Shown here one piece after another: positions 1 to 64,000 of a stretch of 64,000 nt of DNA (the first letter of the stretch is position 1; each line of letters opens with the position of its first letter). This DNA comes from an uncultured Candidatus Sumerlaeota bacterium (GTDB taxonomy: Bacteria; CAYMEV01). The stretch lies in NCBI GenBank assembly GCA_964389675.1, contig CAYMEV010000002.1:1-64000 (forward strand). Reading direction: 5' to 3'. The notes beneath the pieces are model-generated. The model was not told where the DNA came from. It saw nothing but the letters and a program-made list of their open reading frames with translations, and searched no databases. The translations under genes and the position numbers were made by a program.

Positions 1-2430
1 TCTTATAAGAAAAGACGGGTCATCCTTCATCATGAGCAGTATCATTCTGCTTTTTTCAGTATTTTGCTGTTTCAGGCTTCGGGCTGTGATCAGCCTTATT
101 TTCTCAGACGGATTATTAATATAGTTTTTTAATATATTGGATGCTCTATCTGTTTTAATGCTTCCAAGGGCTGATATTACTGTGTAAGTATAAGACTCAT
201 CTTCTAAAAATGGTTCAATTATCTCAGTAAGATTCGGATACTCCAGTTTTGCAAGGAATCCAAGAGATGTTTTCACAACCCGGCTGTCATTGCTTTTTAT
301 ATTTTTTAGAAGGTATTTTAATGAGATTTCCCTGTTATTTCCTATGAAATGATCAATAGCCCTGTATTCCAGCCCTGTGGGGCTGGCAAGCCTGTTTTCA
401 AAAATATACTCAGCTGATTCATCCGGAGTTGAATTCAGCCTTTCCCTTGCATATTTTACCCTCTCTATATTCTCCCCCACTTCCCATTCTGAGGCTATAT
501 TAAAAAGCTCTTCCACTGAATTCACGCTGTCTATCTCAGATCTGTCAAATGCCATGGTATCTGCTTTCCTGTCAGCGTAATCTTCTTTTTGAGCTGAAGG
601 TATGTCAATTCCCAGGCCGAGATAACCATTAGCCCAGGAATCATTATTATTAATATGTGAGGGGTATATGTCATCTCCATTATAGTCCATGAATATTCCG
701 ATACTTCCTGATTCTCTGGACAGGTTTGCATATCCGTAGTTAGTCCTGCTGTTTCTCTCATACTGGTCATTTCCTGACCTTTCAATGAATATTCCGACGG
801 AATTGTTTATTCCCATGCCATTACCGCCATCTATTGAGTAAAAGTCATCACCTTCATCGTCTATAAAAAAACCCACGGCAAAATCATGGCCTGCGCCGTG
901 TCCAGGGCCATAACGGCTGAAATACCTGTCGTCCCCAGCCCTGTTGTATAGAAGGCCTGCTGCAAGATGTATTCCGCTGCCCTGTGCATACTGTACGGCA
1001 TTAAAAAAATCATTCCCCTCAAGGTCAATATGCATCCCAAGGCTGTACCAGTAAGCAGTCCCCTGGCAATATACACCGCCCTGATAGGTATCATTGCCCT
1101 TTTGATCGAACAGTACCCCTGTTCCCCCTCCCCAGTCAGGCCTCAGGCCGAAGCCGAACCCCTGTGACATTGTAAGGAAATCATCAGGCCTTAAAGGGCT
1201 GTGAAAGTATTTTGCTCCTGAATAGTACAGGTCATGCCCTGAACGGTCTATCAGGATCCCTGTCCCCCTGGGTCCTCCAAAGCCCTGGCACATCGAATGG
1301 GAATAGTATATATCATTGCCTGAAATGCTATCAATGATGGAAATCCCGAATGTTCCTGCAGCGAGGGAATATTTCCCCGTTCTGTATGTATCATTCCCGG
1401 ATTGGTCTCTGTGATATTGAAAGCCGAATGATGTGCAGAATGACATGGGTCCTCCATAATATGTATCAGAGCCTTCCATATCAGCAGATATCCCGATTCC
1501 ACCAGTTACACATGCTAATTTGGCAGTTTCCTTATTTTTCCATATATCATCACCCTTCATGTCTATTATCATATAAAAGGGCCTTTCAAAATCTGCTGAG
1601 ATGCTATATAAATGGCTGTCATTACCTGAAGGGTCAAGAAGGAATGAAAAATCCTCTTTATATATATCGTCATTTGATGAACCTATGCCAAATAAGCCAT
1701 ATTCTGTATTCTTTTTTATTACTGTTTCATTTGAGAAGCTTATCTTTTGAAGGTTGCCAGATAAAGCATCATAACCTGCATAAAATACCAGAAATGATCT
1801 TTTAAGGTCCTGCCATACTATTTTATTAATAATTTCATTGAATTCATTAAAATTCATGTTCTCAAAGCTTTTACGCTTTTCATCATCCAAAATATCTGAT
1901 GGTGCTTCTGATAAATCATCAAACCAGATTATGAAGGACAGGTATGTAAGCAGGTCCTTTTCATGAACTGCAAGATTCTTGAAAGCAAGTTCTCTGAAAT
2001 GGGATGATTTTCCAAATACCTCCTCAATATAATTGAATATATCTTCCTCCTTTATATTTTCCCTGCTGAAGAATCTGCTGAAATGGCTGAAGTATTCATT
2101 ATATATATTTGTTCCGGAACCGTTTCCAATATCCCAGATGAAGTCACTAAGAAAAGAAATCAGCATATAGTTTTCTTCTGACTGTATCAGATCATTCAGA
2201 TTATCTGCCAGTGCCGGCAGTTTTAATGGATTATTGAGAATAGAAATTATAGAATCTGTTTTCAATGTGGTATCACTGCTCCAGTCCTTCAGGAAATCCA
2301 GGGCATCCTTTTTTTCACCGGCGTTCTTAAGAATATTTTCTATCTGATTAATGTCCTGTTCAGATACAATTTCCGATAGAAGATTTGCAGAAAGAAATAA
2401 GAACAGCAGAAATACAGCAATTTTCTTCAT
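1..2430 (-). CDS. Secreted protein with repeated D-x-x-G-(N/D)-D-x-Y motifs and a C-terminal HEAT-like domain (partial, runs off left edge)
   Basis: My translation from ATG at 2430 (MKKIAVFLLFLFLSANLLSE, signal-peptide-like) stays open to position 1. It contains repeated motifs (DPSGND, DMKGDD, DQSGNDTY, DQKGNDTY, DDEGDDFY) and HEAT-like helices (VISALGSIKTDRASNIL...IRLITARSL). It is probably absent from the ORF track because its stop codon lies outside the window. Confidence 0.8.
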   Translation of the reverse strand, partial: MKKIAVFLLFLFLSANLLSEIVSEQDINQIENILKNAGEKKDALDFLKDWSSDTTLKTDSIISILNNPLKLPALADNLNDLIQSEENYMLISFLSDFIWDIGNGSGTNIYNEYFSHFSRFFSRENIKEEDIFNYIEEVFGKSSHFRELAFKNLAVHEKDLLTYLSFIIWFDDLSEAPSDILDDEKRKSFENMNFNEFNEIINKIVWQDLKRSFLVFYAGYDALSGNLQKISFSNETVIKKNTEYGLFGIGSSNDDIYKEDFSFLLDPSGNDSHLYSISADFERPFYMIIDMKGDDIWKNKETAKLACVTGGIGISADMEGSDTYYGGPMSFCTSFGFQYHRDQSGNDTYRTGKYSLAAGTFGISIIDSISGNDIYYSHSMCQGFGGPRGTGILIDRSGHDLYYSGAKYFHSPLRPDDFLTMSQGFGFGLRPDWGGGTGVLFDQKGNDTYQGGVYCQGTAYWYSLGMHIDLEGNDFFNAVQYAQGSGIHLAAGLLYNRAGDDRYFSRYGPGHGAGHDFAVGFFIDDEGDDFYSIDGGNGMGINNSVGIFIERSGNDQYERNSRTNYGYANLSRESGSIGIFMDYNGDDIYPSHINNNDSWANGYLGLGIDIPSAQKEDYADRKADTMAFDRSEIDSVNSVEELFNIASEWEVGENIERVKYARERLNSTPDESAEYIFENRLASPTGLEYRAIDHFIGNNREISLKYLLKNIKSNDSRVVKTSLGFLAKLEYPNLTEIIEPFLEDESYTYTVISALGSIKTDRASNILKNYINNPSEKIRLITARSLKQQNTEKSRMILLMMKDDPSFLIR

Positions 2431-2632
2431 TTTTTACCCCTATATTAAAATAGAATAAAATACTTTTATTAATAATCCCGTTAAAATTAGAGAACCATGA
2501 TCTTTATGAAATCATCCATAAAAGATTATTCATAGTCAATAATAATCTCTATAAATTATATAATGAAAAATTTGGCACAGTAAGAAAAGGAATGAAGCAT
2601 ATCCAGAGCAACCATTAAAGCTCAAAAAAACT

Positions 2633-3658
2633 TCAGGCCATTTCCAAATAAAAAAGGGCAACCGGGTTTTCCTTGCCCCTTAATGCTGTATCCTCAATTG
2701 GTCTTATCCCATAAAGCGCAGAGGGCTGGATCATCTCAAGAGCATCGCCGGAGACTATAAGATCCCGCTTTGTATCCCTGCATATATCCAGCATTCTTGC
2801 TGATGTATTCATTACATCTCCAATATAGGCTATTTCCTTTTTTAACAGGCCCATCTTCCCTGTTACGACTGTTCCTCCATGGAGAGCAGCCCTGAATCCA
2901 GGGATAAAGCCGTATTTCATTTCATAATGGCTGCGCTTTTTATTCAGCCCTGCCTTTATATCAAAATAACATACCAGGGGAGCTGAATTCCTGCCTGCGC
3001 TCTTTTTATCCCATGTGATAATTGCTTCATCCCCCACATATTTATAGATCCGTCCTTTTGCGGAAGTAACAGGTTCTGCCAGATCACTGAAAAAGTCATT
3101 GAGAAGGGACAGGAATCTTTTGTGGCCCAGCTTTTCTGCAATACAAGTGGAGGCCTTCATGTCAAGGAACATAAACACCCTTTTCTCCTCAAAGGGTTGA
3201 TCATATCTGCCTAAAAGTATGCCGGGAAAGATGTTTTTACCAAGGATAGCGTCAAATATCTCATATATCTGGAATAGCAGACTTAAGACAAAACCAAATG
3301 CCAGGCCCTTTGTTATAAGGCCTGATGATTCCTTAATAATACCGTAGAACATGGAAAGGCTTATCCTGAATGAGTTCAATGCCTCAAAGGAAGTAAATAT
3401 GGAGAAAACAATCAGTATCAGGTGAGAGAGTGCACTGATTAATATGGAAAAAAGAAGATTTGAGCGGCGCATCCTTCTCTCAATAAATAATGAAAACAGA
3501 CTGATATAGATATATGCCTGTATTCCTATTAAAAACCCGAAAATGAAATTTGCCCGGCTGATGCCTGCAAGGAGAAGCAAAAAGGCCCCTGATATCAGAC
3601 CTGAAATAAAAATAGAGGCAGAAAGTGTCGCTAATCTTTCTTTCTGCAGGGCGTTCAT
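2633..3658 (-). CDS. Membrane-anchored class III adenylate/guanylate cyclase
   Basis: About four N-terminal TM helices, then FLDMKAST, YKYVGDE and IAYIGDVMNTSARM cyclase motifs. Confidence 0.85.
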   Translation of the reverse strand: MNALQKERLATLSASIFISGLISGAFLLLLAGISRANFIFGFLIGIQAYIYISLFSLFIERRMRRSNLLFSILISALSHLILIVFSIFTSFEALNSFRISLSMFYGIIKESSGLITKGLAFGFVLSLLFQIYEIFDAILGKNIFPGILLGRYDQPFEEKRVFMFLDMKASTCIAEKLGHKRFLSLLNDFFSDLAEPVTSAKGRIYKYVGDEAIITWDKKSAGRNSAPLVCYFDIKAGLNKKRSHYEMKYGFIPGFRAALHGGTVVTGKMGLLKKEIAYIGDVMNTSARMLDICRDTKRDLIVSGDALEMIQPSALYGIRPIEDTALRGKENPVALFYLEMA

Positions 3659-3688
3659 AAAAATATTATATCCTTGCCGGCAGCTTTA

Positions 3689-4213
3689 TCATTCCCTGCT
3701 GTGCTTTTTGAAAAGCATCTGAAATCCTTTTTCCAGAAGAGCTACCAGCAGGATAATCAGGATGGCCAGCATAAATATGGAACTGCCGAAGACCATCCAC
3801 AGCCTGGTCTTGTGAACTGCCAGAAGGAATATAAAAACTATGGCTATTATGGCCATAAGGCCATATATGCGGTCAAAGCCCGGGATATCATCAAAGCAGG
3901 TATTCCCGGATATGATTATCAGCGTAAGTATCATGGATATCAGGGGAAGGACATATATCAGTATATTCTGGTCAAGAAGGTTTTCCCCTGTAAAGAAAAG
4001 AGTATAGAGAGTAATTAATGCTGAGAATATGCCCGGTATGCACACCCAGTATATGATTAAGCTGTAAATATACTTCCAGGGGCTGGTATTGCCATTTCCC
4101 CTGCCGTGCAGCTTACCCAGCACAAAAGAAAGGGCTGGCGGTATTACGAAGAATAGGATCGAGGCCCAGGCAGGCAGCTGAGCCGCCCAGTTTATAAACT
4201 CCCTTGCTGTCAT
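3689..4213 (-). CDS. Hypothetical integral membrane protein
   Basis: 174 aa with about five hydrophobic segments; same strand as and 30 bp from the cyclase gene. Confidence 0.7.
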   Translation of the reverse strand: MTAREFINWAAQLPAWASILFFVIPPALSFVLGKLHGRGNGNTSPWKYIYSLIIYWVCIPGIFSALITLYTLFFTGENLLDQNILIYVLPLISMILTLIIISGNTCFDDIPGFDRIYGLMAIIAIVFIFLLAVHKTRLWMVFGSSIFMLAILIILLVALLEKGFQMLFKKHSRE

Positions 4214-4474
4214 AGGAAATATACCCTCTTTTTGATAACCCAGATTTTAGTTTTTTTTGAGATTAATGTCGAGTAAAAATTTAAGGAAGTGCTTCGAAAC
4301 CATAGATATTACGGACAGCAGGACAGCAGACCGGTGGCCTAAAAGCATCAGGCTAAGACAATGACCCTTATCTGAAGAAAAAAAGCATCACCTGAAAATT
4401 CTAACAATATCTTTTCAGCTTCGTAATAATATTGCATAATAATGTATAGATCATTCAAAAAGAGGTTGGATATT

Positions 4475-6262
4475 ATGAATAATAGATTTTTTTCAGTGCT
4501 TTTGATATTTATTCTATGTATGGGTCTTTCTGGTGTGACTGTTATGAGTTCTTCCGGGACGCAAACCGACCTGGTTGCAGTAAATTCAATGTACCTGGAT
4601 ATAATAGAGAAATACAGGATTGAGCTGTATGACTACTTAAACGATTATATTCTTATAGGTGTCCATGCCAGGGATTACAAGCTCCTTGACTCCCATGGTA
4701 TTGATTACATCATTGCTGACAGGGATATTTTGCAGGGGGAATATTACATAGCCAATACCCGGAAGGCCAGGGATTTAAAAAAGGCCCTTGATGGAATTAA
4801 TATTCTTTTCCGGGATGGGAGCGATATCCTAATAAAAGCTGATTCAAAGCAGGCAGAAAAGCTTGCAGGGTACAGCTTCTGGATCAGAAAGCTGTTTTTA
4901 TCCCCAAAGCCGTACATAACACACTCCCAGGATTACAGCACAACTGAGGTCGTTTATGATCCTGTAATAGAGGGTATTTTAAGCAATGTTACCACAGCAA
5001 TACTCTATGACTACACCGGGGGGCTAAGCGGTGAATGGCCGGTAGAGATAGGCGGTTCAGACTATACCATAACCAGCAGAAATTCTTACTATACGGAAGG
5101 TATCCAAAAGGCTACCCAGTATGCCTATGAATTTTTTGAGGATCTTGGTCTGGAGGTAGAATACCATACTTTCTCAGGGCCTGGCGGCAGGAATGTCATA
5201 GCAAAGCAGACAGGCATATTATATCCGGATTCCTATTATATTATATGTGCTCATATTGACAGCATGCCTTCCGGTTCTGTATCCCCGGGGGCAGATGATA
5301 ATGGCAGCGGCTCTGTGGCAGTTATGCTGGCTGCTGAACTCTTTTCCCAGTACCAGTTTGATTATTCCATCATTTTTGCTTTATGGACAGGTGAGGAACA
5401 GGGGCTTGTAGGAAGCTATTACTATGCCCAGGATGCTTACAATGCAGGAATGGACATACAGGGTGTGGTTAACCTGGATATGATCGCCTGGGATACTGAC
5501 AGCAGTCCTGTTGTCCGTCTGCACGCAAAGCAGAGCCAGATACCTGACACCATGGTTCTGGCAAATACAATGGCTGATGTCATCGATATCTACGACCTGG
5601 ACCTGGTAGCGCAGGTAGTCCCCAACGGCCTCAACTACAGCGACCATGCATCATTCTGGAATTACGGATATTCTGCAATACTCGGCATAGAGGACGATGT
5701 TAATGATTTTAATGACTATTATCATACAACCAATGACAGGCTGGTTCACCTGAACCTTGAATATTTCATGGATTTTACAAAGGCAGCCCTTGGAACGGTT
5801 GCTCATTTTGCAGGAATATCTGCAGACAATGCTGAGGTATACCGCTTTTTCAACACGGCAAGGGGAGGGCATCTGTATACTATCAGTGAGATCGAGAGGG
5901 ATTATATAATGAACAACCTCCCTGAGTGGAGCTATGAAGGGCCCAAGTTCCGTGTATATGAGGAGAATACAGCAGGCAGCAGCCCGACTTACCGATTCTT
6001 CAATACAAGGACAGGAATCCACCTTTATACCATTAGCGAGGCTGAAAGGGATGCTGTTATGCAGCTTCCCCAGTGGAACTATGAGGGTATAAAGTTCTAT
6101 GTTCATGCCGGGCAGGAAACAGGGACTATTCCAGTTTACAGACTATTCAACAGCGTTCGGGGCGGGCATCTCTATACCATCAGCGAACATGAAAGGGATA
6201 CCGTTGCAGCGCTTCCCCAGTGGAACTATGAGGGTATATCCTTTTATGTATTTCCCCTTTAG
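4475..6262 (+). CDS. Secreted M28-family aminopeptidase with C-terminal DUF5648-like repeat domain
   Basis: Signal peptide; AHIDS, PGADDNGSG, GEEQGL, NLDMI, SDH and YHT M28 motifs; three YRFFN..GxHLYT..E....W.YEG repeats. Start placed at MNNRFF after a purine-rich RBS-like sequence (ORF track starts at 4442). Confidence 0.88.
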   Translation: MNNRFFSVLLIFILCMGLSGVTVMSSSGTQTDLVAVNSMYLDIIEKYRIELYDYLNDYILIGVHARDYKLLDSHGIDYIIADRDILQGEYYIANTRKARDLKKALDGINILFRDGSDILIKADSKQAEKLAGYSFWIRKLFLSPKPYITHSQDYSTTEVVYDPVIEGILSNVTTAILYDYTGGLSGEWPVEIGGSDYTITSRNSYYTEGIQKATQYAYEFFEDLGLEVEYHTFSGPGGRNVIAKQTGILYPDSYYIICAHIDSMPSGSVSPGADDNGSGSVAVMLAAELFSQYQFDYSIIFALWTGEEQGLVGSYYYAQDAYNAGMDIQGVVNLDMIAWDTDSSPVVRLHAKQSQIPDTMVLANTMADVIDIYDLDLVAQVVPNGLNYSDHASFWNYGYSAILGIEDDVNDFNDYYHTTNDRLVHLNLEYFMDFTKAALGTVAHFAGISADNAEVYRFFNTARGGHLYTISEIERDYIMNNLPEWSYEGPKFRVYEENTAGSSPTYRFFNTRTGIHLYTISEAERDAVMQLPQWNYEGIKFYVHAGQETGTIPVYRLFNSVRGGHLYTISEHERDTVAALPQWNYEGISFYVFPL

Positions 6263-6298
6263 GAAAGCAAATTCAGGGAAAATATAAACTTAGTAAAT

Positions 6299-6319
6299 CA
6301 AAAAGAACCGTCCCTTTTG
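6299..6319. repeat. Left arm of 21-bp perfect inverted repeat (CAAAAAGAACCGTCCCTTTTG)
   Basis: Exact reverse complement of 8424-8444; followed by a direct duplication of TCCCTTTTGA. Confidence 0.9.
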
Positions 6320-6371
6320 ATCCCTTTTGATTCATTAATTTTGCTAAATGAAATAATTAATGAAATGGGAG

Positions 6372-6394
6372 TGCAGGGGATAAAGCCTCCTGCA
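6372..6394. terminator. Hairpin between convergent genes, possible bidirectional terminator
   Basis: TGCAGGGG-ATAAAGC-CTCCTGCA stem-loop with A/T-rich flanks. Confidence 0.45.
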
Positions 6395-6425
6395 TTAAAA
6401 AGTATCAAATAACAATATATGATCT

Positions 6426-7871
6426 CTATTGCCCACTGCGGACCGGCCAGACACTGTAGCTATCACCCTGGGAGTCCGAGTCCAAAAAACCACTGTTCAG
6501 GATTACATAAAATTTTTCCATCGTTAATGCAAACAAAGTGGAAGATGTCCAGTAGCGGCCTGACTGAACACCTATAAAGGGATAACCATCAGGAATCCCG
6601 GGTGCGCATTTTGAACAGTCATAAAGACTGTAAAGCTCTCGCACGTTGGGGAGACGCCAGTCAACATGGCCTGCATGATTCAGTGTATTACACCAGTCTA
6701 TGGCATCACTCCAGTTTTTTGTACCATCCAGATTGGCATTCTTTGCCCAAATAAGGTGGGTAAGGTTATCTGTTACCGTCCCGTCCCCATTATCAGTAAA
6801 CCTCGGCTCAGGCCATATTACCCCCATCTGATAATAACCGTCATCACCTGTTCTATAAACCTGCACCTGACCTGTTTGCGGTACTGGGGCATTACCATAA
6901 GATATACCACGGACCGGCCAGACATAACATATTTCAGGCTTATTGCGACTATTAATATCGACGCTATTGATAATCACATACCACGCACTATCTGTATTGC
7001 AAGCATAGGTGGTTGACGACCAGTAACTATACTGGACATTGTTAAAGGGATGGCCTCCAGGAAGTCCGGGGTCATACGTACCGTAGTCACAGAGGCTGTT
7101 CATCTCTCTAATATTTGGAAGACGCCAGTCATCATAGCCTGCATCATTCAGTGTATTACACCAGTCTATGGCACCATTCCAGTTTTTCCCACCATCCAGA
7201 TTGGCATTCTTTGTCCACATAAGTCCGGTCAGGTTATCTGTTACCGTCCCATCCCCGTTATCAGTAAACCTCGGCTCAGGCCATACTACCCCCATCTGAT
7301 AATAGCCATCATCACCGTCCCTGAAGGATGTCTTCTGCCATGTCCTCGGTATAGGGGCATCATGGTGGTAAGGGTAAACATAAAAGGCTATCCCCTCATA
7401 GGTCCAGTGTGGAAGCTCCATTACTGCATCTCTCTCTATCTCGCTGATGGTATAAAGATGGCCTCCCCTTACATGGTTGAAAAAGCGATATACTGCTGTA
7501 GTGTTTGCTTCAAAGCCTGCAAATACATAATATTTAATACCCTCATAGTTGTAGTGTGGAAGCTCCATTACTGCATCTCTCTCTGACTCATTTATGGTAT
7601 AGAAATGTATACCTGACCGAGTATTGAAGAATCTGTATACAGCACAGGTGCCTACTACCTGGGTTTCATGCACATTAAATTTTATGCCCTCATAGCTCCA
7701 TTGTGGTAGGTTATTCATTATATTGTCCCTCTCTATCTCTGATATGGTATAGAGATGACCGCCCCTCACTGTATTAAAAAAACGATAAACCGGAACTATA
7801 TTAGCGCTGTAAAGATTACCAACAACAATTAAAAAGAAAACAAATAATCCAAATACAAATAACCTTTTCAT
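6426..7871 (-). CDS. Secreted protein: DUF5648-like repeats + two tandem DUF1566 (Lcl C-terminal, CLec-fold) domains
   Basis: AGGAGG RBS and signal peptide; three YRFFN...HLYT...YEG repeats; two RFTDNGDGTVTDNLT.L.W...DWRLPN..E...YW.S...VWPVR domains. Confidence 0.88.
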   Translation of the reverse strand: MKRLFVFGLFVFFLIVVGNLYSANIVPVYRFFNTVRGGHLYTISEIERDNIMNNLPQWSYEGIKFNVHETQVVGTCAVYRFFNTRSGIHFYTINESERDAVMELPHYNYEGIKYYVFAGFEANTTAVYRFFNHVRGGHLYTISEIERDAVMELPHWTYEGIAFYVYPYHHDAPIPRTWQKTSFRDGDDGYYQMGVVWPEPRFTDNGDGTVTDNLTGLMWTKNANLDGGKNWNGAIDWCNTLNDAGYDDWRLPNIREMNSLCDYGTYDPGLPGGHPFNNVQYSYWSSTTYACNTDSAWYVIINSVDINSRNKPEICYVWPVRGISYGNAPVPQTGQVQVYRTGDDGYYQMGVIWPEPRFTDNGDGTVTDNLTHLIWAKNANLDGTKNWSDAIDWCNTLNHAGHVDWRLPNVRELYSLYDCSKCAPGIPDGYPFIGVQSGRYWTSSTLFALTMEKFYVILNSGFLDSDSQGDSYSVWPVRSGQ

Positions 7872-8109
7872 ATATCCCTCCTATTTAGATTATGCTTTCT
7901 ATTAGATTATTATAAATCTTTATAAACATTGTATCAATTCTCAATAAGAAAGTAAAGGGTGCATTGATATTAAATTAAAAAAACTGGAATAAAATTGCTA
8001 TTCAACTGAATTATTTTAAAACAGATCAGGATATTTGCAGATAGTAAAAATATAATCCATATTATAATGTAGAGCTGATATTTCCAAAAGGTGCATTTTA
8101 GTTTACCAT

Positions 8110-8410
8110 TTGCAGAGAAGCTGGCAATATACTGGATTCTCTGTCCATAATGCTGTAAGGGTATCAGAGGATAACCCCAATGCCTTATCCAGGCTTGCAG
8201 AATATATAGTGCAACATTCTCAGAGAAGTCCCATAATAACAGATCAAAGATGCATCGCAGTAAAAAGAGGAATAATGAAATACTGGATGCTATTGAATTT
8301 CTCCACAGGGTATGTCTGCATATTCCAGATCCCTATGAGTGCCTTATTAGATATTACAGGTACTATTACAATGCCTGCAGGGGCAAAAGAAAAAACAGGG
8401 ACACAAAGAT
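8110..8410 (+). pseudogene. Fragmented IS91-family (Y2/HUH rolling-circle) transposase C-terminus
   Basis: Two frames give W.YTGFSVHNAVRV...LSRLAEYI and DAIEFLHRVCLHIPDP...IRYYRYYYNACRGKRK, which match IS91-type C-terminal motifs; frameshifted and lacking the N-terminus. Confidence 0.7.
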
Positions 8411-8423
8411 AATTAATATGAAG

Positions 8424-8444
8424 CAAAAGGGACGGTTCTTTTTG
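8424..8444. repeat. Right arm of 21-bp perfect inverted repeat (CAAAAGGGACGGTTCTTTTTG)
   Basis: Exact reverse complement of 6299-6319. Confidence 0.9.
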
Positions 8445-8617
8445 CGTCAGCAGGAATGACACAAGTGGGAATAAGCAGGATGTGCGAGCCTTTTGTGTCA
8501 GGAATGACACAAGGGGGAATTAACAAGAAGTGTGAACTTTTTGTGTCGGGAATGACACAAGTGGGAATAAGCAGGATGTGCGAGCTTTTTGTGTCAGGAA
8601 TGACACAAGGGGGAATA
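8441..8617. repeat. Tandem array with 48-bp period; four palindromic cores of consensus TTGTGTCA-GGAA-TGACACAA (REP-like)
   Basis: GGAATGACACAAG starts at 8453, 8501, 8549 and 8597; units alternate A-B-A-B. Confidence 0.92.
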
Positions 8618-8621
8618 TCAA

Positions 8622-9818
8622 TTAATCAGGCCTGATACGGCTTGCTACATAAAGGTTGACAAGGGAAAGAAGGCCAACAGAGAAAAACACGTATTGAGGT
8701 CCCCATCTGCTCCAGATTATCCCCGCCAGGATAGCAAATATTATGGAAACTATATGGTCAATCCCTAAACCGAAGGAAAGATTGGAGGTGATTTCTGCCG
8801 GTTTTACGGCAATGGCCTTAAGATATACTGTTCTTATCATTCCGATCTGATTTGACATACGGTCAATGATAAATATTAGATAGGCAGGTAGGACTGCCAG
8901 TCCGCTTTTTGCAAGCCAGCCGTCAGCATAACCGCCTGCAAGGGTGCCATAGATTATATATACACCAATAAAACTGTATGCATCAACATAAAGCATGTTC
9001 TTTATTCCATAGTGATCCATCCAGTGCCCCAGTGCAGGTATTATAAGTATTCCTATTGCACTGCCTATAATATACAGCATGGCTATAGTATCAGCCTTTT
9101 TGCTCAGAAGTTCAATCAATACCCAGGGGCCATATACCATCATGATCTGTTTCTGCACTCCGTGCATGACTACAAGAACATAGTAATAGCGGTAATCCCA
9201 GCGCAGTTTAAGGCGATTTCTCTCATGCTTTACCCCATCCAGGTTAACCAGTCTGTAGAGTTTGATCAATAAAAGCATGACTATGAAAAAGAGAAAGCCT
9301 GCAATGAGAAAAGACCACTTGACAGGAGTCTCAAAGCTTAAGATTTTATACCGGAAACCAAAGAATACAAAAATAGCGGCAATCATCTGGAATCCAGTAA
9401 AAAACCCCTTGAAACGGCCCATCCATTTTCCGATCTTGCCGTCCTTTATAAGGGCAAGGCCTATACTGTCCTGCAGGGGGAAAAACATATGCATCCCCAG
9501 CGAGTTTATAAAGATAAAGATCAGCATTATCCCGAAAGCCGGGGTGAACAGGCCCAGGACGATCATACCGGAAAAACTGAGGAACTGGGCAATAATGCCA
9601 ATCCTTATATTACAGAAGAATGAAAGAAGGGAAATGATCAGGACTGTTAAAATACCCGGCAGTTCCCTGGGCAATTCAATAAGCCCCCTCTGAAAAGCAG
9701 TAACCTGGTAGGCATCCTTGAAATAATTGGATATGATATCATTGCTGAAGCCAAGCCCGAGTGCTGTTATTGCCAGAATAAAAAAGTATATTTTAAGATC
9801 TTTTCTTAGAGCGGGCAT
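8622..9818 (-). CDS. MFS transporter
   Basis: 398 aa, about 12 TM segments, G..MDHYG.K loop motif. Confidence 0.8.
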   Translation of the reverse strand: MPALRKDLKIYFFILAITALGLGFSNDIISNYFKDAYQVTAFQRGLIELPRELPGILTVLIISLLSFFCNIRIGIIAQFLSFSGMIVLGLFTPAFGIMLIFIFINSLGMHMFFPLQDSIGLALIKDGKIGKWMGRFKGFFTGFQMIAAIFVFFGFRYKILSFETPVKWSFLIAGFLFFIVMLLLIKLYRLVNLDGVKHERNRLKLRWDYRYYYVLVVMHGVQKQIMMVYGPWVLIELLSKKADTIAMLYIIGSAIGILIIPALGHWMDHYGIKNMLYVDAYSFIGVYIIYGTLAGGYADGWLAKSGLAVLPAYLIFIIDRMSNQIGMIRTVYLKAIAVKPAEITSNLSFGLGIDHIVSIIFAILAGIIWSRWGPQYVFFSVGLLSLVNLYVASRIRPD

Positions 9819-9962
9819 ACTTTGAATTTCGTCCTTATACCTATAAAATGGATCTGATAAAATAATAAAGAGATTTATATAAGGAATTATTTATAAGAGA
9901 GAATTAAAGGAAAGTAAAATTAAAAATACATGGATATGGAAGCCATTAAATATTTTATTATG

Positions 9963-9991
9963 TTGATTTTAATCAAATAATGGATTATAAT
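9963..9991 (+). promoter_or_regulatory. Sigma70-type promoter whose -35 overlaps an FNR-consensus box
   Basis: TTGATT-17 bp-TATAAT; 9963-9976 reads TTGAT-TTTA-ATCAA. Confidence 0.6.
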
Positions 9992-10009
9992 ACCTGATAG
10001 TTAATAATA

Positions 10010-10762
10010 ATGAATGAAAGAATAATCATAGCAATTTATTTTGACCTGGAGAATATTGACAGGAAATTGAATGTCAGTGCCCTGCTGGATAATATAGCCC
10101 TGCAGATAGAGGAAGAGAAGCAGTCTGTATTTGCTATTAAGCTGGCCTGCGGGCATTCAGAATCAATAGGGAAATTCAGAAATCAGCTAAGGGATAATAA
10201 TTTTGAAATCCGTGAAGCCCCAAATGTATCAAAGAACAACCTTAAAAACCGGGCAGACCTGATCCTTTCCCTTGAAGCCTTTGAAACACTGGTCCATAAC
10301 AAACCTGATATAGACCTGTATGTATTTATAACTTCCGATACCGATTTTACTGTTGTAATGGATAAGCTCAGAAAATACGGCAGACAGGTCTGGCTGGTAA
10401 CCTCAGAAAATACGCTGAACAATAAACTTTTTTCGAACAGCTCGGATAATATAATCAATCTGAATGATTCTTTTTCAGAGTCACAGGAGATAATTAAGAA
10501 GAAGACCCGTGAAGGATATCTTGTCATAAATGGTTTCTCAAAAGAGCATCAGAGAGGAATTATGCAGGTACTGGATTCATTCGAGAAGGATGCATGGAAT
10601 CCCTATTCCATGTTCGGGATAAAAATGAGGAACCTGTTCAAGGATTTTTCTTATAAAGGAAAGGAATTCTATAGCCAGACCAGGCTATTCAAGTTCCTGA
10701 GTGAAAACAATATAATAGAAACCGAGAGAAGAGGCAAACTGCATTATTTCAGGGTTAAATAA
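10010..10762 (+). CDS. NYN domain (LabA/DUF88, PIN-like) protein with a C-terminal extension
   Basis: IYFDLENI, KNRADL.L..EA and FITSDTDF...LRKYGRQV motifs. Confidence 0.85.
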   Translation: MNERIIIAIYFDLENIDRKLNVSALLDNIALQIEEEKQSVFAIKLACGHSESIGKFRNQLRDNNFEIREAPNVSKNNLKNRADLILSLEAFETLVHNKPDIDLYVFITSDTDFTVVMDKLRKYGRQVWLVTSENTLNNKLFSNSSDNIINLNDSFSESQEIIKKKTREGYLVINGFSKEHQRGIMQVLDSFEKDAWNPYSMFGIKMRNLFKDFSYKGKEFYSQTRLFKFLSENNIIETERRGKLHYFRVK

Positions 10763-10888
10763 ACCGGTATAAGACCCATCCTTAAATGAATATTCATTAT
10801 AATACTTCTGACTGCATCATTTTAATATTGTATAAATCATTCAGCTGTTGTATATACTTCAGATCAAACTGCAGGGGATATTTCATGA

Positions 10889-11632
10889 ATGAAAATTCTT
10901 GCTGACATAGATGGTACCTTAATACTGGAGAATGAAGAGATAAACTCATCATCCGGCTTTATTGAATATCTCAATAAATACCATATAGAATACCTTTTAG
11001 CGACCAATTCTATAAAAGCTCCCTCAGAGCAGAAAAGGCGCCTTTCCGAAATAGGGATATTTATTGATGAAAGCTGTATATTGAGCCCGATAATGGCAAT
11101 CAATGATTTTATAAGGGAACAGGGGATTAAAAGGGTATATGCAGCAGGCTCAGATCCTGAAAAGGCACAGATAATGGCAGAGATAGTGCTAATTGAGCCT
11201 GAGCTTATAATCCTTCTGGATTTTGAAAAGTCCAATTATTCTTTTGAAGAACTGCAAAAGATCTATGAATTTATACAGATAGGTGTTCCGGTTATATCTG
11301 CATCATACTCGCCCTTTTATTTCAGCAGGGGTAAAAAAGTCCTGGATACAGGTGCTTTTACAAGGCTGTTTGAGGCATCTTCAGGGAGAAAGATACCTGT
11401 TTTCGGGAAACCATCATCATCTTATTTCAGCATTGCAAAAAGGAGGCTGGGAGAGAACCTCTGGATTATTGGAGATGATTGCAGGACAGACATTCTTGGA
11501 GCAAAAAAGGCTGGATTGAACACAATACTTATAAGGTCAGGCAAATACCGGAAGGGTGATGAGGAATTTTCCGATCCAGATATGGTGGTTGATGACCTTA
11601 TGGAAATAATTCCTCTGATGAGGGGGATATGA
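10889..11632 (+). CDS. HAD-IIA family hydrolase (NagD-like)
   Basis: DIDGTL, ATN, GKP and IGDDCRTDI.GA motifs. Confidence 0.88.
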   Translation: MKILADIDGTLILENEEINSSSGFIEYLNKYHIEYLLATNSIKAPSEQKRRLSEIGIFIDESCILSPIMAINDFIREQGIKRVYAAGSDPEKAQIMAEIVLIEPELIILLDFEKSNYSFEELQKIYEFIQIGVPVISASYSPFYFSRGKKVLDTGAFTRLFEASSGRKIPVFGKPSSSYFSIAKRRLGENLWIIGDDCRTDILGAKKAGLNTILIRSGKYRKGDEEFSDPDMVVDDLMEIIPLMRGI

Positions 11633-12831
11633 TGAGAAGCATAAGGAATGCATTTAAGATCGGTTTTGGCCCTTCCAGCAGTCATACAATGGGACCCTCT
11701 CTTGCTGCGGGTTTATTCCTGGAGCAGAATCCACAGGCTACATCATTTGAATGTGAGCTGTTCGGCAGCCTGGCAGCAACAGGAATTGGCCACAGGACCG
11801 ATTCAGCCCTCAAAAAGCAGTTTGAACCGCTGCCGGTAAAAATAATATGGAATATGGAAAAATCGCTCCCTGTTCATCCCAACGGGATGAGGTTTAAGGC
11901 ATATTGCCTGGGCAGGCAGACTGATGTTTGGGAAGTCTACAGCATCGGGGGCGGTGACCTCATGGATCCTGAGGGGAGAATAAAAAGCAAAAAGGATGTT
12001 TATCCTTACAGCAGGTTAAGTGATATACTGGATTATTGTGAAAAGAACGGTAGATCACTCTGGGAATTTGTAGTTGAAAATGAAGGGGCGGAGATCTTTG
12101 ATTATCTTGAAGATGTATGGGATATAATGAAGAAATGCATAAAGAACGGCCTGGAAAGAGAAGGGGTATTGCCAGGCAGGCTGGCATTACCCAGAAAAGC
12201 TTCATCCTGCTACATAAAAGCAATGAATTCAAGCGGGTCGATCAGGAATGCAGGGCTGAGGTTTGCATATGCTCTTGCTGTAAGTGAAGAAAATGCATCA
12301 GGAAGCAGAGTAGTGACAGCTCCTACATGCGGCTCTTCAGGTGTGCTTCCTGCCCTGCTTTATTATTTCAAGAGGGAATGCAAATGTTCTGATATTAGAA
12401 TATTAAGGGGTTTAGCAACAGCTGGCCTTATTGCAAACCTTGTTATAACAAATGCTTCTGTTTCTGGAGCAGAGGTAGGCTGTCAGGGAGAAATCGGGAC
12501 TGCCTGCGCAATGGCTGCAGCATCAGCAAGCCAGCTTCTGGGAGGCTCAAACCGCCAGATAGAATATGCATCAGAAATGGGCTTTGAACATAACCTGGGC
12601 TTAACATGTGATCCCATAGAGGGCTATGTACAGATCCCATGCATTGAGAGGAATGCCATAGCATGCTGCAAAGCTTTTGACCTTGCGGTTTATTCCCTCT
12701 TCTCTGACGGTGGGCATAAGGTATCGTTCGACAGGGTTGTTGAAATTATGGCAAAAACAGGAAAGGACCTGCAGTCCGCGTATAAGGAGACAGGGATCGG
12801 CGGGCTGGCTGGAGCCTGGAAGGAATTCTGA
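11629..12831 (+). CDS. sdaA: Fe-S-dependent L-serine ammonia-lyase, single chain
   Basis: GPSSSHTMGP, VTAPTCGSSG, GAEVGCQGEIG and GLTCDP...VQIPCIERN motifs. Confidence 0.95.
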   Translation: MMRSIRNAFKIGFGPSSSHTMGPSLAAGLFLEQNPQATSFECELFGSLAATGIGHRTDSALKKQFEPLPVKIIWNMEKSLPVHPNGMRFKAYCLGRQTDVWEVYSIGGGDLMDPEGRIKSKKDVYPYSRLSDILDYCEKNGRSLWEFVVENEGAEIFDYLEDVWDIMKKCIKNGLEREGVLPGRLALPRKASSCYIKAMNSSGSIRNAGLRFAYALAVSEENASGSRVVTAPTCGSSGVLPALLYYFKRECKCSDIRILRGLATAGLIANLVITNASVSGAEVGCQGEIGTACAMAAASASQLLGGSNRQIEYASEMGFEHNLGLTCDPIEGYVQIPCIERNAIACCKAFDLAVYSLFSDGGHKVSFDRVVEIMAKTGKDLQSAYKETGIGGLAGAWKEF

Positions 12832-12901
12832 TTTATTCAGGCCTGTTTTTTGTATTGCTTCAGCACCGGTAAAAACCAGACAGTTTTATTGACATTGACA
12901 A

Positions 12902-13597
12902 TTACAGCTGGGGCTGGTTCAAATCATGCTTTAACCTTTTCCAATCCGGGAGAAATTTATCCATATAACCCCGGAATACCTGATTGTGGTTTTTTTCCAG
13001 AAGGTGGACAAGTTCATGGACTATGACGTATTCCAGGCATTCTATGGGCTTTTTGGCAAGTTCAAGGTTCAGATTGACGGTTCTTTTCTTCAGGTTGATA
13101 GAGCCCCATTTTGTTTTCATCTGGCGTACCTTCCAGTCTTTTATCATTATTCCTGTTTTTCTTTCCCATTTATTGATCAGGACAGCAATATCACGCTTTA
13201 ATTCCTGCCGGTACCAATTTTTCATGATCTGATGCTTCTTTTCAATTCCTGTACCGGGCCGGACATAGAGAGAGATAATATGCCCGCTGCTTATCCTGAC
13301 AATGGAGCTGTCTTTGCTCTCCAGCACCTTAAGAGTGTAAGGCCTGCCCTTGAAATGATGAGTTTCATTATCCCTGTATTCTTTATGAACAGCAGGCATT
13401 TTCTCATAATATACAGACAATTTCTCCTTTATCCATTTCAGCCTGCACTCTATAAAATTCATCAAATAATCATTGCTTAAACCGAGAGGGGCAGAAATAC
13501 GTACTCTGGCTTCAGGGGGGTAGACATAAAGATTGATGTTCTTTACGCGCTTTCTTGAAATATCTATTATTATTCCATCTATATTGACCTGTTTCAT
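12902..13597 (-). CDS. YgjP/DUF45 family putative metal-dependent hydrolase
   Basis: MKTKWGS and YVIVHELVHLLEKNH (HExxH) motifs. Confidence 0.88.
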   Translation of the reverse strand: MKQVNIDGIIIDISRKRVKNINLYVYPPEARVRISAPLGLSNDYLMNFIECRLKWIKEKLSVYYEKMPAVHKEYRDNETHHFKGRPYTLKVLESKDSSIVRISSGHIISLYVRPGTGIEKKHQIMKNWYRQELKRDIAVLINKWERKTGIMIKDWKVRQMKTKWGSINLKKRTVNLNLELAKKPIECLEYVIVHELVHLLEKNHNQVFRGYMDKFLPDWKRLKHDLNQPQL

Positions 13598-13644
13598 AAT
13601 GATTTTAATAAAAAATTGGGGATGTGCTTGTTAAATAAAGATTC

Positions 13645-14052
13645 TCAATTGCCAGCCTGCTGTGGCTGTTCTTCTTCAACCCTGCCTGTCATGAGGTGCA
13701 GAAGGTATGGGGATACTTTCTGGATCTTTTCATCAACAATCTGGAATTTTTCGCATTTCATGGCTTCTTCTTCATTCTTTCCGAACCTGCTTTCTGCATC
13801 ATCACCCAGTTTTATGAGGAAATCCTTAAGCCTGGATAGCTCTTTTATCTGTTCTTCAGTGAGTTTCTCGGGTTCTTCCCCGTTGATCACAGTCAGCATC
13901 TTATCAAGGACTGTGTCAAAAGCATTAATATAATCGCATATGCTTTCAAGTTCCTCAATTTCTACAGGATCGGTGCATTCATCTGCATTAATAATGCCGG
14001 TGAATGCCATTGAAAGACATATTATCAACAATGCAGATATCAGTTTAGTCAT
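13645..14052 (-). CDS. Hypothetical secreted acidic helical protein
   Basis: GGAGG RBS, signal peptide, 135 aa. Confidence 0.7.
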   Translation of the reverse strand: MTKLISALLIICLSMAFTGIINADECTDPVEIEELESICDYINAFDTVLDKMLTVINGEEPEKLTEEQIKELSRLKDFLIKLGDDAESRFGKNEEEAMKCEKFQIVDEKIQKVSPYLLHLMTGRVEEEQPQQAGN

Positions 14053-14124
14053 ACAGACCTCCTTTCTTTCCAGTAAAGAATTGTTAAATAAAACTGGATA
14101 AAAATAAAGAAAAAAGAGGGCATT

Positions 14125-15240
14125 TTAATTATCCTTTGATGATATAAAAGATGTGATAAGCAGGGGGAGAGTAAAAGACACATATCCCTTGCCTTCCCAG
14201 TCAGCCCAGGTACCTATATGCAATATACCGTCCCGTATCAATTCGCTGAAACCGGTAAGGATAAAGGGAAGCGATATGGTTATCCAGATGAAAAAACACC
14301 ATGATGATAAACTGCTGCGGACTTTTGTAAAAGCCAATGCAGATATTGTCAGGATGAAAAATCCGGATAAAAGCATAAAATGCAATGGAATGCTTGATGA
14401 AGCCCTGTTAAATACATGAAGGGGCTGATAATAAAACCCCTGTCTGACAGATAGAGCATAGAACAGAAAATGCAGCAGGATGCAGGTCATCAATGAAACA
14501 GTCATAAAATTTAAGGCATTTCTTCTTTTATCTTTTAGCATACATAGTGCAATCAGCACCGGGACCAGAGCGAGGGGTGCCCTTGCTGTGCATACCATGC
14601 CTGCAAGAATACCCGAAATATAATAAGGAATAGAGTTCCTGTATACCAGTATTACAATGGCTGTTAAAGCCATTGCTGCAGCGGCCAGGTCATGGCCGGT
14701 GAAACTCATCTGAAGGAAATTCAAAGAACAGAACAGCATTATTATAAGGGATAATGCAGAAAGTATGCTATCCTTTGCCAGAAGAACAGATAAAAGCATC
14801 AGGTAGAAAGGGACAAGAAAAGTAATTGCCCCTGTCAGAGCGAAAGGGGAATTTATTATTATCCATCCCGGGCCGGGACTGACAGGGGCCCCGTCTGACA
14901 GGAAATCAGAATATGGATTAAGGCCTTCAAAAAGCATCATTCTGGCTGGCTTTATGAGTGCTTCAGGTGCTGTGCTGGGTTTTTCAATAAGCCTGGTACC
15001 GGGATAGAGAATTATATTTGCTAATAATAGAATCAGGATCATAAGCAGGATAAATCTCATATTATTAGTGTATTTTATCCGGGCAAGCCATTTATCCTTT
15101 ATAATTATGGAAATGGAGATTAGAAAAATGAAATATAAGGGTATAAAAAAAAATAGCTGACTGGGAAAATGTTTTATAAAAAAAGGGCATGAGGTTATTG
15201 CAGTAATAAGGATATAGAATATTAAGCCATATTTATGCAT
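14125..15240 (-). CDS. Polytopic membrane protein, possibly a GT-C-fold glycosyltransferase
   Basis: About 10 TM segments; loop G.NPY...P.SPGP resembles GT87-like proteins. Confidence 0.5.
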   Translation of the reverse strand: MHKYGLIFYILITAITSCPFFIKHFPSQLFFFIPLYFIFLISISIIIKDKWLARIKYTNNMRFILLMILILLLANIILYPGTRLIEKPSTAPEALIKPARMMLFEGLNPYSDFLSDGAPVSPGPGWIIINSPFALTGAITFLVPFYLMLLSVLLAKDSILSALSLIIMLFCSLNFLQMSFTGHDLAAAAMALTAIVILVYRNSIPYYISGILAGMVCTARAPLALVPVLIALCMLKDKRRNALNFMTVSLMTCILLHFLFYALSVRQGFYYQPLHVFNRASSSIPLHFMLLSGFFILTISALAFTKVRSSLSSWCFFIWITISLPFILTGFSELIRDGILHIGTWADWEGKGYVSFTLPLLITSFISSKDN

Positions 15241-15384
15241 TTTTTACTCATTTTTATGTATTTCTCTAATAAAGCTATACCAAATCTATTATAATGATTA
15301 TAATTAATTATAGACTAATAATTATTTTTTGTTTTCTCAAGCTAATTATATTATTATTAATTATAATAAAGGAAAGCAGTTATT

Positions 15385-15858
15385 ATGGAAGTTGAACTCA
15401 AGGATATAGATAAAGATAACTGGCATGAATGCATCAAGCTGAAAATTGCAGGCAGCCAGAAATATTTCGTATTTTCAAATATGTACAGTCTTGTTGAATC
15501 AAAGTTCGATCCTAATCTTGTTCCAAAGGGTATATTTGCTGAGGGGAAAATGGTCGGTTTTATTATGTACGGCCTTTATGAAGGAGAATACTGGATATCA
15601 AGGCTTATGATCGATAAAATGTACCAGGGAAAAGGCTATGGAAAAGCTGCAATTAAAATGGTTATTGAGCTGTTGAAGAAGAATCCTGAATGCAGAAGGA
15701 TATACATTGATTATGAGCCGGATAATAAGACTGCAGAAACCTTATACGAGCATATAGGCTTTATCAGAACAGGAAAGTATTCCAAAGGTGCTGTTATTGC
15801 ATGTTATTATATCAATCAGGGTCAGGATCAGGAAAACATAAAGGAGGAAAACCAATGA
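15385..15858 (+). CDS. GNAT N-acetyltransferase (spermidine acetyltransferase/BltD-like)
   Basis: RLMIDKMYQGKGYG acetyl-CoA motif and N..A..LY...GF. Confidence 0.85.
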   Translation: MEVELKDIDKDNWHECIKLKIAGSQKYFVFSNMYSLVESKFDPNLVPKGIFAEGKMVGFIMYGLYEGEYWISRLMIDKMYQGKGYGKAAIKMVIELLKKNPECRRIYIDYEPDNKTAETLYEHIGFIRTGKYSKGAVIACYYINQGQDQENIKEENQ

Positions 15859-16355
15859 GCAGTGTAATAATATATAAAAGCAGGTATGGCGTAACAAGGC
15901 AGTATGCTGAATGGATCGCTGAAGAGACGGGGTTTGAACTAAAAGATCCAGAAAGAGATGAAATAGAGCTGGATCAGTATGACAGGATAATAGCCGGTGC
16001 AAGCATCAGAGCCGGGAGAATGATCAATTCAAAATGGCTGTATAAATACAGGGATGAGCTTGCTGATAAGGAACTTATTATTTTTTCTGTAGGAGGATAT
16101 CCTCCATCCGCCATAGAAAAGATTGAACTGGCCAAAAAGAGCAGTATTCCCTCAGGATTAACATTTAAGCATTTCCACCTTCAGGGTAAGATAAACATGA
16201 GTATGCTCCGGTGGTGGGAAAAAATCATCTTCAGAATACTTTCAAAGTTTGCTGGGAATAATGACGAAATCGGCATGATAGTTAAGGGATTTGATTTTGT
16301 TAAAAGGGAAAATATAGAGCCGATCGTGGAGAGTTTAAAAAGCTCTGATTTTTAA
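15855..16355 (+). CDS. Flavodoxin-domain protein (HemG-like)
   Basis: IYKSRYGVTRQYAEWIA FMN loop; AGGAGG RBS and ATGA overlap at 15855 (ORF track starts at 15801). Confidence 0.82.
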   Translation: MSSVIIYKSRYGVTRQYAEWIAEETGFELKDPERDEIELDQYDRIIAGASIRAGRMINSKWLYKYRDELADKELIIFSVGGYPPSAIEKIELAKKSSIPSGLTFKHFHLQGKINMSMLRWWEKIIFRILSKFAGNNDEIGMIVKGFDFVKRENIEPIVESLKSSDF

Positions 16356-16430
16356 AATGCTCTATAAGTAAATATTTACTGATATATTTTATTTGTATTT
16401 TGGCTGAAGTGAAATATAATCCAGTCTGTC

Positions 16431-18185
16431 ATGTTTAAAATAAAAAATGATATTTTCAAGGTAGTAAAGGTATTTTATCCCTTTATAAAGCCATACAGGA
16501 AGCTTCTTTTTCTTTCGATTTTCCTTCTGGTCTTTGCTTCACTTGCGGGTTTGTACGCACCATGGGTGACAAAGGACATTGTCAACCTCCTGGAGACAGA
16601 GGAAGGAATACAAAAGCTCTTTACAATAGGGATCAGATATTTCTATATTATCATTATCTTGTTTGTTATCCAGGCTGTTCTGGGATATTTCCAGATAATA
16701 ATAATCTCAAAGGTTGGAGAGGGATTTGTAAGGGATATCAGAAGCTATTTATTTGCACATCTTATCGACCTGCCAGTGGACTTTTTTGACAGAAACCGGG
16801 CGGGAGACCTTTCCAGCAGGGCTTCAAATGACATTTCAACAATACAGGAGATGTTCACGAACGGTTCACATACAATTGTTATGTCCATGATAAATATTTT
16901 TGGTTCGGCCTTCATCATGTTCTATATTTCTGTTAAACTGAGCCTGGTTACGCTTGTCCTCATCCCTCTGCTTATCCTGATGGTCATGATATTCGGCAAG
17001 AGGGTAAGAAGATTTTCAAAAGGACTGTATGAGATGATCGGCAAGATGAGTTCAAAAGTGCAGGAGGCAGCAAGCCAGATAAGAATAGTAAAGGCATTCA
17101 GCCAGGAAAGCAAGGAAAACAGTGAATTCAGTGATATTGCTGATTCTTCCTATAATTTTGCCATGAAACGAGCCTATACCTTGGCTATTTTCTCTTCATT
17201 AAACCAGATATTTATATGGGGAAGCATTATTGCCGTCTTTGTGTTCGGGTTTATACTTGTAAAGGGTGATTTTATATCAAGCGGCGAGCTTGTCTCATTT
17301 ATCCTCTATTCCTTTAAGATACTGATACCGCTTGTATCACTTGCATTCTTCTTTGCATCTATCCAGAGGACCATCGCAGCGGGAATAAGGATTATTGAGA
17401 TACTTGATACACCTGTTGAAAAGATAAGGTATGTAAACAAGCTTAAGCCTGAATCTCTCAAAGGAACCCTTATATTTGACAGGGTCTCTTTTGCATATAA
17501 TGGATCTGATGTGATCAAAGACCTTGATTTAATAGCGGAGGAAAGGGAATTCATAGGAATAGTCGGTACATCAGGAGCCGGCAAATCTACCATAGCATCC
17601 CTTATCCTTGGATTCTATCCTGCCAGGAGCGGAAGGATATGCATTGACGGTTATGATTATAATGACCTGGATCTTTATCATATAAGAAGATTTATCTCTT
17701 ATGTCCCGCAGGAGCCTCAGCTTTTTGGGGGGACCCTGCTTGAAAATATTAAATACGGGTGTCCCGGGGCAACTATGCCTGAAATTGAGGATGCTGTGAA
17801 AAAAGCAAGGATATACGATTTTATAAAAAACCTTCCAAACGGATATAATACAGAGGTTGGTGAACGGGGTGTGAAGCTTTCCGGAGGGGAAAGACAGAGG
17901 ATAGCCATAGCCAGGGCATTTCTGAAAGACCCCAAAATACTAATAATGGATGAAGCTACAAGCCATCTTGACCTGGAAACGGAAAGGGATCTCAGGACAG
18001 CTTCATATGAGCTTCTTAAAGGGAGAACAACAATAATGATTGCCCATAGGCTATCAACAACAAGGGATGCAGACAGAATAGTGGTGCTTGCTGACGGAAA
18101 AAAGGTTGAAGAGGGCAATCATGCAGAGCTTATGGAGAGAAGAGCTGTTTACTACAATCTGTATAATCTGAACAATAGCCAGTAA
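16431..18185 (+). CDS. ABC exporter, fused TMD-NBD (MsbA/MdlA type)
   Basis: Six TM helices; GTSGAGKS, LSGGERQR, IMDEATS and IAHR motifs. Confidence 0.93.
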   Translation: MFKIKNDIFKVVKVFYPFIKPYRKLLFLSIFLLVFASLAGLYAPWVTKDIVNLLETEEGIQKLFTIGIRYFYIIIILFVIQAVLGYFQIIIISKVGEGFVRDIRSYLFAHLIDLPVDFFDRNRAGDLSSRASNDISTIQEMFTNGSHTIVMSMINIFGSAFIMFYISVKLSLVTLVLIPLLILMVMIFGKRVRRFSKGLYEMIGKMSSKVQEAASQIRIVKAFSQESKENSEFSDIADSSYNFAMKRAYTLAIFSSLNQIFIWGSIIAVFVFGFILVKGDFISSGELVSFILYSFKILIPLVSLAFFFASIQRTIAAGIRIIEILDTPVEKIRYVNKLKPESLKGTLIFDRVSFAYNGSDVIKDLDLIAEEREFIGIVGTSGAGKSTIASLILGFYPARSGRICIDGYDYNDLDLYHIRRFISYVPQEPQLFGGTLLENIKYGCPGATMPEIEDAVKKARIYDFIKNLPNGYNTEVGERGVKLSGGERQRIAIARAFLKDPKILIMDEATSHLDLETERDLRTASYELLKGRTTIMIAHRLSTTRDADRIVVLADGKKVEEGNHAELMERRAVYYNLYNLNNSQ

Positions 18186-18195
18186 GGAGATGTTT

Positions 18196-19566
18196 ATGAG
18201 TAGAGAAATACAGGATATGCTCAGAAAAGCCAGGTGTGATTATGGAGAGGCACATATTGAAGAAACAGATACAAAGACTATCAGATTTATTGGTAAAGAA
18301 CTGAGCGGGATAAATATCAGCAGGGATTTCGGGGGGAATGTCAGAATTCTTGAAAATAACGGATGGGCATTTTCAACCTTTAATAATATTGATAATATTA
18401 AGGATATAATACCAAAGACAGCTGAAACAGCCAGAGAAGTCGGATCAATCAGCAATTTCAAGGTAAAGCTTGGACAGGCCCCTGCAATTGAAGACAATGT
18501 GGAGCTTGATCTGAGATCTGATCCAAGGAAGGCTTCTCTTCAGGAAAAAGTAGATATAATGAAATCATATGCAGATATTCCCCTTTCAAAAAGCAGTTTA
18601 ATAAAATCCGTTTCCGTTCTTTATCAGGAGAAGTTTAAAAAACTTATATTCATTAATTCGGAGGGTTCCTTTATTACTCAGGAAAGAATGGAGTTGTCTG
18701 CATCAATAGTAGTAACCGGGAGCAAGAATGGAAAAACTGAGATACAGTCCAGGAACTGGAGCAATAACAATGATTATCAAAAATGGCTGAACAGGGAAGA
18801 TGATATAAAAAACCTTACAGAACTTGTCATTATGTATCTGGACGCAAAAGACGTAAAAAGCGGAATATACCCTGTAGTATGCGGACCATCACAAACAGGC
18901 CTTTTTGTACATGAAGCATTCGGCCATCTTTCGGAAGCAGACAAGGTCTATAAGAATGACAGCCTGAGAGATATAATGAAGCTTGGAAGGGTATTTGGCC
19001 CTAAGATCCTGAATATTACCGATTCAGGACTTGATACCGGGCAGAGAGGCAGCCTGGTATATGACGATGAGGGTGTGAAAACACGAAAGACTTACCTTGT
19101 CCGTGAAGGAGTACTGGTAGGCAGGCTTCATTCACGGCAGACAGCAGGCATTATGAATGAATCTCCGACAGGTAATGCAAGAGCCATAAGCTATATTTAT
19201 CCGCCAATAGTGAGAATGAGAAATACCTCAATTGAAGCAGGAGAATCAAGCTTTGAGGATATAATATCTACCATAAAGCTGGGAATATATGCAAAGAGGT
19301 CAAAAGGCGGCCAGACTGGAGGGGAGATGTTTACATTCTCTCCCGCGGAGACATATTATATAAGGGATGGAAAGGTTGCTGAGCCGGTGAGGAATGTAAC
19401 ATTTACAGGCAATCTTTTTAAGACGCTCCAGAATATTGAAATGATAGGTAATGATTATCAGATCTCTTCAGGAAATTGCGGTAAGGGTGAGCAGTTCCCA
19501 TTACCTGTCAGCTTTTCAGGGCCTCATATAAAAATCAATTCAGTAACTGTAGGAGGGTCAGAGTAA
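18196..19566 (+). CDS. tldD: TldD-family metalloprotease subunit
   Basis: HEAFGH, YDDEGV, TGNAR, RMRNT and CGK.EQ motifs; start set by AAGGAG spacing (ORF track starts at 18190). Confidence 0.92.
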   Translation: MSREIQDMLRKARCDYGEAHIEETDTKTIRFIGKELSGINISRDFGGNVRILENNGWAFSTFNNIDNIKDIIPKTAETAREVGSISNFKVKLGQAPAIEDNVELDLRSDPRKASLQEKVDIMKSYADIPLSKSSLIKSVSVLYQEKFKKLIFINSEGSFITQERMELSASIVVTGSKNGKTEIQSRNWSNNNDYQKWLNREDDIKNLTELVIMYLDAKDVKSGIYPVVCGPSQTGLFVHEAFGHLSEADKVYKNDSLRDIMKLGRVFGPKILNITDSGLDTGQRGSLVYDDEGVKTRKTYLVREGVLVGRLHSRQTAGIMNESPTGNARAISYIYPPIVRMRNTSIEAGESSFEDIISTIKLGIYAKRSKGGQTGGEMFTFSPAETYYIRDGKVAEPVRNVTFTGNLFKTLQNIEMIGNDYQISSGNCGKGEQFPLPVSFSGPHIKINSVTVGGSE

Positions 19567-20903
19567 TGCAGAACAACGAAAGCCGGTTAATAGATGCTAT
19601 AAGGAAGAAAGGCTGCAGGGGGGAGCTTTTTGCACTTGGAAATAACTGTATACAGATTCTCTTTGAAGACCAGGTAATTTCATATGTGAAAGAGGGTGAA
19701 AACAAGGGCTATTATCTGAGGATGATAGACAGGGAAGGAAGGATGGGACAGATTGCATTTACCGTAATAGACAATATTGAAGAGCTAATTGACAGCTGCC
19801 TTCTTTCAGCCCGTTTCCAGAAAAAGACCAGTATTGATTTTGAAGAATCAAGCATCTATAAAGACAATAGATTTTCAGACCCTGTATTTGAATCTCTGAG
19901 CGGCAAGGAACTTATAACCCTCGGTAATAAACTGATAGGGCATATTCGATCAATAGACGAAAATATTAAGGGCCCGATATACCTGGAGAAAAACCATTAT
20001 GATATAAGCATATTAACTGCAGATAATGCTGTAAGGTCGTTTAAGAAGGGAAGAATAAGCCTTGAAATTGAAGGTAAACTATCCAGGGAAGGTGACCTGA
20101 TACAGTTTAACAGATTCTACAGCCACAGCAAAAAACTTCCGGATGTAAAAGCTATATCTGACAGCATTAAAAATGATTATTCAAACTGCTCTAACATTGT
20201 CAGCCTTCCTTCAGGAAAATATACCGTAATACTCGATCCGGAGGTTTTTGAGGATATATCAAGGCCTATTGAAGCCCTGTTTAATGGAAGGAATATTGAG
20301 AAAAAGACGTCAGCGCTATGGGACAAGATGGGTATGAAGATATTTGATGAAAGGATAAATATCTGCGATGACCCGGGATATCCATTCCTCGAAAACAGTG
20401 TCCCGTTTGATGATGAAGGCGTTATTTCACAGAGGCTTAATCTGGTAAATAATGGTATTATGAGTGATATTCTTCTGGATAAGGAATCCTCAAGCCTGCT
20501 TTGCAGGACAGATAACGGGAGGGGATTCAAAAGAAGGGCATTGCTGGGGGGGAGGACATATGATGCAGTTCCTCAGCCCTCAATTACCAACCTGTTCTTA
20601 AAGGGTGGCGATATGGACATTGACAGCATATTCAGGCATTCCGAAAAGGCTGTATATATAAAATCACTTATGGGAACCATACTTGGGCACCATATCAGCG
20701 GGTATGTATCAGGCAATGTCTGGCTGGGATTTTTTGTAGAAAATGGCAAAATAACGGGAAGGATAAAGGATGTTGTATTCAGTATAAATGTACTGGAGGC
20801 ATTCAGGGATCATATTGCCGGGTTAAGCAGGGAAGTATATTTCAACAGGTACCTATCTTCTCCGTATATCCTGCTTAAAGATATACAGCTGACTTCAAAA
20901 TAA
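19566..20903 (+). CDS. pmbA: TldE/PmbA-family non-catalytic subunit (divergent)
   Basis: PFDDEGV motif, no HExxxH, TAATG overlap with tldD. Confidence 0.85.
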   Translation: MQNNESRLIDAIRKKGCRGELFALGNNCIQILFEDQVISYVKEGENKGYYLRMIDREGRMGQIAFTVIDNIEELIDSCLLSARFQKKTSIDFEESSIYKDNRFSDPVFESLSGKELITLGNKLIGHIRSIDENIKGPIYLEKNHYDISILTADNAVRSFKKGRISLEIEGKLSREGDLIQFNRFYSHSKKLPDVKAISDSIKNDYSNCSNIVSLPSGKYTVILDPEVFEDISRPIEALFNGRNIEKKTSALWDKMGMKIFDERINICDDPGYPFLENSVPFDDEGVISQRLNLVNNGIMSDILLDKESSSLLCRTDNGRGFKRRALLGGRTYDAVPQPSITNLFLKGGDMDIDSIFRHSEKAVYIKSLMGTILGHHISGYVSGNVWLGFFVENGKITGRIKDVVFSINVLEAFRDHIAGLSREVYFNRYLSSPYILLKDIQLTSK

Positions 20904-20916
20904 AGGAGGATATTCT

Positions 20917-21705
20917 ATGTGTACTATAGGTGCTGTATTAAATAAGGATGGAAGGCTTATAATGTTTAAAAACCTGGACCTTACCTTCCAGTGGGCTTTT
21001 GCAGAACCTGAGGTATTGAATGTCAAAGGGCTGACCATTATAGAGTTCCCCTCTTTTGTTGACAGAAGCCAGGAAGGGATATGGGCTGGTATAAACAGCA
21101 TGGGGTTCGGCATCTATGGTGCAGATGGCGATGCACTATTCAACAGGACAGGGGAGGATTACGGAAGCGTAAACCTGATAAGAAAAGCATATAAGGATAC
21201 CCTTGAGAATAACAGATCTGTCAGGACAGGATACCATTATCTGATCGAGCTTTATAAAAGGTACAATATAGGAGGTGACGGCGATCTTATACTTATGGCG
21301 GACCCTGATGAGATATGTGTTCTTGAATATGGCATTGATAAATGGGGAATACAGTTTTATAAAAGGGAAAACTATGCATTCAGGACTAATTTCTATACTG
21401 TCCTTCAGCATTATTCCCCCTCTCAGTATGAAAACTCGAGATATATGAGCCACAGGAAGAGGTATGAGACATTAATGTCCCTGCTGAGCAGGAAATCGCA
21501 TGATTCTGACATAGAAGATATAAAAGCAGTACTGAGAGACCATACAAACGGGCCGGGAGCCATGTCAATCTGCAGGCACGGGGGGCAGAAAGAGTTTTAT
21601 ACCCAGGCTTCGAACATAATGATCTTTGATAAGGGAAAGATTGATGTATACTATGTCATTAACGGATTTCCCTGCAGGAACAAGTACAGGCACCTATCCC
21701 TCTAA
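20917..21705 (+). CDS. N-terminal Cys nucleophile (Ntn) hydrolase, C45-like
   Basis: Begins M-CTIG; KNLD, GINS.G, RTN and LRDH..GP..ICRHG motifs; GGAGG RBS. Confidence 0.7.
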   Translation: MCTIGAVLNKDGRLIMFKNLDLTFQWAFAEPEVLNVKGLTIIEFPSFVDRSQEGIWAGINSMGFGIYGADGDALFNRTGEDYGSVNLIRKAYKDTLENNRSVRTGYHYLIELYKRYNIGGDGDLILMADPDEICVLEYGIDKWGIQFYKRENYAFRTNFYTVLQHYSPSQYENSRYMSHRKRYETLMSLLSRKSHDSDIEDIKAVLRDHTNGPGAMSICRHGGQKEFYTQASNIMIFDKGKIDVYYVINGFPCRNKYRHLSL

Positions 21706-21782
21706 GTTAACCGGCATCATTATTAATTATCAGCTGCGATGCCTATTAATAATCAATTATGCCCTTAGGGTCAGGTGTTTGA

Positions 21783-24299
21783 CTATCTGAAAACCGGGTT
21801 TGACCCGGGCATGATACCCTTAAGATACAGGACCGGGTAGCCCTGGTTATCCGTTCTTACATCATCCGGCCAGTTGAAACGGGGATTGATCCTCCTGTAG
21901 AAATCCAGGTCATAGGGCCTTAATGTTGCCAGTACATTGTTATTGCTGTCCAGAGAAAAAATATTAGGGGCTATGGAGAAGTCTGTTTCCCCAAGTCTGG
22001 TTTTTATGAGGTATCTTGGTACCTCGCGGCCGCTTCCGTACCTTCTTACATATGTGGCTATGTCGATAATTACATTCAGGTCTACGGGATTTGAGTCATT
22101 CCATTCGCTCTGGACAGGTGCACCTGTAATAATTATATTATTGAACTCTATTCCAAGATCCCGGCATTTATATGATAATTCAAGCATATCCCTTTCATTG
22201 TCATTTATATAGCCAAGTACCGGGGTATTGTTATATACAGTTATTCCACGCATTCTCAATTCCCTTATTATTCTTGAGTGCTCTGGAAGCAGTTGTGATG
22301 GATGGAGTATCTCAACCTCCAGTTCAATCCTTTTGGGCTTAATGACCCGGAGATGGTTTCTGCCTGCAAGGCTGTCTATTAGCAGCCTTGTAAAGGTTCC
22401 CGGGGAATTAATCAGTTTCAGTGAACGAAGACGGATTGAAGAGATGTGAGTTATAGCCTCCAGGCTGTCAATTATGCCAAGGGTCCTTGAAAAATCATTT
22501 GCAGGGTCGTTCTTGCTCCATAATACAATATCGGTTATTTCATTCCTTTTATTAATATAGGATACAGAGTTTTCTATGGTATCATCATCAGCTCCTATAT
22601 CCATTTCTACCCTGCTGTAGTGTGAACGGGTCAATGCCCTGCCGGAGTCAGGATCCAGGCTGCAGATTGGAAGCTGATCCTCCTTCTGTCTTGTTTTAAG
22701 GCTTTCAAGCCAGTAGGCGACTGTTTCCTCAGTTCGGGCAATTTTATTTTCAAATGCTTCAGGAGATGAGCTGAGAACACGATTCCCTGCCAGGAGGTTT
22801 TCATCTCCTATCTCAGACATGAAGCTTGCATCAAGAGTCCCTTCCTCGTTAATCCGGGTACGCCGGCTGACCTGCATTATAGGTGCAAAAGACATATAAT
22901 AATCAGGATCATAGGGTGTCCTCAACCATATATACCGTGGATCCTCTTTGTGCCTTTCGACTGCCCATCCGCTTGAGTTCCAGTCCAGCTTCCCAATGCA
23001 TGTTGCTGTTGTCAGGTGCGGCATCCCTCTGTCTGAAAGATACATGCGCAGATGCCTGTAGACTTCCAGCCCCTCAGAAAGGGGGGCCCAGTATGTCCTG
23101 TTACCCTGTATCGGGCTTGTAGGAAGAAATATATAGTGCATTTCCGCGCCGGCTGCACGAAGCATATTAAACAGATCGCACATCACATGCCAGTCATTAT
23201 TACATCCTGCTATGAACGGTGTCTGGACATAAACAGGTATTCCATTATTGACCAGTTGTGAAATTATATCCAGGCTTTCAGCTGAGACTTCATCAGAGTG
23301 GACAAAATGTGTTGCAACTTCAATTCTTTTTCCCTTTCCGATGAGTTCAAGGTTCATCCTTATAAGATACCTTATCCAGGAGTCATCTTCCTTAAGGAAC
23401 ATTTCAGGGTAATATGATATTGTCCTTGTTGCAAGGCGAAGAGTCTTTACATGCGGTATTTTGCCAAGTTCCTGAATGGCAAAGCGGAGTGTCGCCCTGT
23501 TCATGAATGGATCCCCGCCTGTAAGAACTATCTCTTTGACTTCAGGGGCTTCCTTTATATAGGCTATTGCCTGGCGTACATGCAACTGTGTAGGAGAACT
23601 CTGATTGCGGCATTCCTTGTGCTTTCTGAAGCAGAATCTGCAGTATACGGGGCATGCCATGTTCATTATAAAGATTACCCTGTTTTTGTACATCTGCTCT
23701 ACTATGCCCCTGAAAAACTGTCCTACCCATGTATGTATCTCCCCTTCCTTGTCAAGCTCTCCCGCAAAGGGGGCATATTGACGGCTTACACCGTAAGACA
23801 GCCTCATCTGCCTTATTGCATGGTATGAAAGGCGCACAGGGTACAAATCCAGCACTTTTTCGATCTGGCTTCTTTCTTCAGACGGGACCTTTATATTGGT
23901 CAGGTCCTCGAGTTGTTCAATTGTCCTGATTGTCTTAAAGCCCCTGCCGGGTATCAGTACCTCAAGCACTGCCATAAGGAAATGATAGGGCAGGACTATT
24001 GAGCCGATCTTTACAGGCATTCCTTCTCCGTTGCTTGCTGATTGAAGCCTTCGGGTCAGCTCCCTTAAAAAGCCATCGGGATCATCCTTAAAACCTGTTT
24101 TTTCAAGCAGGGCCGAAAAACGTGAATTTCCTGTAGAACCGCTTATTGCATCCCTAAACTGATCACTGACCAGTGGATAATCATTGTAATATTCCAGAAA
24201 TTCAATGATCCTGTCTTTAAGTAACTGAATATTGATGCTTCTGCTCTGGCGTGCATTCTTGAACTTGATACTGATGGTCTGGCTGTCTGTTTTTTTCAT
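21783..24299 (-). CDS. KamA/lysine 2,3-aminomutase-family radical SAM protein with a second, degenerate KamA-like domain
   Basis: CPVYCRFCFRK, LTGGDPF and THFVH motifs; the C-terminal half repeats the fold (ILHP, NNTPVLGYIND, VPRY) without CxxxCxxC. Confidence 0.82.
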   Translation of the reverse strand: MKKTDSQTISIKFKNARQSRSINIQLLKDRIIEFLEYYNDYPLVSDQFRDAISGSTGNSRFSALLEKTGFKDDPDGFLRELTRRLQSASNGEGMPVKIGSIVLPYHFLMAVLEVLIPGRGFKTIRTIEQLEDLTNIKVPSEERSQIEKVLDLYPVRLSYHAIRQMRLSYGVSRQYAPFAGELDKEGEIHTWVGQFFRGIVEQMYKNRVIFIMNMACPVYCRFCFRKHKECRNQSSPTQLHVRQAIAYIKEAPEVKEIVLTGGDPFMNRATLRFAIQELGKIPHVKTLRLATRTISYYPEMFLKEDDSWIRYLIRMNLELIGKGKRIEVATHFVHSDEVSAESLDIISQLVNNGIPVYVQTPFIAGCNNDWHVMCDLFNMLRAAGAEMHYIFLPTSPIQGNRTYWAPLSEGLEVYRHLRMYLSDRGMPHLTTATCIGKLDWNSSGWAVERHKEDPRYIWLRTPYDPDYYMSFAPIMQVSRRTRINEEGTLDASFMSEIGDENLLAGNRVLSSSPEAFENKIARTEETVAYWLESLKTRQKEDQLPICSLDPDSGRALTRSHYSRVEMDIGADDDTIENSVSYINKRNEITDIVLWSKNDPANDFSRTLGIIDSLEAITHISSIRLRSLKLINSPGTFTRLLIDSLAGRNHLRVIKPKRIELEVEILHPSQLLPEHSRIIRELRMRGITVYNNTPVLGYINDNERDMLELSYKCRDLGIEFNNIIITGAPVQSEWNDSNPVDLNVIIDIATYVRRYGSGREVPRYLIKTRLGETDFSIAPNIFSLDSNNNVLATLRPYDLDFYRRINPRFNWPDDVRTDNQGYPVLYLKGIMPGSNPVFR

Positions 24300-24545
24300 A
24301 ATTGTTCTCCTTTAATGTCTGTTGAATCTGCATTTTTGGCTAAAAATGGGAATTTCCCCTGGAATATTTGTTTCTGATGAGAAATATTCGCTTATAACAG
24401 ATCTTTTATTAGCATAATATTAATGATAGCATAGGACAGGTTTTTTTTCAAGGGACTTTTTGACTTTTCAAATCCAGTAAATTAAACTGAAAAAATTCAG
24501 GAAGGCTAAAATCATTTATAACATAGAATATCAGGATTTTTCCCA

Positions 24546-27500
24546 CTATGAATGTTTTGCTTCCAGTCGGGAGATAAAACCATTTATTGAACGGAGATAT
24601 GCTTTGTCTTTAAGCTTTTCTGCTTCATTTCTGGCATATTTGGCAGTTTCCAATGCTTTGGCAAATTTATGGAATGATTTGTATGCCTTTGCATGATCAA
24701 ATATATTATTTACAAGAAGAGGATTACCTTCAGGCCACAATCTTTTTCTGATGGATATTGCCCTGTTAAAATGCTTTTCAGTGAGTGCTTCGTTTTTGAG
24801 CAGAAGATATGTCCTACCGAGGTAATAATATGTATAAGCTGTATTCTGATTATCCTCCCCTATAGTTTTGAGCTGAATATCAAGAGATTCCTGAAGGTAT
24901 GGAAGAGCTTTTTCTGGCTGTCTCAACCCGTTGTATGCCTCGGCTATTCCATTTAACGGAAAGGAATTAAACTGGTGTATTTTGCCAAAAAGGCTGACAA
25001 ATATATTATAGGCTTTTTTGAAATATTTTATGGAACGTTTGTAGTCCTTCCTATGGTTATATATAACTCCAATATTGTTATAGACCATGGCTGTCTCTTT
25101 ATGCTTTCTGCTTCCCAGGCATTTTTTCTGTATTCTTGCTGCCTTTTTCAGGTATTCCTCTGCCTCATCATATTTTTTCATATTCATGTAAACATTACCA
25201 GTACTGTAATAATTGCTGAACAGGTCAAGATGCCTTTCCCCCCAGTATTTAAGGATTATTTTCCTGGATTGTTCAAACAGCTTTAAGGATTGTTTCAATT
25301 CTCCAGTGTTCATGGCTACCAGGCCCAGGTTTGTCAGGATTTTGCTTTCATCAGGATGGCCATCAGGGTGATGCTCCCGATAAATTTCAAGTTCAGTATT
25401 GTAGAGTTCCCATGCTTTCGCAAAATTGCCTATATAAAAATTTGCACTGCCAAAGCTGTGGTAAGAGCCTGTTGTCTGCCAGTGCCTCTGGCCCAGGATC
25501 TCAATATTGATATCATGAGCCTTTTTGCTGTATTTATAGTGCTTATTAAGGTCACCCAGGAAAAAATAGTTTACAGACATGCTTTCCAGCAGAGCTGCCA
25601 TAAAAGTGTGCTTTTCTCCATATGTCTTTTTCCAGATATCGAATGCCTGATTATACAGATCAAGAGCAGACTGGTAATTCCCCATCATATTTTCAACATT
25701 CCCAAGGCTTTTAATTACATTTGCAGTGTCTGGATGATCTCTTCCCAGAGTTTTTGTATAAATATCCAGTGCTTTTTCCATATAGTTTCTGCATTCAATC
25801 AATTGGGTCAATTTGAATAAATTCTGTCCGATTATCAGATATAATTTCCCTATTTCAAGGCTTTCCCCGGGGAGGGAGCCTAATTTATCATCAAGTATGG
25901 ATTTTGTTATTTCCAGTGACTGGCTATAATTGCCTTTATTATAAAGTATATCCGATTTTTTCAGGAGAAGGGCTTCACGATAAGGCCTGGAATGAACAGC
26001 ATTGCTTTTAATCTTTGATATATATGAGTTTACAGCATTAAGAGCAGCATCAAAATTTCCGATGCTTATATAGCTGTCGGCGTAATCTGTGGTGATCTCT
26101 ACCTGGATATTTTGGGGTATATTTCTGAAAAATCTGCTAAATTTATTGAGCTTTAATAATGCCTGTTCAGGAAGATGCTTGTTCAGGAATGCTTTGATCA
26201 AGCTGTGCTCAATTTCCCAGACAGGAGAAATATCCCCAGGGTTTATCCTTTTCTGTAATAATAATGCTTTATTAAAAAAAACAATGGCTGATTCATTTTC
26301 ATAGTTCTTCATTGATTCTTTGCCTGATAAAAGGCAGTATTTTTTTGCCATCTCCATTTTTTCTGATTGTTCGTAGTGAAAAGCGATCTCGGGGTATTTT
26401 GTAGGATCATTGCTGGAGATATTCTCCAATGATACAGCTGCTAATTCATGAAGCTTGCGCAGCCTTGATTTTAATTGCATTTCATAGACAGCTTCATGCA
26501 AAAGAGCATGCTTAAAAATGTATTTTAATTCAGAAAGGGCATCCCAGACCCTTTCCATCTTTCCCTTTTCAAGTATTATTCCAAGGTTCTCCTGCCTTAC
26601 GGAAGCCTGGAGAGCTCTTTTTGCGGTGAGAATTCGTATCAGTTCAAGGAGAAGGATTATTTCAAATTCCCTCCCAAGGACAGCAGCAATCTGTATGGTA
26701 TCTTTGAGGTCTTTGGATAATCTGTCGATACGGGATATTAGAATGGCATTTATCTTTGAAGGAATATGGCTGACCGCTTTTTTCTTAAGAGAGATATTTC
26801 CTGCAGAAAAATCCAGCAGGCCATTTTCCTGAAGATAAAAACAGAACTGGTCAATATAGAAAGGATTTCCTTCTGTTTTTTCAAGGATAAACCTGAAAAG
26901 CCTGTCATCGACCTTCTTTTTCAGGATTTCCTGTACATAATATCCTGTTTCTTTTCTCTTTAGCCTGCTTAAGTCGATCTCAAGACGCGGGATATCTTTA
27001 TCAGAGCTCAGTATGGGTTTAATATTCCCTTCTGATCTTCCGGTTGCAAATATAATAATTGGAAAGTCCCATATCATCCTTGTAAGTACCTTAAAGACCC
27101 CCTGTGAATCCTTATCAAGGAAGTGAATATCTTCTACCACAATAACAAGAGGATGAATGCAGCTTAGGGCTTTGAAAAATTCTTTTACAGCAAATCTTGT
27201 CACATTGGGAATATCTTTCGGCGATATGCTTTCAAGTATGGAATCTTTCAGTTTCAATCCAATAAGGGAAGCAATGACTGACTTTATGCGGATCAGTTCA
27301 GATATCTGCTTATTACCAGGTGCAATCCTATCTAATTTATTAACCAGTTCTGAGTAGATCGCTTCAAAAGCATTCCTTTTATCCTCAAGGCTGGTCTTTT
27401 TATGCTGGTCAAAGTAGTTGGAAAAATAATAGACAAATGGTGAAAGGCTTTTTCTGACAAATTCATCTGTCTGCAGGATTGCAAGGTTGATAATGCCCTG

Positions 27501-28877
27501 CTTTTTTATATCCTTTAAGGATTCATCAACAAGCCTTGATTTGCCGATCCCTGCTTCACCGTAGATGGATATAATCCCTGCGAATCTGTTTTCAAAAATG
27601 CTTTTGCTTATATTTTTAATTTTATCAAGTTCATGTTTTCTTCCAATGAATTCATAGGAGTATTCCTTATCCATATAATCCCCTTTTTTGCCTGAGAGCC
27701 TGTATACCTGTACAGCAGCTCTTTTTCCCTTTAATCTCCTCTTTCTCAGTGATTTAAAATTATAGGATAAGGATACCTGGTTCATTATTGATTCAGATAT
27801 GATTATGTCTCCAAACTTTGCAAGATTTACCAGCCTTGCTGATATATTGACAATATCCCCCAGGCAGGTATATGCAGACCTGAGTTTTGAGCCTAATTCT
27901 CCTGCATATACTGTTCCATTGGTAACCCCTGCTTTTATCTTATTCCCGAACTCCTTTTTAATGCTATCTATAAACCTGAAGGCTCTCTTAATATTATTGC
28001 TGTATGAAACAGGAGCACCGAAAAAAACCAGCATATTAGCATTTTTATCGCCAAAATCCAGGTGGTTGAAGTATCCACCATATAATTGGACATAGGCCAT
28101 CAGTCTGGTAATAAAAGCATTTAAGGCTGAGAATGACCGGGATTCTTCAAATGAGATAAATATGCTTATTATCTCTCGGAATTCACCATCCTGTGGCTGA
28201 TGAACTATGATATCCGGGAAAAAGGCTTCCAGAACATTAATAGGGATTGGGAATTTTTCAGGTTTAGATTCCCTTATGGAGTAATCTGATGGTTCTAATC
28301 TGTAATAACCTGGTTTAATTTCAGTGAATTTAGTTGATTTATTGCTGATCTTACTGAATAGATTAGCATCAGCTATTATCTGATTATCCCGGCACAGGTG
28401 CTCTGCTTTTGCAGACCCGTCGATTGCCTCGCCCCGGAAATAATATGCTTTAGTATTCCCGCTGCCTGCAATTCCCCACTCAATATTTCCGAAGGATAAA
28501 CCCAGCTTAACTGATAGTGAAAATAATCCAAATTTTGTGCTATAGATTTTATTTTCATTAAAAGAAGCAATGATATTAAAGGCAGAATTGCAGATATTCT
28601 GTACAGCCTCTTTACCTCGAAATATAGCAGTGAAGGCATCTCCGGCAAAACCTGAGACAAAACCTTTATTTGCATAAATTATTTCAATTAAAGGGTCAAA
28701 GACACTGTTTAAGATCCCCGAAAGGATCTCTGCACCCTCTTTATCCTTTCTCATCAGTTTTTCGGTTATACCAGTAAATCCGGTGATATCAAGAAAGAGG
28801 GAAGCGGCCTTTAATGATCCCTTTGACCTGCCTTTTTCATATTTTTCTGCAATAAATTGAGGAAGAAGGTTTTTCAT
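24546..28877 (-). CDS. sAC-like tandem class III cyclase + STAND NTPase + TPR (42-aa kinesin-light-chain-type repeats), paralogue 1
   Basis: FLDITGFT, FAGDAF, DFGDK, YTCLGDIVNISAR, GEAGIGKS, VVEDIH and GNPF motifs; HPDTA-type repeats. Confidence 0.92.
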   Translation of the reverse strand: MKNLLPQFIAEKYEKGRSKGSLKAASLFLDITGFTGITEKLMRKDKEGAEILSGILNSVFDPLIEIIYANKGFVSGFAGDAFTAIFRGKEAVQNICNSAFNIIASFNENKIYSTKFGLFSLSVKLGLSFGNIEWGIAGSGNTKAYYFRGEAIDGSAKAEHLCRDNQIIADANLFSKISNKSTKFTEIKPGYYRLEPSDYSIRESKPEKFPIPINVLEAFFPDIIVHQPQDGEFREIISIFISFEESRSFSALNAFITRLMAYVQLYGGYFNHLDFGDKNANMLVFFGAPVSYSNNIKRAFRFIDSIKKEFGNKIKAGVTNGTVYAGELGSKLRSAYTCLGDIVNISARLVNLAKFGDIIISESIMNQVSLSYNFKSLRKRRLKGKRAAVQVYRLSGKKGDYMDKEYSYEFIGRKHELDKIKNISKSIFENRFAGIISIYGEAGIGKSRLVDESLKDIKKQGIINLAILQTDEFVRKSLSPFVYYFSNYFDQHKKTSLEDKRNAFEAIYSELVNKLDRIAPGNKQISELIRIKSVIASLIGLKLKDSILESISPKDIPNVTRFAVKEFFKALSCIHPLVIVVEDIHFLDKDSQGVFKVLTRMIWDFPIIIFATGRSEGNIKPILSSDKDIPRLEIDLSRLKRKETGYYVQEILKKKVDDRLFRFILEKTEGNPFYIDQFCFYLQENGLLDFSAGNISLKKKAVSHIPSKINAILISRIDRLSKDLKDTIQIAAVLGREFEIILLLELIRILTAKRALQASVRQENLGIILEKGKMERVWDALSELKYIFKHALLHEAVYEMQLKSRLRKLHELAAVSLENISSNDPTKYPEIAFHYEQSEKMEMAKKYCLLSGKESMKNYENESAIVFFNKALLLQKRINPGDISPVWEIEHSLIKAFLNKHLPEQALLKLNKFSRFFRNIPQNIQVEITTDYADSYISIGNFDAALNAVNSYISKIKSNAVHSRPYREALLLKKSDILYNKGNYSQSLEITKSILDDKLGSLPGESLEIGKLYLIIGQNLFKLTQLIECRNYMEKALDIYTKTLGRDHPDTANVIKSLGNVENMMGNYQSALDLYNQAFDIWKKTYGEKHTFMAALLESMSVNYFFLGDLNKHYKYSKKAHDINIEILGQRHWQTTGSYHSFGSANFYIGNFAKAWELYNTELEIYREHHPDGHPDESKILTNLGLVAMNTGELKQSLKLFEQSRKIILKYWGERHLDLFSNYYSTGNVYMNMKKYDEAEEYLKKAARIQKKCLGSRKHKETAMVYNNIGVIYNHRKDYKRSIKYFKKAYNIFVSLFGKIHQFNSFPLNGIAEAYNGLRQPEKALPYLQESLDIQLKTIGEDNQNTAYTYYYLGRTYLLLKNEALTEKHFNRAISIRKRLWPEGNPLLVNNIFDHAKAYKSFHKFAKALETAKYARNEAEKLKDKAYLRSINGFISRLEAKHS

Positions 28878-28990
28878 CTCTAAACATATATTATCAAGTA
28901 TAAACGATATTATAATTATTATATTTCTATTGGTAAATTATACAAAGAAAAACAAAAAGGATTGTCTGTTCTTATAAAAGGCATTTAGAT

Positions 28991-29019
28991 TTGACAGCGT
29001 GGAATAATTTTATTAGAGT
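28991..29019 (+). promoter_or_regulatory. Sigma70-type promoter
   Basis: TTGACA-17 bp-TAGAGT, ending 8 bp before the ATG at 29028. Confidence 0.5.
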
Positions 29020-29027
29020 CTAATCTG

Positions 29028-31319
29028 ATGAAAAGATCGGCCATATCTTTATTAATTATCATCTTTGGCGGTATTTTATTATGGCAGTACAGGATAAATA
29101 CTGAAAAGGCTTCTGTCATTCGAGTCAAAGATTTCTCAATCAAGGGTGAATTCCAGTATCCACTATCCCTTTCGGGCCACATTATCGAAAGAAAGCAGAT
29201 AAATTTTGGATACAGCCATTATGATAAAGACTTTAGAAGGGATTTCTACAATCTGGAAGGTATGATTTTTAGTGCTGAGCTGCCGGTTACCGGTTCAGAT
29301 AATACTGTGGATTTCTACATCAAGCGCAGGAAAAAAAAGGAATTTATAAAACTGAATGTATTTATAGATAATCATCTTATATCAAACTATATGATAGACA
29401 GTGAAATACAGAAAATAACAGTGAAATTCAGAGATAATAATATAGCTGAAGGTAAAAAGCTTCTGACCATATCATCTTCTTCCCCGAAGATGAATACCCC
29501 AGTTTCCTCCATATATGAGAAAAAGAAAGAGTTTTCTTTTATTATATCTGATCTCAATGTACAGGGATGTGACCCCAAGGCCGTTTCTCAAAGGTATAAT
29601 TATCAGAAATGGGTTTCTGACAGGTACTTTATCCCAAACAATGCCTCTGCAACTTTTGATCTGTTTCCCATGGACAATCCATATCTGTTCTTTTCATACC
29701 ATATTAAGGATATAAATCATGAAGATCTCGAAATACCCGGGGATTTTTCAGTAAGTATAAATGCATTCCATAAAAACAGAAGCAAGGTGATTAAATCATA
29801 TAATCATCGAACGGACATTGGGTTTCAGATGGCGCTTATTCCTCTTGAAAAGGACTATGACAGAATTGAAATAGCTTATAAAAGTAAATGTCCGGATAAA
29901 TTTCTTGCGGTTGGAAATATTATGATTCTAAGCAGGACAGAAAGAAGCAGTAAAAGGGATATATTTCTTATCTGCGCTGACACATTAAGAAGGGATCATC
30001 TGGGGGTTTACGGCTATAACAGGGATGTTTCACCAAATATCGATAATTTTTCAGAAGATGCTGTAGTTTTTTCAGAAGCAGTATCATGTTCATCCTGGAC
30101 TGTCCCTGCTGCCTTCTGTCACTATATCGGCCAGTATCCATTCAGGCATTCCTATGAATGGGGATATAATATGCTGATTCCGGATTCCTGCAGTTCAGCA
30201 GTAGAATCGTTTCAGAATGCTGATTTTATTACCATTGGCTTGTTCGCTAATCCTATATTATCAGATAAATCAGGCTATGCTGAAGGTTTTGACCTTTTTT
30301 ATGAAAATGACAGATATGACAGGATACTGGGATCAGAGATAACGGAATCAGCAATTGATGTTCTGGATATCCTTGGTGATTTTAATTTGTTTGTCAATCT
30401 ATGGTACTTTGACCCTCACGCTACCTATGACCCTCCTGGCCTTTTCAGCGGAAATTATGTATTTCAGGGGGATAGGGACGATTATCTTAAAATCAGGGAG
30501 GTCCATGAGAAAGTAATAAACGGATATGATGAGGATACAATCACAGAAAATGTAGATACACTTATTGACCAGTATGACAGCGAAATACAATATCTTGACA
30601 TGTGCCTGGGAGAGCTGTTCAGTTACCTGAAAAGCAGTCAGTTATATGATGGCTCCATCATAGCGTTTTTTTCCGATCACGGTGAAGAATTCTATGAGCA
30701 TAAGAACCTCGATCACAGCCATGCATTATTTGATGAATCCATAAATATCCCCCTTATCTTTAAGTTTCCTGGTAATGATAATAAAGGGGCTGTTATGGAT
30801 AATCCAGTGAATATAACAGACATATTTCCCACGATCTGGGATATTATGCAGATGGAAAGGATGGATGGCTATAAGCTGGGGCAGAACCTTACAAATCAGG
30901 ACTATGACAGGCTTTTAATTGCTACTTCTTCCCGTATAAGCCCGATGAAGATAATGTTGAAAAAGAATAACAGGAAATATATAAGGTTTTATAAGGAATT
31001 TAATTATATCTATGAAAATCATTTTAAGAAGGGCAAAACTGATTTTTTTGCCAGATTGAGCAGGTATAACTCCCGAATCCATCCAAAAATCCTGTATTTT
31101 GACCTTGATAAAAATCCTGGAGAAAAATTTTCGGAAAACAAAGAATCAGGATCAGACAGATTTAAGCAGTATTTTAAAAGCACCCTTAAGGGTATGGAAA
31201 ACAGTCTATTGAATATGTACAGTATTGGCAGACTCGGTGATGAAGTTGAGGGGGAAGTTCAGCTTGAAATCGATCCTGAGCTTGTGGATGCACTAAAATC
31301 CCTTGGATACATTAATTAG
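29028..31319 (+). CDS. Membrane-anchored sulfatase-like (alkaline phosphatase superfamily) hydrolase/transferase
   Basis: ADTLRRDHLGVYGY, WTVPA, DPHATY and SDHGE motifs; C-terminal LKSLGY. Confidence 0.82.
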   Translation: MKRSAISLLIIIFGGILLWQYRINTEKASVIRVKDFSIKGEFQYPLSLSGHIIERKQINFGYSHYDKDFRRDFYNLEGMIFSAELPVTGSDNTVDFYIKRRKKKEFIKLNVFIDNHLISNYMIDSEIQKITVKFRDNNIAEGKKLLTISSSSPKMNTPVSSIYEKKKEFSFIISDLNVQGCDPKAVSQRYNYQKWVSDRYFIPNNASATFDLFPMDNPYLFFSYHIKDINHEDLEIPGDFSVSINAFHKNRSKVIKSYNHRTDIGFQMALIPLEKDYDRIEIAYKSKCPDKFLAVGNIMILSRTERSSKRDIFLICADTLRRDHLGVYGYNRDVSPNIDNFSEDAVVFSEAVSCSSWTVPAAFCHYIGQYPFRHSYEWGYNMLIPDSCSSAVESFQNADFITIGLFANPILSDKSGYAEGFDLFYENDRYDRILGSEITESAIDVLDILGDFNLFVNLWYFDPHATYDPPGLFSGNYVFQGDRDDYLKIREVHEKVINGYDEDTITENVDTLIDQYDSEIQYLDMCLGELFSYLKSSQLYDGSIIAFFSDHGEEFYEHKNLDHSHALFDESINIPLIFKFPGNDNKGAVMDNPVNITDIFPTIWDIMQMERMDGYKLGQNLTNQDYDRLLIATSSRISPMKIMLKKNNRKYIRFYKEFNYIYENHFKKGKTDFFARLSRYNSRIHPKILYFDLDKNPGEKFSENKESGSDRFKQYFKSTLKGMENSLLNMYSIGRLGDEVEGEVQLEIDPELVDALKSLGYIN

Positions 31320-31359
31320 GTAAAACTATTATATAAATCGGTACTGTTTTTCGGATTAA

Positions 31360-33498
31360 TTATTCATTGATGCCGAATCTGTCGAGAATATATGCAAACT
31401 GGAAGGCTAAATCCCTGTACCAGCCATACCTTCCTGTAGACCCGAAATGGCCTGATCCCATATTTGTCTTGAGCAGTATAATGTTATCGTCAGTTTTCAG
31501 ATCTCTCAGTTTTGCTGTGAATTTTGCCGGTTCCCAGTAGCCTACCCTTGGGTCATTATACCCGGCTGTAATCAGCATGTCAGGGTAATCCTGCCTTCGT
31601 ATATTCTGATAAGGGCAGTAGCTTTTTATATAGTTAAAGTATTTCCTATCATTAGGATTGCCCCATTCCTCATATTCTGCAACTGTAAGTGGCAGGTCAG
31701 CGTCCAGCATTGTATTTAGCACATCAACAAAGGGAACCTCTGCAATAACAGCACAAAAGAGCTCTGGAGAAATATTAGCGACAGCTCCCACGACCTGTCC
31801 TCCTGCACTGATGCCATGTATAATAATATTACCCCTGGATGAGTATTTCTGTCTTATCAGGTACCGGGCGGAAGCAATAAGGTCATTGAACGTGTTTTTC
31901 CTTTTAAGCAGCCTGCCATCTTCATACCAGTCTGTTCCAAGCTCGCCGCCTCCTCTTATGTGAGCTATGGCATATATCAATCCCCTGTCAATAAGAGAGA
32001 TATATTCGGATGAAAACTCAACATCGCTAATTGACCCGTAAGAGCCGTAAGAATAGAGCAAAAGCGGTGAACTGCCGTCTCTGGCAAACATATCCCTTTT
32101 ATATACAAGGGAGACAGGTATCTTTATATCAGGATCATCCATGCTTTCTGCCCATATTCTTTCAGTCTCATAAAGTTCCTTGTCGTACCCGCCTAGTATC
32201 TCTTCCTGCTTCAGCAGGGTGTTCTGATTAAGGTTCATATTATGGTCATAGACAGAATCAGGGCTTATGAAGGATGTATATTCAAAACGGAAGGTATCAG
32301 TGTCTGCTTCCCAGTTATCACCTGCAAAAACTGAATAAACCTCTTCAGGAAATTCTATATAGTGTTCTTCTCCGGTCTCAGCATCAATTACGCGAAATTT
32401 CCTGAGGCTGTCTTCCAGAATCTGAAGGACAATATGATCTGAAAATAAAATGATTCCTTCAATCATTATTCTTCTGTCGTGAGGAATGTATTCAGCCCAG
32501 TCTTTATGTGAACAGAGGTTCTTTTCATTTGTTTTCATGATCTTTCTATATTTTGCATTCTCATTTGTCAGGATATAAAAGCTTTCATTTATGTGGTCCA
32601 CTGAATAATATATATCCTTTCTTCTTTGTGCAATTAGCTGGAAATCCCCAAAAGGATCGTTAGAATCAAGATAATAATACTCGCTTGTCGTATTGCTTGA
32701 ACTGCTCAATAATAAGTATTTTTCACTGCGGGTTTTGGATATTGAAACATAAAATGAATCATTTTCCTCATAAAAAACAAGCTTATCAGTCTCAGGTGAT
32801 TGCCCGACTGAGTGCAAGTAAATCCTGTCGCTTCTCTGAGTATCATTAACTGTGCTGTAGAATATCAGCTCATTATTGCTGCCCCATGCTATGTCATCTG
32901 CATTTTTAATCACATCATCAAGCAGTTCATTGCTTTCAAGATCCTTTATGAAAAGGGTATATGCTTCTGAACCGTCTGTATCGAGTGTATAGGCAAGCAG
33001 AGTGTGGTCCGGGCTTAAAAGGGTTGTACCAAGTTCAAGGTATTCATGCTGATCTGCATATTCATTAAGATCAAGCAGTATTTCCTCCTCCGAATCAAGG
33101 CTCTGGTATTTTCTGCAGAATATTGAATAGTCCTTGTTCTTTTCTGTCCTGTAATAATAAAAGTAATCATCCTTTTTTGCAGGAACGGTGGTATCATCCT
33201 CTTTCAGCCTGGATATCATTTCATTGTAGAGCTTATCCTGGAGAGGCTCTGTCTGCTTCATCATTTCTTGCGTATAGATGTTCTCTGTCTCAAGATATTT
33301 AATGACATCAGGATTTTCTTTTTCTCTCAGCCAGAAGTAATCATCTGTAATAATGCAGTCATTTATAAGTGATGTTTTTTTAACCTTTTCTGCTATAGGG
33401 GGTGAAATCAGCGTTTTTTGTACAGAACAGCAAATACATATGAATACAGGCAAAAATGCGATAAGCAGCAGAGAGCCGTATTTTTTAAGAGTGTCCAT
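31360..33498 (-). CDS. ptrB: Oligopeptidase B (S9A), exported
   Basis: DDYFWLR, HIRGGGELG, GISAGG, NDPRV and GHFG motifs; hydrophobic N-terminus; ATG after GGAGG (ORF track starts at TTG 33516). Confidence 0.9.
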   Translation of the reverse strand: MDTLKKYGSLLLIAFLPVFICICCSVQKTLISPPIAEKVKKTSLINDCIITDDYFWLREKENPDVIKYLETENIYTQEMMKQTEPLQDKLYNEMISRLKEDDTTVPAKKDDYFYYYRTEKNKDYSIFCRKYQSLDSEEEILLDLNEYADQHEYLELGTTLLSPDHTLLAYTLDTDGSEAYTLFIKDLESNELLDDVIKNADDIAWGSNNELIFYSTVNDTQRSDRIYLHSVGQSPETDKLVFYEENDSFYVSISKTRSEKYLLLSSSSNTTSEYYYLDSNDPFGDFQLIAQRRKDIYYSVDHINESFYILTNENAKYRKIMKTNEKNLCSHKDWAEYIPHDRRIMIEGIILFSDHIVLQILEDSLRKFRVIDAETGEEHYIEFPEEVYSVFAGDNWEADTDTFRFEYTSFISPDSVYDHNMNLNQNTLLKQEEILGGYDKELYETERIWAESMDDPDIKIPVSLVYKRDMFARDGSSPLLLYSYGSYGSISDVEFSSEYISLIDRGLIYAIAHIRGGGELGTDWYEDGRLLKRKNTFNDLIASARYLIRQKYSSRGNIIIHGISAGGQVVGAVANISPELFCAVIAEVPFVDVLNTMLDADLPLTVAEYEEWGNPNDRKYFNYIKSYCPYQNIRRQDYPDMLITAGYNDPRVGYWEPAKFTAKLRDLKTDDNIILLKTNMGSGHFGSTGRYGWYRDLAFQFAYILDRFGINE

Positions 33499-33710
33499 TA
33501 AGCCGTAATCCTCCAAAAATTATTATAAATCCTATCTTTTACCTTTAGGATTTTTTGTCAATTAATATAGGATTTATTATGGCCAGAACCAGGACCTGCC
33601 CATTGAATTTTATTTCTTGTCTATGCGGTTGATTAAAGCAGTAAGCCAGACAGCAGACATGCCTGGTAAATGGATTAAAATATAAAAAAAATGGGATTGA
33701 TTATTAAGTT

Positions 33711-34982
33711 TTATGAAAGCATGCCGTTTACCAGGCTGAGCATCATTCTGGGATTTCCCAGCAGAACCCCTGAGTGCCTTAATAGAAGAGCAGGGAGTTT
33801 CCTGGCAAAATGCCAGTGCAGGTCTTTGTTAATTCTCCTGACACCCGTTTCTAATTCAGCTGGCGACATTTGATTGGGTTTGAACATGGCATTTGCCCAC
33901 CCATAGTGAGACCTGTCCAGATCGGTAAGAAGCCTGCCCTCTCTTTTAAATTGCTCATAGATCGGAGTGCCCGGGTACAGGGTCAGAATATAAAAATGGG
34001 CATAATCGACCTGCATTTTTTTTATAGCATGGACAGTATTATCAAATACATTCCTGCTGTCCGTATCAAATCCGAATATGAAAAATCCGGTGACTGATAT
34101 TCTCCTTGAATGGAGCTTTTTTATGATTTCCTTATAATCTTCAACCTTGTTCTGGTGTATAGATGCCCATTCCAGAGATCTCGGGTTGACTGTCTGAAAT
34201 CCCATTTGAACATAAAAGCATCCGGATCTTGCCATAATATCAAGAAGTTCTTTATTTCTGGCTATAGTAGTTGGTGCCTGTACAGACCATTTCTTCTTCA
34301 GTGGGATTATCCTTTCAAAAAGCTTTATGGCATAGTCTTCATCTGCAAAAAGGTTGTCATCCACGAAGAATACTATTTTCTGTTTTAAGCCCTTCATCTC
34401 CTCATAGACCAGGTCTATGTCACGCTTACGGTATGAAGACCAGGGCACCTGGGGCAGATAACAGTATGCGCAGGTATTAGGGCATCCGCGTGTGGCCTGG
34501 ATACAGGCAAACCATGACTGTTCATTAAGAAGATCTCTGCGCGGGATAGGCACATCATTCATATCTACAGGAGCGGGGTTGCTGTATACCTCTTTAATTC
34601 TGCCGTTCAATGCATCATCAAGTACTTCTTTCCATACATATTCACCTTCGCCAATAACCACTGCATCTGAATGTTTAAGGCATTCCTCCGGCATAAGGCT
34701 TGGATGGGGGCCTCCGAAAATGATCTTTGATCCATTTTTGCGGAACCTGTCTGCAATGTCATAGGCCCGTTGAGAAGTAAAAGTAGTAACCGTAATCCCT
34801 ACCAGGTCAAAATGGTCTTTATAAGGGATTGTATCCCAGTCTCCATCAATTATCTCAATATCATGGCCCTGCGATAGAGAAGCAAGTATTCCCAGATTAA
34901 GAGGCGTGAACTTCACACGGTTCAGGATGCTGTAAACACCCTTCTTTATGAACCATGGTGGTTTTAACAGCAGTATCTTCAT
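33711..34982 (-). CDS. Cobalamin-binding (class B) radical SAM protein
   Basis: N-terminal B12-binding region (PLNLGILAS...GGPHPS); RGCPNTCAYC, FVDDN, GFDTD and YPGT motifs; ATGA overlap with the upstream gene. Confidence 0.9.
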   Translation of the reverse strand: MKILLLKPPWFIKKGVYSILNRVKFTPLNLGILASLSQGHDIEIIDGDWDTIPYKDHFDLVGITVTTFTSQRAYDIADRFRKNGSKIIFGGPHPSLMPEECLKHSDAVVIGEGEYVWKEVLDDALNGRIKEVYSNPAPVDMNDVPIPRRDLLNEQSWFACIQATRGCPNTCAYCYLPQVPWSSYRKRDIDLVYEEMKGLKQKIVFFVDDNLFADEDYAIKLFERIIPLKKKWSVQAPTTIARNKELLDIMARSGCFYVQMGFQTVNPRSLEWASIHQNKVEDYKEIIKKLHSRRISVTGFFIFGFDTDSRNVFDNTVHAIKKMQVDYAHFYILTLYPGTPIYEQFKREGRLLTDLDRSHYGWANAMFKPNQMSPAELETGVRRINKDLHWHFARKLPALLLRHSGVLLGNPRMMLSLVNGMLS

Positions 34983-36118
34983 TTTTTGAATAACAGGCTC
35001 CATGGTTCATGGGAGGTAATAAAATCCAGGAATATGCCGGTATTTTTATTCTGTAATCCCTCATATTCAGATACAGTAGATTCATCAACGGGCTCAAAGA
35101 AGCAGTTAGGGTCCTCTGCAAGGTAGTCCCCTGTTTTATAATACGCTACTGCCCTGCACCCCCCGCATGTGTGCTTATATCTGCAGATGCCGCATTTCCC
35201 TTTCAGTTTGTCGCGATTGCGAAGTGATATCAATATATCGTTTGTATGAAGTATCTCAAGCAATGGCTTTTGTCTTACATTTCCGCAGTGGACATCACTG
35301 TCAAGCATCTGTACACAAGGAGCAACATCCCCTTCAGCGTTTATACCGACAAAACCCTTAGCTGCCTGGCATCCAAGCTGACCTATTGATACATCCATTT
35401 CTTCCTGCTTCTGGTTTATATATTCAGGGCCTGCAAAAAAGGGGGTATAGCTGACATAACTGTAGGCATAATTCCTCAGTACAGGGTGGATGATGTTCTG
35501 GAAATCATCCCTGTCCAGGCTTAGCTCCGGGTAGTTTTTCCCCATCCCCCTTGGTACAAAAGGAGAACGTAGAACCGGGACACCCTGTGATTTTAATATA
35601 TCAATTGTTCTTTCTAATGTTTTCAGGTTTTTTTTGCTGATTGTGACTATGAAGAAAAAATTGAGATTTTTTTTAAGGCAGAGTTTTGCAGCTTTTATAA
35701 CTGTACTTAAGCCGTCATTTCTTGACCACTTGTGTATTTTCTTTTCAATCGAGTTCAGTGAGAAGACAAATATTACCTTATTTTCTGTTTTATCCCTGAT
35801 CTTTTCAAGCATTTTCCTGTTCAGGAGGGTGGCATTAGTATTTATAAATGAATACATGCCTTTTTGGGAAGTGTATTCCAGTATTTCCAGCGCATCATGC
35901 CTCAGGAGGAATTCACCGCCGGAAAAGGCCATGGCAGGATGCGAGCAGTACTCAGCTATTTCGTCAATGATCAGTCTCTTGATTTCCCCTGTTGAAAGCT
36001 CATTTTGACCTGGTCTGCTTTTTGCCTCTGTCATACAGTAAGGGCATGAGAGATTGCATTGGCGCGTAGTCTCAAAGTAACAGAGGAAAAACCTCTTCTT
36101 TTCTGTCGGCATTTTCAT
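34979..36118 (-). CDS. Radical SAM/SPASM protein (NirJ/AhbD/peptide-maturase-like)
   Basis: CNLSCPYC, SGGE, GCQAA...GDVAPC and CGICRYKHTCGGCRA...C motifs; start at MKMPT after an AAAGGA RBS. Confidence 0.9.
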   Translation of the reverse strand: MKMPTEKKRFFLCYFETTRQCNLSCPYCMTEAKSRPGQNELSTGEIKRLIIDEIAEYCSHPAMAFSGGEFLLRHDALEILEYTSQKGMYSFINTNATLLNRKMLEKIRDKTENKVIFVFSLNSIEKKIHKWSRNDGLSTVIKAAKLCLKKNLNFFFIVTISKKNLKTLERTIDILKSQGVPVLRSPFVPRGMGKNYPELSLDRDDFQNIIHPVLRNYAYSYVSYTPFFAGPEYINQKQEEMDVSIGQLGCQAAKGFVGINAEGDVAPCVQMLDSDVHCGNVRQKPLLEILHTNDILISLRNRDKLKGKCGICRYKHTCGGCRAVAYYKTGDYLAEDPNCFFEPVDESTVSEYEGLQNKNTGIFLDFITSHEPWSLLFKK

Positions 36119-36150
36119 GGTTCCTTTAACATTGGTGAACTTTCGTCGGA

Positions 36151-36179
36151 ATAATACAATGATTGATGGCATTCTTCAA
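36151..36179 (-). promoter_or_regulatory. Sigma70-type promoter of the radical SAM pair
   Basis: Minus strand TTGAAG-17 bp-TATTAT. Confidence 0.5.
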
Positions 36180-36246
36180 GAAAAAAATATGGATAATATG
36201 TTTGCAATCGGGATTTTATGAATTAAAATGAAAGAAAAATTATAGG

Positions 36247-39200
36247 ATGCCTATGTCACGGCTGGTACCTGATTTTATAGCTAAATGCGTTAAAGAAGGC
36301 AGATATGCAGGCAGTATCCTGGCATACTCAATGTTTGTTGATATCTCCGGGTTTACAGATATTACACAAAAGCTGATGAAGAATGGGAAAGAGGGTGCTG
36401 AAGTCCTCTGCAGTATCATAAACAGGCTTTTTGAACCGTCTATAAAAGCTGTCCATAAAAATGGAGGATTTATAAGCTCATTCGCCGGTGATGCCTTTAC
36501 AGCTGTTTTTGCCTGTGAAAGCGCTAATGCCGCGTACCTGTCCGCAAAAAGAATAATGGGGATTTTTCAGAAAAATGGCCGGGTCAGAACCAGATATGGA
36601 ATTTTCAGCCTTGAGGTAAAAATCGGATTATCCTTTGGGGAAACAAGATACAGGATACTGAGTACTGAAAATCAAAAACTGTATTATTTTTATGGTGATG
36701 CAATTGACGGTTGTGCTTCATCGGAACATAAAGCAGGAAGAATGAAGGCTGTTGGTGATTATCCTTTTATAAAAGGTTTAGATGGTATTTCAGGGTACAT
36801 AGAAATATCAGATGAATATTTTCAATTTGAATTTTCTGATTCAGAGATCAGGGACAAAACCAGCAGGCCGCTGCCTGAAACAGAGAATATGGAAAAGGAA
36901 TTTTTACCGGAGGCTGTCCTTAAGCTTATTGATAAAGGGGAATTCAGGGATATAATATCCTGCTTCATAGGGTTTTCTGAATCAGGTGAATATGAAAAAG
37001 GGATCATAAAGATAGCTGAAGACTGCCACAGGTATGGGGGATATCTTAATAGAGTAGATTTCGGAGACAAAGGAGGGGTTATCCTGGTACTCTTCGGAGC
37101 TCCTCTGGCGAAGGATAAGCTCTATCAGCGTGCAATGGGTTTTCTTCTGGCTGTAAGCAGGATGCAGGGTTTTATTTCCCGGATTGGGGTAGCATCAGGA
37201 ACTGCTTTTGCTGGATTTATTGGAAGTGATGAGAGGGCTGAATATTCTGCCCTGGGCAGTATTGTAAATCTATCTGCAAGGCTTATGATGAAGGCTGAAT
37301 GGGGAAAGATACTCATAAGCTCCAGCCTGAAGGAACAGATAAAAGATCATTACTTTACGGAAAAATCAATTACATATAAATTAAAAGGCTTCAAGGAAAA
37401 AAGGGATGCATATGTTTTGGGTGGGGAAATAAATAAAACAGGGTTTTTGGATTTTACAGGCAGCTTTGTAGGCAGGGAGAATGAGGGACAAATCCTGAGG
37501 AACTGCCTGATGCCAGTATTTAAGAATAGGTTTGCCGGCATAATATATATTGAGGGTCCAGCAGGAATCGGCAAAACAAGGTTCCTGCATAATTTCCTGC
37601 AGAATGAAATTGCTTCAAAAGCATCGATATTTATGCTTCCCTGTGATAATATTCTGAAAAAGCCGTTTTACCCTTTTTCACATTATTTCAAAGCCTTTTT
37701 TAATCAGGATATTAATGCATCCAATGATGATAATATCAGAAGATTTATTAAAGCATACAGATCATTTGCAGACAGCATGGATAGATCTGATGTCAGGGAT
37801 GAATTTCTTCATTATGAATACATATTCAGGGTTTTAGCAGGCCTGGAGACAGGTAATCCATTGTATGAACAGCTTGATGCAAAACAGCGCTATGAGAATA
37901 CAGTTTATGCAGTTAAGCAGTTTTTCAAGTATCAGAGCAGTATAAGGCCTGTCGTTCTCGTTTTTGAGGATGGACACAATATTGATGGAGACAGCCTTAA
38001 TATAATGAAGAGTCTTGTAATGAATATACAGGATTATCCGATTGCAATTATTGCAAACTGCAGAACAAGGGATGACGGGACATCGGTCCGTTTTTTCAGA
38101 GAGGATTCTGAAGGCCTGGTGCAGACAGCTATAACTGTTGAAAGCTTTAATGAAATTATGATGGAAAAATATCTTAAGGATATATTAAAAACTGAATCCA
38201 TACCGGAGCATACAAGAAAATTCATCGGTGAAAAATCTTCAGGGAACCCCTTTATCATTGAACAGTTTGCACATTACCTTCAGGAGAACAGGTTTCTGGA
38301 TAAAAGCTGCAACCTGAAGGTAAAACCTGAATCAATACCCTCAAGGGTCAGTCACATTATAACTGCAAGGATTGACAGGCTGTCTTCAGTATTAAGAGAG
38401 GTAATCAGGAATGCTTCCGTCCTCGGAAAGGAATTTGCAGTTAATGTATTAGGCAGGATGCTTTTCCGGAATCAGGAAGTGTATGAAGAGAAACTGCCTG
38501 GATTACTTGAGAGAGGGGCCAGTGAGCAGATCTGGCAGAGGATATCTGAACTGGAATATATCTTTAAGCATTCCATAATCAGAGATACTGTTTACGAATC
38601 TATTCTCAAAGACAGCATCCGCAAACTGCATAAGCTTGCAGGTGAGGTGATTGAAGAGATTTATGAGCACAATCTCACGGAGCGTTATGATGAGCTTGCT
38701 GAGCATTTTGAAAAGGGCAAATTATACAAAAAGGCTGTCTCATATATGGAGAAGGCAGGAGAACATGCAATTGCAGAATATAAAAATGAAAGAGCTCTTT
38801 ACTTTTATGATAAAATTCTAAGAAGCAGGCATGCAGATAAAGAAATGATATCGCGTAATCTTAACAGGAAAGGCCTAGTATTGGAAATTATCGGAAAATG
38901 GCAGGAGGCAGAAAAGTCATTCAGGAGAGCTCTGTACATATCTGAAAAACAAGGGCTTACGAAACTGCAGGCAACTTCCCTTAATAATCTTGCAAGTTTA
39001 ATTGTGCAAAAGGGAAAATATTCTGAAGCAAACAGGATGATTGAAATAGCTATAAATATTGCTGAAGAATTTAGATATGATGATTGTCTTATGTTATCAC
39101 TTGGTCATATGGGCGGTATCCACTTTTATCAGGGAAGGAATATGAAAGCCCTGGAATGTTGTAAAAGGCAGCTTGATATTGCCTTAAAGAATGATGATAA

Positions 39201-40335
39201 AAATAATATATGCAGAGCTTATGGAAATATGGGGCACATTTTTGCCAAAAGCGGAGATTATTCAAAAGCTGCAGAATATCATGAAAAGGAGCTAAAAATT
39301 GCAAGGTCTCTGACCATTAAATCAAAATTGCTGCAGGCCATGAAAAGCCTGGGCATTATAAGCATGAAGACAGGAAATTATGACAAAGCAGAAAAATATT
39401 TTAAGAACTGCATGGACCTTGCAACTGAGTTTGGAGATATAAGCGAAATAGGAAACCTGCTTATGTTCAGAGGGACTCTATGTCGAAGGCTTGGGAAATA
39501 TAAAGAAGCAATCAAGTATTACACAAAACAGCTTCAGATCTTAACTGAAATCGGGGATAATGTTGAAATTGCCCTGGCCTATGGCAATATAGGGACTTTA
39601 AATTATTTTCAGGGGAATTATTCAGCAGCACTCAGATATTATGAAAAACAGCTTAAGATGACGGGATTTTTTGAGAACAAGACTTTTTTAATTATCAGCT
39701 ATACGAATATAGGGGCTATTTATGCCCTGCAGGGAAAATATAAGCATGCACTCAAATTTTACGGGAAAGGCATCAGGGTATCACTTGAACTGGGGGAAAT
39801 TATAAGCTACAGCGACCTGATATGCAATATCGGCGAAATTCATGCAGAGAAGGGGAGATATAGGCTGGCGCTTAAATGCTATGATAAGGCTATACAGATA
39901 TCGGTTAAAAACAGCTCCAGTTTCAGTATTTCATACTATCAGTACCATAAGGCAAAACTGTTATACAATATAGGGGATATGGAAAGCGCTGAAAGATGCA
40001 ATAATATTGCTTCGAGAATTGGCAAAGAAAATAACCTGAAAACAATTGTATATGATGCTTCCCTGCTTTCAGAAATGATTAAATTTCGCCGGGCCGAGAA
40101 CAATAAAATCAAGGAAGAATGTATAAGAAATATGAGAGGGATGATAAATGACAGCTCTGGAAGAGAGATAAGGGCAAACATCCTTTATGAAATCTTTCTA
40201 TTGAATAAGGATAATAACGATGGCAGGGAAGCTCTGAAAGCCTATAATGCACTTTACCGGAAAATACCGAGAATAGAATATAAAAGGAAAATAGGGAAAC
40301 TAAAAGAATTGGTGAAAGATATTATAGGTGCCTGA
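36247..40335 (+). CDS. sAC-like tandem cyclase + STAND NTPase + TPR, paralogue 2
   Basis: MFVDISGFT, FAGDAF, DFGDKG, YSALGSIVNLSAR, GPAGIGKT, VFEDGH and GNPF motifs; 40-aa TPR-like repeats. Confidence 0.92.
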   Translation: MPMSRLVPDFIAKCVKEGRYAGSILAYSMFVDISGFTDITQKLMKNGKEGAEVLCSIINRLFEPSIKAVHKNGGFISSFAGDAFTAVFACESANAAYLSAKRIMGIFQKNGRVRTRYGIFSLEVKIGLSFGETRYRILSTENQKLYYFYGDAIDGCASSEHKAGRMKAVGDYPFIKGLDGISGYIEISDEYFQFEFSDSEIRDKTSRPLPETENMEKEFLPEAVLKLIDKGEFRDIISCFIGFSESGEYEKGIIKIAEDCHRYGGYLNRVDFGDKGGVILVLFGAPLAKDKLYQRAMGFLLAVSRMQGFISRIGVASGTAFAGFIGSDERAEYSALGSIVNLSARLMMKAEWGKILISSSLKEQIKDHYFTEKSITYKLKGFKEKRDAYVLGGEINKTGFLDFTGSFVGRENEGQILRNCLMPVFKNRFAGIIYIEGPAGIGKTRFLHNFLQNEIASKASIFMLPCDNILKKPFYPFSHYFKAFFNQDINASNDDNIRRFIKAYRSFADSMDRSDVRDEFLHYEYIFRVLAGLETGNPLYEQLDAKQRYENTVYAVKQFFKYQSSIRPVVLVFEDGHNIDGDSLNIMKSLVMNIQDYPIAIIANCRTRDDGTSVRFFREDSEGLVQTAITVESFNEIMMEKYLKDILKTESIPEHTRKFIGEKSSGNPFIIEQFAHYLQENRFLDKSCNLKVKPESIPSRVSHIITARIDRLSSVLREVIRNASVLGKEFAVNVLGRMLFRNQEVYEEKLPGLLERGASEQIWQRISELEYIFKHSIIRDTVYESILKDSIRKLHKLAGEVIEEIYEHNLTERYDELAEHFEKGKLYKKAVSYMEKAGEHAIAEYKNERALYFYDKILRSRHADKEMISRNLNRKGLVLEIIGKWQEAEKSFRRALYISEKQGLTKLQATSLNNLASLIVQKGKYSEANRMIEIAINIAEEFRYDDCLMLSLGHMGGIHFYQGRNMKALECCKRQLDIALKNDDKNNICRAYGNMGHIFAKSGDYSKAAEYHEKELKIARSLTIKSKLLQAMKSLGIISMKTGNYDKAEKYFKNCMDLATEFGDISEIGNLLMFRGTLCRRLGKYKEAIKYYTKQLQILTEIGDNVEIALAYGNIGTLNYFQGNYSAALRYYEKQLKMTGFFENKTFLIISYTNIGAIYALQGKYKHALKFYGKGIRVSLELGEIISYSDLICNIGEIHAEKGRYRLALKCYDKAIQISVKNSSSFSISYYQYHKAKLLYNIGDMESAERCNNIASRIGKENNLKTIVYDASLLSEMIKFRRAENNKIKEECIRNMRGMINDSSGREIRANILYEIFLLNKDNNDGREALKAYNALYRKIPRIEYKRKIGKLKELVKDIIGA

Positions 40336-40404
40336 CAAAAATTATAAATTTTCTTTTGAAGATGATTTTATCTAAATTTATCATAAATATTAGGGATATT
40401 TAAT

Positions 40405-43400
40405 ATGAGTTGCCTGGTTCCTGATTATATACTGCATAATTATAAAAATAATAGATTATCCGGGAATCTTGTAGCCTATACTATGTTTATAGATATCTCA
40501 GGTTTTACTAAGATGACAGAAAGCCTTATGAAATTTGGGAAGGAAGGAGCTGAGATACTTTCAAGTGCAATAAACACTGTTTTTGCTCCATCTATAAAAT
40601 CAGTCTATGATAATGGGGGTTTTGTCTCTTCATTTGCAGGTGATGCTTTCACAGCAATATTCCAGTGCTGTAAACCTGATTACCCGCTTCATTCTGCATT
40701 CTATATCAATGATTTATTCAAAAAGCATAAATTTTCCAGGACTAAATTCGGTTGTTTCGAAATGAATGTCAAGATTGGATTGTCTTATGGAACCTTAGAA
40801 TTTCATATTGTCAATACAGAATTACAAAAAACTTATTATTTCAGAGGGTTGGCTATAGATAATTGTGCAATTTCAGAGCAAAAGGCTGATAAGATGCACA
40901 TTGTTGCGGATAGTCTGTTTATGGATAAAGTATCAATAGATATTGATAGGGAAAGAGTTGAGAATGACTGGTACAGATTATTGCAGAAACCTTTGATCCT
41001 TCTGGCTAAGAAAAAGCATATAAAGGAATCTATATCCTCAGATATTGAAAAACATTTTATTCCCAGCAATGTCATGGAACAGAAAGACGAAGGAGAATTC
41101 AGAGAAATCGTATCCTGTTTTATCAGTTTTGATGATAATAGGGAATTTAATGATTCTATAAGGCATATAATAATGGAATGCCATAAGTACGGTGGATATT
41201 TTAATCGTGTGGATTTTGGTGATAAAGGTGCTGCCATTCTAGTACTTTTCGGTGCTCCTGCAGGTTTGGAGAAATTATATGAAAGGGCTGTTGACTTTAT
41301 CATCAGCTTAAAGAGTATTAAGAATTTTTTATTCAGAGCAGGCATCACAACGGGTATTGCCTTTACGGGTTTTCTTGGTTCAGGATTAAGAAGAGAATAT
41401 ACTGCATTAGGCAATATAATCAGTCTATCTTCAAGATTGATGGTAAAAGCAGATTGGGGTCAGATACTTACAGAATCTGGTATGAAAAATAGAATAATCA
41501 CAGATTATAGGCTAAGCTTTCTTAGCTCGGAGTATTTTAAGGGTTTCAGCCAAAAAATTGAAGTATGGAGATTAGAATCAAAGATTGAGAAAAAAAAGAA
41601 GCTTATATATAATGGCAAATTCATTGGAAGAATTGATGAAACCAAAAGGCTCAAGGAATTGCTATCACCAATTTCTGAAAACAGGTTTGGCGGATTAGTA
41701 TATATAGACGGTCCTGCTGGTATTGGTAAATCAAGGTTTATTTCGCATTTTAAGGAAAATGTTGTTAATTGTGAATATAGCTTTTTACATATGTATTGTG
41801 ATGAAATTCTCAGGAAGTCTTTTAATCCTTTTGGTTCTTTTTTTAAGAATTTTTTTTCACAGTTTGAGTCTGATGATAAAGAGGTAAATAAGATCTCTTT
41901 TCTGAAAAAATACAGAGAATTAGTAGACCGGACTGAAAATACTGATATAAAAAATGAACTCATACGAACAGAATCCATTATTGGAGCTATGGTTGGTTTG
42001 GAATGGAATGGTTCTCTGTATTCAATGCTTGATGCAAAAGGAAGATATGAAAATACTGTAGCAGCTGTTAAAAATTTCATTAAAGCTTACTGTAGATCTG
42101 AAAACAGACCTCTTATTATTATAGTTGAAGATTGTCACTGGATAGATAATGACAGCATAGAGCTTATTAAAGCAATTATCAGAAATGTCGAAGATTACAG
42201 CTATGTTATTGTTGCTGTCTGCAGATTTAACGATGATGGCAGTTGCTTTAACATGTTTTCCATTAAAGAAGTTGATATACCAATAAAAAGGCTGGACCTA
42301 TCTCCCTTTAGCAGGAGTAATTTGGCTGATCTTGTTCTAGATAAACTTCAGACAGGCAAAATACCAATTGAGACAGAGAATTTTATTCTTCAGAAAAGCG
42401 GAGGTAATCCATTTTTTGCTGAGCAGATTACTCTATATCTGATGGAGAACCATAAACTGGATAAATGGTTTAATATAAAATGTAAAAATTTAGAACTTCC
42501 TTCTGGGATAACACAGATAATACTTGCAAGAATTGACCGATTATCAGGAATATTGAAGGATACAATAAAGACAGCATCTGTACTGGGAAGAGAATTTGTC
42601 CTAAGTGTACTTAAAAAGATTCTTCTATATCAAAAGATATTAGAAAATAAAAAGGATTTTGAAAGACAGATTGAAAATGGCAAAAAACAGCAGATATGGG
42701 AAGCTTTTTCAGAGATTAGCTATATATTTAAGCATTCATTAATAAGGGATGCAGTATATGATATGCAGCTTAAAAGGAATCTGCGAAACCTTCATAATAT
42801 AGCAGGAAATATTATTGAAGGATTATATAGCAATGATCTTAACAATCATTATGAGGAGCTTGCTGAACATTATAAGAGCGCTGAAAATGTTAAAAAGGCA
42901 ATATTTTATTGCCAAAAAGCGGGTGATTTAGCAAAAGAACGCTATTTTAACAGTAAAGCTATAAGCTATTATGATAATGCTTTGACTCTATTTAAAGATT
43001 TGGATAAAGATGAAATGGGCAAAGAGGCAGAATTATACAGGATTAAACAGATAGAAGTCATAAGGAGCAAAGCATCTGTCCTTGATCTTTTTGGAAAATG
43101 GGAAGATGAGGCAGAACTGGTTAAAGAGGGAATTAAATTAGCGAAAGCATTGCCAGAAGGCAGTTTTATTAAAAAGGGCAAAAAAAATGCTATTATTGGA
43201 GAATTCAAATGCTGTCTTGGCTGGATATTAACCAATCAGGGAAACTATGATAAATCATTGAAGCTTTTAACAGATTTAAAAGACAACTCAGGTATAGCAG
43301 GCGACAGGAAGGTCTATTCAACTATTACTATAAATATCGGCATAGCTTATAAAATGATAGGAGATTATGAAATGGCTATGCACTGCTATAATGAGGCAAA

Positions 43401-44400
43401 AAATATCTGCGAGGAGCTCAATGACAAGAAAGGATATTCAGCTGCTATAGGCAATATGGGGCTTATTCATTGTTCAATGGGCCATTACCATGAGGCAATG
43501 CAATGCTATGATGAACAGAAGAGAATATGCAGTAATTTCGGTGATAAGAGAGGTTACATTTCTGCTGTAGGTAATATGGGTATAGTGTATTATCATAGAG
43601 GTGAATATAATGAGGCAATGCAGTGCTATAGCGAACAGAGAGCAATCTCCAGGGAATTGGGTGATAAGAATGGATATTCAATGGCTGTAGGTAATATGGG
43701 TATATTGTATTATAATCAAGGCAATTACGATGAAGCTTTACAATGTTGCAATGAACAGAAGATTATTTGCAAGGAGCTGGGTGATATGAGAGGATATTCC
43801 ATAGCTGTCGGCAATATGGGTACTATTTATCATGATAAAGGCAATTACGGTAAGGCAATAAGCTGTTATATAGAACGCAGAACTATCTGCAGGGAATTAG
43901 GTGATAGGAATGGGTATGTTATTGCTGTGGGAAGTTTGGCAGTAACATACCAGGCCATGGGCTATTATGATAAGGCTCTCAGTTTTTTTCTAGAATCTGA
44001 AAATGATATTAAACATCTGGACAGGTATAATGCTCCATTTCTTATATATCATGAAGCAAAGTTGTTTTTAAGATTATCAAACAAAAAGAAGGCAAAAGAA
44101 TTATTTAAAGAGGCTTTAAAGCTTGCATCAGGTATTGGAAGAAAAGATATTATTTTTAAAAGTAAAGTAATGATACATGCTGTTGCTAAAAGCACATATG
44201 AATTAGAGAATATGCTTAATGATGAAAGCCTGGAAGATGAACAGACTGCAAAGCTCAATTATGAATTATGGAAATTGACTAATAATATAAAATTCCGATT
44301 GAAAGCCCGGGAAATATATAAAAAACTCTTTGAAAAAGCACCTAAACAAGAATATAAGAAAAGAATTGTCCAATTAAATTTAAAAAATCATGAAGACTAA
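40405..44400 (+). CDS. sAC-like tandem cyclase + STAND NTPase + TPR, paralogue 3
   Basis: MFIDISGFT, FAGDAF, DFGDKG, YTALGNIISLSSR, GPAGIGKS, IVEDCH and GNPF motifs; highly regular 40-aa repeats. Confidence 0.92.
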   Translation: MSCLVPDYILHNYKNNRLSGNLVAYTMFIDISGFTKMTESLMKFGKEGAEILSSAINTVFAPSIKSVYDNGGFVSSFAGDAFTAIFQCCKPDYPLHSAFYINDLFKKHKFSRTKFGCFEMNVKIGLSYGTLEFHIVNTELQKTYYFRGLAIDNCAISEQKADKMHIVADSLFMDKVSIDIDRERVENDWYRLLQKPLILLAKKKHIKESISSDIEKHFIPSNVMEQKDEGEFREIVSCFISFDDNREFNDSIRHIIMECHKYGGYFNRVDFGDKGAAILVLFGAPAGLEKLYERAVDFIISLKSIKNFLFRAGITTGIAFTGFLGSGLRREYTALGNIISLSSRLMVKADWGQILTESGMKNRIITDYRLSFLSSEYFKGFSQKIEVWRLESKIEKKKKLIYNGKFIGRIDETKRLKELLSPISENRFGGLVYIDGPAGIGKSRFISHFKENVVNCEYSFLHMYCDEILRKSFNPFGSFFKNFFSQFESDDKEVNKISFLKKYRELVDRTENTDIKNELIRTESIIGAMVGLEWNGSLYSMLDAKGRYENTVAAVKNFIKAYCRSENRPLIIIVEDCHWIDNDSIELIKAIIRNVEDYSYVIVAVCRFNDDGSCFNMFSIKEVDIPIKRLDLSPFSRSNLADLVLDKLQTGKIPIETENFILQKSGGNPFFAEQITLYLMENHKLDKWFNIKCKNLELPSGITQIILARIDRLSGILKDTIKTASVLGREFVLSVLKKILLYQKILENKKDFERQIENGKKQQIWEAFSEISYIFKHSLIRDAVYDMQLKRNLRNLHNIAGNIIEGLYSNDLNNHYEELAEHYKSAENVKKAIFYCQKAGDLAKERYFNSKAISYYDNALTLFKDLDKDEMGKEAELYRIKQIEVIRSKASVLDLFGKWEDEAELVKEGIKLAKALPEGSFIKKGKKNAIIGEFKCCLGWILTNQGNYDKSLKLLTDLKDNSGIAGDRKVYSTITINIGIAYKMIGDYEMAMHCYNEAKNICEELNDKKGYSAAIGNMGLIHCSMGHYHEAMQCYDEQKRICSNFGDKRGYISAVGNMGIVYYHRGEYNEAMQCYSEQRAISRELGDKNGYSMAVGNMGILYYNQGNYDEALQCCNEQKIICKELGDMRGYSIAVGNMGTIYHDKGNYGKAISCYIERRTICRELGDRNGYVIAVGSLAVTYQAMGYYDKALSFFLESENDIKHLDRYNAPFLIYHEAKLFLRLSNKKKAKELFKEALKLASGIGRKDIIFKSKVMIHAVAKSTYELENMLNDESLEDEQTAKLNYELWKLTNNIKFRLKAREIYKKLFEKAPKQEYKKRIVQLNLKNHED
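43300..44019 (+). repeat. Intragenic 120-bp tandem repeats (about 6 TPR units)
   Basis: GD/ND codons recur at 43300, 43420, 43540, 43660, 43780 and 43900, with shared (GG)YAATATGGG blocks in the central units. Confidence 0.88.
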
Positions 44401-44453
44401 GATACTAAATTGAATGGAACAGAATAATCCAGCATAAAAATTGAGGGAGAAGC

Positions 44454-45233
44454 ATGTTGATTTCAAGAGAAGATTTAGCTGTTAAGCTTAAAGAATTTTT
44501 CTACAGTAAAAAAGATGTCATAGCAGTATGGGAATCAGGTTCAGCTGCAACAGGGTACCTGGATGAGTATTCAGATATGGATATAGCGGTTATATGCGAG
44601 GATAATGCTGTTGAACAGCTTTTCAGGGAACTTGATGGATTCCTGGAGGAAAATTTTGGGATTGAAAGAAGGTTTCGAATCCCTGAACCTGCATGGCATT
44701 GTTTTTCCCAGTGTTTTTACAAGATAGGGGATACACCTGAGCTGTTTTACCTGGATATTGCTCTAATAAAAAGGTCCATTCCTGATAAATTTACTGATAT
44801 AGACAGACATGGCAAAGCTGTCCTTTGGTTTGAGAAAGAAAAGATGCTTGACCCAGAGCCAACGGATAAGAATGAAATAAGAAAGAGGGCTCAAAGATTA
44901 TACTGGATGGCTACTGAAGCGGATTTTATTACGGTTGCTGAGCTTAAAAAGGCAATTATGAGGGGGATCTATACAGAATCATTTATGAATTATTATCAGC
45001 TTATCAGGAATCTTGCAGTGCTTTTAAACCTTAAATACCGTACTGCAAAGGCCGATTTCGGCCTGAGGTATGCATTCAGGGATTATCCGGCTGAAGAGTA
45101 TGAATTTATTGAAAATGCGCTCAAAGTATCATCACTTAATGATATACAGAATAAACTGGATTCCGTTATGGATAAATTCACTTTACTCAAAAAACAGATG
45201 GGAGAGGAGCTTTCACAGGAGAAGAAACCCTAA
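44454..45233 (+). CDS. Pol-beta-like nucleotidyltransferase (aminoglycoside/lincosamide NTase-like)
   Basis: SGSAATGYLDEYSDMDI (GS...DxD) plus a helical C-terminus. Confidence 0.78.
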   Translation: MLISREDLAVKLKEFFYSKKDVIAVWESGSAATGYLDEYSDMDIAVICEDNAVEQLFRELDGFLEENFGIERRFRIPEPAWHCFSQCFYKIGDTPELFYLDIALIKRSIPDKFTDIDRHGKAVLWFEKEKMLDPEPTDKNEIRKRAQRLYWMATEADFITVAELKKAIMRGIYTESFMNYYQLIRNLAVLLNLKYRTAKADFGLRYAFRDYPAEEYEFIENALKVSSLNDIQNKLDSVMDKFTLLKKQMGEELSQEKKP

Positions 45234-45303
45234 AATGGATTGCTCTCCTGATATTCGATAGAATATGATCTCAGGACCTATAAATGATTATATAGCATAA
45301 TAA

Positions 45304-46512
45304 TCAGTCCTGTGATGGTATTATCTTCAGGGTTGTATAATCAAGAACTGCATTATTTCTTATGATTGTATCAATAAAGCATGCAAGCTTTTCATTCCCG
45401 GTTATCTCGGACAGACTGACGTTTTTCAAAATTTGCGACAACTGGCCGGTAATGGCGAAATGCCCCTGTGAATTATCTTTCAGCCTTTTTCTTCGCAATT
45501 TCGTGCGGTTTTCTTTAAGCCACTCCTCATATTTTTTAAAAGCCTTTTTAAGTGCTGAAATATCAACACCTTTATTATAATAAAGCTCCTGCATATGTGT
45601 GAGGAGAACATGGATGCTGTCAGGCAGGCTTAAGAGCCTCTTATGGATACTGTGCGGTATCAGGGAAGGCATCCTTATATCCCTGAGGGTATCCTGCCAG
45701 GTTCTGTAGAGGGGTTTTATATAGCTTTTAAGGGGCATGCCTGAAGGCTTGTTTTCTTTATAGATATTGCTGTAAAAACGAATCATGTCCGCCTTGCCAT
45801 ACTCACTAAGCTTTTCAAAAAACAGTTCTTTCTGCCTTCCTGGCCTGAGCGTAAGCCCTCCTGGAACTATAAAATCTGCACCTGCTTCCTTTAATTGCAG
45901 AAACAGGTACCTTACCTGATCAGGCTGATCAGTCAGGTACGGGCAAAGCGGCATAGCCATTACACCGGTATGAAAACCCTGTTCTTTTGCTTTCTTTATT
46001 GCATGGATGCGATCTTCAGGACTGCTTGCCAGCGGTTCAAGCAGGTTCTTTGCTTTATCATCCAGTGTTGTAATGGTAAATATCAGCAAAACTTCGGGAA
46101 ATTGACTGATTATATCAAAATCGCGGAGTATAAGATCGCTTTTGGTGAGTATTACAAGGGGTAATCCTGTCGGGAGGAGTATTTCCAGAATTTTCCGTGT
46201 AAGCTTAAGTTCATTCTCCATGGGCTGATAGATATCTGTAACCCCAGACCCTATATTTATCGATCCGTATTCTCTATCTGTAAAACCGCTTGAGACCTGC
46301 TTTTCAAGTATTTCCGGAAGATTTTTCCTTATGCATATATCAGTATCAAAATTGCCTTCCACATAATATTTTTCAGCGCGCCCGTCGCAGTATAAACATC
46401 CATGAGAACATCCCCTGTATGGGGCAAGGCACCCGTACAGGCTTGCCATGAATGCTTCAGGGATCCTGTGCCTGCTTATGCCTGATTTTGCCTCTATGAA
46501 AGATCCATCCAT
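45304..46512 (-). CDS. Radical SAM protein, SplB/Rv2578c-like family
   Basis: PYRGCSHGCLYC, TDIYQP.E, ILTKS.LI.RD and LEP motifs. Confidence 0.85.
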   Translation of the reverse strand: MDGSFIEAKSGISRHRIPEAFMASLYGCLAPYRGCSHGCLYCDGRAEKYYVEGNFDTDICIRKNLPEILEKQVSSGFTDREYGSINIGSGVTDIYQPMENELKLTRKILEILLPTGLPLVILTKSDLILRDFDIISQFPEVLLIFTITTLDDKAKNLLEPLASSPEDRIHAIKKAKEQGFHTGVMAMPLCPYLTDQPDQVRYLFLQLKEAGADFIVPGGLTLRPGRQKELFFEKLSEYGKADMIRFYSNIYKENKPSGMPLKSYIKPLYRTWQDTLRDIRMPSLIPHSIHKRLLSLPDSIHVLLTHMQELYYNKGVDISALKKAFKKYEEWLKENRTKLRRKRLKDNSQGHFAITGQLSQILKNVSLSEITGNEKLACFIDTIIRNNAVLDYTTLKIIPSQD

Positions 46513-46564
46513 TTATTACTGTATTTCCTGCTTATCCTTATCTTATATAAGGTTATTTCAGTTT

Positions 46565-47362
46565 TCAGGCTTTCTTCTTCAGCCTTTTTCCGGCAGTAAA
46601 AGAGGCTATAATGATAAAGGAGATTAATGAAATTATTAAGGAAACTACTATCGGTATGTATCTGCCCGCGTAAAAAATGGGGGAAAGATGCTTAAAAAGT
46701 ATAGCCGAATACGCCCAAAGGGGTACAAGCCCATAAGCTATATCTCTGTTTTTAACTGTAAAAAATCCGGTAAGCAACACTCCTGCAAAAATGAAAAGGA
46801 TTGTAAGTACTATTTGGTATTTATTATCCGGCCCCAATCCAATGCTTACCAGGAATACCATGGTATTAGCCAGTGCAGCTACAGAAATCCATCCAAAATA
46901 GATGCTGAAAGGAAGCCTTATGAAAAAGTATTCCCTGAGGGCCAGCCCTGAACTGCTTATCTTTTCACAAATCCTCATAAGGCAGAAGAAGATAACTCCC
47001 ATTAGAATCAAAGATAAAGGTATTATCAGGTAATGCCATGCAAAGATCCATAACCCGTTTGCCAGGGAGGAGATTATGAAATATTTCCGGATTGCCGGAA
47101 GCATATCAGGGGGTATATTCTTTTCAGGTTTCCAAGCTATCCCTGACTGAAAGATGACAAAAAACAGAAGGAGAAGATAAATAAGCCCCCAGATGGAAAA
47201 GGCAAAGCCGGCAGGCGTGAAAAGGCTGGGATATTTTTCAGATATATCTCCTGTGGTGAGGTTATTGATCGGGAGTGCATTTGCGAGGATATTGACAATG
47301 ATCATGAAGATATATGCTATAACAGATGAAATAATAATTGCTGTTTTAATTGTTTTTTTCAT
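46565..47362 (-). CDS. TspO-related tryptophan-rich membrane protein
   Basis: FTPAGFAFSIWGLIY, NGLWIFAWH and SIYFGWISVA motifs. Confidence 0.75.
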   Translation of the reverse strand: MKKTIKTAIIISSVIAYIFMIIVNILANALPINNLTTGDISEKYPSLFTPAGFAFSIWGLIYLLLLFFVIFQSGIAWKPEKNIPPDMLPAIRKYFIISSLANGLWIFAWHYLIIPLSLILMGVIFFCLMRICEKISSSGLALREYFFIRLPFSIYFGWISVAALANTMVFLVSIGLGPDNKYQIVLTILFIFAGVLLTGFFTVKNRDIAYGLVPLWAYSAILFKHLSPIFYAGRYIPIVVSLIISLISFIIIASFTAGKRLKKKA

Positions 47363-47481
47363 TATGTGCCCATAAAATATTATTATATAGAATTCAGATA
47401 AACTTTAATATATTTAAATCCTGTAGTCAATATTTTCTCAGTGCATCAGCAGGCCAAATTTTCTATTTATATTCCATATTA

Positions 47482-48123
47482 TTAAAATATATATTTAAGT
47501 TTAACTAATAGTGATATTCCCCCCATCTGCACCTTTATATCATCATTAGAATAGTAATCTTTCAGTGAGGGTTTTACATGCGCCCACAATGTCTCAATTA
47601 GAAGAGACAGGGATTCTCCTGCCATAACATCAAGACCCGCAACGAGATGATAACCGAATGTGTCAGCCTCAGACTTGACCGTATAATCGAAATCTTCATC
47701 ATACCCTGTAAAAACGGCCATTTCATCCAGGCTTGTAAAATAATACCCGAATCCGGCCCCTGCATAAAGCTTTATCTGTTTTATCAATGGGAGACTTATC
47801 TTTCCCGTCAGCCTGACAGGGCAGGCATCAATCCCGGATGTAATCCTTATACAGCAGGGAGGGTCAGGACAGTCCCCGCCGCATTCAGTCATTTCATAAT
47901 CAGTATTGTAATACCCAATACTGCCTTCGATAGAGAACATGGAATTAACCTCATACCCACATGTAATATCTACAGCGGTTCCTGTATCGAAGCCTTTTAA
48001 GCCCTCATTATCATCATTTGGAATAAAGACACCCCCGCCAAATGATAAATATGTGCCTGCTGATATCATATTGCAGTATATAAAAAACACAGCAAAAAAG
48101 CATATTATTGTTCGAAATTTCAT
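47482..48123 (-). CDS. Outer-membrane beta-barrel protein (OmpW/OmpA-like 8-strand)
   Basis: Signal peptide, YAGAGFGYY strand, C-terminal Y-x-F. Confidence 0.78.
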   Translation of the reverse strand: MKFRTIICFFAVFFIYCNMISAGTYLSFGGGVFIPNDDNEGLKGFDTGTAVDITCGYEVNSMFSIEGSIGYYNTDYEMTECGGDCPDPPCCIRITSGIDACPVRLTGKISLPLIKQIKLYAGAGFGYYFTSLDEMAVFTGYDEDFDYTVKSEADTFGYHLVAGLDVMAGESLSLLIETLWAHVKPSLKDYYSNDDIKVQMGGISLLVKLKYIF

Positions 48124-48195
48124 ATTATGCCTCCTGTTTTATTTCTTTTAAATAATTATATATAAAGCTCCTGATGGTGTCAATAATCAGTCAGG

Positions 48196-49611
48196 TCATG
48201 ATTTTGGAGGAAGAAGCGTCCTGTCATCTCTGCTGTCCAGATCAAGTTCCGGTATGTCTTTTAAGGAAGCGCCGATTATTCCCTTTACATCCCCGTACAT
48301 GCCGACAGTGTTGATCATTATCCTTTCGATCTGCTTTTCCCTTTCCTTCCATATCTTTGTCATTGCCCTTCTTTCCTTGTCAAGCTGTTCCTGCATAAAC
48401 TTGAATGCCTCTACTATTGCTTCTACTTTCTGCCTGAATTCATGCCCGGAAAGGTACTGGTATATAGCCTCCATTTTTTCCCCCCTTCCTATCTGGGCAT
48501 TCCTGGCAAAGTGAAGTTCTATAAGATGAAACCTCAATGCCGAGGCTAACCCTACGGCACTGCTTGTACTGCATACCCAGACGCCGTCCAGGAAGCCAAA
48601 ATTTTCTATACCCTGAGGCATTGCCTGTGATAGTATTATTGCTATATCTGCCCCGATTTCCCTCTGATCCTGCTTAAGCTTTTCAATCCATTTATCGCTC
48701 CACTGCTTTGTGGATTTTGTCTCCCAGAGCAGTTTACCGCTTTCTTTCCTCGCCTGGCTGTATATTCTCTGGATGACGTCCGCACCCTTTATACCCTTTG
48801 GAACGGGTTCTATGCTATCGGCAGGAAAATTTTCAATAAGCATCTTTTCAAGGTCCAGTTCCAGCACTTCACCCTGTGTCTGCATGGAACCCTGTTCTGC
48901 TTTTCTTTTTGCCTCCTCCAGCATTTTTGTCAGATCATTGATTTTTTTATCCTTTTCGAGGCTTTTTTGCCTGTGCTCTTCGTCTATTCTGGTTGTAACT
49001 TTTTTCTCGATCTCTGCTCTTTCATTTTCAAGTTTTCTAAGCATTTCCAGTTCCAGATCTTTTTCCCTTTCTATAATTTCCCGTGTTTTTTTTCTTAGTT
49101 CAAGCTCTTTCTGTACAGATTCGCTTATCTTTCTGTCCTTTTCCTCTATCTGGTTTTTGAGGTCCTGCATATCAAACATAAGAGATTTTTCAGCCTCTAT
49201 CTTTGCTTCATCTACCTTCTTTTCAAGCATGCTTATCCTGCTGTCCTTATCAATGCTCTTTTTCTGGAATTCTTCCTGCATTTGCTTCATTATTCTGCTT
49301 TCCAGGTCCTTTTTCTCTTTTTCAATCCTCTCATCAAAATCCCTTTCAAGAGCTTTCTTCTTTTCCTCTATTTCTCTTTCCCTTTTTTTCAGGTCCAGCT
49401 CCCTTCCTTCTGCTTTCTGTATTCTGTTATCCCTTTCTTTGATCTGGTTTTTGAGGTCCTGCAGTATTAGACTATTTTCCTTTCTGATTTCAGATTCAGT
49501 TTTTTCCCGTATTTCATTTTCAATCTCCCTGACCATATCCTGTTTTAGTTGCTGTGCAAGCTCAAATTCATATCCGCATTCAGGGCATTTTATTAAAAAC
49601 ATATTCCCCAT
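48196..49611 (-). CDS. DUF2130 family protein (CxxC, long coiled coil, nuclease-like C-terminus)
   Basis: IKCPECG, long E/K-rich coiled coil, QGEVLELDLE...GADV...WETK...W..KLK.DQ. Confidence 0.8.
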   Translation of the reverse strand: MGNMFLIKCPECGYEFELAQQLKQDMVREIENEIREKTESEIRKENSLILQDLKNQIKERDNRIQKAEGRELDLKKREREIEEKKKALERDFDERIEKEKKDLESRIMKQMQEEFQKKSIDKDSRISMLEKKVDEAKIEAEKSLMFDMQDLKNQIEEKDRKISESVQKELELRKKTREIIEREKDLELEMLRKLENERAEIEKKVTTRIDEEHRQKSLEKDKKINDLTKMLEEAKRKAEQGSMQTQGEVLELDLEKMLIENFPADSIEPVPKGIKGADVIQRIYSQARKESGKLLWETKSTKQWSDKWIEKLKQDQREIGADIAIILSQAMPQGIENFGFLDGVWVCSTSSAVGLASALRFHLIELHFARNAQIGRGEKMEAIYQYLSGHEFRQKVEAIVEAFKFMQEQLDKERRAMTKIWKEREKQIERIMINTVGMYGDVKGIIGASLKDIPELDLDSRDDRTLLPPKS

Positions 49612-49817
49612 CTCCTTTATATAAGTATCTTATTATAAAAATAGCACTCTAAATTTTTAAGTCAATCAGCAATGAATATAAGAAAAGGTAAAAGATGCAA
49701 AGCATATTTAGTTTTTTGTAAATACAGGCATTGCCTGAATAAAACTAAAACACTTCGCCTGGTTAATTCGTTTTACATATAGAATATTATAATAGTTTGC
49801 CTTGAGGAGGGTATCGC

Positions 49818-52800
49818 ATGAATTTTATAATAGAAAACAGGAAAAAGGATAAGTATTTTATCAATATTTTATTAATTATCTGGCTTTTTCTTTTTGGTTT
49901 TACCTCTATTGCTTCAGGTATAAATATTGATGATACAAGGATGATGTCGGAGCCTGCCATAAGCAACAGGCATATAGCTTTTATATATGCAGAGGATCTT
50001 TGGATTCAGGATATAAATGGAAATAGTCCCAGGAGGCTTACGATTAATGAGGGTGTTGAATCAAATCCTGTCTTTTCTCCGGATGGTAAGCTGATTGCTT
50101 TCAGTTCTGAATACAATGGAAATACAGATGTTTATATTCTGCCTGTAGAAGGTGGTATTCCTAAACGCCTTACATGGCATCCCTCAGATGATTTTGTAAT
50201 TGGATTTGTTCCGGACGGCAGCAGCGTATTATTTACATCATCCCGAATGCCGCATTATTCTCAGATCTACACAGTTCCTGTTGATGGAGGGTATCCCGCA
50301 AAGCTTGAAATACCAAACGGCTATCATGCTTCTTATTCACCGGATGGTCAATATATGGCATATACACCTACACCTGATGCTTTTACCCAATGGAAAAAAT
50401 ACAGGGGTGGTGCTGTATCCAGAATCTGGATTTTTTCCTTTGCGGATAATTCAGTTAAAGAGATATCAAAACCTGAAGGCGGGTGCAATGATACAATGCC
50501 TGTCTGGATTGATAACTGCATCTACTTTATCTCAGACAGAGAAGGGGAGTTTAATCTATATTCCTATAATATTGAAGATCATCAAATCGACAGGCTGACC
50601 AGCTTTAGAGATTTTCCAGTAATTAATATTGCAGGCAAAGGCAGTAAAATTATTCTCGAACAGGGTGGTTATCTGCATATTTATGAAATAAGATCAAAAT
50701 TGCTTAAAAGGCTTGTTATTGGTATTGCTACTGAACTTCCTGGCCTCAGGCCTGGATTTGTCAGCGGGAACAGGCATATCAGGAGTGCAGATATTTCCCC
50801 GACCGGGGCCAGGGCAGTATTTGGTTTCAGGGGTGATATTGTAACAGTTCCGGAAAAGAAGGGAGATTATCGGAATATAACAGAAACTGCTGGTATTCAT
50901 GAGAAATATCCTGCATGGTCTCCTGATGGCAAATACATTGCATATTTTACAGATTCCTCAGGTGAATATGAGCTTGCAGTGATCAGCCAGGACGGAAAGG
51001 GAAAAGCAGAAAGATTTCCGCTTGAGGGAGCTGGCTTTTATGCATTTCCCAAATGGTCACCGGACAGCAAAAGGATTGCATATACAGATAATAGCAGAAG
51101 CCTCTATATAATTGAAATTGATAATGGGAAAACAGTTAAGATATCATCGGATGAGATGTATACTCCGGGAGCATTCAGGGAAATAGCAGGATCATGGTCG
51201 CCGGATTCAAAATGGCTTTCATTTACGAAGGTTTTAAATACACACTTTAAGAAAATATATTTATATTCCGTTGACCAGGATAGATCCTTTCCTGTTACAG
51301 ACGGTTTGAGCGATGCGTCAGAACCGGTATTCGACCCTTCAGGAAAGTATCTTTTCTTTTTTGCATCTACTGATGCAGGACCGATAGTAAACTGGTTTGA
51401 CCTTTCAAATTCCAATATGACTATGACCCGCTCAATATACCTGGTGACACTGCAGAAGGAAACGCTATCACCTTTTCTGAAAGAGAGTGATGAAGAAATG
51501 CCCAGGGAGGAAAAGCGTGGCAAAGATAACGGAAATAAAGACCAGCGCGGGGAAAATGGCGATATGGATAATGAGATCAGGATTGATTTTGAGGGAATTG
51601 AGAATAGAACAGTAGCATTTCCTGTAAGTGCAGGAAGTTTCTACAACCTGGGCGTAAACAGGGAAGGAGAAATCCTGTATATATATAAATCCGATCCCTA
51701 TTCATCCGGTCTTCTCAAGATCTATGATATGAAGAAAAAGAAGGAAATTGAAATCATGGATATGGAGAATTATATCATTTCTGCGGATGGCAGGAAGCTT
51801 CTTTTTACCAGCAGTGGAAGATGGTCTGTTACGGATGCGGGGCCAAATGCAAAATCCGGTGCAGTTAACCTTAAAACAGAAGATATTCTTGTCAAGACTG
51901 AGCCTTTTTCTGAATGGAGTCAGATCCTTGATGAAGCATGGCGTATTAACCGGGATTATTTCTATGACCCAGGTATGCATGGCGCTGACTGGGAATCCAT
52001 CAAGGCAAAATACTCCCTTTTTTTACCGCACCTTACCTGCAGAAGTGACCTGACACGGCTCATAAGATGGATGTGCAGTGAGCTTTCAGTGGGCCATCAC
52101 TATACGGGGATATGGAACCCCGATAATGCGGGCCAGATAGGCATAGGCCTTCTCGGGGTTGACTATTCTGTTGAAAATGATAGATATAGGATTTCGAAGA
52201 TTTACGGGGGCCTTAACTGGGATGCAGAACTTAGATCACCGGTTACAGAACCGGGCATTAATATAAAAGAGGGAGAATATCTCCTTGCCGTGAATGGAAA
52301 AGATATAAAAGCTGACCAGAATATTTACAGCTTTTTTGAAAATACAGCAGGAAGAATTATAGAACTTACTGTTGGACCCTGCCCTGATTATAAAGACTCA
52401 AGGGTGGTAAAAGCTGTCCCTGTCAGGCAGGAGCATTCATTACGGCACCGCGACTGGGTTGAAGGCAATTTAAGGAGAGTGACTGAAGCAAGCAAGGGAA
52501 AGGTTGCCTATGTTTATGTGCCGAATACAGCTGGGCTGGGGCTTAAGTATTTTACAAGGTACTTCTTCCCGCAGGCTGACCGTAAAGCTGTTATTATCGA
52601 TGAAAGATTCAACGGAGGGGGTATGCTTGCAGATTATTACATTGATGTGTTGAGACGGCCTTACCATTGCCACTGGAATTTCAGATACGGCAATGACCTT
52701 AAGACCCCCAGCGCTTCCATACAGGGTCCAAAGGTTATGATAATTAATGAGATGGCAGTATCGGGAGGTGATTTGCTTCCATTTATGTTCAGGAAAAGCA

Positions 52801-53099
52801 GGATAGGTACCCTTGTTGGAAAAAGGACTTTTGGTGCCCTTGTCGGAATACTCGGATTCCCGGAACTGATGGACGGCGGATTTGTAACTGCTCCAAACCT
52901 GGCAATATGGACCAATGAAGGCTTTATTGTTGAGAATGCTGGAATATCACCGGACATTGAAGTTGAGCAGTGGCCGGCTGAGGTAATTAGAGGAAATGAC
53001 CCTCAGCTGGAAAAGGCAATTGAAATAGCACTTAAAAAGCTTGAGGAAGATGCAATGGCGGAACCTGTACGCCCTCCCTACCCGTTAAGGGCCAGATAG
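49818..53099 (+). CDS. Tricorn-like protease (S41 family; PD40 propellers + PDZ)
   Basis: WSPD/FSPDG repeats, GHH, DERFNGGG, SGGD and DPQLEKAI motifs. Confidence 0.93.
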   Translation: MNFIIENRKKDKYFINILLIIWLFLFGFTSIASGINIDDTRMMSEPAISNRHIAFIYAEDLWIQDINGNSPRRLTINEGVESNPVFSPDGKLIAFSSEYNGNTDVYILPVEGGIPKRLTWHPSDDFVIGFVPDGSSVLFTSSRMPHYSQIYTVPVDGGYPAKLEIPNGYHASYSPDGQYMAYTPTPDAFTQWKKYRGGAVSRIWIFSFADNSVKEISKPEGGCNDTMPVWIDNCIYFISDREGEFNLYSYNIEDHQIDRLTSFRDFPVINIAGKGSKIILEQGGYLHIYEIRSKLLKRLVIGIATELPGLRPGFVSGNRHIRSADISPTGARAVFGFRGDIVTVPEKKGDYRNITETAGIHEKYPAWSPDGKYIAYFTDSSGEYELAVISQDGKGKAERFPLEGAGFYAFPKWSPDSKRIAYTDNSRSLYIIEIDNGKTVKISSDEMYTPGAFREIAGSWSPDSKWLSFTKVLNTHFKKIYLYSVDQDRSFPVTDGLSDASEPVFDPSGKYLFFFASTDAGPIVNWFDLSNSNMTMTRSIYLVTLQKETLSPFLKESDEEMPREEKRGKDNGNKDQRGENGDMDNEIRIDFEGIENRTVAFPVSAGSFYNLGVNREGEILYIYKSDPYSSGLLKIYDMKKKKEIEIMDMENYIISADGRKLLFTSSGRWSVTDAGPNAKSGAVNLKTEDILVKTEPFSEWSQILDEAWRINRDYFYDPGMHGADWESIKAKYSLFLPHLTCRSDLTRLIRWMCSELSVGHHYTGIWNPDNAGQIGIGLLGVDYSVENDRYRISKIYGGLNWDAELRSPVTEPGINIKEGEYLLAVNGKDIKADQNIYSFFENTAGRIIELTVGPCPDYKDSRVVKAVPVRQEHSLRHRDWVEGNLRRVTEASKGKVAYVYVPNTAGLGLKYFTRYFFPQADRKAVIIDERFNGGGMLADYYIDVLRRPYHCHWNFRYGNDLKTPSASIQGPKVMIINEMAVSGGDLLPFMFRKSRIGTLVGKRTFGALVGILGFPELMDGGFVTAPNLAIWTNEGFIVENAGISPDIEVEQWPAEVIRGNDPQLEKAIEIALKKLEEDAMAEPVRPPYPLRAR

Positions 53100-53275
53100 T
53101 ATTCTTCTGATTAATTTTTGTGGAATCTGCTTTAATATCATTTGTCATAAAAGAAAATTTTAGGTTATTACAGGTAAAAGCTGGATGAATTAATATATCC
53201 GGTATTTGATATATATTAACATTTAATTGTTTAACTGCTAAAATAAAAATATATAAAATTAAGAGGGAAGTTGAT

Positions 53276-53686
53276 ATGGAAGGAGTGTCCATTTTAGAGA
53301 TTGACCGGATTGAAAGGAACGATTTATTAAGACTTTATGGAGATGCAGGATGGACAAACTATACAAATGATATAATCAAGCCTTATAAAGGGGTCAGGAA
53401 TTCATTGTTAACAATGGGAGCTTTTTTAGGGAATGAACTGATAGGTTTCATCAGGGTAGTAGGCGATGGAGAAACTATTATTTATATACAGGACCTTATT
53501 GTTCACAGCAGATTTAAGAGGACAGGCATAGGGACAAAGCTTGTTAGAATGATCCTTGAGAAATACGGTCATATCCGCCATAAGGTGCTGATTACGGACA
53601 ATAGCGAAGAATCTCTGGGATTCTATAAAAGCCTGGGTTTTAAAGATGTAGCGGAATATGGTATAACTGCATTTATAAAAATATGA
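53276..53686 (+). CDS. GNAT N-acetyltransferase
   Basis: IQDLIVH..FKRTGIG and FYKSLGF motifs. Confidence 0.85.
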   Translation: MEGVSILEIDRIERNDLLRLYGDAGWTNYTNDIIKPYKGVRNSLLTMGAFLGNELIGFIRVVGDGETIIYIQDLIVHSRFKRTGIGTKLVRMILEKYGHIRHKVLITDNSEESLGFYKSLGFKDVAEYGITAFIKI

Positions 53687-54179
53687 AGTTAAAAACAACA
53701 TAGAGCTGAATTTATCCTGAATTCTTTCCTCAAAACCAGCCTTATTATAGATTCATAATTTCATAGTTTTCCTGTAAAAATATATATCTGGCCTGATGAA
53801 TTTATTATGGAAGATGGTATTAAAGCAGGTAATATTATATATAGGCTGCCAGCGGTTTTTCACAGGGACAAGGCTTTTAAGCCTATATGTATTTTTTATC
53901 AGTGTATCTGGAGGTGAAAGATCACATAGACAGCTGTTATGGTTGTTCTTTGAGCTCTCTTTTATGTATTTTCCGTGAGCTTGGTAACACAATAAAATAC
54001 TTTCCAAAGGGTTAAAATGATATTAGAAAAGCAGAAACATGGCTTAAATATAAATATTGAGATTATGCCACAAATGCTTTAAGATAGGTTTTAATAGAGC
54101 AATAAAACGAAAGAAAGCTTAGACTGAACATTGAAATATAAAAAATTTGCGTGATCAATACATTTATGAGGAGAACTTT

Positions 54180-55679
54180 ATGAAATTCAGAGAATTCGCT
54201 GCTTTTACAATGCTGATTTGTCTTTTTTGCCTGTCATTAACTGCAAATGATGGTTCTGACCGCTATCATCCTGACCGGGCAGTAGTCCTCCAGCATCTTT
54301 ACGCTCCAGTTACTAATACGGAGGGATATACTGTACTGGAAGAGGATATGGCCGGTGGTGCGGACGGTGCACCGGCATTCAGATGGGCCCGCCCTTTTAC
54401 TCTTGCAATTATACGTCTGGCAGCATGGGACACTGCTAATGAGTTTGGCGTATCACCCATTCCAATGGCATTGTTTGATATGACTACTGAATTCGCGGAT
54501 ACACCTGTAAGCAGAGAAGAAGGCAAACCCCCCCGCGGAAGGCATCCGGGAAATTCTCATGACGGGGGAATAAATATAGACCTGGGATATTATATGACCA
54601 GCTTAAAGGGCCTTTATGAAGAACCTGATTTTTCCGTTTGTGATGAGCACTATTCAGAAACAGCAAAGGATGAGGATGGAAAACCAAAAGATGCATATGA
54701 GTGCCTCGGTCCAGCAAACAGGCTTGACGAAAAAAGGCAGGCATATTTTTTCCTTCAGCTGTTCAAGATGCATATTGACCTTTTTGATTATATGCTTTTT
54801 GAATCAATCGGAGTTGATTATCATGTCAAAAAAGCTGTGCTGGAACAAATCAGGAAATGGCAGTCTGAAAGCAGATACTGTATTAATGATCAAATTATCA
54901 GGGAAATGGATACAATAATGACCTGCGCACGCTGGGAAGGATGGGCAAAATTCCATCATCATCATACCCATATACGTTTTCATGATCTTGATTCTTCGGG
55001 AGAATTCAGGCGTGTATTCGAAAAGCTTTATGAACAGGAGAGGGCTATGGAGCTTGCTGTCCAGAAGGAGCTGAACCCTGAAAAGGCTGTATTTATAAAG
55101 GCTGATCTGTATTCATACAGCCTGACGCGTTATATTGAAGCAAGCCTGTTGAGTGAAGATCCTTCCAGAATAAAAAAAGCTGAATATAGTCTTGATGAAG
55201 GAGAATGGATATCATCAGAGGAACCTGATAATAATTTCCGCTGCATGCTGGATGTACAAAAGAGGATACCTTCTCCTGAAAGGAAATTGATTCTAAGGGC
55301 AAGATATGAGACGGCTGACGGGAATTCAGAAGAGATTGTCAGGGAGATATATTCTCCTGCAGTGGATGCGCAGGCCAGGATCAGAATAGACCGTAACAAG
55401 TTCAGGACCTTTTGTGAAAAAAAAGAGGAGGGAGGCTCTTCAGTCTGGGAATGCAGGCTTGAATATCCCCAGTATTATAATTATTATATAACAGATCTCA
55501 AATATGTATTTTATATAAGAGAATTTCCTGAGAAACCTGAAAATGTCGAAGCAGACAGGACTGATAATTCCTGCAGGTTTGTCCAGAAAGAAGGGAACAC
55601 TGTTGAAATGATTGAGGCAGTCATTACTCTGACTGCTCGAATGAGGATCAGTGTCCCTGTATATATCAACATTGAATGA
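54180..55679 (+). CDS. Secreted MepA-like (LAS-type Zn) peptidoglycan endopeptidase with C-terminal beta-rich domains
   Basis: Signal peptide; HPGNSHDGGINID and HHHHTHIRF resemble MepA HxSHxxGxDxD and HxxHxH; GAGGAG RBS before 54180. Confidence 0.6.
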   Translation: MKFREFAAFTMLICLFCLSLTANDGSDRYHPDRAVVLQHLYAPVTNTEGYTVLEEDMAGGADGAPAFRWARPFTLAIIRLAAWDTANEFGVSPIPMALFDMTTEFADTPVSREEGKPPRGRHPGNSHDGGINIDLGYYMTSLKGLYEEPDFSVCDEHYSETAKDEDGKPKDAYECLGPANRLDEKRQAYFFLQLFKMHIDLFDYMLFESIGVDYHVKKAVLEQIRKWQSESRYCINDQIIREMDTIMTCARWEGWAKFHHHHTHIRFHDLDSSGEFRRVFEKLYEQERAMELAVQKELNPEKAVFIKADLYSYSLTRYIEASLLSEDPSRIKKAEYSLDEGEWISSEEPDNNFRCMLDVQKRIPSPERKLILRARYETADGNSEEIVREIYSPAVDAQARIRIDRNKFRTFCEKKEEGGSSVWECRLEYPQYYNYYITDLKYVFYIREFPEKPENVEADRTDNSCRFVQKEGNTVEMIEAVITLTARMRISVPVYINIE

Positions 55680-55729
55680 TCTGCAGATCAGAATTACCGA
55701 TTTTTTAATTATCAGCTGGACTTATTCTC

Positions 55730-55770
55730 AAGCGGGAGCTTCTACTGGTTTGTAGATACGCTTCCTTTTT
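55730..55770 (+). terminator. Possible intrinsic terminator
   Basis: AAGCG..TCTAC-loop-GTAGA..CGCTT followed by a T run. Confidence 0.4.
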
Positions 55771-55945
55771 AATAAAATGACTGGACTTTTACAGGTGTTT
55801 TTCCATAAAAATTCTGGTTATGTTTATATTTATGCTGATTAATTGCAAAAGGCTGATAAAATAAATGAAACATCTTATTCGGATATTTGGTAAATTTCGA
55901 CATAGAAAAAATTTCAAGACAAAAATTTTGTAACAGGAGTCCTGC

Positions 55946-57790
55946 ATGAAAACCAGAAACAATACGGTTAAATATTTAATTATTATCCTGATGCTTTCAG
56001 CTGTCGCAAACTCATACTCAGCATATCTTGAATTTGCCCCGCAGAAGGTTTTTCAGCCTGATGGAAAAGAGCTGAATATATATGCTTCCGGAGATGAATT
56101 CTGCAACTGGCTTCATGATGCAGAAGGTTTTACCATTGTACAGCATCCCATAAGCGGATATTATGTCTATGCTGTTGAGATGGAAGGTAATCTGGATGCT
56201 TCCTGTCATATCGCAGGAGATGTTGATCCATATACCTTAGGTATTGAAAAATGGCTTAAGGTCAGAAGTGGAGAATATGCAAAAAGAAGAGGCGATTTTA
56301 AACTTACGCTGAAAGATATGCCTAAAGCACCCAATCAGGGCACACTTAACAATATTGTGGTTTTTATAAGGTTTTCAGATGATGAGGAATTTACAAAGCT
56401 GAATTCATATTATCACAGTCTTTTCAATCCGGGATCGGACATATCCATGTACAGCTACTTCTCTGAAGCATCATATGGCAGGAGTTCCATAATATCGCAT
56501 TTTTACCCCATCCCGCCTTCAGCAACCGTCATATCATACCAGGATTCATATCCGAGAAGCTATTACAGGCCTTATAATGCCGTTACCAACCCTGATGGAT
56601 ATACAAGTTCCCAGAGGACTGCCAGGGAACATACACTGCTGAAAAACTGCATAGAAGCAATAAAAGAAGATATCCCTTCCGATCTGGATATTGACGCAGA
56701 CAATGACGGGTATGCTGATAATGTCTGTTTTATTGTAAGGGGCGGGGTTGACGGATGGAATGATCTCCTTTGGCCCCATATGTGGGTTTTGTATTCCTAT
56801 GATGTAAGAATTAATCAAAAGCGGGTTTATGTCTATAATTTCAATATTGAATCATATACAACAAGCAGCAGTGTGATATCACATGAAATGTTTCATTCTC
56901 TGGGGGCTCCTGACCTTTATCACTACAACGGCGACGGTTTTTCTCCTGTTGGTTCCTGGGATATTATGGAAAGCACCCTTAATCCTCCACAGCATATGGG
57001 AGGATATATGAAATATCGATATGGAAACTGGATTGATAATGTTCCGCAGATAACATTCTCCGGAACCTATATTATAGAGCCCCTGCTTATGCCTGAAGAC
57101 AATCTGTTTAAGATTGCTTCACCACTATCATCAGCTGAGTACTTTATTGTGGAATTCAGGAGAAAACTTGGCGTTTTTGAGTCATCCCTCCCCGGAACAG
57201 GGCTGCTCATCTACAGGATAAATACTGATGAGGATGGAGAGGGAAATGCTGGCGGACCTCCAGATGAAGTATATATTTTCAGGCCAAACGGGACCCTGTA
57301 TAATAACGGGAATGTCAACCTTGCTTTTTATCATCAGGATGCCGGCAGGACTCAAATAAATGATAATACAAACCCTTACAGCTTTTTCTCAGATGGAACC
57401 CCGGCAGGCCTCGAGATATCCAATATTCAGCAGACAGGTGATATTATGAGTTTTTATGTCGAAATAAAACATCCTAATATCAGGACTGATCAGCCAGAGA
57501 ATATTAGGGGAAAATCAGCAATATTAAAAGGGACTGCAAACCCTAAGGGCTATAATTGTTTCGTCCATTTTCAGTGGGGAACTACTGAACAGTTCGGAAA
57601 TTCCACAAAATATAAGAGGATTGGAAACAATGATGAGAATATTTCTTTTGAGACAGGCTTATCAGGTCTTTTGATGAATACTACATATTATTATAGAGCA
57701 GTAGTAACATCCCCGTTATGCGGTTCTGTATACGGAGAAACCAGGCAGTTTAAAACAAAAAACCCTCTTGGAGCTATTATACCGCTTTGA
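55946..57790 (+). CDS. Secreted M6-family (immune inhibitor A-like) metalloprotease
   Basis: QPDG...GDE propeptide; WPH, HEMFHSLGAPDLY, WDIM and GLLIYRI motifs. Confidence 0.9.
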   Translation: MKTRNNTVKYLIIILMLSAVANSYSAYLEFAPQKVFQPDGKELNIYASGDEFCNWLHDAEGFTIVQHPISGYYVYAVEMEGNLDASCHIAGDVDPYTLGIEKWLKVRSGEYAKRRGDFKLTLKDMPKAPNQGTLNNIVVFIRFSDDEEFTKLNSYYHSLFNPGSDISMYSYFSEASYGRSSIISHFYPIPPSATVISYQDSYPRSYYRPYNAVTNPDGYTSSQRTAREHTLLKNCIEAIKEDIPSDLDIDADNDGYADNVCFIVRGGVDGWNDLLWPHMWVLYSYDVRINQKRVYVYNFNIESYTTSSSVISHEMFHSLGAPDLYHYNGDGFSPVGSWDIMESTLNPPQHMGGYMKYRYGNWIDNVPQITFSGTYIIEPLLMPEDNLFKIASPLSSAEYFIVEFRRKLGVFESSLPGTGLLIYRINTDEDGEGNAGGPPDEVYIFRPNGTLYNNGNVNLAFYHQDAGRTQINDNTNPYSFFSDGTPAGLEISNIQQTGDIMSFYVEIKHPNIRTDQPENIRGKSAILKGTANPKGYNCFVHFQWGTTEQFGNSTKYKRIGNNDENISFETGLSGLLMNTTYYYRAVVTSPLCGSVYGETRQFKTKNPLGAIIPL

Positions 57791-57965
57791 TATCTGGATT
57801 CTAATAAAAAGCAGGATCATTAATTTTATACAGGCATCCTTTATCTGACATCCAGTCAAAGGAATGTCTTATCCTTTAGTTTTGCATATCTTTATTTAAC
57901 TTGAAAGAACAATAGATTTTGATAAAATAATATTGTTTTTTAAGAAATTCAGGGATAAGTGAAAA

Positions 57966-60900
57966 TTGGAATTTGAAAGATTAATACCACATTTTATCTT
58001 AAAGAATTTCCAGGAGGGCGTATATCAGGGCAGATTTACATGTGCTGTCCTGTTTGCTGATATTTCAGGTTTTACAGCTCTGACGGAGAAACTGACCGGA
58101 TATGGAAAGGCAGGGACAGAAATCCTTTCCGCCATAATAAATGATATATTCACTCCCTGTATTAATTCGGTATACCAGAGGGGGGGCTTTATCTCAACAT
58201 TTGCCGGAGACGCGTTTACTGCTTTATTCCAGAATAAATCAGGCAATGCCCTTTTAGCATCAAAAGAAATAATTGATGAAATAAAAAGACAGCATATAAA
58301 ACAGACAATATATGGTAATTTCGAAATCTCTGCAAAGATCGGTTTATCCTATGGGCCTGTAGAATGGGGTATTACTGGAAAAGGCAGTAAAAAGGCATAT
58401 TATTTTAAAGGCCCGGCTATCGACCAGGCAGCTAAATCTGAGTATTTATGCGGAAAAATGGATATAGTGTCAGATTCTCAATTTTATGAGGAATTTAAAC
58501 TGCAGGGGAAATTCAGGAAGAATTGCAGAGGATATTTTTTTCTGATTTCCATTAATGAAATGGATAAAGCAGAAAATTCATATACATCCCTTAAGCCTGA
58601 TAAGGATTCAGTTCCTGCATTTATTCCTGAAAGCCTTCTGAGCGCCAGGCCCCTTGATGAAATGAGGGATATTGTGAGTGTATTTCTTTCTTTCAGGCAA
58701 ATTGACAGCGATTATGACAGCATGGATGAATTTTCAAGCTTTCTGCTGAAATCAACAGAAACCTGGGGAGGTTATTTCAGTAGAATAAGTTTCGGCGACA
58801 AAGGTGGGTCAGCCCTTATAAATTTTGGCATGCCTGTAGCCTATGAAGACAATATTTCACGTGCTTTGACCTGTACCAGTGAAATTATCAGAAAATACAA
58901 AAGCAATGTAAGGGCAGGTATTACCTTCGGAAGGCTGTTCTCCGGGTATGTCGGAAGCAGGGTAAGAGCAGCCTATGATGTGCTGGGGGATTCAGTGAAC
59001 CTTTCAGCAAGGATAGCCATGAAAACTGAATGGGGAAGTATATGGCTGTCAAAAAGTGTTTCTGAAGTCGCAAAAAAAGGATTTTTGATACATTATATCG
59101 GAGAATTTTTATTTAAAGGCAAATCAGGGAAGACGGATGTTTATCAGCTGGGGAGTGAAAAATCCAGTATATTGCTGACATATAAGGGCTCCATCTTTGG
59201 AAGGGAAAAAGAGATAAATCTTCTTAAAAAGTCTATAAATCCGATATTTAAAGGCCGGTTCGGTGGCATAGTATATATATATGGAGAGCCCGGGATTGGA
59301 AAATCAAGGCTTGTTCACGAGGCTGTCTCTCGTATCCACAGAGAAAGGAAATTATGCACATTACAGTGTGATGGTATTATTAGAAAAGCCTGGAACCCTT
59401 TCATATATTATTTATTCCTTTATTTTGCCCAGGACCATGACAGGCCTGATCAAGAAAATGAGCTGAATTTCCGAAACAGGATGCAGTTCCTTATAGATAT
59501 GCTGTCAAAATTAGATGCTGATTCGCAAAAGATAAGCATAGATGAATTAAGAAGAGGAGAACCTTTTATTAAAGCTCTCCTCTCTCTTGATACCAAAGAT
59601 ACGCTTTATGAGGAGCTGGATGCAAAACACAGGCACGATAATACTATCTATGCACTGAAGGAGTTTTTTAAGGCCTTAAGCCTGTTAAATCCTCTGATAA
59701 TGAATATTGAAGACATTCATTATCTGGATACAGAATCCTCCATTGCATTATGGCATCTTACAAGAAATATAGAGAAATTTCCGATTATTATCATATGTAC
59801 CAGCAGGTATTGTGATGATGGCTCAAAACCAGAAATTTTCAGTGACAGCAATATCCCAAAAAATGAAATAGACCTGGAAAGACTCACAGAGGCATCATCC
59901 GAACAGCTAATTGCTGAAAAATTAAAACATAGGCCAAATAATGAACTGGCAGGCATTATATTGGAACGTACCAGCAATAATCCTTTCTTTATTGAGCAGT
60001 TTTGCTTCTATCTGCTTGAAAATGGTTATATAGAGATTGAAGAAGGATTATGCAGTATTTCAAAGAAGACAGAGGACATACCATCAGGAATCAATCAGAT
60101 TCTTATTGCAAGAATAGACAGGTTATCGAGAGAACTGCGCGAGTTAACGAAAATAGCCTCTGTATTTGGGAGGGAATTTAATAATAATATTCTGTTCAAG
60201 ACAATTAACACCCTGTATGAACTGATAAGAATATTTGAGACTGCTGATAAAAGCAGATTTGATACTGAAGCAGTCAAGCGACTCGTAATTTCCGACAGCA
60301 GCCTGCTTCTTTCTGCAGGAGAAAGAGAGAGCATATGGGAAAATATTGATGAGATAAGGTACATATTTAAGCATTCACTGCTCAGCGAAAGCGCATATAA
60401 TATGCAGATGAAGGAAAGGCTGAGGATATTGCACCGGACAGCCGGTGAGACAATTGAAAAGATAAAGGGATTAAAAGATGATAGATATATAGATTTAGCC
60501 TACCATTTTGAAAGGGCCGGAATAAAGGACAAGGCAATTGAATATATGAGCAAAGCAGGCGATTATTTGAGGAAAACATATAAAAACAAGGACGCTCTTG
60601 AAATGTATAAAAGGCTTGTAAGTCTGCTTGAGGAACCTGCAGGGATTCTGGAAACGAAACTAAAAATCGGTGAAATCATGGAACTTACCGGCAATTGGGA
60701 GAAATCTGAGAAGATATTCAGAGAGTGTGTCAAAGAATCGTTAAAACTGGGCAGAAAGAATCTCCTGTCCGATTCCTATCAGGCATTGAGCGATACCCTG
60801 CGATGGAGATATAAATACAGTGAAGCTCTCGAGGCAATTAAGATTTTCCATGATCTGTCAAAAGAGAGAGGAGACAAAAAGGGTACAGGTACTGCTTTCG

Positions 60901-61859
60901 GCTATTATGGGACAATTTATGGAATGCTGGGCGATTTTCAAAAATCGCTGAAATATTTTAAGAAATACAGGAAGATTGCAGAAGAGATTGATGACCATTT
61001 AGGAGCTGCTACTGCTACAGGAAATATGGGTATTGTATATTTGAACCTGTGTGAATATGAAAAATCGCTGGAATGCCACCATATCAATAAAGAATTAAAG
61101 GAAAAGCTTGGTGATAAGCGAGGAATTGCATCAGCTGTAGGGAATATGGGAAATGTATATTATTATCAGGGCAAATTTGATTTAGCAGTCGAATGCTATG
61201 AGCTTAACAGGAAATACCTTGAAGAGATAGGGGATAAAAGGGGAATGGGGAAAGCGTCAGGCAATATAGCATTTGTATATTTTGATCAGGGCAGGTATAG
61301 AGAAGCTCTTGAGCATATTGAAATTGATAAAAACATCTCTGATGAACTGGGCGATAAGTATGGCATTGCACACTCTTTAGGGCTTATGGGGGATATTTAT
61401 GCTAAATTGGGAAAAAAGAAAAGGGCTCTTGGTTGTTATGAAAGAGCAATAAATATTTTTAATGATATTAAAATCAGGAATTCATCATTATTAAAATGCA
61501 TTCTTGCCAGGGGGGATCTATTGATTCAGCAAAAGGACATAAATTTGGCTCAAAAGTCTAATAATGAGCTGTTCGAACTTGCAAAGAAAATGAAAAAGAG
61601 TGACTATATTTTTAATGCAAGGCTTCAAAAATGCAGGATAATGGGGAAGATAGACTCTGAAAATGCAATAAAATGCCTGCAAAAGCTTATCAGCAATGAA
61701 ATTGATGACCAGAGCAAAGCTAGGCTCTATTATGAGCTCTACAGTATTGAGAAAAAAGATGACTACAGAAAAGAATGCATCAGATTATACAGATACTTAT
61801 ATGAAAAAATACCAAAATATGGATATATGGAGAAAATTAAAGAATTAACTGATAATTAG
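57966..61859 (+). CDS. sAC-like tandem cyclase + STAND NTPase + TPR, paralogue 4
   Basis: FADISGFT, FAGDAF, SFGDKG, YDVLGDSVNLSAR, GEPGIGKS, NIEDIH and NNPF motifs; 40-aa repeats; TTG start. Confidence 0.92.
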   Translation: MEFERLIPHFILKNFQEGVYQGRFTCAVLFADISGFTALTEKLTGYGKAGTEILSAIINDIFTPCINSVYQRGGFISTFAGDAFTALFQNKSGNALLASKEIIDEIKRQHIKQTIYGNFEISAKIGLSYGPVEWGITGKGSKKAYYFKGPAIDQAAKSEYLCGKMDIVSDSQFYEEFKLQGKFRKNCRGYFFLISINEMDKAENSYTSLKPDKDSVPAFIPESLLSARPLDEMRDIVSVFLSFRQIDSDYDSMDEFSSFLLKSTETWGGYFSRISFGDKGGSALINFGMPVAYEDNISRALTCTSEIIRKYKSNVRAGITFGRLFSGYVGSRVRAAYDVLGDSVNLSARIAMKTEWGSIWLSKSVSEVAKKGFLIHYIGEFLFKGKSGKTDVYQLGSEKSSILLTYKGSIFGREKEINLLKKSINPIFKGRFGGIVYIYGEPGIGKSRLVHEAVSRIHRERKLCTLQCDGIIRKAWNPFIYYLFLYFAQDHDRPDQENELNFRNRMQFLIDMLSKLDADSQKISIDELRRGEPFIKALLSLDTKDTLYEELDAKHRHDNTIYALKEFFKALSLLNPLIMNIEDIHYLDTESSIALWHLTRNIEKFPIIIICTSRYCDDGSKPEIFSDSNIPKNEIDLERLTEASSEQLIAEKLKHRPNNELAGIILERTSNNPFFIEQFCFYLLENGYIEIEEGLCSISKKTEDIPSGINQILIARIDRLSRELRELTKIASVFGREFNNNILFKTINTLYELIRIFETADKSRFDTEAVKRLVISDSSLLLSAGERESIWENIDEIRYIFKHSLLSESAYNMQMKERLRILHRTAGETIEKIKGLKDDRYIDLAYHFERAGIKDKAIEYMSKAGDYLRKTYKNKDALEMYKRLVSLLEEPAGILETKLKIGEIMELTGNWEKSEKIFRECVKESLKLGRKNLLSDSYQALSDTLRWRYKYSEALEAIKIFHDLSKERGDKKGTGTAFGYYGTIYGMLGDFQKSLKYFKKYRKIAEEIDDHLGAATATGNMGIVYLNLCEYEKSLECHHINKELKEKLGDKRGIASAVGNMGNVYYYQGKFDLAVECYELNRKYLEEIGDKRGMGKASGNIAFVYFDQGRYREALEHIEIDKNISDELGDKYGIAHSLGLMGDIYAKLGKKKRALGCYERAINIFNDIKIRNSSLLKCILARGDLLIQQKDINLAQKSNNELFELAKKMKKSDYIFNARLQKCRIMGKIDSENAIKCLQKLISNEIDDQSKARLYYELYSIEKKDDYRKECIRLYRYLYEKIPKYGYMEKIKELTDN

Positions 61860-62004
61860 CGGGAAATATTTCATATCTTCATAATCATTGATGAATAATC
61901 CTGATTAATTATATGCATATGTTTTTCTAATATATAAATCAGCTTCAATTTATAAATTAAAAAATTTCCTGTATTTATGGTCTATTTAAGATTTGCGGGG
62001 TCCC

Positions 62005-63699
62005 TTATTTAATTATCAGGTAAAGGTCTGAAACTCCTCCTGTCCCGCCATAATCCAGGGCTGAGATCCTTATGTCAACTGGAACTCCTTTGGGGAATTC
62101 AGATGTGAGATCAAAGCTGTCTGGGGAAAAAGTGAAGCCGGAAGGCTCCAGTTGGGGCACTTTAATCCCATTATATTCCACTGGTTCCACTGAACCGATT
62201 ATGAAGCGCTTATTAATTCCAGGAGAATTAATTTCAAACAGGATGAAATTATCAATATACCATGAATCTTTGCCCTCAGAATCACCGGCTAGTATAACCT
62301 TCTGATTCTCTTCAACTGCAATTGTCCCTTCATACTGATCTGTCAAATGGTAAGGGACCTTATCCCAGGTACTGGTTGTAATGCTTACAGGGTCATAAAC
62401 ATTCGATTTGAAATTTGCAGAGCTCTGTCTGGGTATCTCACTGAATATACGGTAAATAACATCATTTTTAACCGGACTGGTAAAATCATATGAAATTACA
62501 ATATTTTCCCAGCATGCTTTTCCCCTGTCATAGGCTGTTGCCTGATCATCCCCTATATAAACCCATTCGCCTGTCATACCGTCTGTCCCGCTTGTACCTA
62601 GCCCGGAACCGACATCAATTGTACCCGGGTTAATACCTTTTGCTGTTCCGGCATGCCGGCCATCAATGTAAATATCATAGCTTTTATTTCCAGGAAATGC
62701 ATCAATCCTGATTTGATACTGTATTCCAACTTCCATATCCATGATTTTGGTATTGGCCGGCCGCAAATAGTGGAGAGCTGTCCCCCAGTCAATGTGCAGA
62801 TGGACAAAAGAATCACTGTAAAGGATAAACCAGTGGTTGTCCTTTGTTTTAAGCATAAAATCAAATGAAACAGAATAGTCCTGTGTAAAATCATAGGGGC
62901 GCTTTTGTGTTGCAAAACCAGTACCATTCTCCATTGATTCGATGCATATCTGATTAATGCCGATATCCACAGTGTTTCCTCCTGATGATACAGGGTACCA
63001 GCCCAGAACTCCAGCTCCTGCACCGACATTAAGTACAATATATCCATATACAATTCCATCTGCAGTGCCTCTCCCTGGAGTAAGGGTATATACTCCGGCA
63101 GGAAGAGTCTGGCCCACCAGGCTTTTTCCCAGGTTATTGCCGGAAATATCAATTACTTTTGGCCCGGGGTTGTGAATGTTATGGGGGGATATAAACTGCA
63201 TAAATGCCCTGCCCTGGCCGTCCCTGAAAATTCCCATTCCGTCTGTTCCATCATAAAAAGAGTCCACAATTTGTGTCGGTGAGCAAAGAATGACAATATT
63301 GCCTTCATACCTTGGTGATGTTACTGCAGTCTGTCTTCCCCATAGGGTGATTTTCTCAGGGCTGAATTCTGTATCAAGGAGAATGCTGACAGAGCCGATA
63401 CTCGTCCTTATAGTATACTCCCCGGGAGGCAATAACCCGGAAAACTTCTGGCCTTTTTCTACTGTTACGAACAGACTGCCGTTTCGAAAGACTGAAAAAC
63501 TGTCCGCATTCTGTGAAACGCTGATGATCTTTGCATTATTCGTAAGATTGACGGTATTACCGCTTTGTGTGGGGCCTCCGAAAGAAGAACCTTCCTTCTG
63601 TGACCCCCATAGATTATACTGAATTGCATAGATCAATGAAAAATTCAATAATAAGAAAATCATTGAAAAAAAAGCAAATTTTTTAAGATAATTGTTCAT
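62005..63699 (-). CDS. Secreted beta-rich hypothetical protein
   Basis: Signal peptide; Gly/Ser/Thr-rich beta-strand patterns; internal similarity (LWGSQ/LWGRQ...GN...LP.G.YT). Confidence 0.7.
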   Translation of the reverse strand: MNNYLKKFAFFSMIFLLLNFSLIYAIQYNLWGSQKEGSSFGGPTQSGNTVNLTNNAKIISVSQNADSFSVFRNGSLFVTVEKGQKFSGLLPPGEYTIRTSIGSVSILLDTEFSPEKITLWGRQTAVTSPRYEGNIVILCSPTQIVDSFYDGTDGMGIFRDGQGRAFMQFISPHNIHNPGPKVIDISGNNLGKSLVGQTLPAGVYTLTPGRGTADGIVYGYIVLNVGAGAGVLGWYPVSSGGNTVDIGINQICIESMENGTGFATQKRPYDFTQDYSVSFDFMLKTKDNHWFILYSDSFVHLHIDWGTALHYLRPANTKIMDMEVGIQYQIRIDAFPGNKSYDIYIDGRHAGTAKGINPGTIDVGSGLGTSGTDGMTGEWVYIGDDQATAYDRGKACWENIVISYDFTSPVKNDVIYRIFSEIPRQSSANFKSNVYDPVSITTSTWDKVPYHLTDQYEGTIAVEENQKVILAGDSEGKDSWYIDNFILFEINSPGINKRFIIGSVEPVEYNGIKVPQLEPSGFTFSPDSFDLTSEFPKGVPVDIRISALDYGGTGGVSDLYLIIK

Positions 63700-63950
63700 A
63701 AATATTTGTCCCCTTAAATATTTGAATTTAATGTATAATTAAGGCTATCATGAAAAGATATAAATCAAAAGTATTTTTCATGAATAGCATAAGGTCAGTG
63801 AAAAGATACTATCTTCATATTTAAATTAATTAAATATAGAAAAGGTAAATAAATCCTCTTTAGCATTATTAAGCAGTCCAGGCCAGAAATGAAAAATCTT
63901 GTGCAGAAGGCATTATGTGATATTATCATAATTAAAGGAGGTTTTATAAA

Positions 63951-64000
63951 ATGAGAAAGATTATGCTGATTATCATTGCCGGGCTGATTGCATTTTCCTC
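63951..64000 (+). CDS. Start of a secreted protein (partial, runs off right edge)
   Basis: AAGGAGG RBS then MRKIMLIIIAGLIAFS. Confidence 0.7.
   Translation, partial: MRKIMLIIIAGLIAFS

Follow-up and report, generated by a model that had tools for sequence, protein, structure and literature searches.

A genome-wide family of soluble adenylyl cyclase-like STAND-TPR proteins in an uncultured Candidatus Sumerlaeota bacterium

Four long genes of one and the same design lie within the stretch of DNA analysed here (the window, 64,000 nucleotides of an uncultured Candidatus Sumerlaeota bacterium), and the question they raise is whether such proteins guard the cell against foreign genetic elements or serve as sensors in its ordinary signalling. 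A sequence-only reading had described each of them as a twin class III cyclase (C1-C2) joined to a STAND ATPase and a TPR array, and this description is confirmed for all four open reading frames (ORFs), which are located as follows.

24546-28877, minus strand: paralogue 1, ORF of 1443 aa; twin cyclase ~27678-28877, STAND ~26262-27677, TPR array ~24546-26261 (limits by BLAST)
36247-40335, plus strand: paralogue 2, ORF of 1362 aa; twin cyclase 36247-37446, STAND 37447-38826, TPR array 38827-40335
40405-44400, plus strand: paralogue 3, ORF of 1331 aa; twin cyclase 40405-41592, STAND 41593-42984, TPR array 42985-44400
57966-61859, plus strand: paralogue 4, ORF of 1297 aa with a TTG start; twin cyclase 57966-59165, STAND 59166-60620, TPR array 60621-61859

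Together, these ORFs amount to 16,311 bp of coding sequence. All four match AAA_16 and many TPR families in Pfam, and three of them carry two stretches of Guanylate_cyc (PF00211) above the curated cut-off of 21.9 bits, with scores of 45.5, 51.5 and 62.0 bits; the matches of paralogue 1, for example, are Guanylate_cyc twice, AAA_16 and TPR_12/TPR_10. Paralogue 3 scores 19.7 bits for Guanylate_cyc and thus falls below the cut-off, yet it aligns over its full length with the other window copies. The Pfam scan of the four window proteins found no HTH domain, and a kinase domain is likewise absent from them. The catalytic and NTPase motifs that had been claimed are present in every window copy, namely DITGFT or DISGFT, FAGD, GDK and the catalytic Arg, together with Walker A (GIGK[ST]), Walker B (ED) and the (G/N)NPF motif. 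In particular, DITGFT, FAGD, GDK, N and R are all intact in paralogue 1, and the specificity residue of paralogue 4 is Asp. What had been overlooked is that paralogue 3 has Ser in place of the transition-state Asn (IISLSSR versus IVNLSAR).

The claimed resemblance of this domain order to that of mammalian soluble adenylyl cyclase (sAC, ADCY10) is backed by Pfam, by phmmer and by Foldseek searches with predicted structures, ADCY10 being the top match in the PDB by sequence as well as by fold. Namely, phmmer aligns both C1 and C2 of paralogue 4 with ADCY10 (E 1.2e-19; residues 18-168 and 230-352), and the AF2 model of residues 1-411 of paralogue 2 (pLDDT 93.1, pTM 0.90) has human sAC as each of the best 24 Foldseek matches listed, with both halves covered, TMq of 0.78-0.81, E of ~1e-29 and 22-23% identity. 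In layout the likeness extends along the chain, since both have a predicted STAND/P-loop region after C1 and C2, and helical repeats beyond it. The model of residues 400-900 of the same protein (pLDDT 89.5) matches Apaf-1 (1z6t, TMq 0.55), MalT (8bob, 0.49) and the archaeal STAND-TPR protein 6mfv (0.46) at E of ~1e-9, and also CED-4 and NRC2. With MalT and 6mfv (E 4.8e-9 and 9.2e-9, respectively) it shares the STAND core fold, Walker A and B and a TPR-like sensor thereafter; the output of MalT, in contrast, is a C-terminal DNA-binding domain, while here it is an N-terminal cyclase enzyme. There are also differences from ADCY10. The proteins of this genome are 1260-1495 aa long, whereas full-length sAC (sACfl) is given as 187 kDa, and they occur in 26 copies per genome as opposed to a single gene. 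What is more, the position before FAGD is Lys in ADCY10 and is never Lys in the 26 copies (S/T/G/H/Q/N/A/V). We take this Lys to be the bicarbonate-binding residue of sAC, located in its degenerate site, and since it occurs in none of the 26 copies, regulation of the catalytic core should differ from that of sAC. As to the remainder of the mammalian protein, a 2025 biochemical study of the full-length enzyme regards its C-terminal region as a predicted STAND domain bearing a P-loop, and reports having found no sACfl-specific regulator (PMC12802110).

Is this, as had been proposed, a local expansion? The claim does not survive a census of the genome: 26 intact twin-cyclase STAND-TPR ORFs are scattered over 15 contigs of the 3.57-Mb assembly, adding up to 106,794 bp or 2.99% of it. 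Screening the long ORFs yielded 50 STAND-TPR proteins overall, 20 of them with a Ser/Thr kinase and two with a single cyclase (G000:C3:16719-20012 and 22802-26125); with three further Guanylate_cyc ORFs, cyclase genes number 31 in all. The catalytic residues of class III cyclases are two metal-binding Asp, a substrate Lys and a transition-state Asn and Arg. Both Asp, the C2 Lys and the Arg are each present in 26 of 26 copies and the Asn in 24, the exceptions, both with Ser, being paralogue 3 and C8:133496. The specificity residue is T in 15 copies, S in two, D in seven and G in two, Walker A (GK[ST]) is found in all 26, and the acidic pair of Walker B in 25. Taken together, residues and predicted folds make the four window genes relatives of mammalian sAC that appear to be active. 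That said, the copies need not be equally active or all make cAMP, since two have Ser for Asn and two have Gly at the specificity position.

The sensor part is where the copies differ most. Paralogues 2-4 are 31-34% identical to the first; region by region, identity among the window copies is 35-46% for the cyclase and 35-42% for the STAND part, and drops to 16-27% in the C-terminal region. Among paralogues of the whole family the corresponding medians are 36%, 37% and 24%, and among sister pairs with G001, the only congener in a lineage of two known species, they are 57%, 58% and 44%. The combination of a divergent TPR part with conserved catalytic and NTPase residues was therefore described correctly, the C-terminal identity being the lowest in both comparisons. 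Between this genome's family and G001 there are 14 clean sister pairs and one trio, and the window copies fall in different deep subclades that are older than the split from G001, which rules out the possibility that they are recent tandem duplicates. Judging from identities of 31-46% and from the 14-15 copies that have a sister in G001, the copies are old, and the sister pairs and the trio show long-term retention. At the same time, the family has a median identity to the congener of 51.6% (n=15), compared with 68.9% for flanking genes (n=67; Mann-Whitney p 2.8e-5). Of what the sequence-only reading had expected, namely copies that are not conserved one-to-one and a sensor part that evolves fast, the former does not hold for the 14 pairs and the trio, and the latter does, as the family outpaces its flanks and diverges most in the TPR part.

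At the conserved syntenic site of the congener G001, three of the window's four copies have no counterpart, and two copies occur elsewhere in that block. Paralogues 1 and 2 are without a sister in G001 and are missing at the syntenic site (on G001:C22 in the case of paralogue 1), and the sister of paralogue 3 lies off the syntenic site on G001:C195. Only paralogue 4 has a positional orthologue (G001:C98), at 50% identity between flanks of 62-71%. Copies are thus gained and lost on a conserved backbone, and conflict genes behave likewise.

Gene context was surveyed by a Pfam scan that covered 31 window ORFs and, for the remaining 22 copies, 159 surrounding ORFs. These neighbours are mostly metabolic (sulfatases, peptidases, permeases, cofactor and amino-acid enzymes), and no conserved partner gene was found among those scanned around the 26 copies; the genes stand alone. 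The genome encodes six cNMP_binding domains in five proteins, two of them within 3 kb of a copy as against 0.42 expected by chance (p ~0.05). The claim that no cNMP-binding effector lies next to any copy consequently stands in the window, by Pfam, and fails family-wide, where two of the 26 copies have one. One such protein, adjoining a copy, carries T2SSE domains of a secretion/pilus-type ATPase, and another, 209 aa long, may be a CRP-type regulator, judged by length alone.

The explanation that we favour, with a probability of roughly 60%, is that each gene codes for a sensor adenylyl cyclase that is soluble and self-contained, and that together they form a cytoplasmic ligand-gated repertoire feeding a few cAMP receptors. 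The data above show how the domains are ordered and folded, which residues are conserved, how many copies exist, how they diverge and which genes surround them; the cAMP product, the gating by ligand and the role in signalling we infer as follows. The C1 and C2 halves fold together as in mammalian sAC to form a single active site, with C1 supplying the two metal-binding Asp and C2 the adenine-selecting Lys, the Thr/Ser/Asp and the Asn-Arg pair. Behind the cyclase come a STAND ATPase switch of the MalT/Apaf-1 type and a TPR superhelix, which would act as the sensor for a ligand, most likely a metabolite, peptide or protein of the cytoplasm. Ligand binding would lift autoinhibition, the STAND core would swap ADP for ATP and open or oligomerise, and the cyclase so freed would make cAMP. 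In the model of MalT-type mechanisms, an inducer likewise lifts autoinhibition before ADP-to-ATP exchange and multimerisation (PMC6468293). Because it is chiefly the sensor that varies among the 26 copies, many inputs would be reported into one messenger, to be read by about five cNMP-binding proteins, and the cyclase family would belong to a larger STAND-TPR sensing set, of which the 20 Ser/Thr-kinase outputs are also part. Several points count against this explanation. With 31 cyclase genes and five cNMP-binding proteins, input specificity is hard to place; the family outpaces its flanks, and its copies turn over on a conserved backbone; and the Ser and Gly substitutions in some copies, like the missing bicarbonate Lys, speak against uniform activity and against sAC-like regulation of the core, respectively.

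Could the same findings be the marks of an immune system? In that case, the TPR arrays of NLR/Avs-like conflict sensors would detect phage, mobile-element or competitor proteins, and the cyclase would release an alarm nucleotide acting in trans. Avs proteins have the same effector-STAND-TPR order, and the fold matches include Avs3 (8dgc, E 3.6e-7), but the effector here is a cyclase, as opposed to the nuclease, protease or NADase of Avs. The divergence in excess of the flanking genes, greatest in the TPR part, and the turnover at syntenic sites point the same way, as does one copy (G000:C8:133496) whose neighbours are CRISPR ancillary genes, namely those for Card1, a Cas_APE2256 protein and a CARF-like adenosine deaminase. 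There are also weak, partial matches to Pycsar cyclase (PycC) models at E of about 1e-12 to 1e-4 (1.5e-12 to 4.5e-4 in three of the four window proteins, none in paralogue 3), albeit with no adjoining cNMP_binding effector of the Pycsar type in the window by Pfam. Against this, a PADLOC scan of the four window proteins gave generic TPR and weak PycC models only, with Avs, bNACHT and other STAND defence models matching none of them. Defence-type neighbours are absent for 25 of the 26 copies among the ORFs scanned, a cell-killing effector domain is absent, and 101 pattern matches to relatives in viral contigs yielded no confirmed case. Moreover, the 14 sister pairs and the trio have persisted since the two lineages parted at ~69% median protein identity, and a survey of STAND defence clades in prokaryotes, published in 2026, mentions a cyclase neither in its text nor in seven supplements. 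The immune interpretation put forward by the sequence-only reading thus failed on models, neighbours and viral contigs alike, and we regard it as unlikely. A shade less likely again is a broader version, in which the 26 twin-cyclase and 20 kinase-STAND-TPR proteins would be the counterpart of an NLR repertoire, that is, fast birth-and-death receptors filling ~5% of a small genome, whose TPR sensors detect proteins of foreign or kin origin (phage, prey, neighbours) and whose outputs are a second messenger and phosphorylation and not direct killing. On balance, ordinary signalling seems to suit the family better than defence against phages.

Some or all copies might make a product other than cAMP, such as cGMP or a pyrimidine cyclic nucleotide, or be scaffolds or pseudo-enzymes. 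The variable specificity position (T/S 17, D 7, G 2), the Ser for catalytic Asn in two copies, the sub-threshold Pfam score of paralogue 3 and the weak Pycsar matches all lean in this direction. Yet a Lys paired with Thr, Ser or Asp is the adenylyl-cyclase pattern among class III cyclases, the purine-selecting Lys is present in 26 of 26 copies and so paired in 24, and both metal-binding Asp and the Arg are invariant, which speaks against dead enzymes; we find it improbable. Far more so is a function as regulators of radical-SAM/RiPP clusters, in the manner of the TOMM kinase/cyclase fusion or of AfsR/LAL-type STAND regulators. What suggests it is that three of the four window copies lie no more than 1.6 kb from a radical SAM gene (21783-24299, 34979-36172 and 45304-46512) and that, in NCBIfam, the proteins match TIGR03903 (TOMM kinase/cyclase fusion) best, together with the HaaT and FxSxx TPR proteins. 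Genome-wide, however, four of 54 radical-SAM matches fall within 3 kb of the 26 copies versus 3.7 expected (p 0.50), and the congener keeps the same genes (60-78% identity) without adjoining cyclase genes; these two results largely refute it. The TIGR03903 match, for its part, scores 127-142 bits where the cut-off is 705.75, and is confined to the cyclase-STAND part (profile positions ~341-929), without the N-terminal kinase, and a cyclodehydratase family is absent from the Pfam matches in the window.

Relatives of these proteins are numerous: of 8,000 candidates scored, 1,454 reach E<=1e-10, and cluster representatives at E<=1e-30 number 5,292. Those from uncultured lineages align over their full length at 33-47% identity, are annotated as 'tetratricopeptide repeat protein / class 3 adenylate cyclase', and include members from Candidatus Delongbacteria, Cloacimonadota/Cloacimonetes, Marinimicrobia, Atribacteria, WOR-3, Dependentiae and Bacteroidota. 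Five other genomes hold sets of roughly 11, 8, 19, 4 and 2 long ORFs, a lower copy density than the 26 in 3.57 Mb here. The family is thus large and already annotated, and multi-copy sets are known in other lineages; our literature search found no paper on these bacterial relatives, and we know of no experimental study of them. A further parallel is offered by Rv0386, Rv1358 and Rv2488c of Mycobacterium tuberculosis, which combine a class III cyclase, an ATPase, TPRs and a LuxR HTH. They resemble the present proteins in that a MalT-type ATPase and helical repeats come after the cyclase, and in belonging to an expanded cyclase set, but they have one cyclase domain that needs dimerisation and a C-terminal HTH, whereas here two halves are fused and an HTH is missing. 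One source counts '16 adenylate cyclases' in that species (PMC3938503).

In this 3.6-Mb genome of a sediment bacterium, ~3% of the sequence is given over to a single kind of sensor, with cAMP as predicted product, and an estimated ~5% to STAND-TPR sensors of all kinds. If our explanation is right, this points to an unusually cAMP-centred, eukaryote-like form of cytoplasmic sensing. Bacterial proteins with the sACfl layout, intact residues and a soluble one-chain design could be tractable models for sensing by the C-terminal part of sACfl, and the 26 diverged copies could serve as a natural sensor panel on one constant output. Fast divergence coupled with positional turnover also makes the family a test case for separating signalling from immune STANDs by sequence alone.

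As regards the locus itself, the junction at 35814-37046 is spanned with zero differences by a contig of an independent public run; the order of genes at this point therefore does not stem from an error in a single assembly. Finally, paralogue 3 has the lowest GC3 among the 26 copies (0.285), and its TPR array includes 120-bp tandem units at 43480-43917.

A search of the whole genome holding the window (G000; 3.57 Mb in 58 contigs, 93.8% complete), with the protein of the window copy that starts at 36247 as query, recovers 26 ORFs that align to it from residue 1-7 onwards, each joining a C1-C2 class III cyclase, a STAND ATPase and a TPR array in one protein. All 26 of these twin-cyclase copies are open, measure 1260-1495 aa and are spread over 15 contigs; together they occupy 106,794 bp, or 2.99% of the genome, at a density of 7.3 copies per Mb, the highest among the genomes examined. 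A BLAST screen over all 443 ORFs of at least 600 aa finds 50 STAND-TPR proteins in total, namely the 26 twin-cyclase proteins, 20 that begin with a Ser/Thr kinase, 2 with a single cyclase and 2 of other kinds, in a genome where only 130 ORFs reach 1000 aa. The kinase-bearing proteins are about 1080-1880 aa long, and some stand in tandem (contigs C8, 47155-58867, and C36, 1267-8765). Four twin-cyclase copies, named here by their start coordinates, lie in the window, and their ORFs match exactly the positions claimed in the sequence-only reading:

24546-28877, minus strand: twin-cyclase copy, ORF
36247-40335, plus strand: twin-cyclase copy, ORF, in tandem with the 40405 copy
40405-44400, plus strand: twin-cyclase copy, ORF
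57966-61859, plus strand: twin-cyclase copy, ORF with TTG start

In each of the four, Pfam finds Guanylate_cyc (in two stretches), AAA_16 and many TPR families, the Guanylate_cyc match of the 40405 copy scoring 19.7 bits, under the cut-off of 21.9. The motifs attributed to them earlier, DI[ST]GFT, FAGD, GDK, the catalytic Arg, Walker A GIGK[ST], Walker B ED and (G/N)NPF, are present in 4/4 according to an alignment of the four and a column read-out, which also reveal a feature absent from that account, namely Ser in place of the transition-state Asn in the 40405 copy. A contig of an independent public run bridges 35814-37046 with zero differences, so that the arrangement of genes where the 36247 copy begins is not tied to one assembly. 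The TPR array of the 40405 copy contains, at 43480-43917, three 120-bp tandem units with 72% matches, corresponding to 40-residue repeats; internal repeats of high similarity were looked for in the other three window copies and none were found.

The best cyclase match among PDB sequences (phmmer) is human ADCY10, the mammalian soluble adenylyl cyclase (sAC), with E 1.2e-19 and with both C1 (18-168) and C2 (230-352) aligned. For an AlphaFold2 model covering residues 1-411 in the 36247 copy (65 homologues, pLDDT 93.1, pTM 0.90), Foldseek lists catalytic cores of human sAC in every one of the best 24 rows (E about 1e-29 to 1e-26, TMq 0.78-0.81, identity 22-23%), with the soluble two-domain portions of membrane cyclases ranking next. 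The model that spans residues 400-900 (pLDDT 89.5) matches Apaf-1, MalT (8bob), CED-4, plant NRC2, Avs3 and the archaeal STAND-TPR protein 6mfv, which identifies the central module, as modelled, as a true STAND core. For the arrays at the C-terminus, the best match is to LGN/Pins-type TPR superhelices, at E about 1e-28. In the alignments, two metal Asp fall on C1, and Lys, Thr/Ser/Asp, Asn and Arg on C2, the split expected for one predicted active site per chain.

Across the family, the column read-out shows both metal Asp, Lys, Arg and Walker A kept in 26/26 copies, the Walker B pair in 25/26 and Asn in 24/26. The specificity position is occupied by T in 15 copies, D in 7, S in 2 and G in 2. 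Since identity of the cyclase part among copies is only 29-55%, this conservation argues for the copies being active enzymes. One difference from ADCY10 concerns the Lys before FAGD, the bicarbonate-binding residue there: none of the 26 copies has Lys at this position. No membrane anchoring is apparent in the copies, the strongest hydrophobic windows being mostly the Walker-B strand and not helices. The copy at C23:12348 has a possible N-terminal hydrophobic stretch, which may stem from an over-extended ORF start.

What had been proposed earlier was a local expansion of four genes. This proposal is not supported: the 26 copies are dispersed over 15 contigs, and local tandem expansion is rejected because the four in the window fall in different old subclades. 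The tree in question (FastTree, cyclase+STAND part, SH-like support only with no bootstrap, midpoint root) comprises 26 rows from G000, 18 from its sole congener G001 and 21 from other lineages, the phylum being represented by these two genomes only in the collection searched. G001 gives 22 matches; 18 long ORFs were recovered from it for the tree, four of these 18 being cut at the N-terminus by contig ends. There are 14 clean G000-G001 sister pairs, with support of 93-100, and one unresolved trio including the 57966 copy, and so the bulk of the expansion is, judging from the tree, older than the split between the two genomes. For two window copies, 24546 and 36247, the tree shows no sister in G001. 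That genome is fragmented (270 contigs, 91% complete), such that the lack of a sister can mean that it was not assembled, unless the syntenic site is intact.

Sister pairs have a median identity of 57% in the cyclase, 58% in the STAND and 44% in the C-terminal part, and the 325 paralogue pairs 36%, 37% and 24%, respectively, the figures for the repeat region being rough and alignment-dependent. Over the full length, the median is 51.6% for 15 pairs versus 68.9% for 67 non-STAND flanking ORFs at the same loci (Mann-Whitney p 2.8e-5); among the flanking genes, a kinase-STAND orthologue is as low as the family itself, at 49%. As sister pairs span 38-79% protein identity, synonymous sites would be saturated and dN/dS is unsuitable for them. 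The backbone of contig C22 of G001 is complete at 59-78% identity (838-aa radical SAM protein, prolyl oligopeptidase, two radical SAM proteins, nucleotidyltransferase, radical SAM protein, DUF2130) and has neither the 24546 copy and the sulfatase gene beside it nor the tandem pair 36247 and 40405, with flanking genes only about 80-200 bp apart at the missing-copy sites; two other twin-cyclase copies lie elsewhere in the same block. The 57966 copy has a positional orthologue on C98 of G001, with 50% identity versus 62-71% for the flanks, and other positional orthologues stand at 46% (flanks 62-69%), 55% (62-80%) and 38% (71-76%). In other words, given the sister pairs, their low identity relative to the flanks and the copies missing from the syntenic sites, this is a family kept over long times, fast-diverging and mobile in position.

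Over 24401-44400, contigs of four public DNA runs hardly depart from the window sequence, the few differences being at low depth, and for this reason give no measure of diversifying selection; the apparent joints in them, with sides of 21-27 letters, are most likely cross-matches between paralogues. A foreign origin was rejected on composition, the family being near the genome norm (median GC 0.398 versus 0.410 for other long ORFs; GC3 0.414 versus 0.423). The sole outlier is the 40405 copy, whose GC3 of 0.285 is the lowest of 26, the next lowest being 0.363; the window copies rank 1, 2, 4 and 5 lowest in GC3.

How might such proteins work? The analysis shows their folds, catalytic and NTPase residues that are intact, a sensor that varies, and a soluble design that stands alone. 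Following the STAND paradigm of MalT (PMC6468293), a ligand on the TPR sensor would relieve autoinhibition, the STAND core would then swap ADP for ATP and multimerise, and the N-terminal effector would thereby be switched on. With an active site built within one chain, multimerisation would be unnecessary to form it. Control by release of an inhibitory contact seems more likely, and would parallel the lower activity of full-length sAC, given in PMC12802110 as about 3-fold below the specific activity of the truncated form. The product is most likely cAMP, because of the Lys and Thr/Ser/Asp. Genome-wide there are 31 cyclase genes, counting three further Guanylate_cyc ORFs, versus 6 cNMP_binding domains in 5 proteins, and this many-to-few relation points to numerous inputs converging on a single signal.

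The gene context examined comprises 31 ORFs of the window and, around the other 22 copies, 159 ORFs up to about 6 kb away. No recurrent partner gene is found there; apart from a few exceptions, these neighbours encode sulfatases, peptidases, permeases, enzymes of molybdopterin, folate and amino-acid metabolism and similar proteins. A cNMP-binding gene lies within 3 kb of a copy in 2 cases versus 0.42 expected (p about 0.05): one copy is 2.6 kb from such a protein, and another is divergent from a secretion/pilus ATPase that is a candidate direct cAMP target. One copy is near a GGDEF gene. Two loci of G000 that lie beside copies, with their positions in sequence excerpts, are as follows:

C31:12305-14095 (excerpt L026, 10706-12496): T2SSE-type secretion/pilus ATPase with N-terminal cNMP-binding and MshEN domains, divergent from one copy
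C8:127896-131883 (excerpt L021, 397-4384): Card1-type CARF nuclease, Cas_APE2256 protein and CARF-like (Cas_NE0113) adenosine deaminase fusion, 1.6 kb from one copy

The genes at the second locus are of type III CRISPR ancillary type. As for the copies themselves, they could be read as conflict or defence sensors in the manner of NLR or Avs proteins, and we consider this improbable, as it failed every test that could be run. PADLOC assigns a STAND defence model to 0/4 window copies, giving only generic TPR matches and weak Pycsar-cyclase ones, and 101 pattern matches in the viral contigs scanned yielded zero confirmed relatives. A radical-SAM/RiPP link, suggested by the window, where radical SAM genes adjoin 3/4 copies, was likewise discarded: genome-wide, 4/54 radical-SAM matches lie within 3 kb of copies versus 3.7 expected by chance, and the link is absent in the congener.

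The family is known and widely annotated, with a layout common to mammalian ADCY10. Of 1.84 billion cluster representatives, 5,292 match at E ≤ 1e-30, and the alignments of the best 150 cover practically all 860 residues of the query. Another collection gives 1,454 proteins at E ≤ 1e-10 among 8,000 candidates scored, labelled 'tetratricopeptide repeat protein' or 'class 3 adenylate cyclase'; the organisms named are Candidatus Delongbacteria, Cloacimonadota/Cloacimonetes, Marinimicrobia, Atribacteria, WOR-3, Dependentiae and Bacteroidota. Twin-cyclase matches at E ≤ 1e-40 occur in 17 of the 399 other genomes selected by the search tool. Five of the 17, searched in full and 2.2 to 6.5 Mb in size, hold roughly 11, 8, 19, 4 and 2 such long ORFs, so multi-copy sets are a recurrent trait of the family. 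A 2004 paper reportedly dealt with sAC-like cyclases in Chloroflexus. The literature searched for the architecture yielded nothing on the bacterial twin-cyclase STAND-TPR family or on its expansion; 'Delongbacteria' receives only one or two mentions in each paper that uses the name, and none in the titles or abstracts of those listed; we know of no experimental study of the family. What is new here is the size of the set (26 copies that take up 3% of a small genome, with 20 kinase siblings), the sequence evidence that all copies look active, and long retention combined with fast divergence and positional turnover.

Several other genes deserve mention. Large ORFs (510-1327 aa) at 1-2430, 54147-55679, 55946-57790 and 62005-63699, and at C1:50008-53991 of G000, have no Pfam match at cut-offs of E 1e-5 for the window and 1e-6 for the C1 locus; the congener's syntenic stretch lacks the 62005-63699 gene. 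At 31360-36172 (minus strand), prolyl oligopeptidase, B12-binding radical SAM and radical SAM/SPASM genes lie together, an order that the congener shares with 65-77% identity, and may form a peptide-modification (RiPP-like) unit. The 838-aa radical SAM protein at 21783-24299 has an orthologue on C22 of G001 that reads as two ORFs split by a stop (excerpts L001, 19314-20000, and L050, 121-1854; 78% and 67% identity), a feature that may reflect a sequencing error, a genuine break in the gene or a stop codon that is recoded. An ABC exporter gene followed by a TldD/PmbA-type metallopeptidase pair occupies 16431-20903, sets of this kind often processing exported peptides, and a YgjP-like metallopeptidase lies at 12902-13597. 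Finally, 2633-4213 encodes a 341-aa protein with a single C-terminal class III cyclase domain beside a 174-aa ORF; neither this ORF nor the N-terminal half of the 341-aa protein has a family match. The pair is kept in the congener at 76-78%, where it directly adjoins a twin-cyclase copy (excerpt L043).
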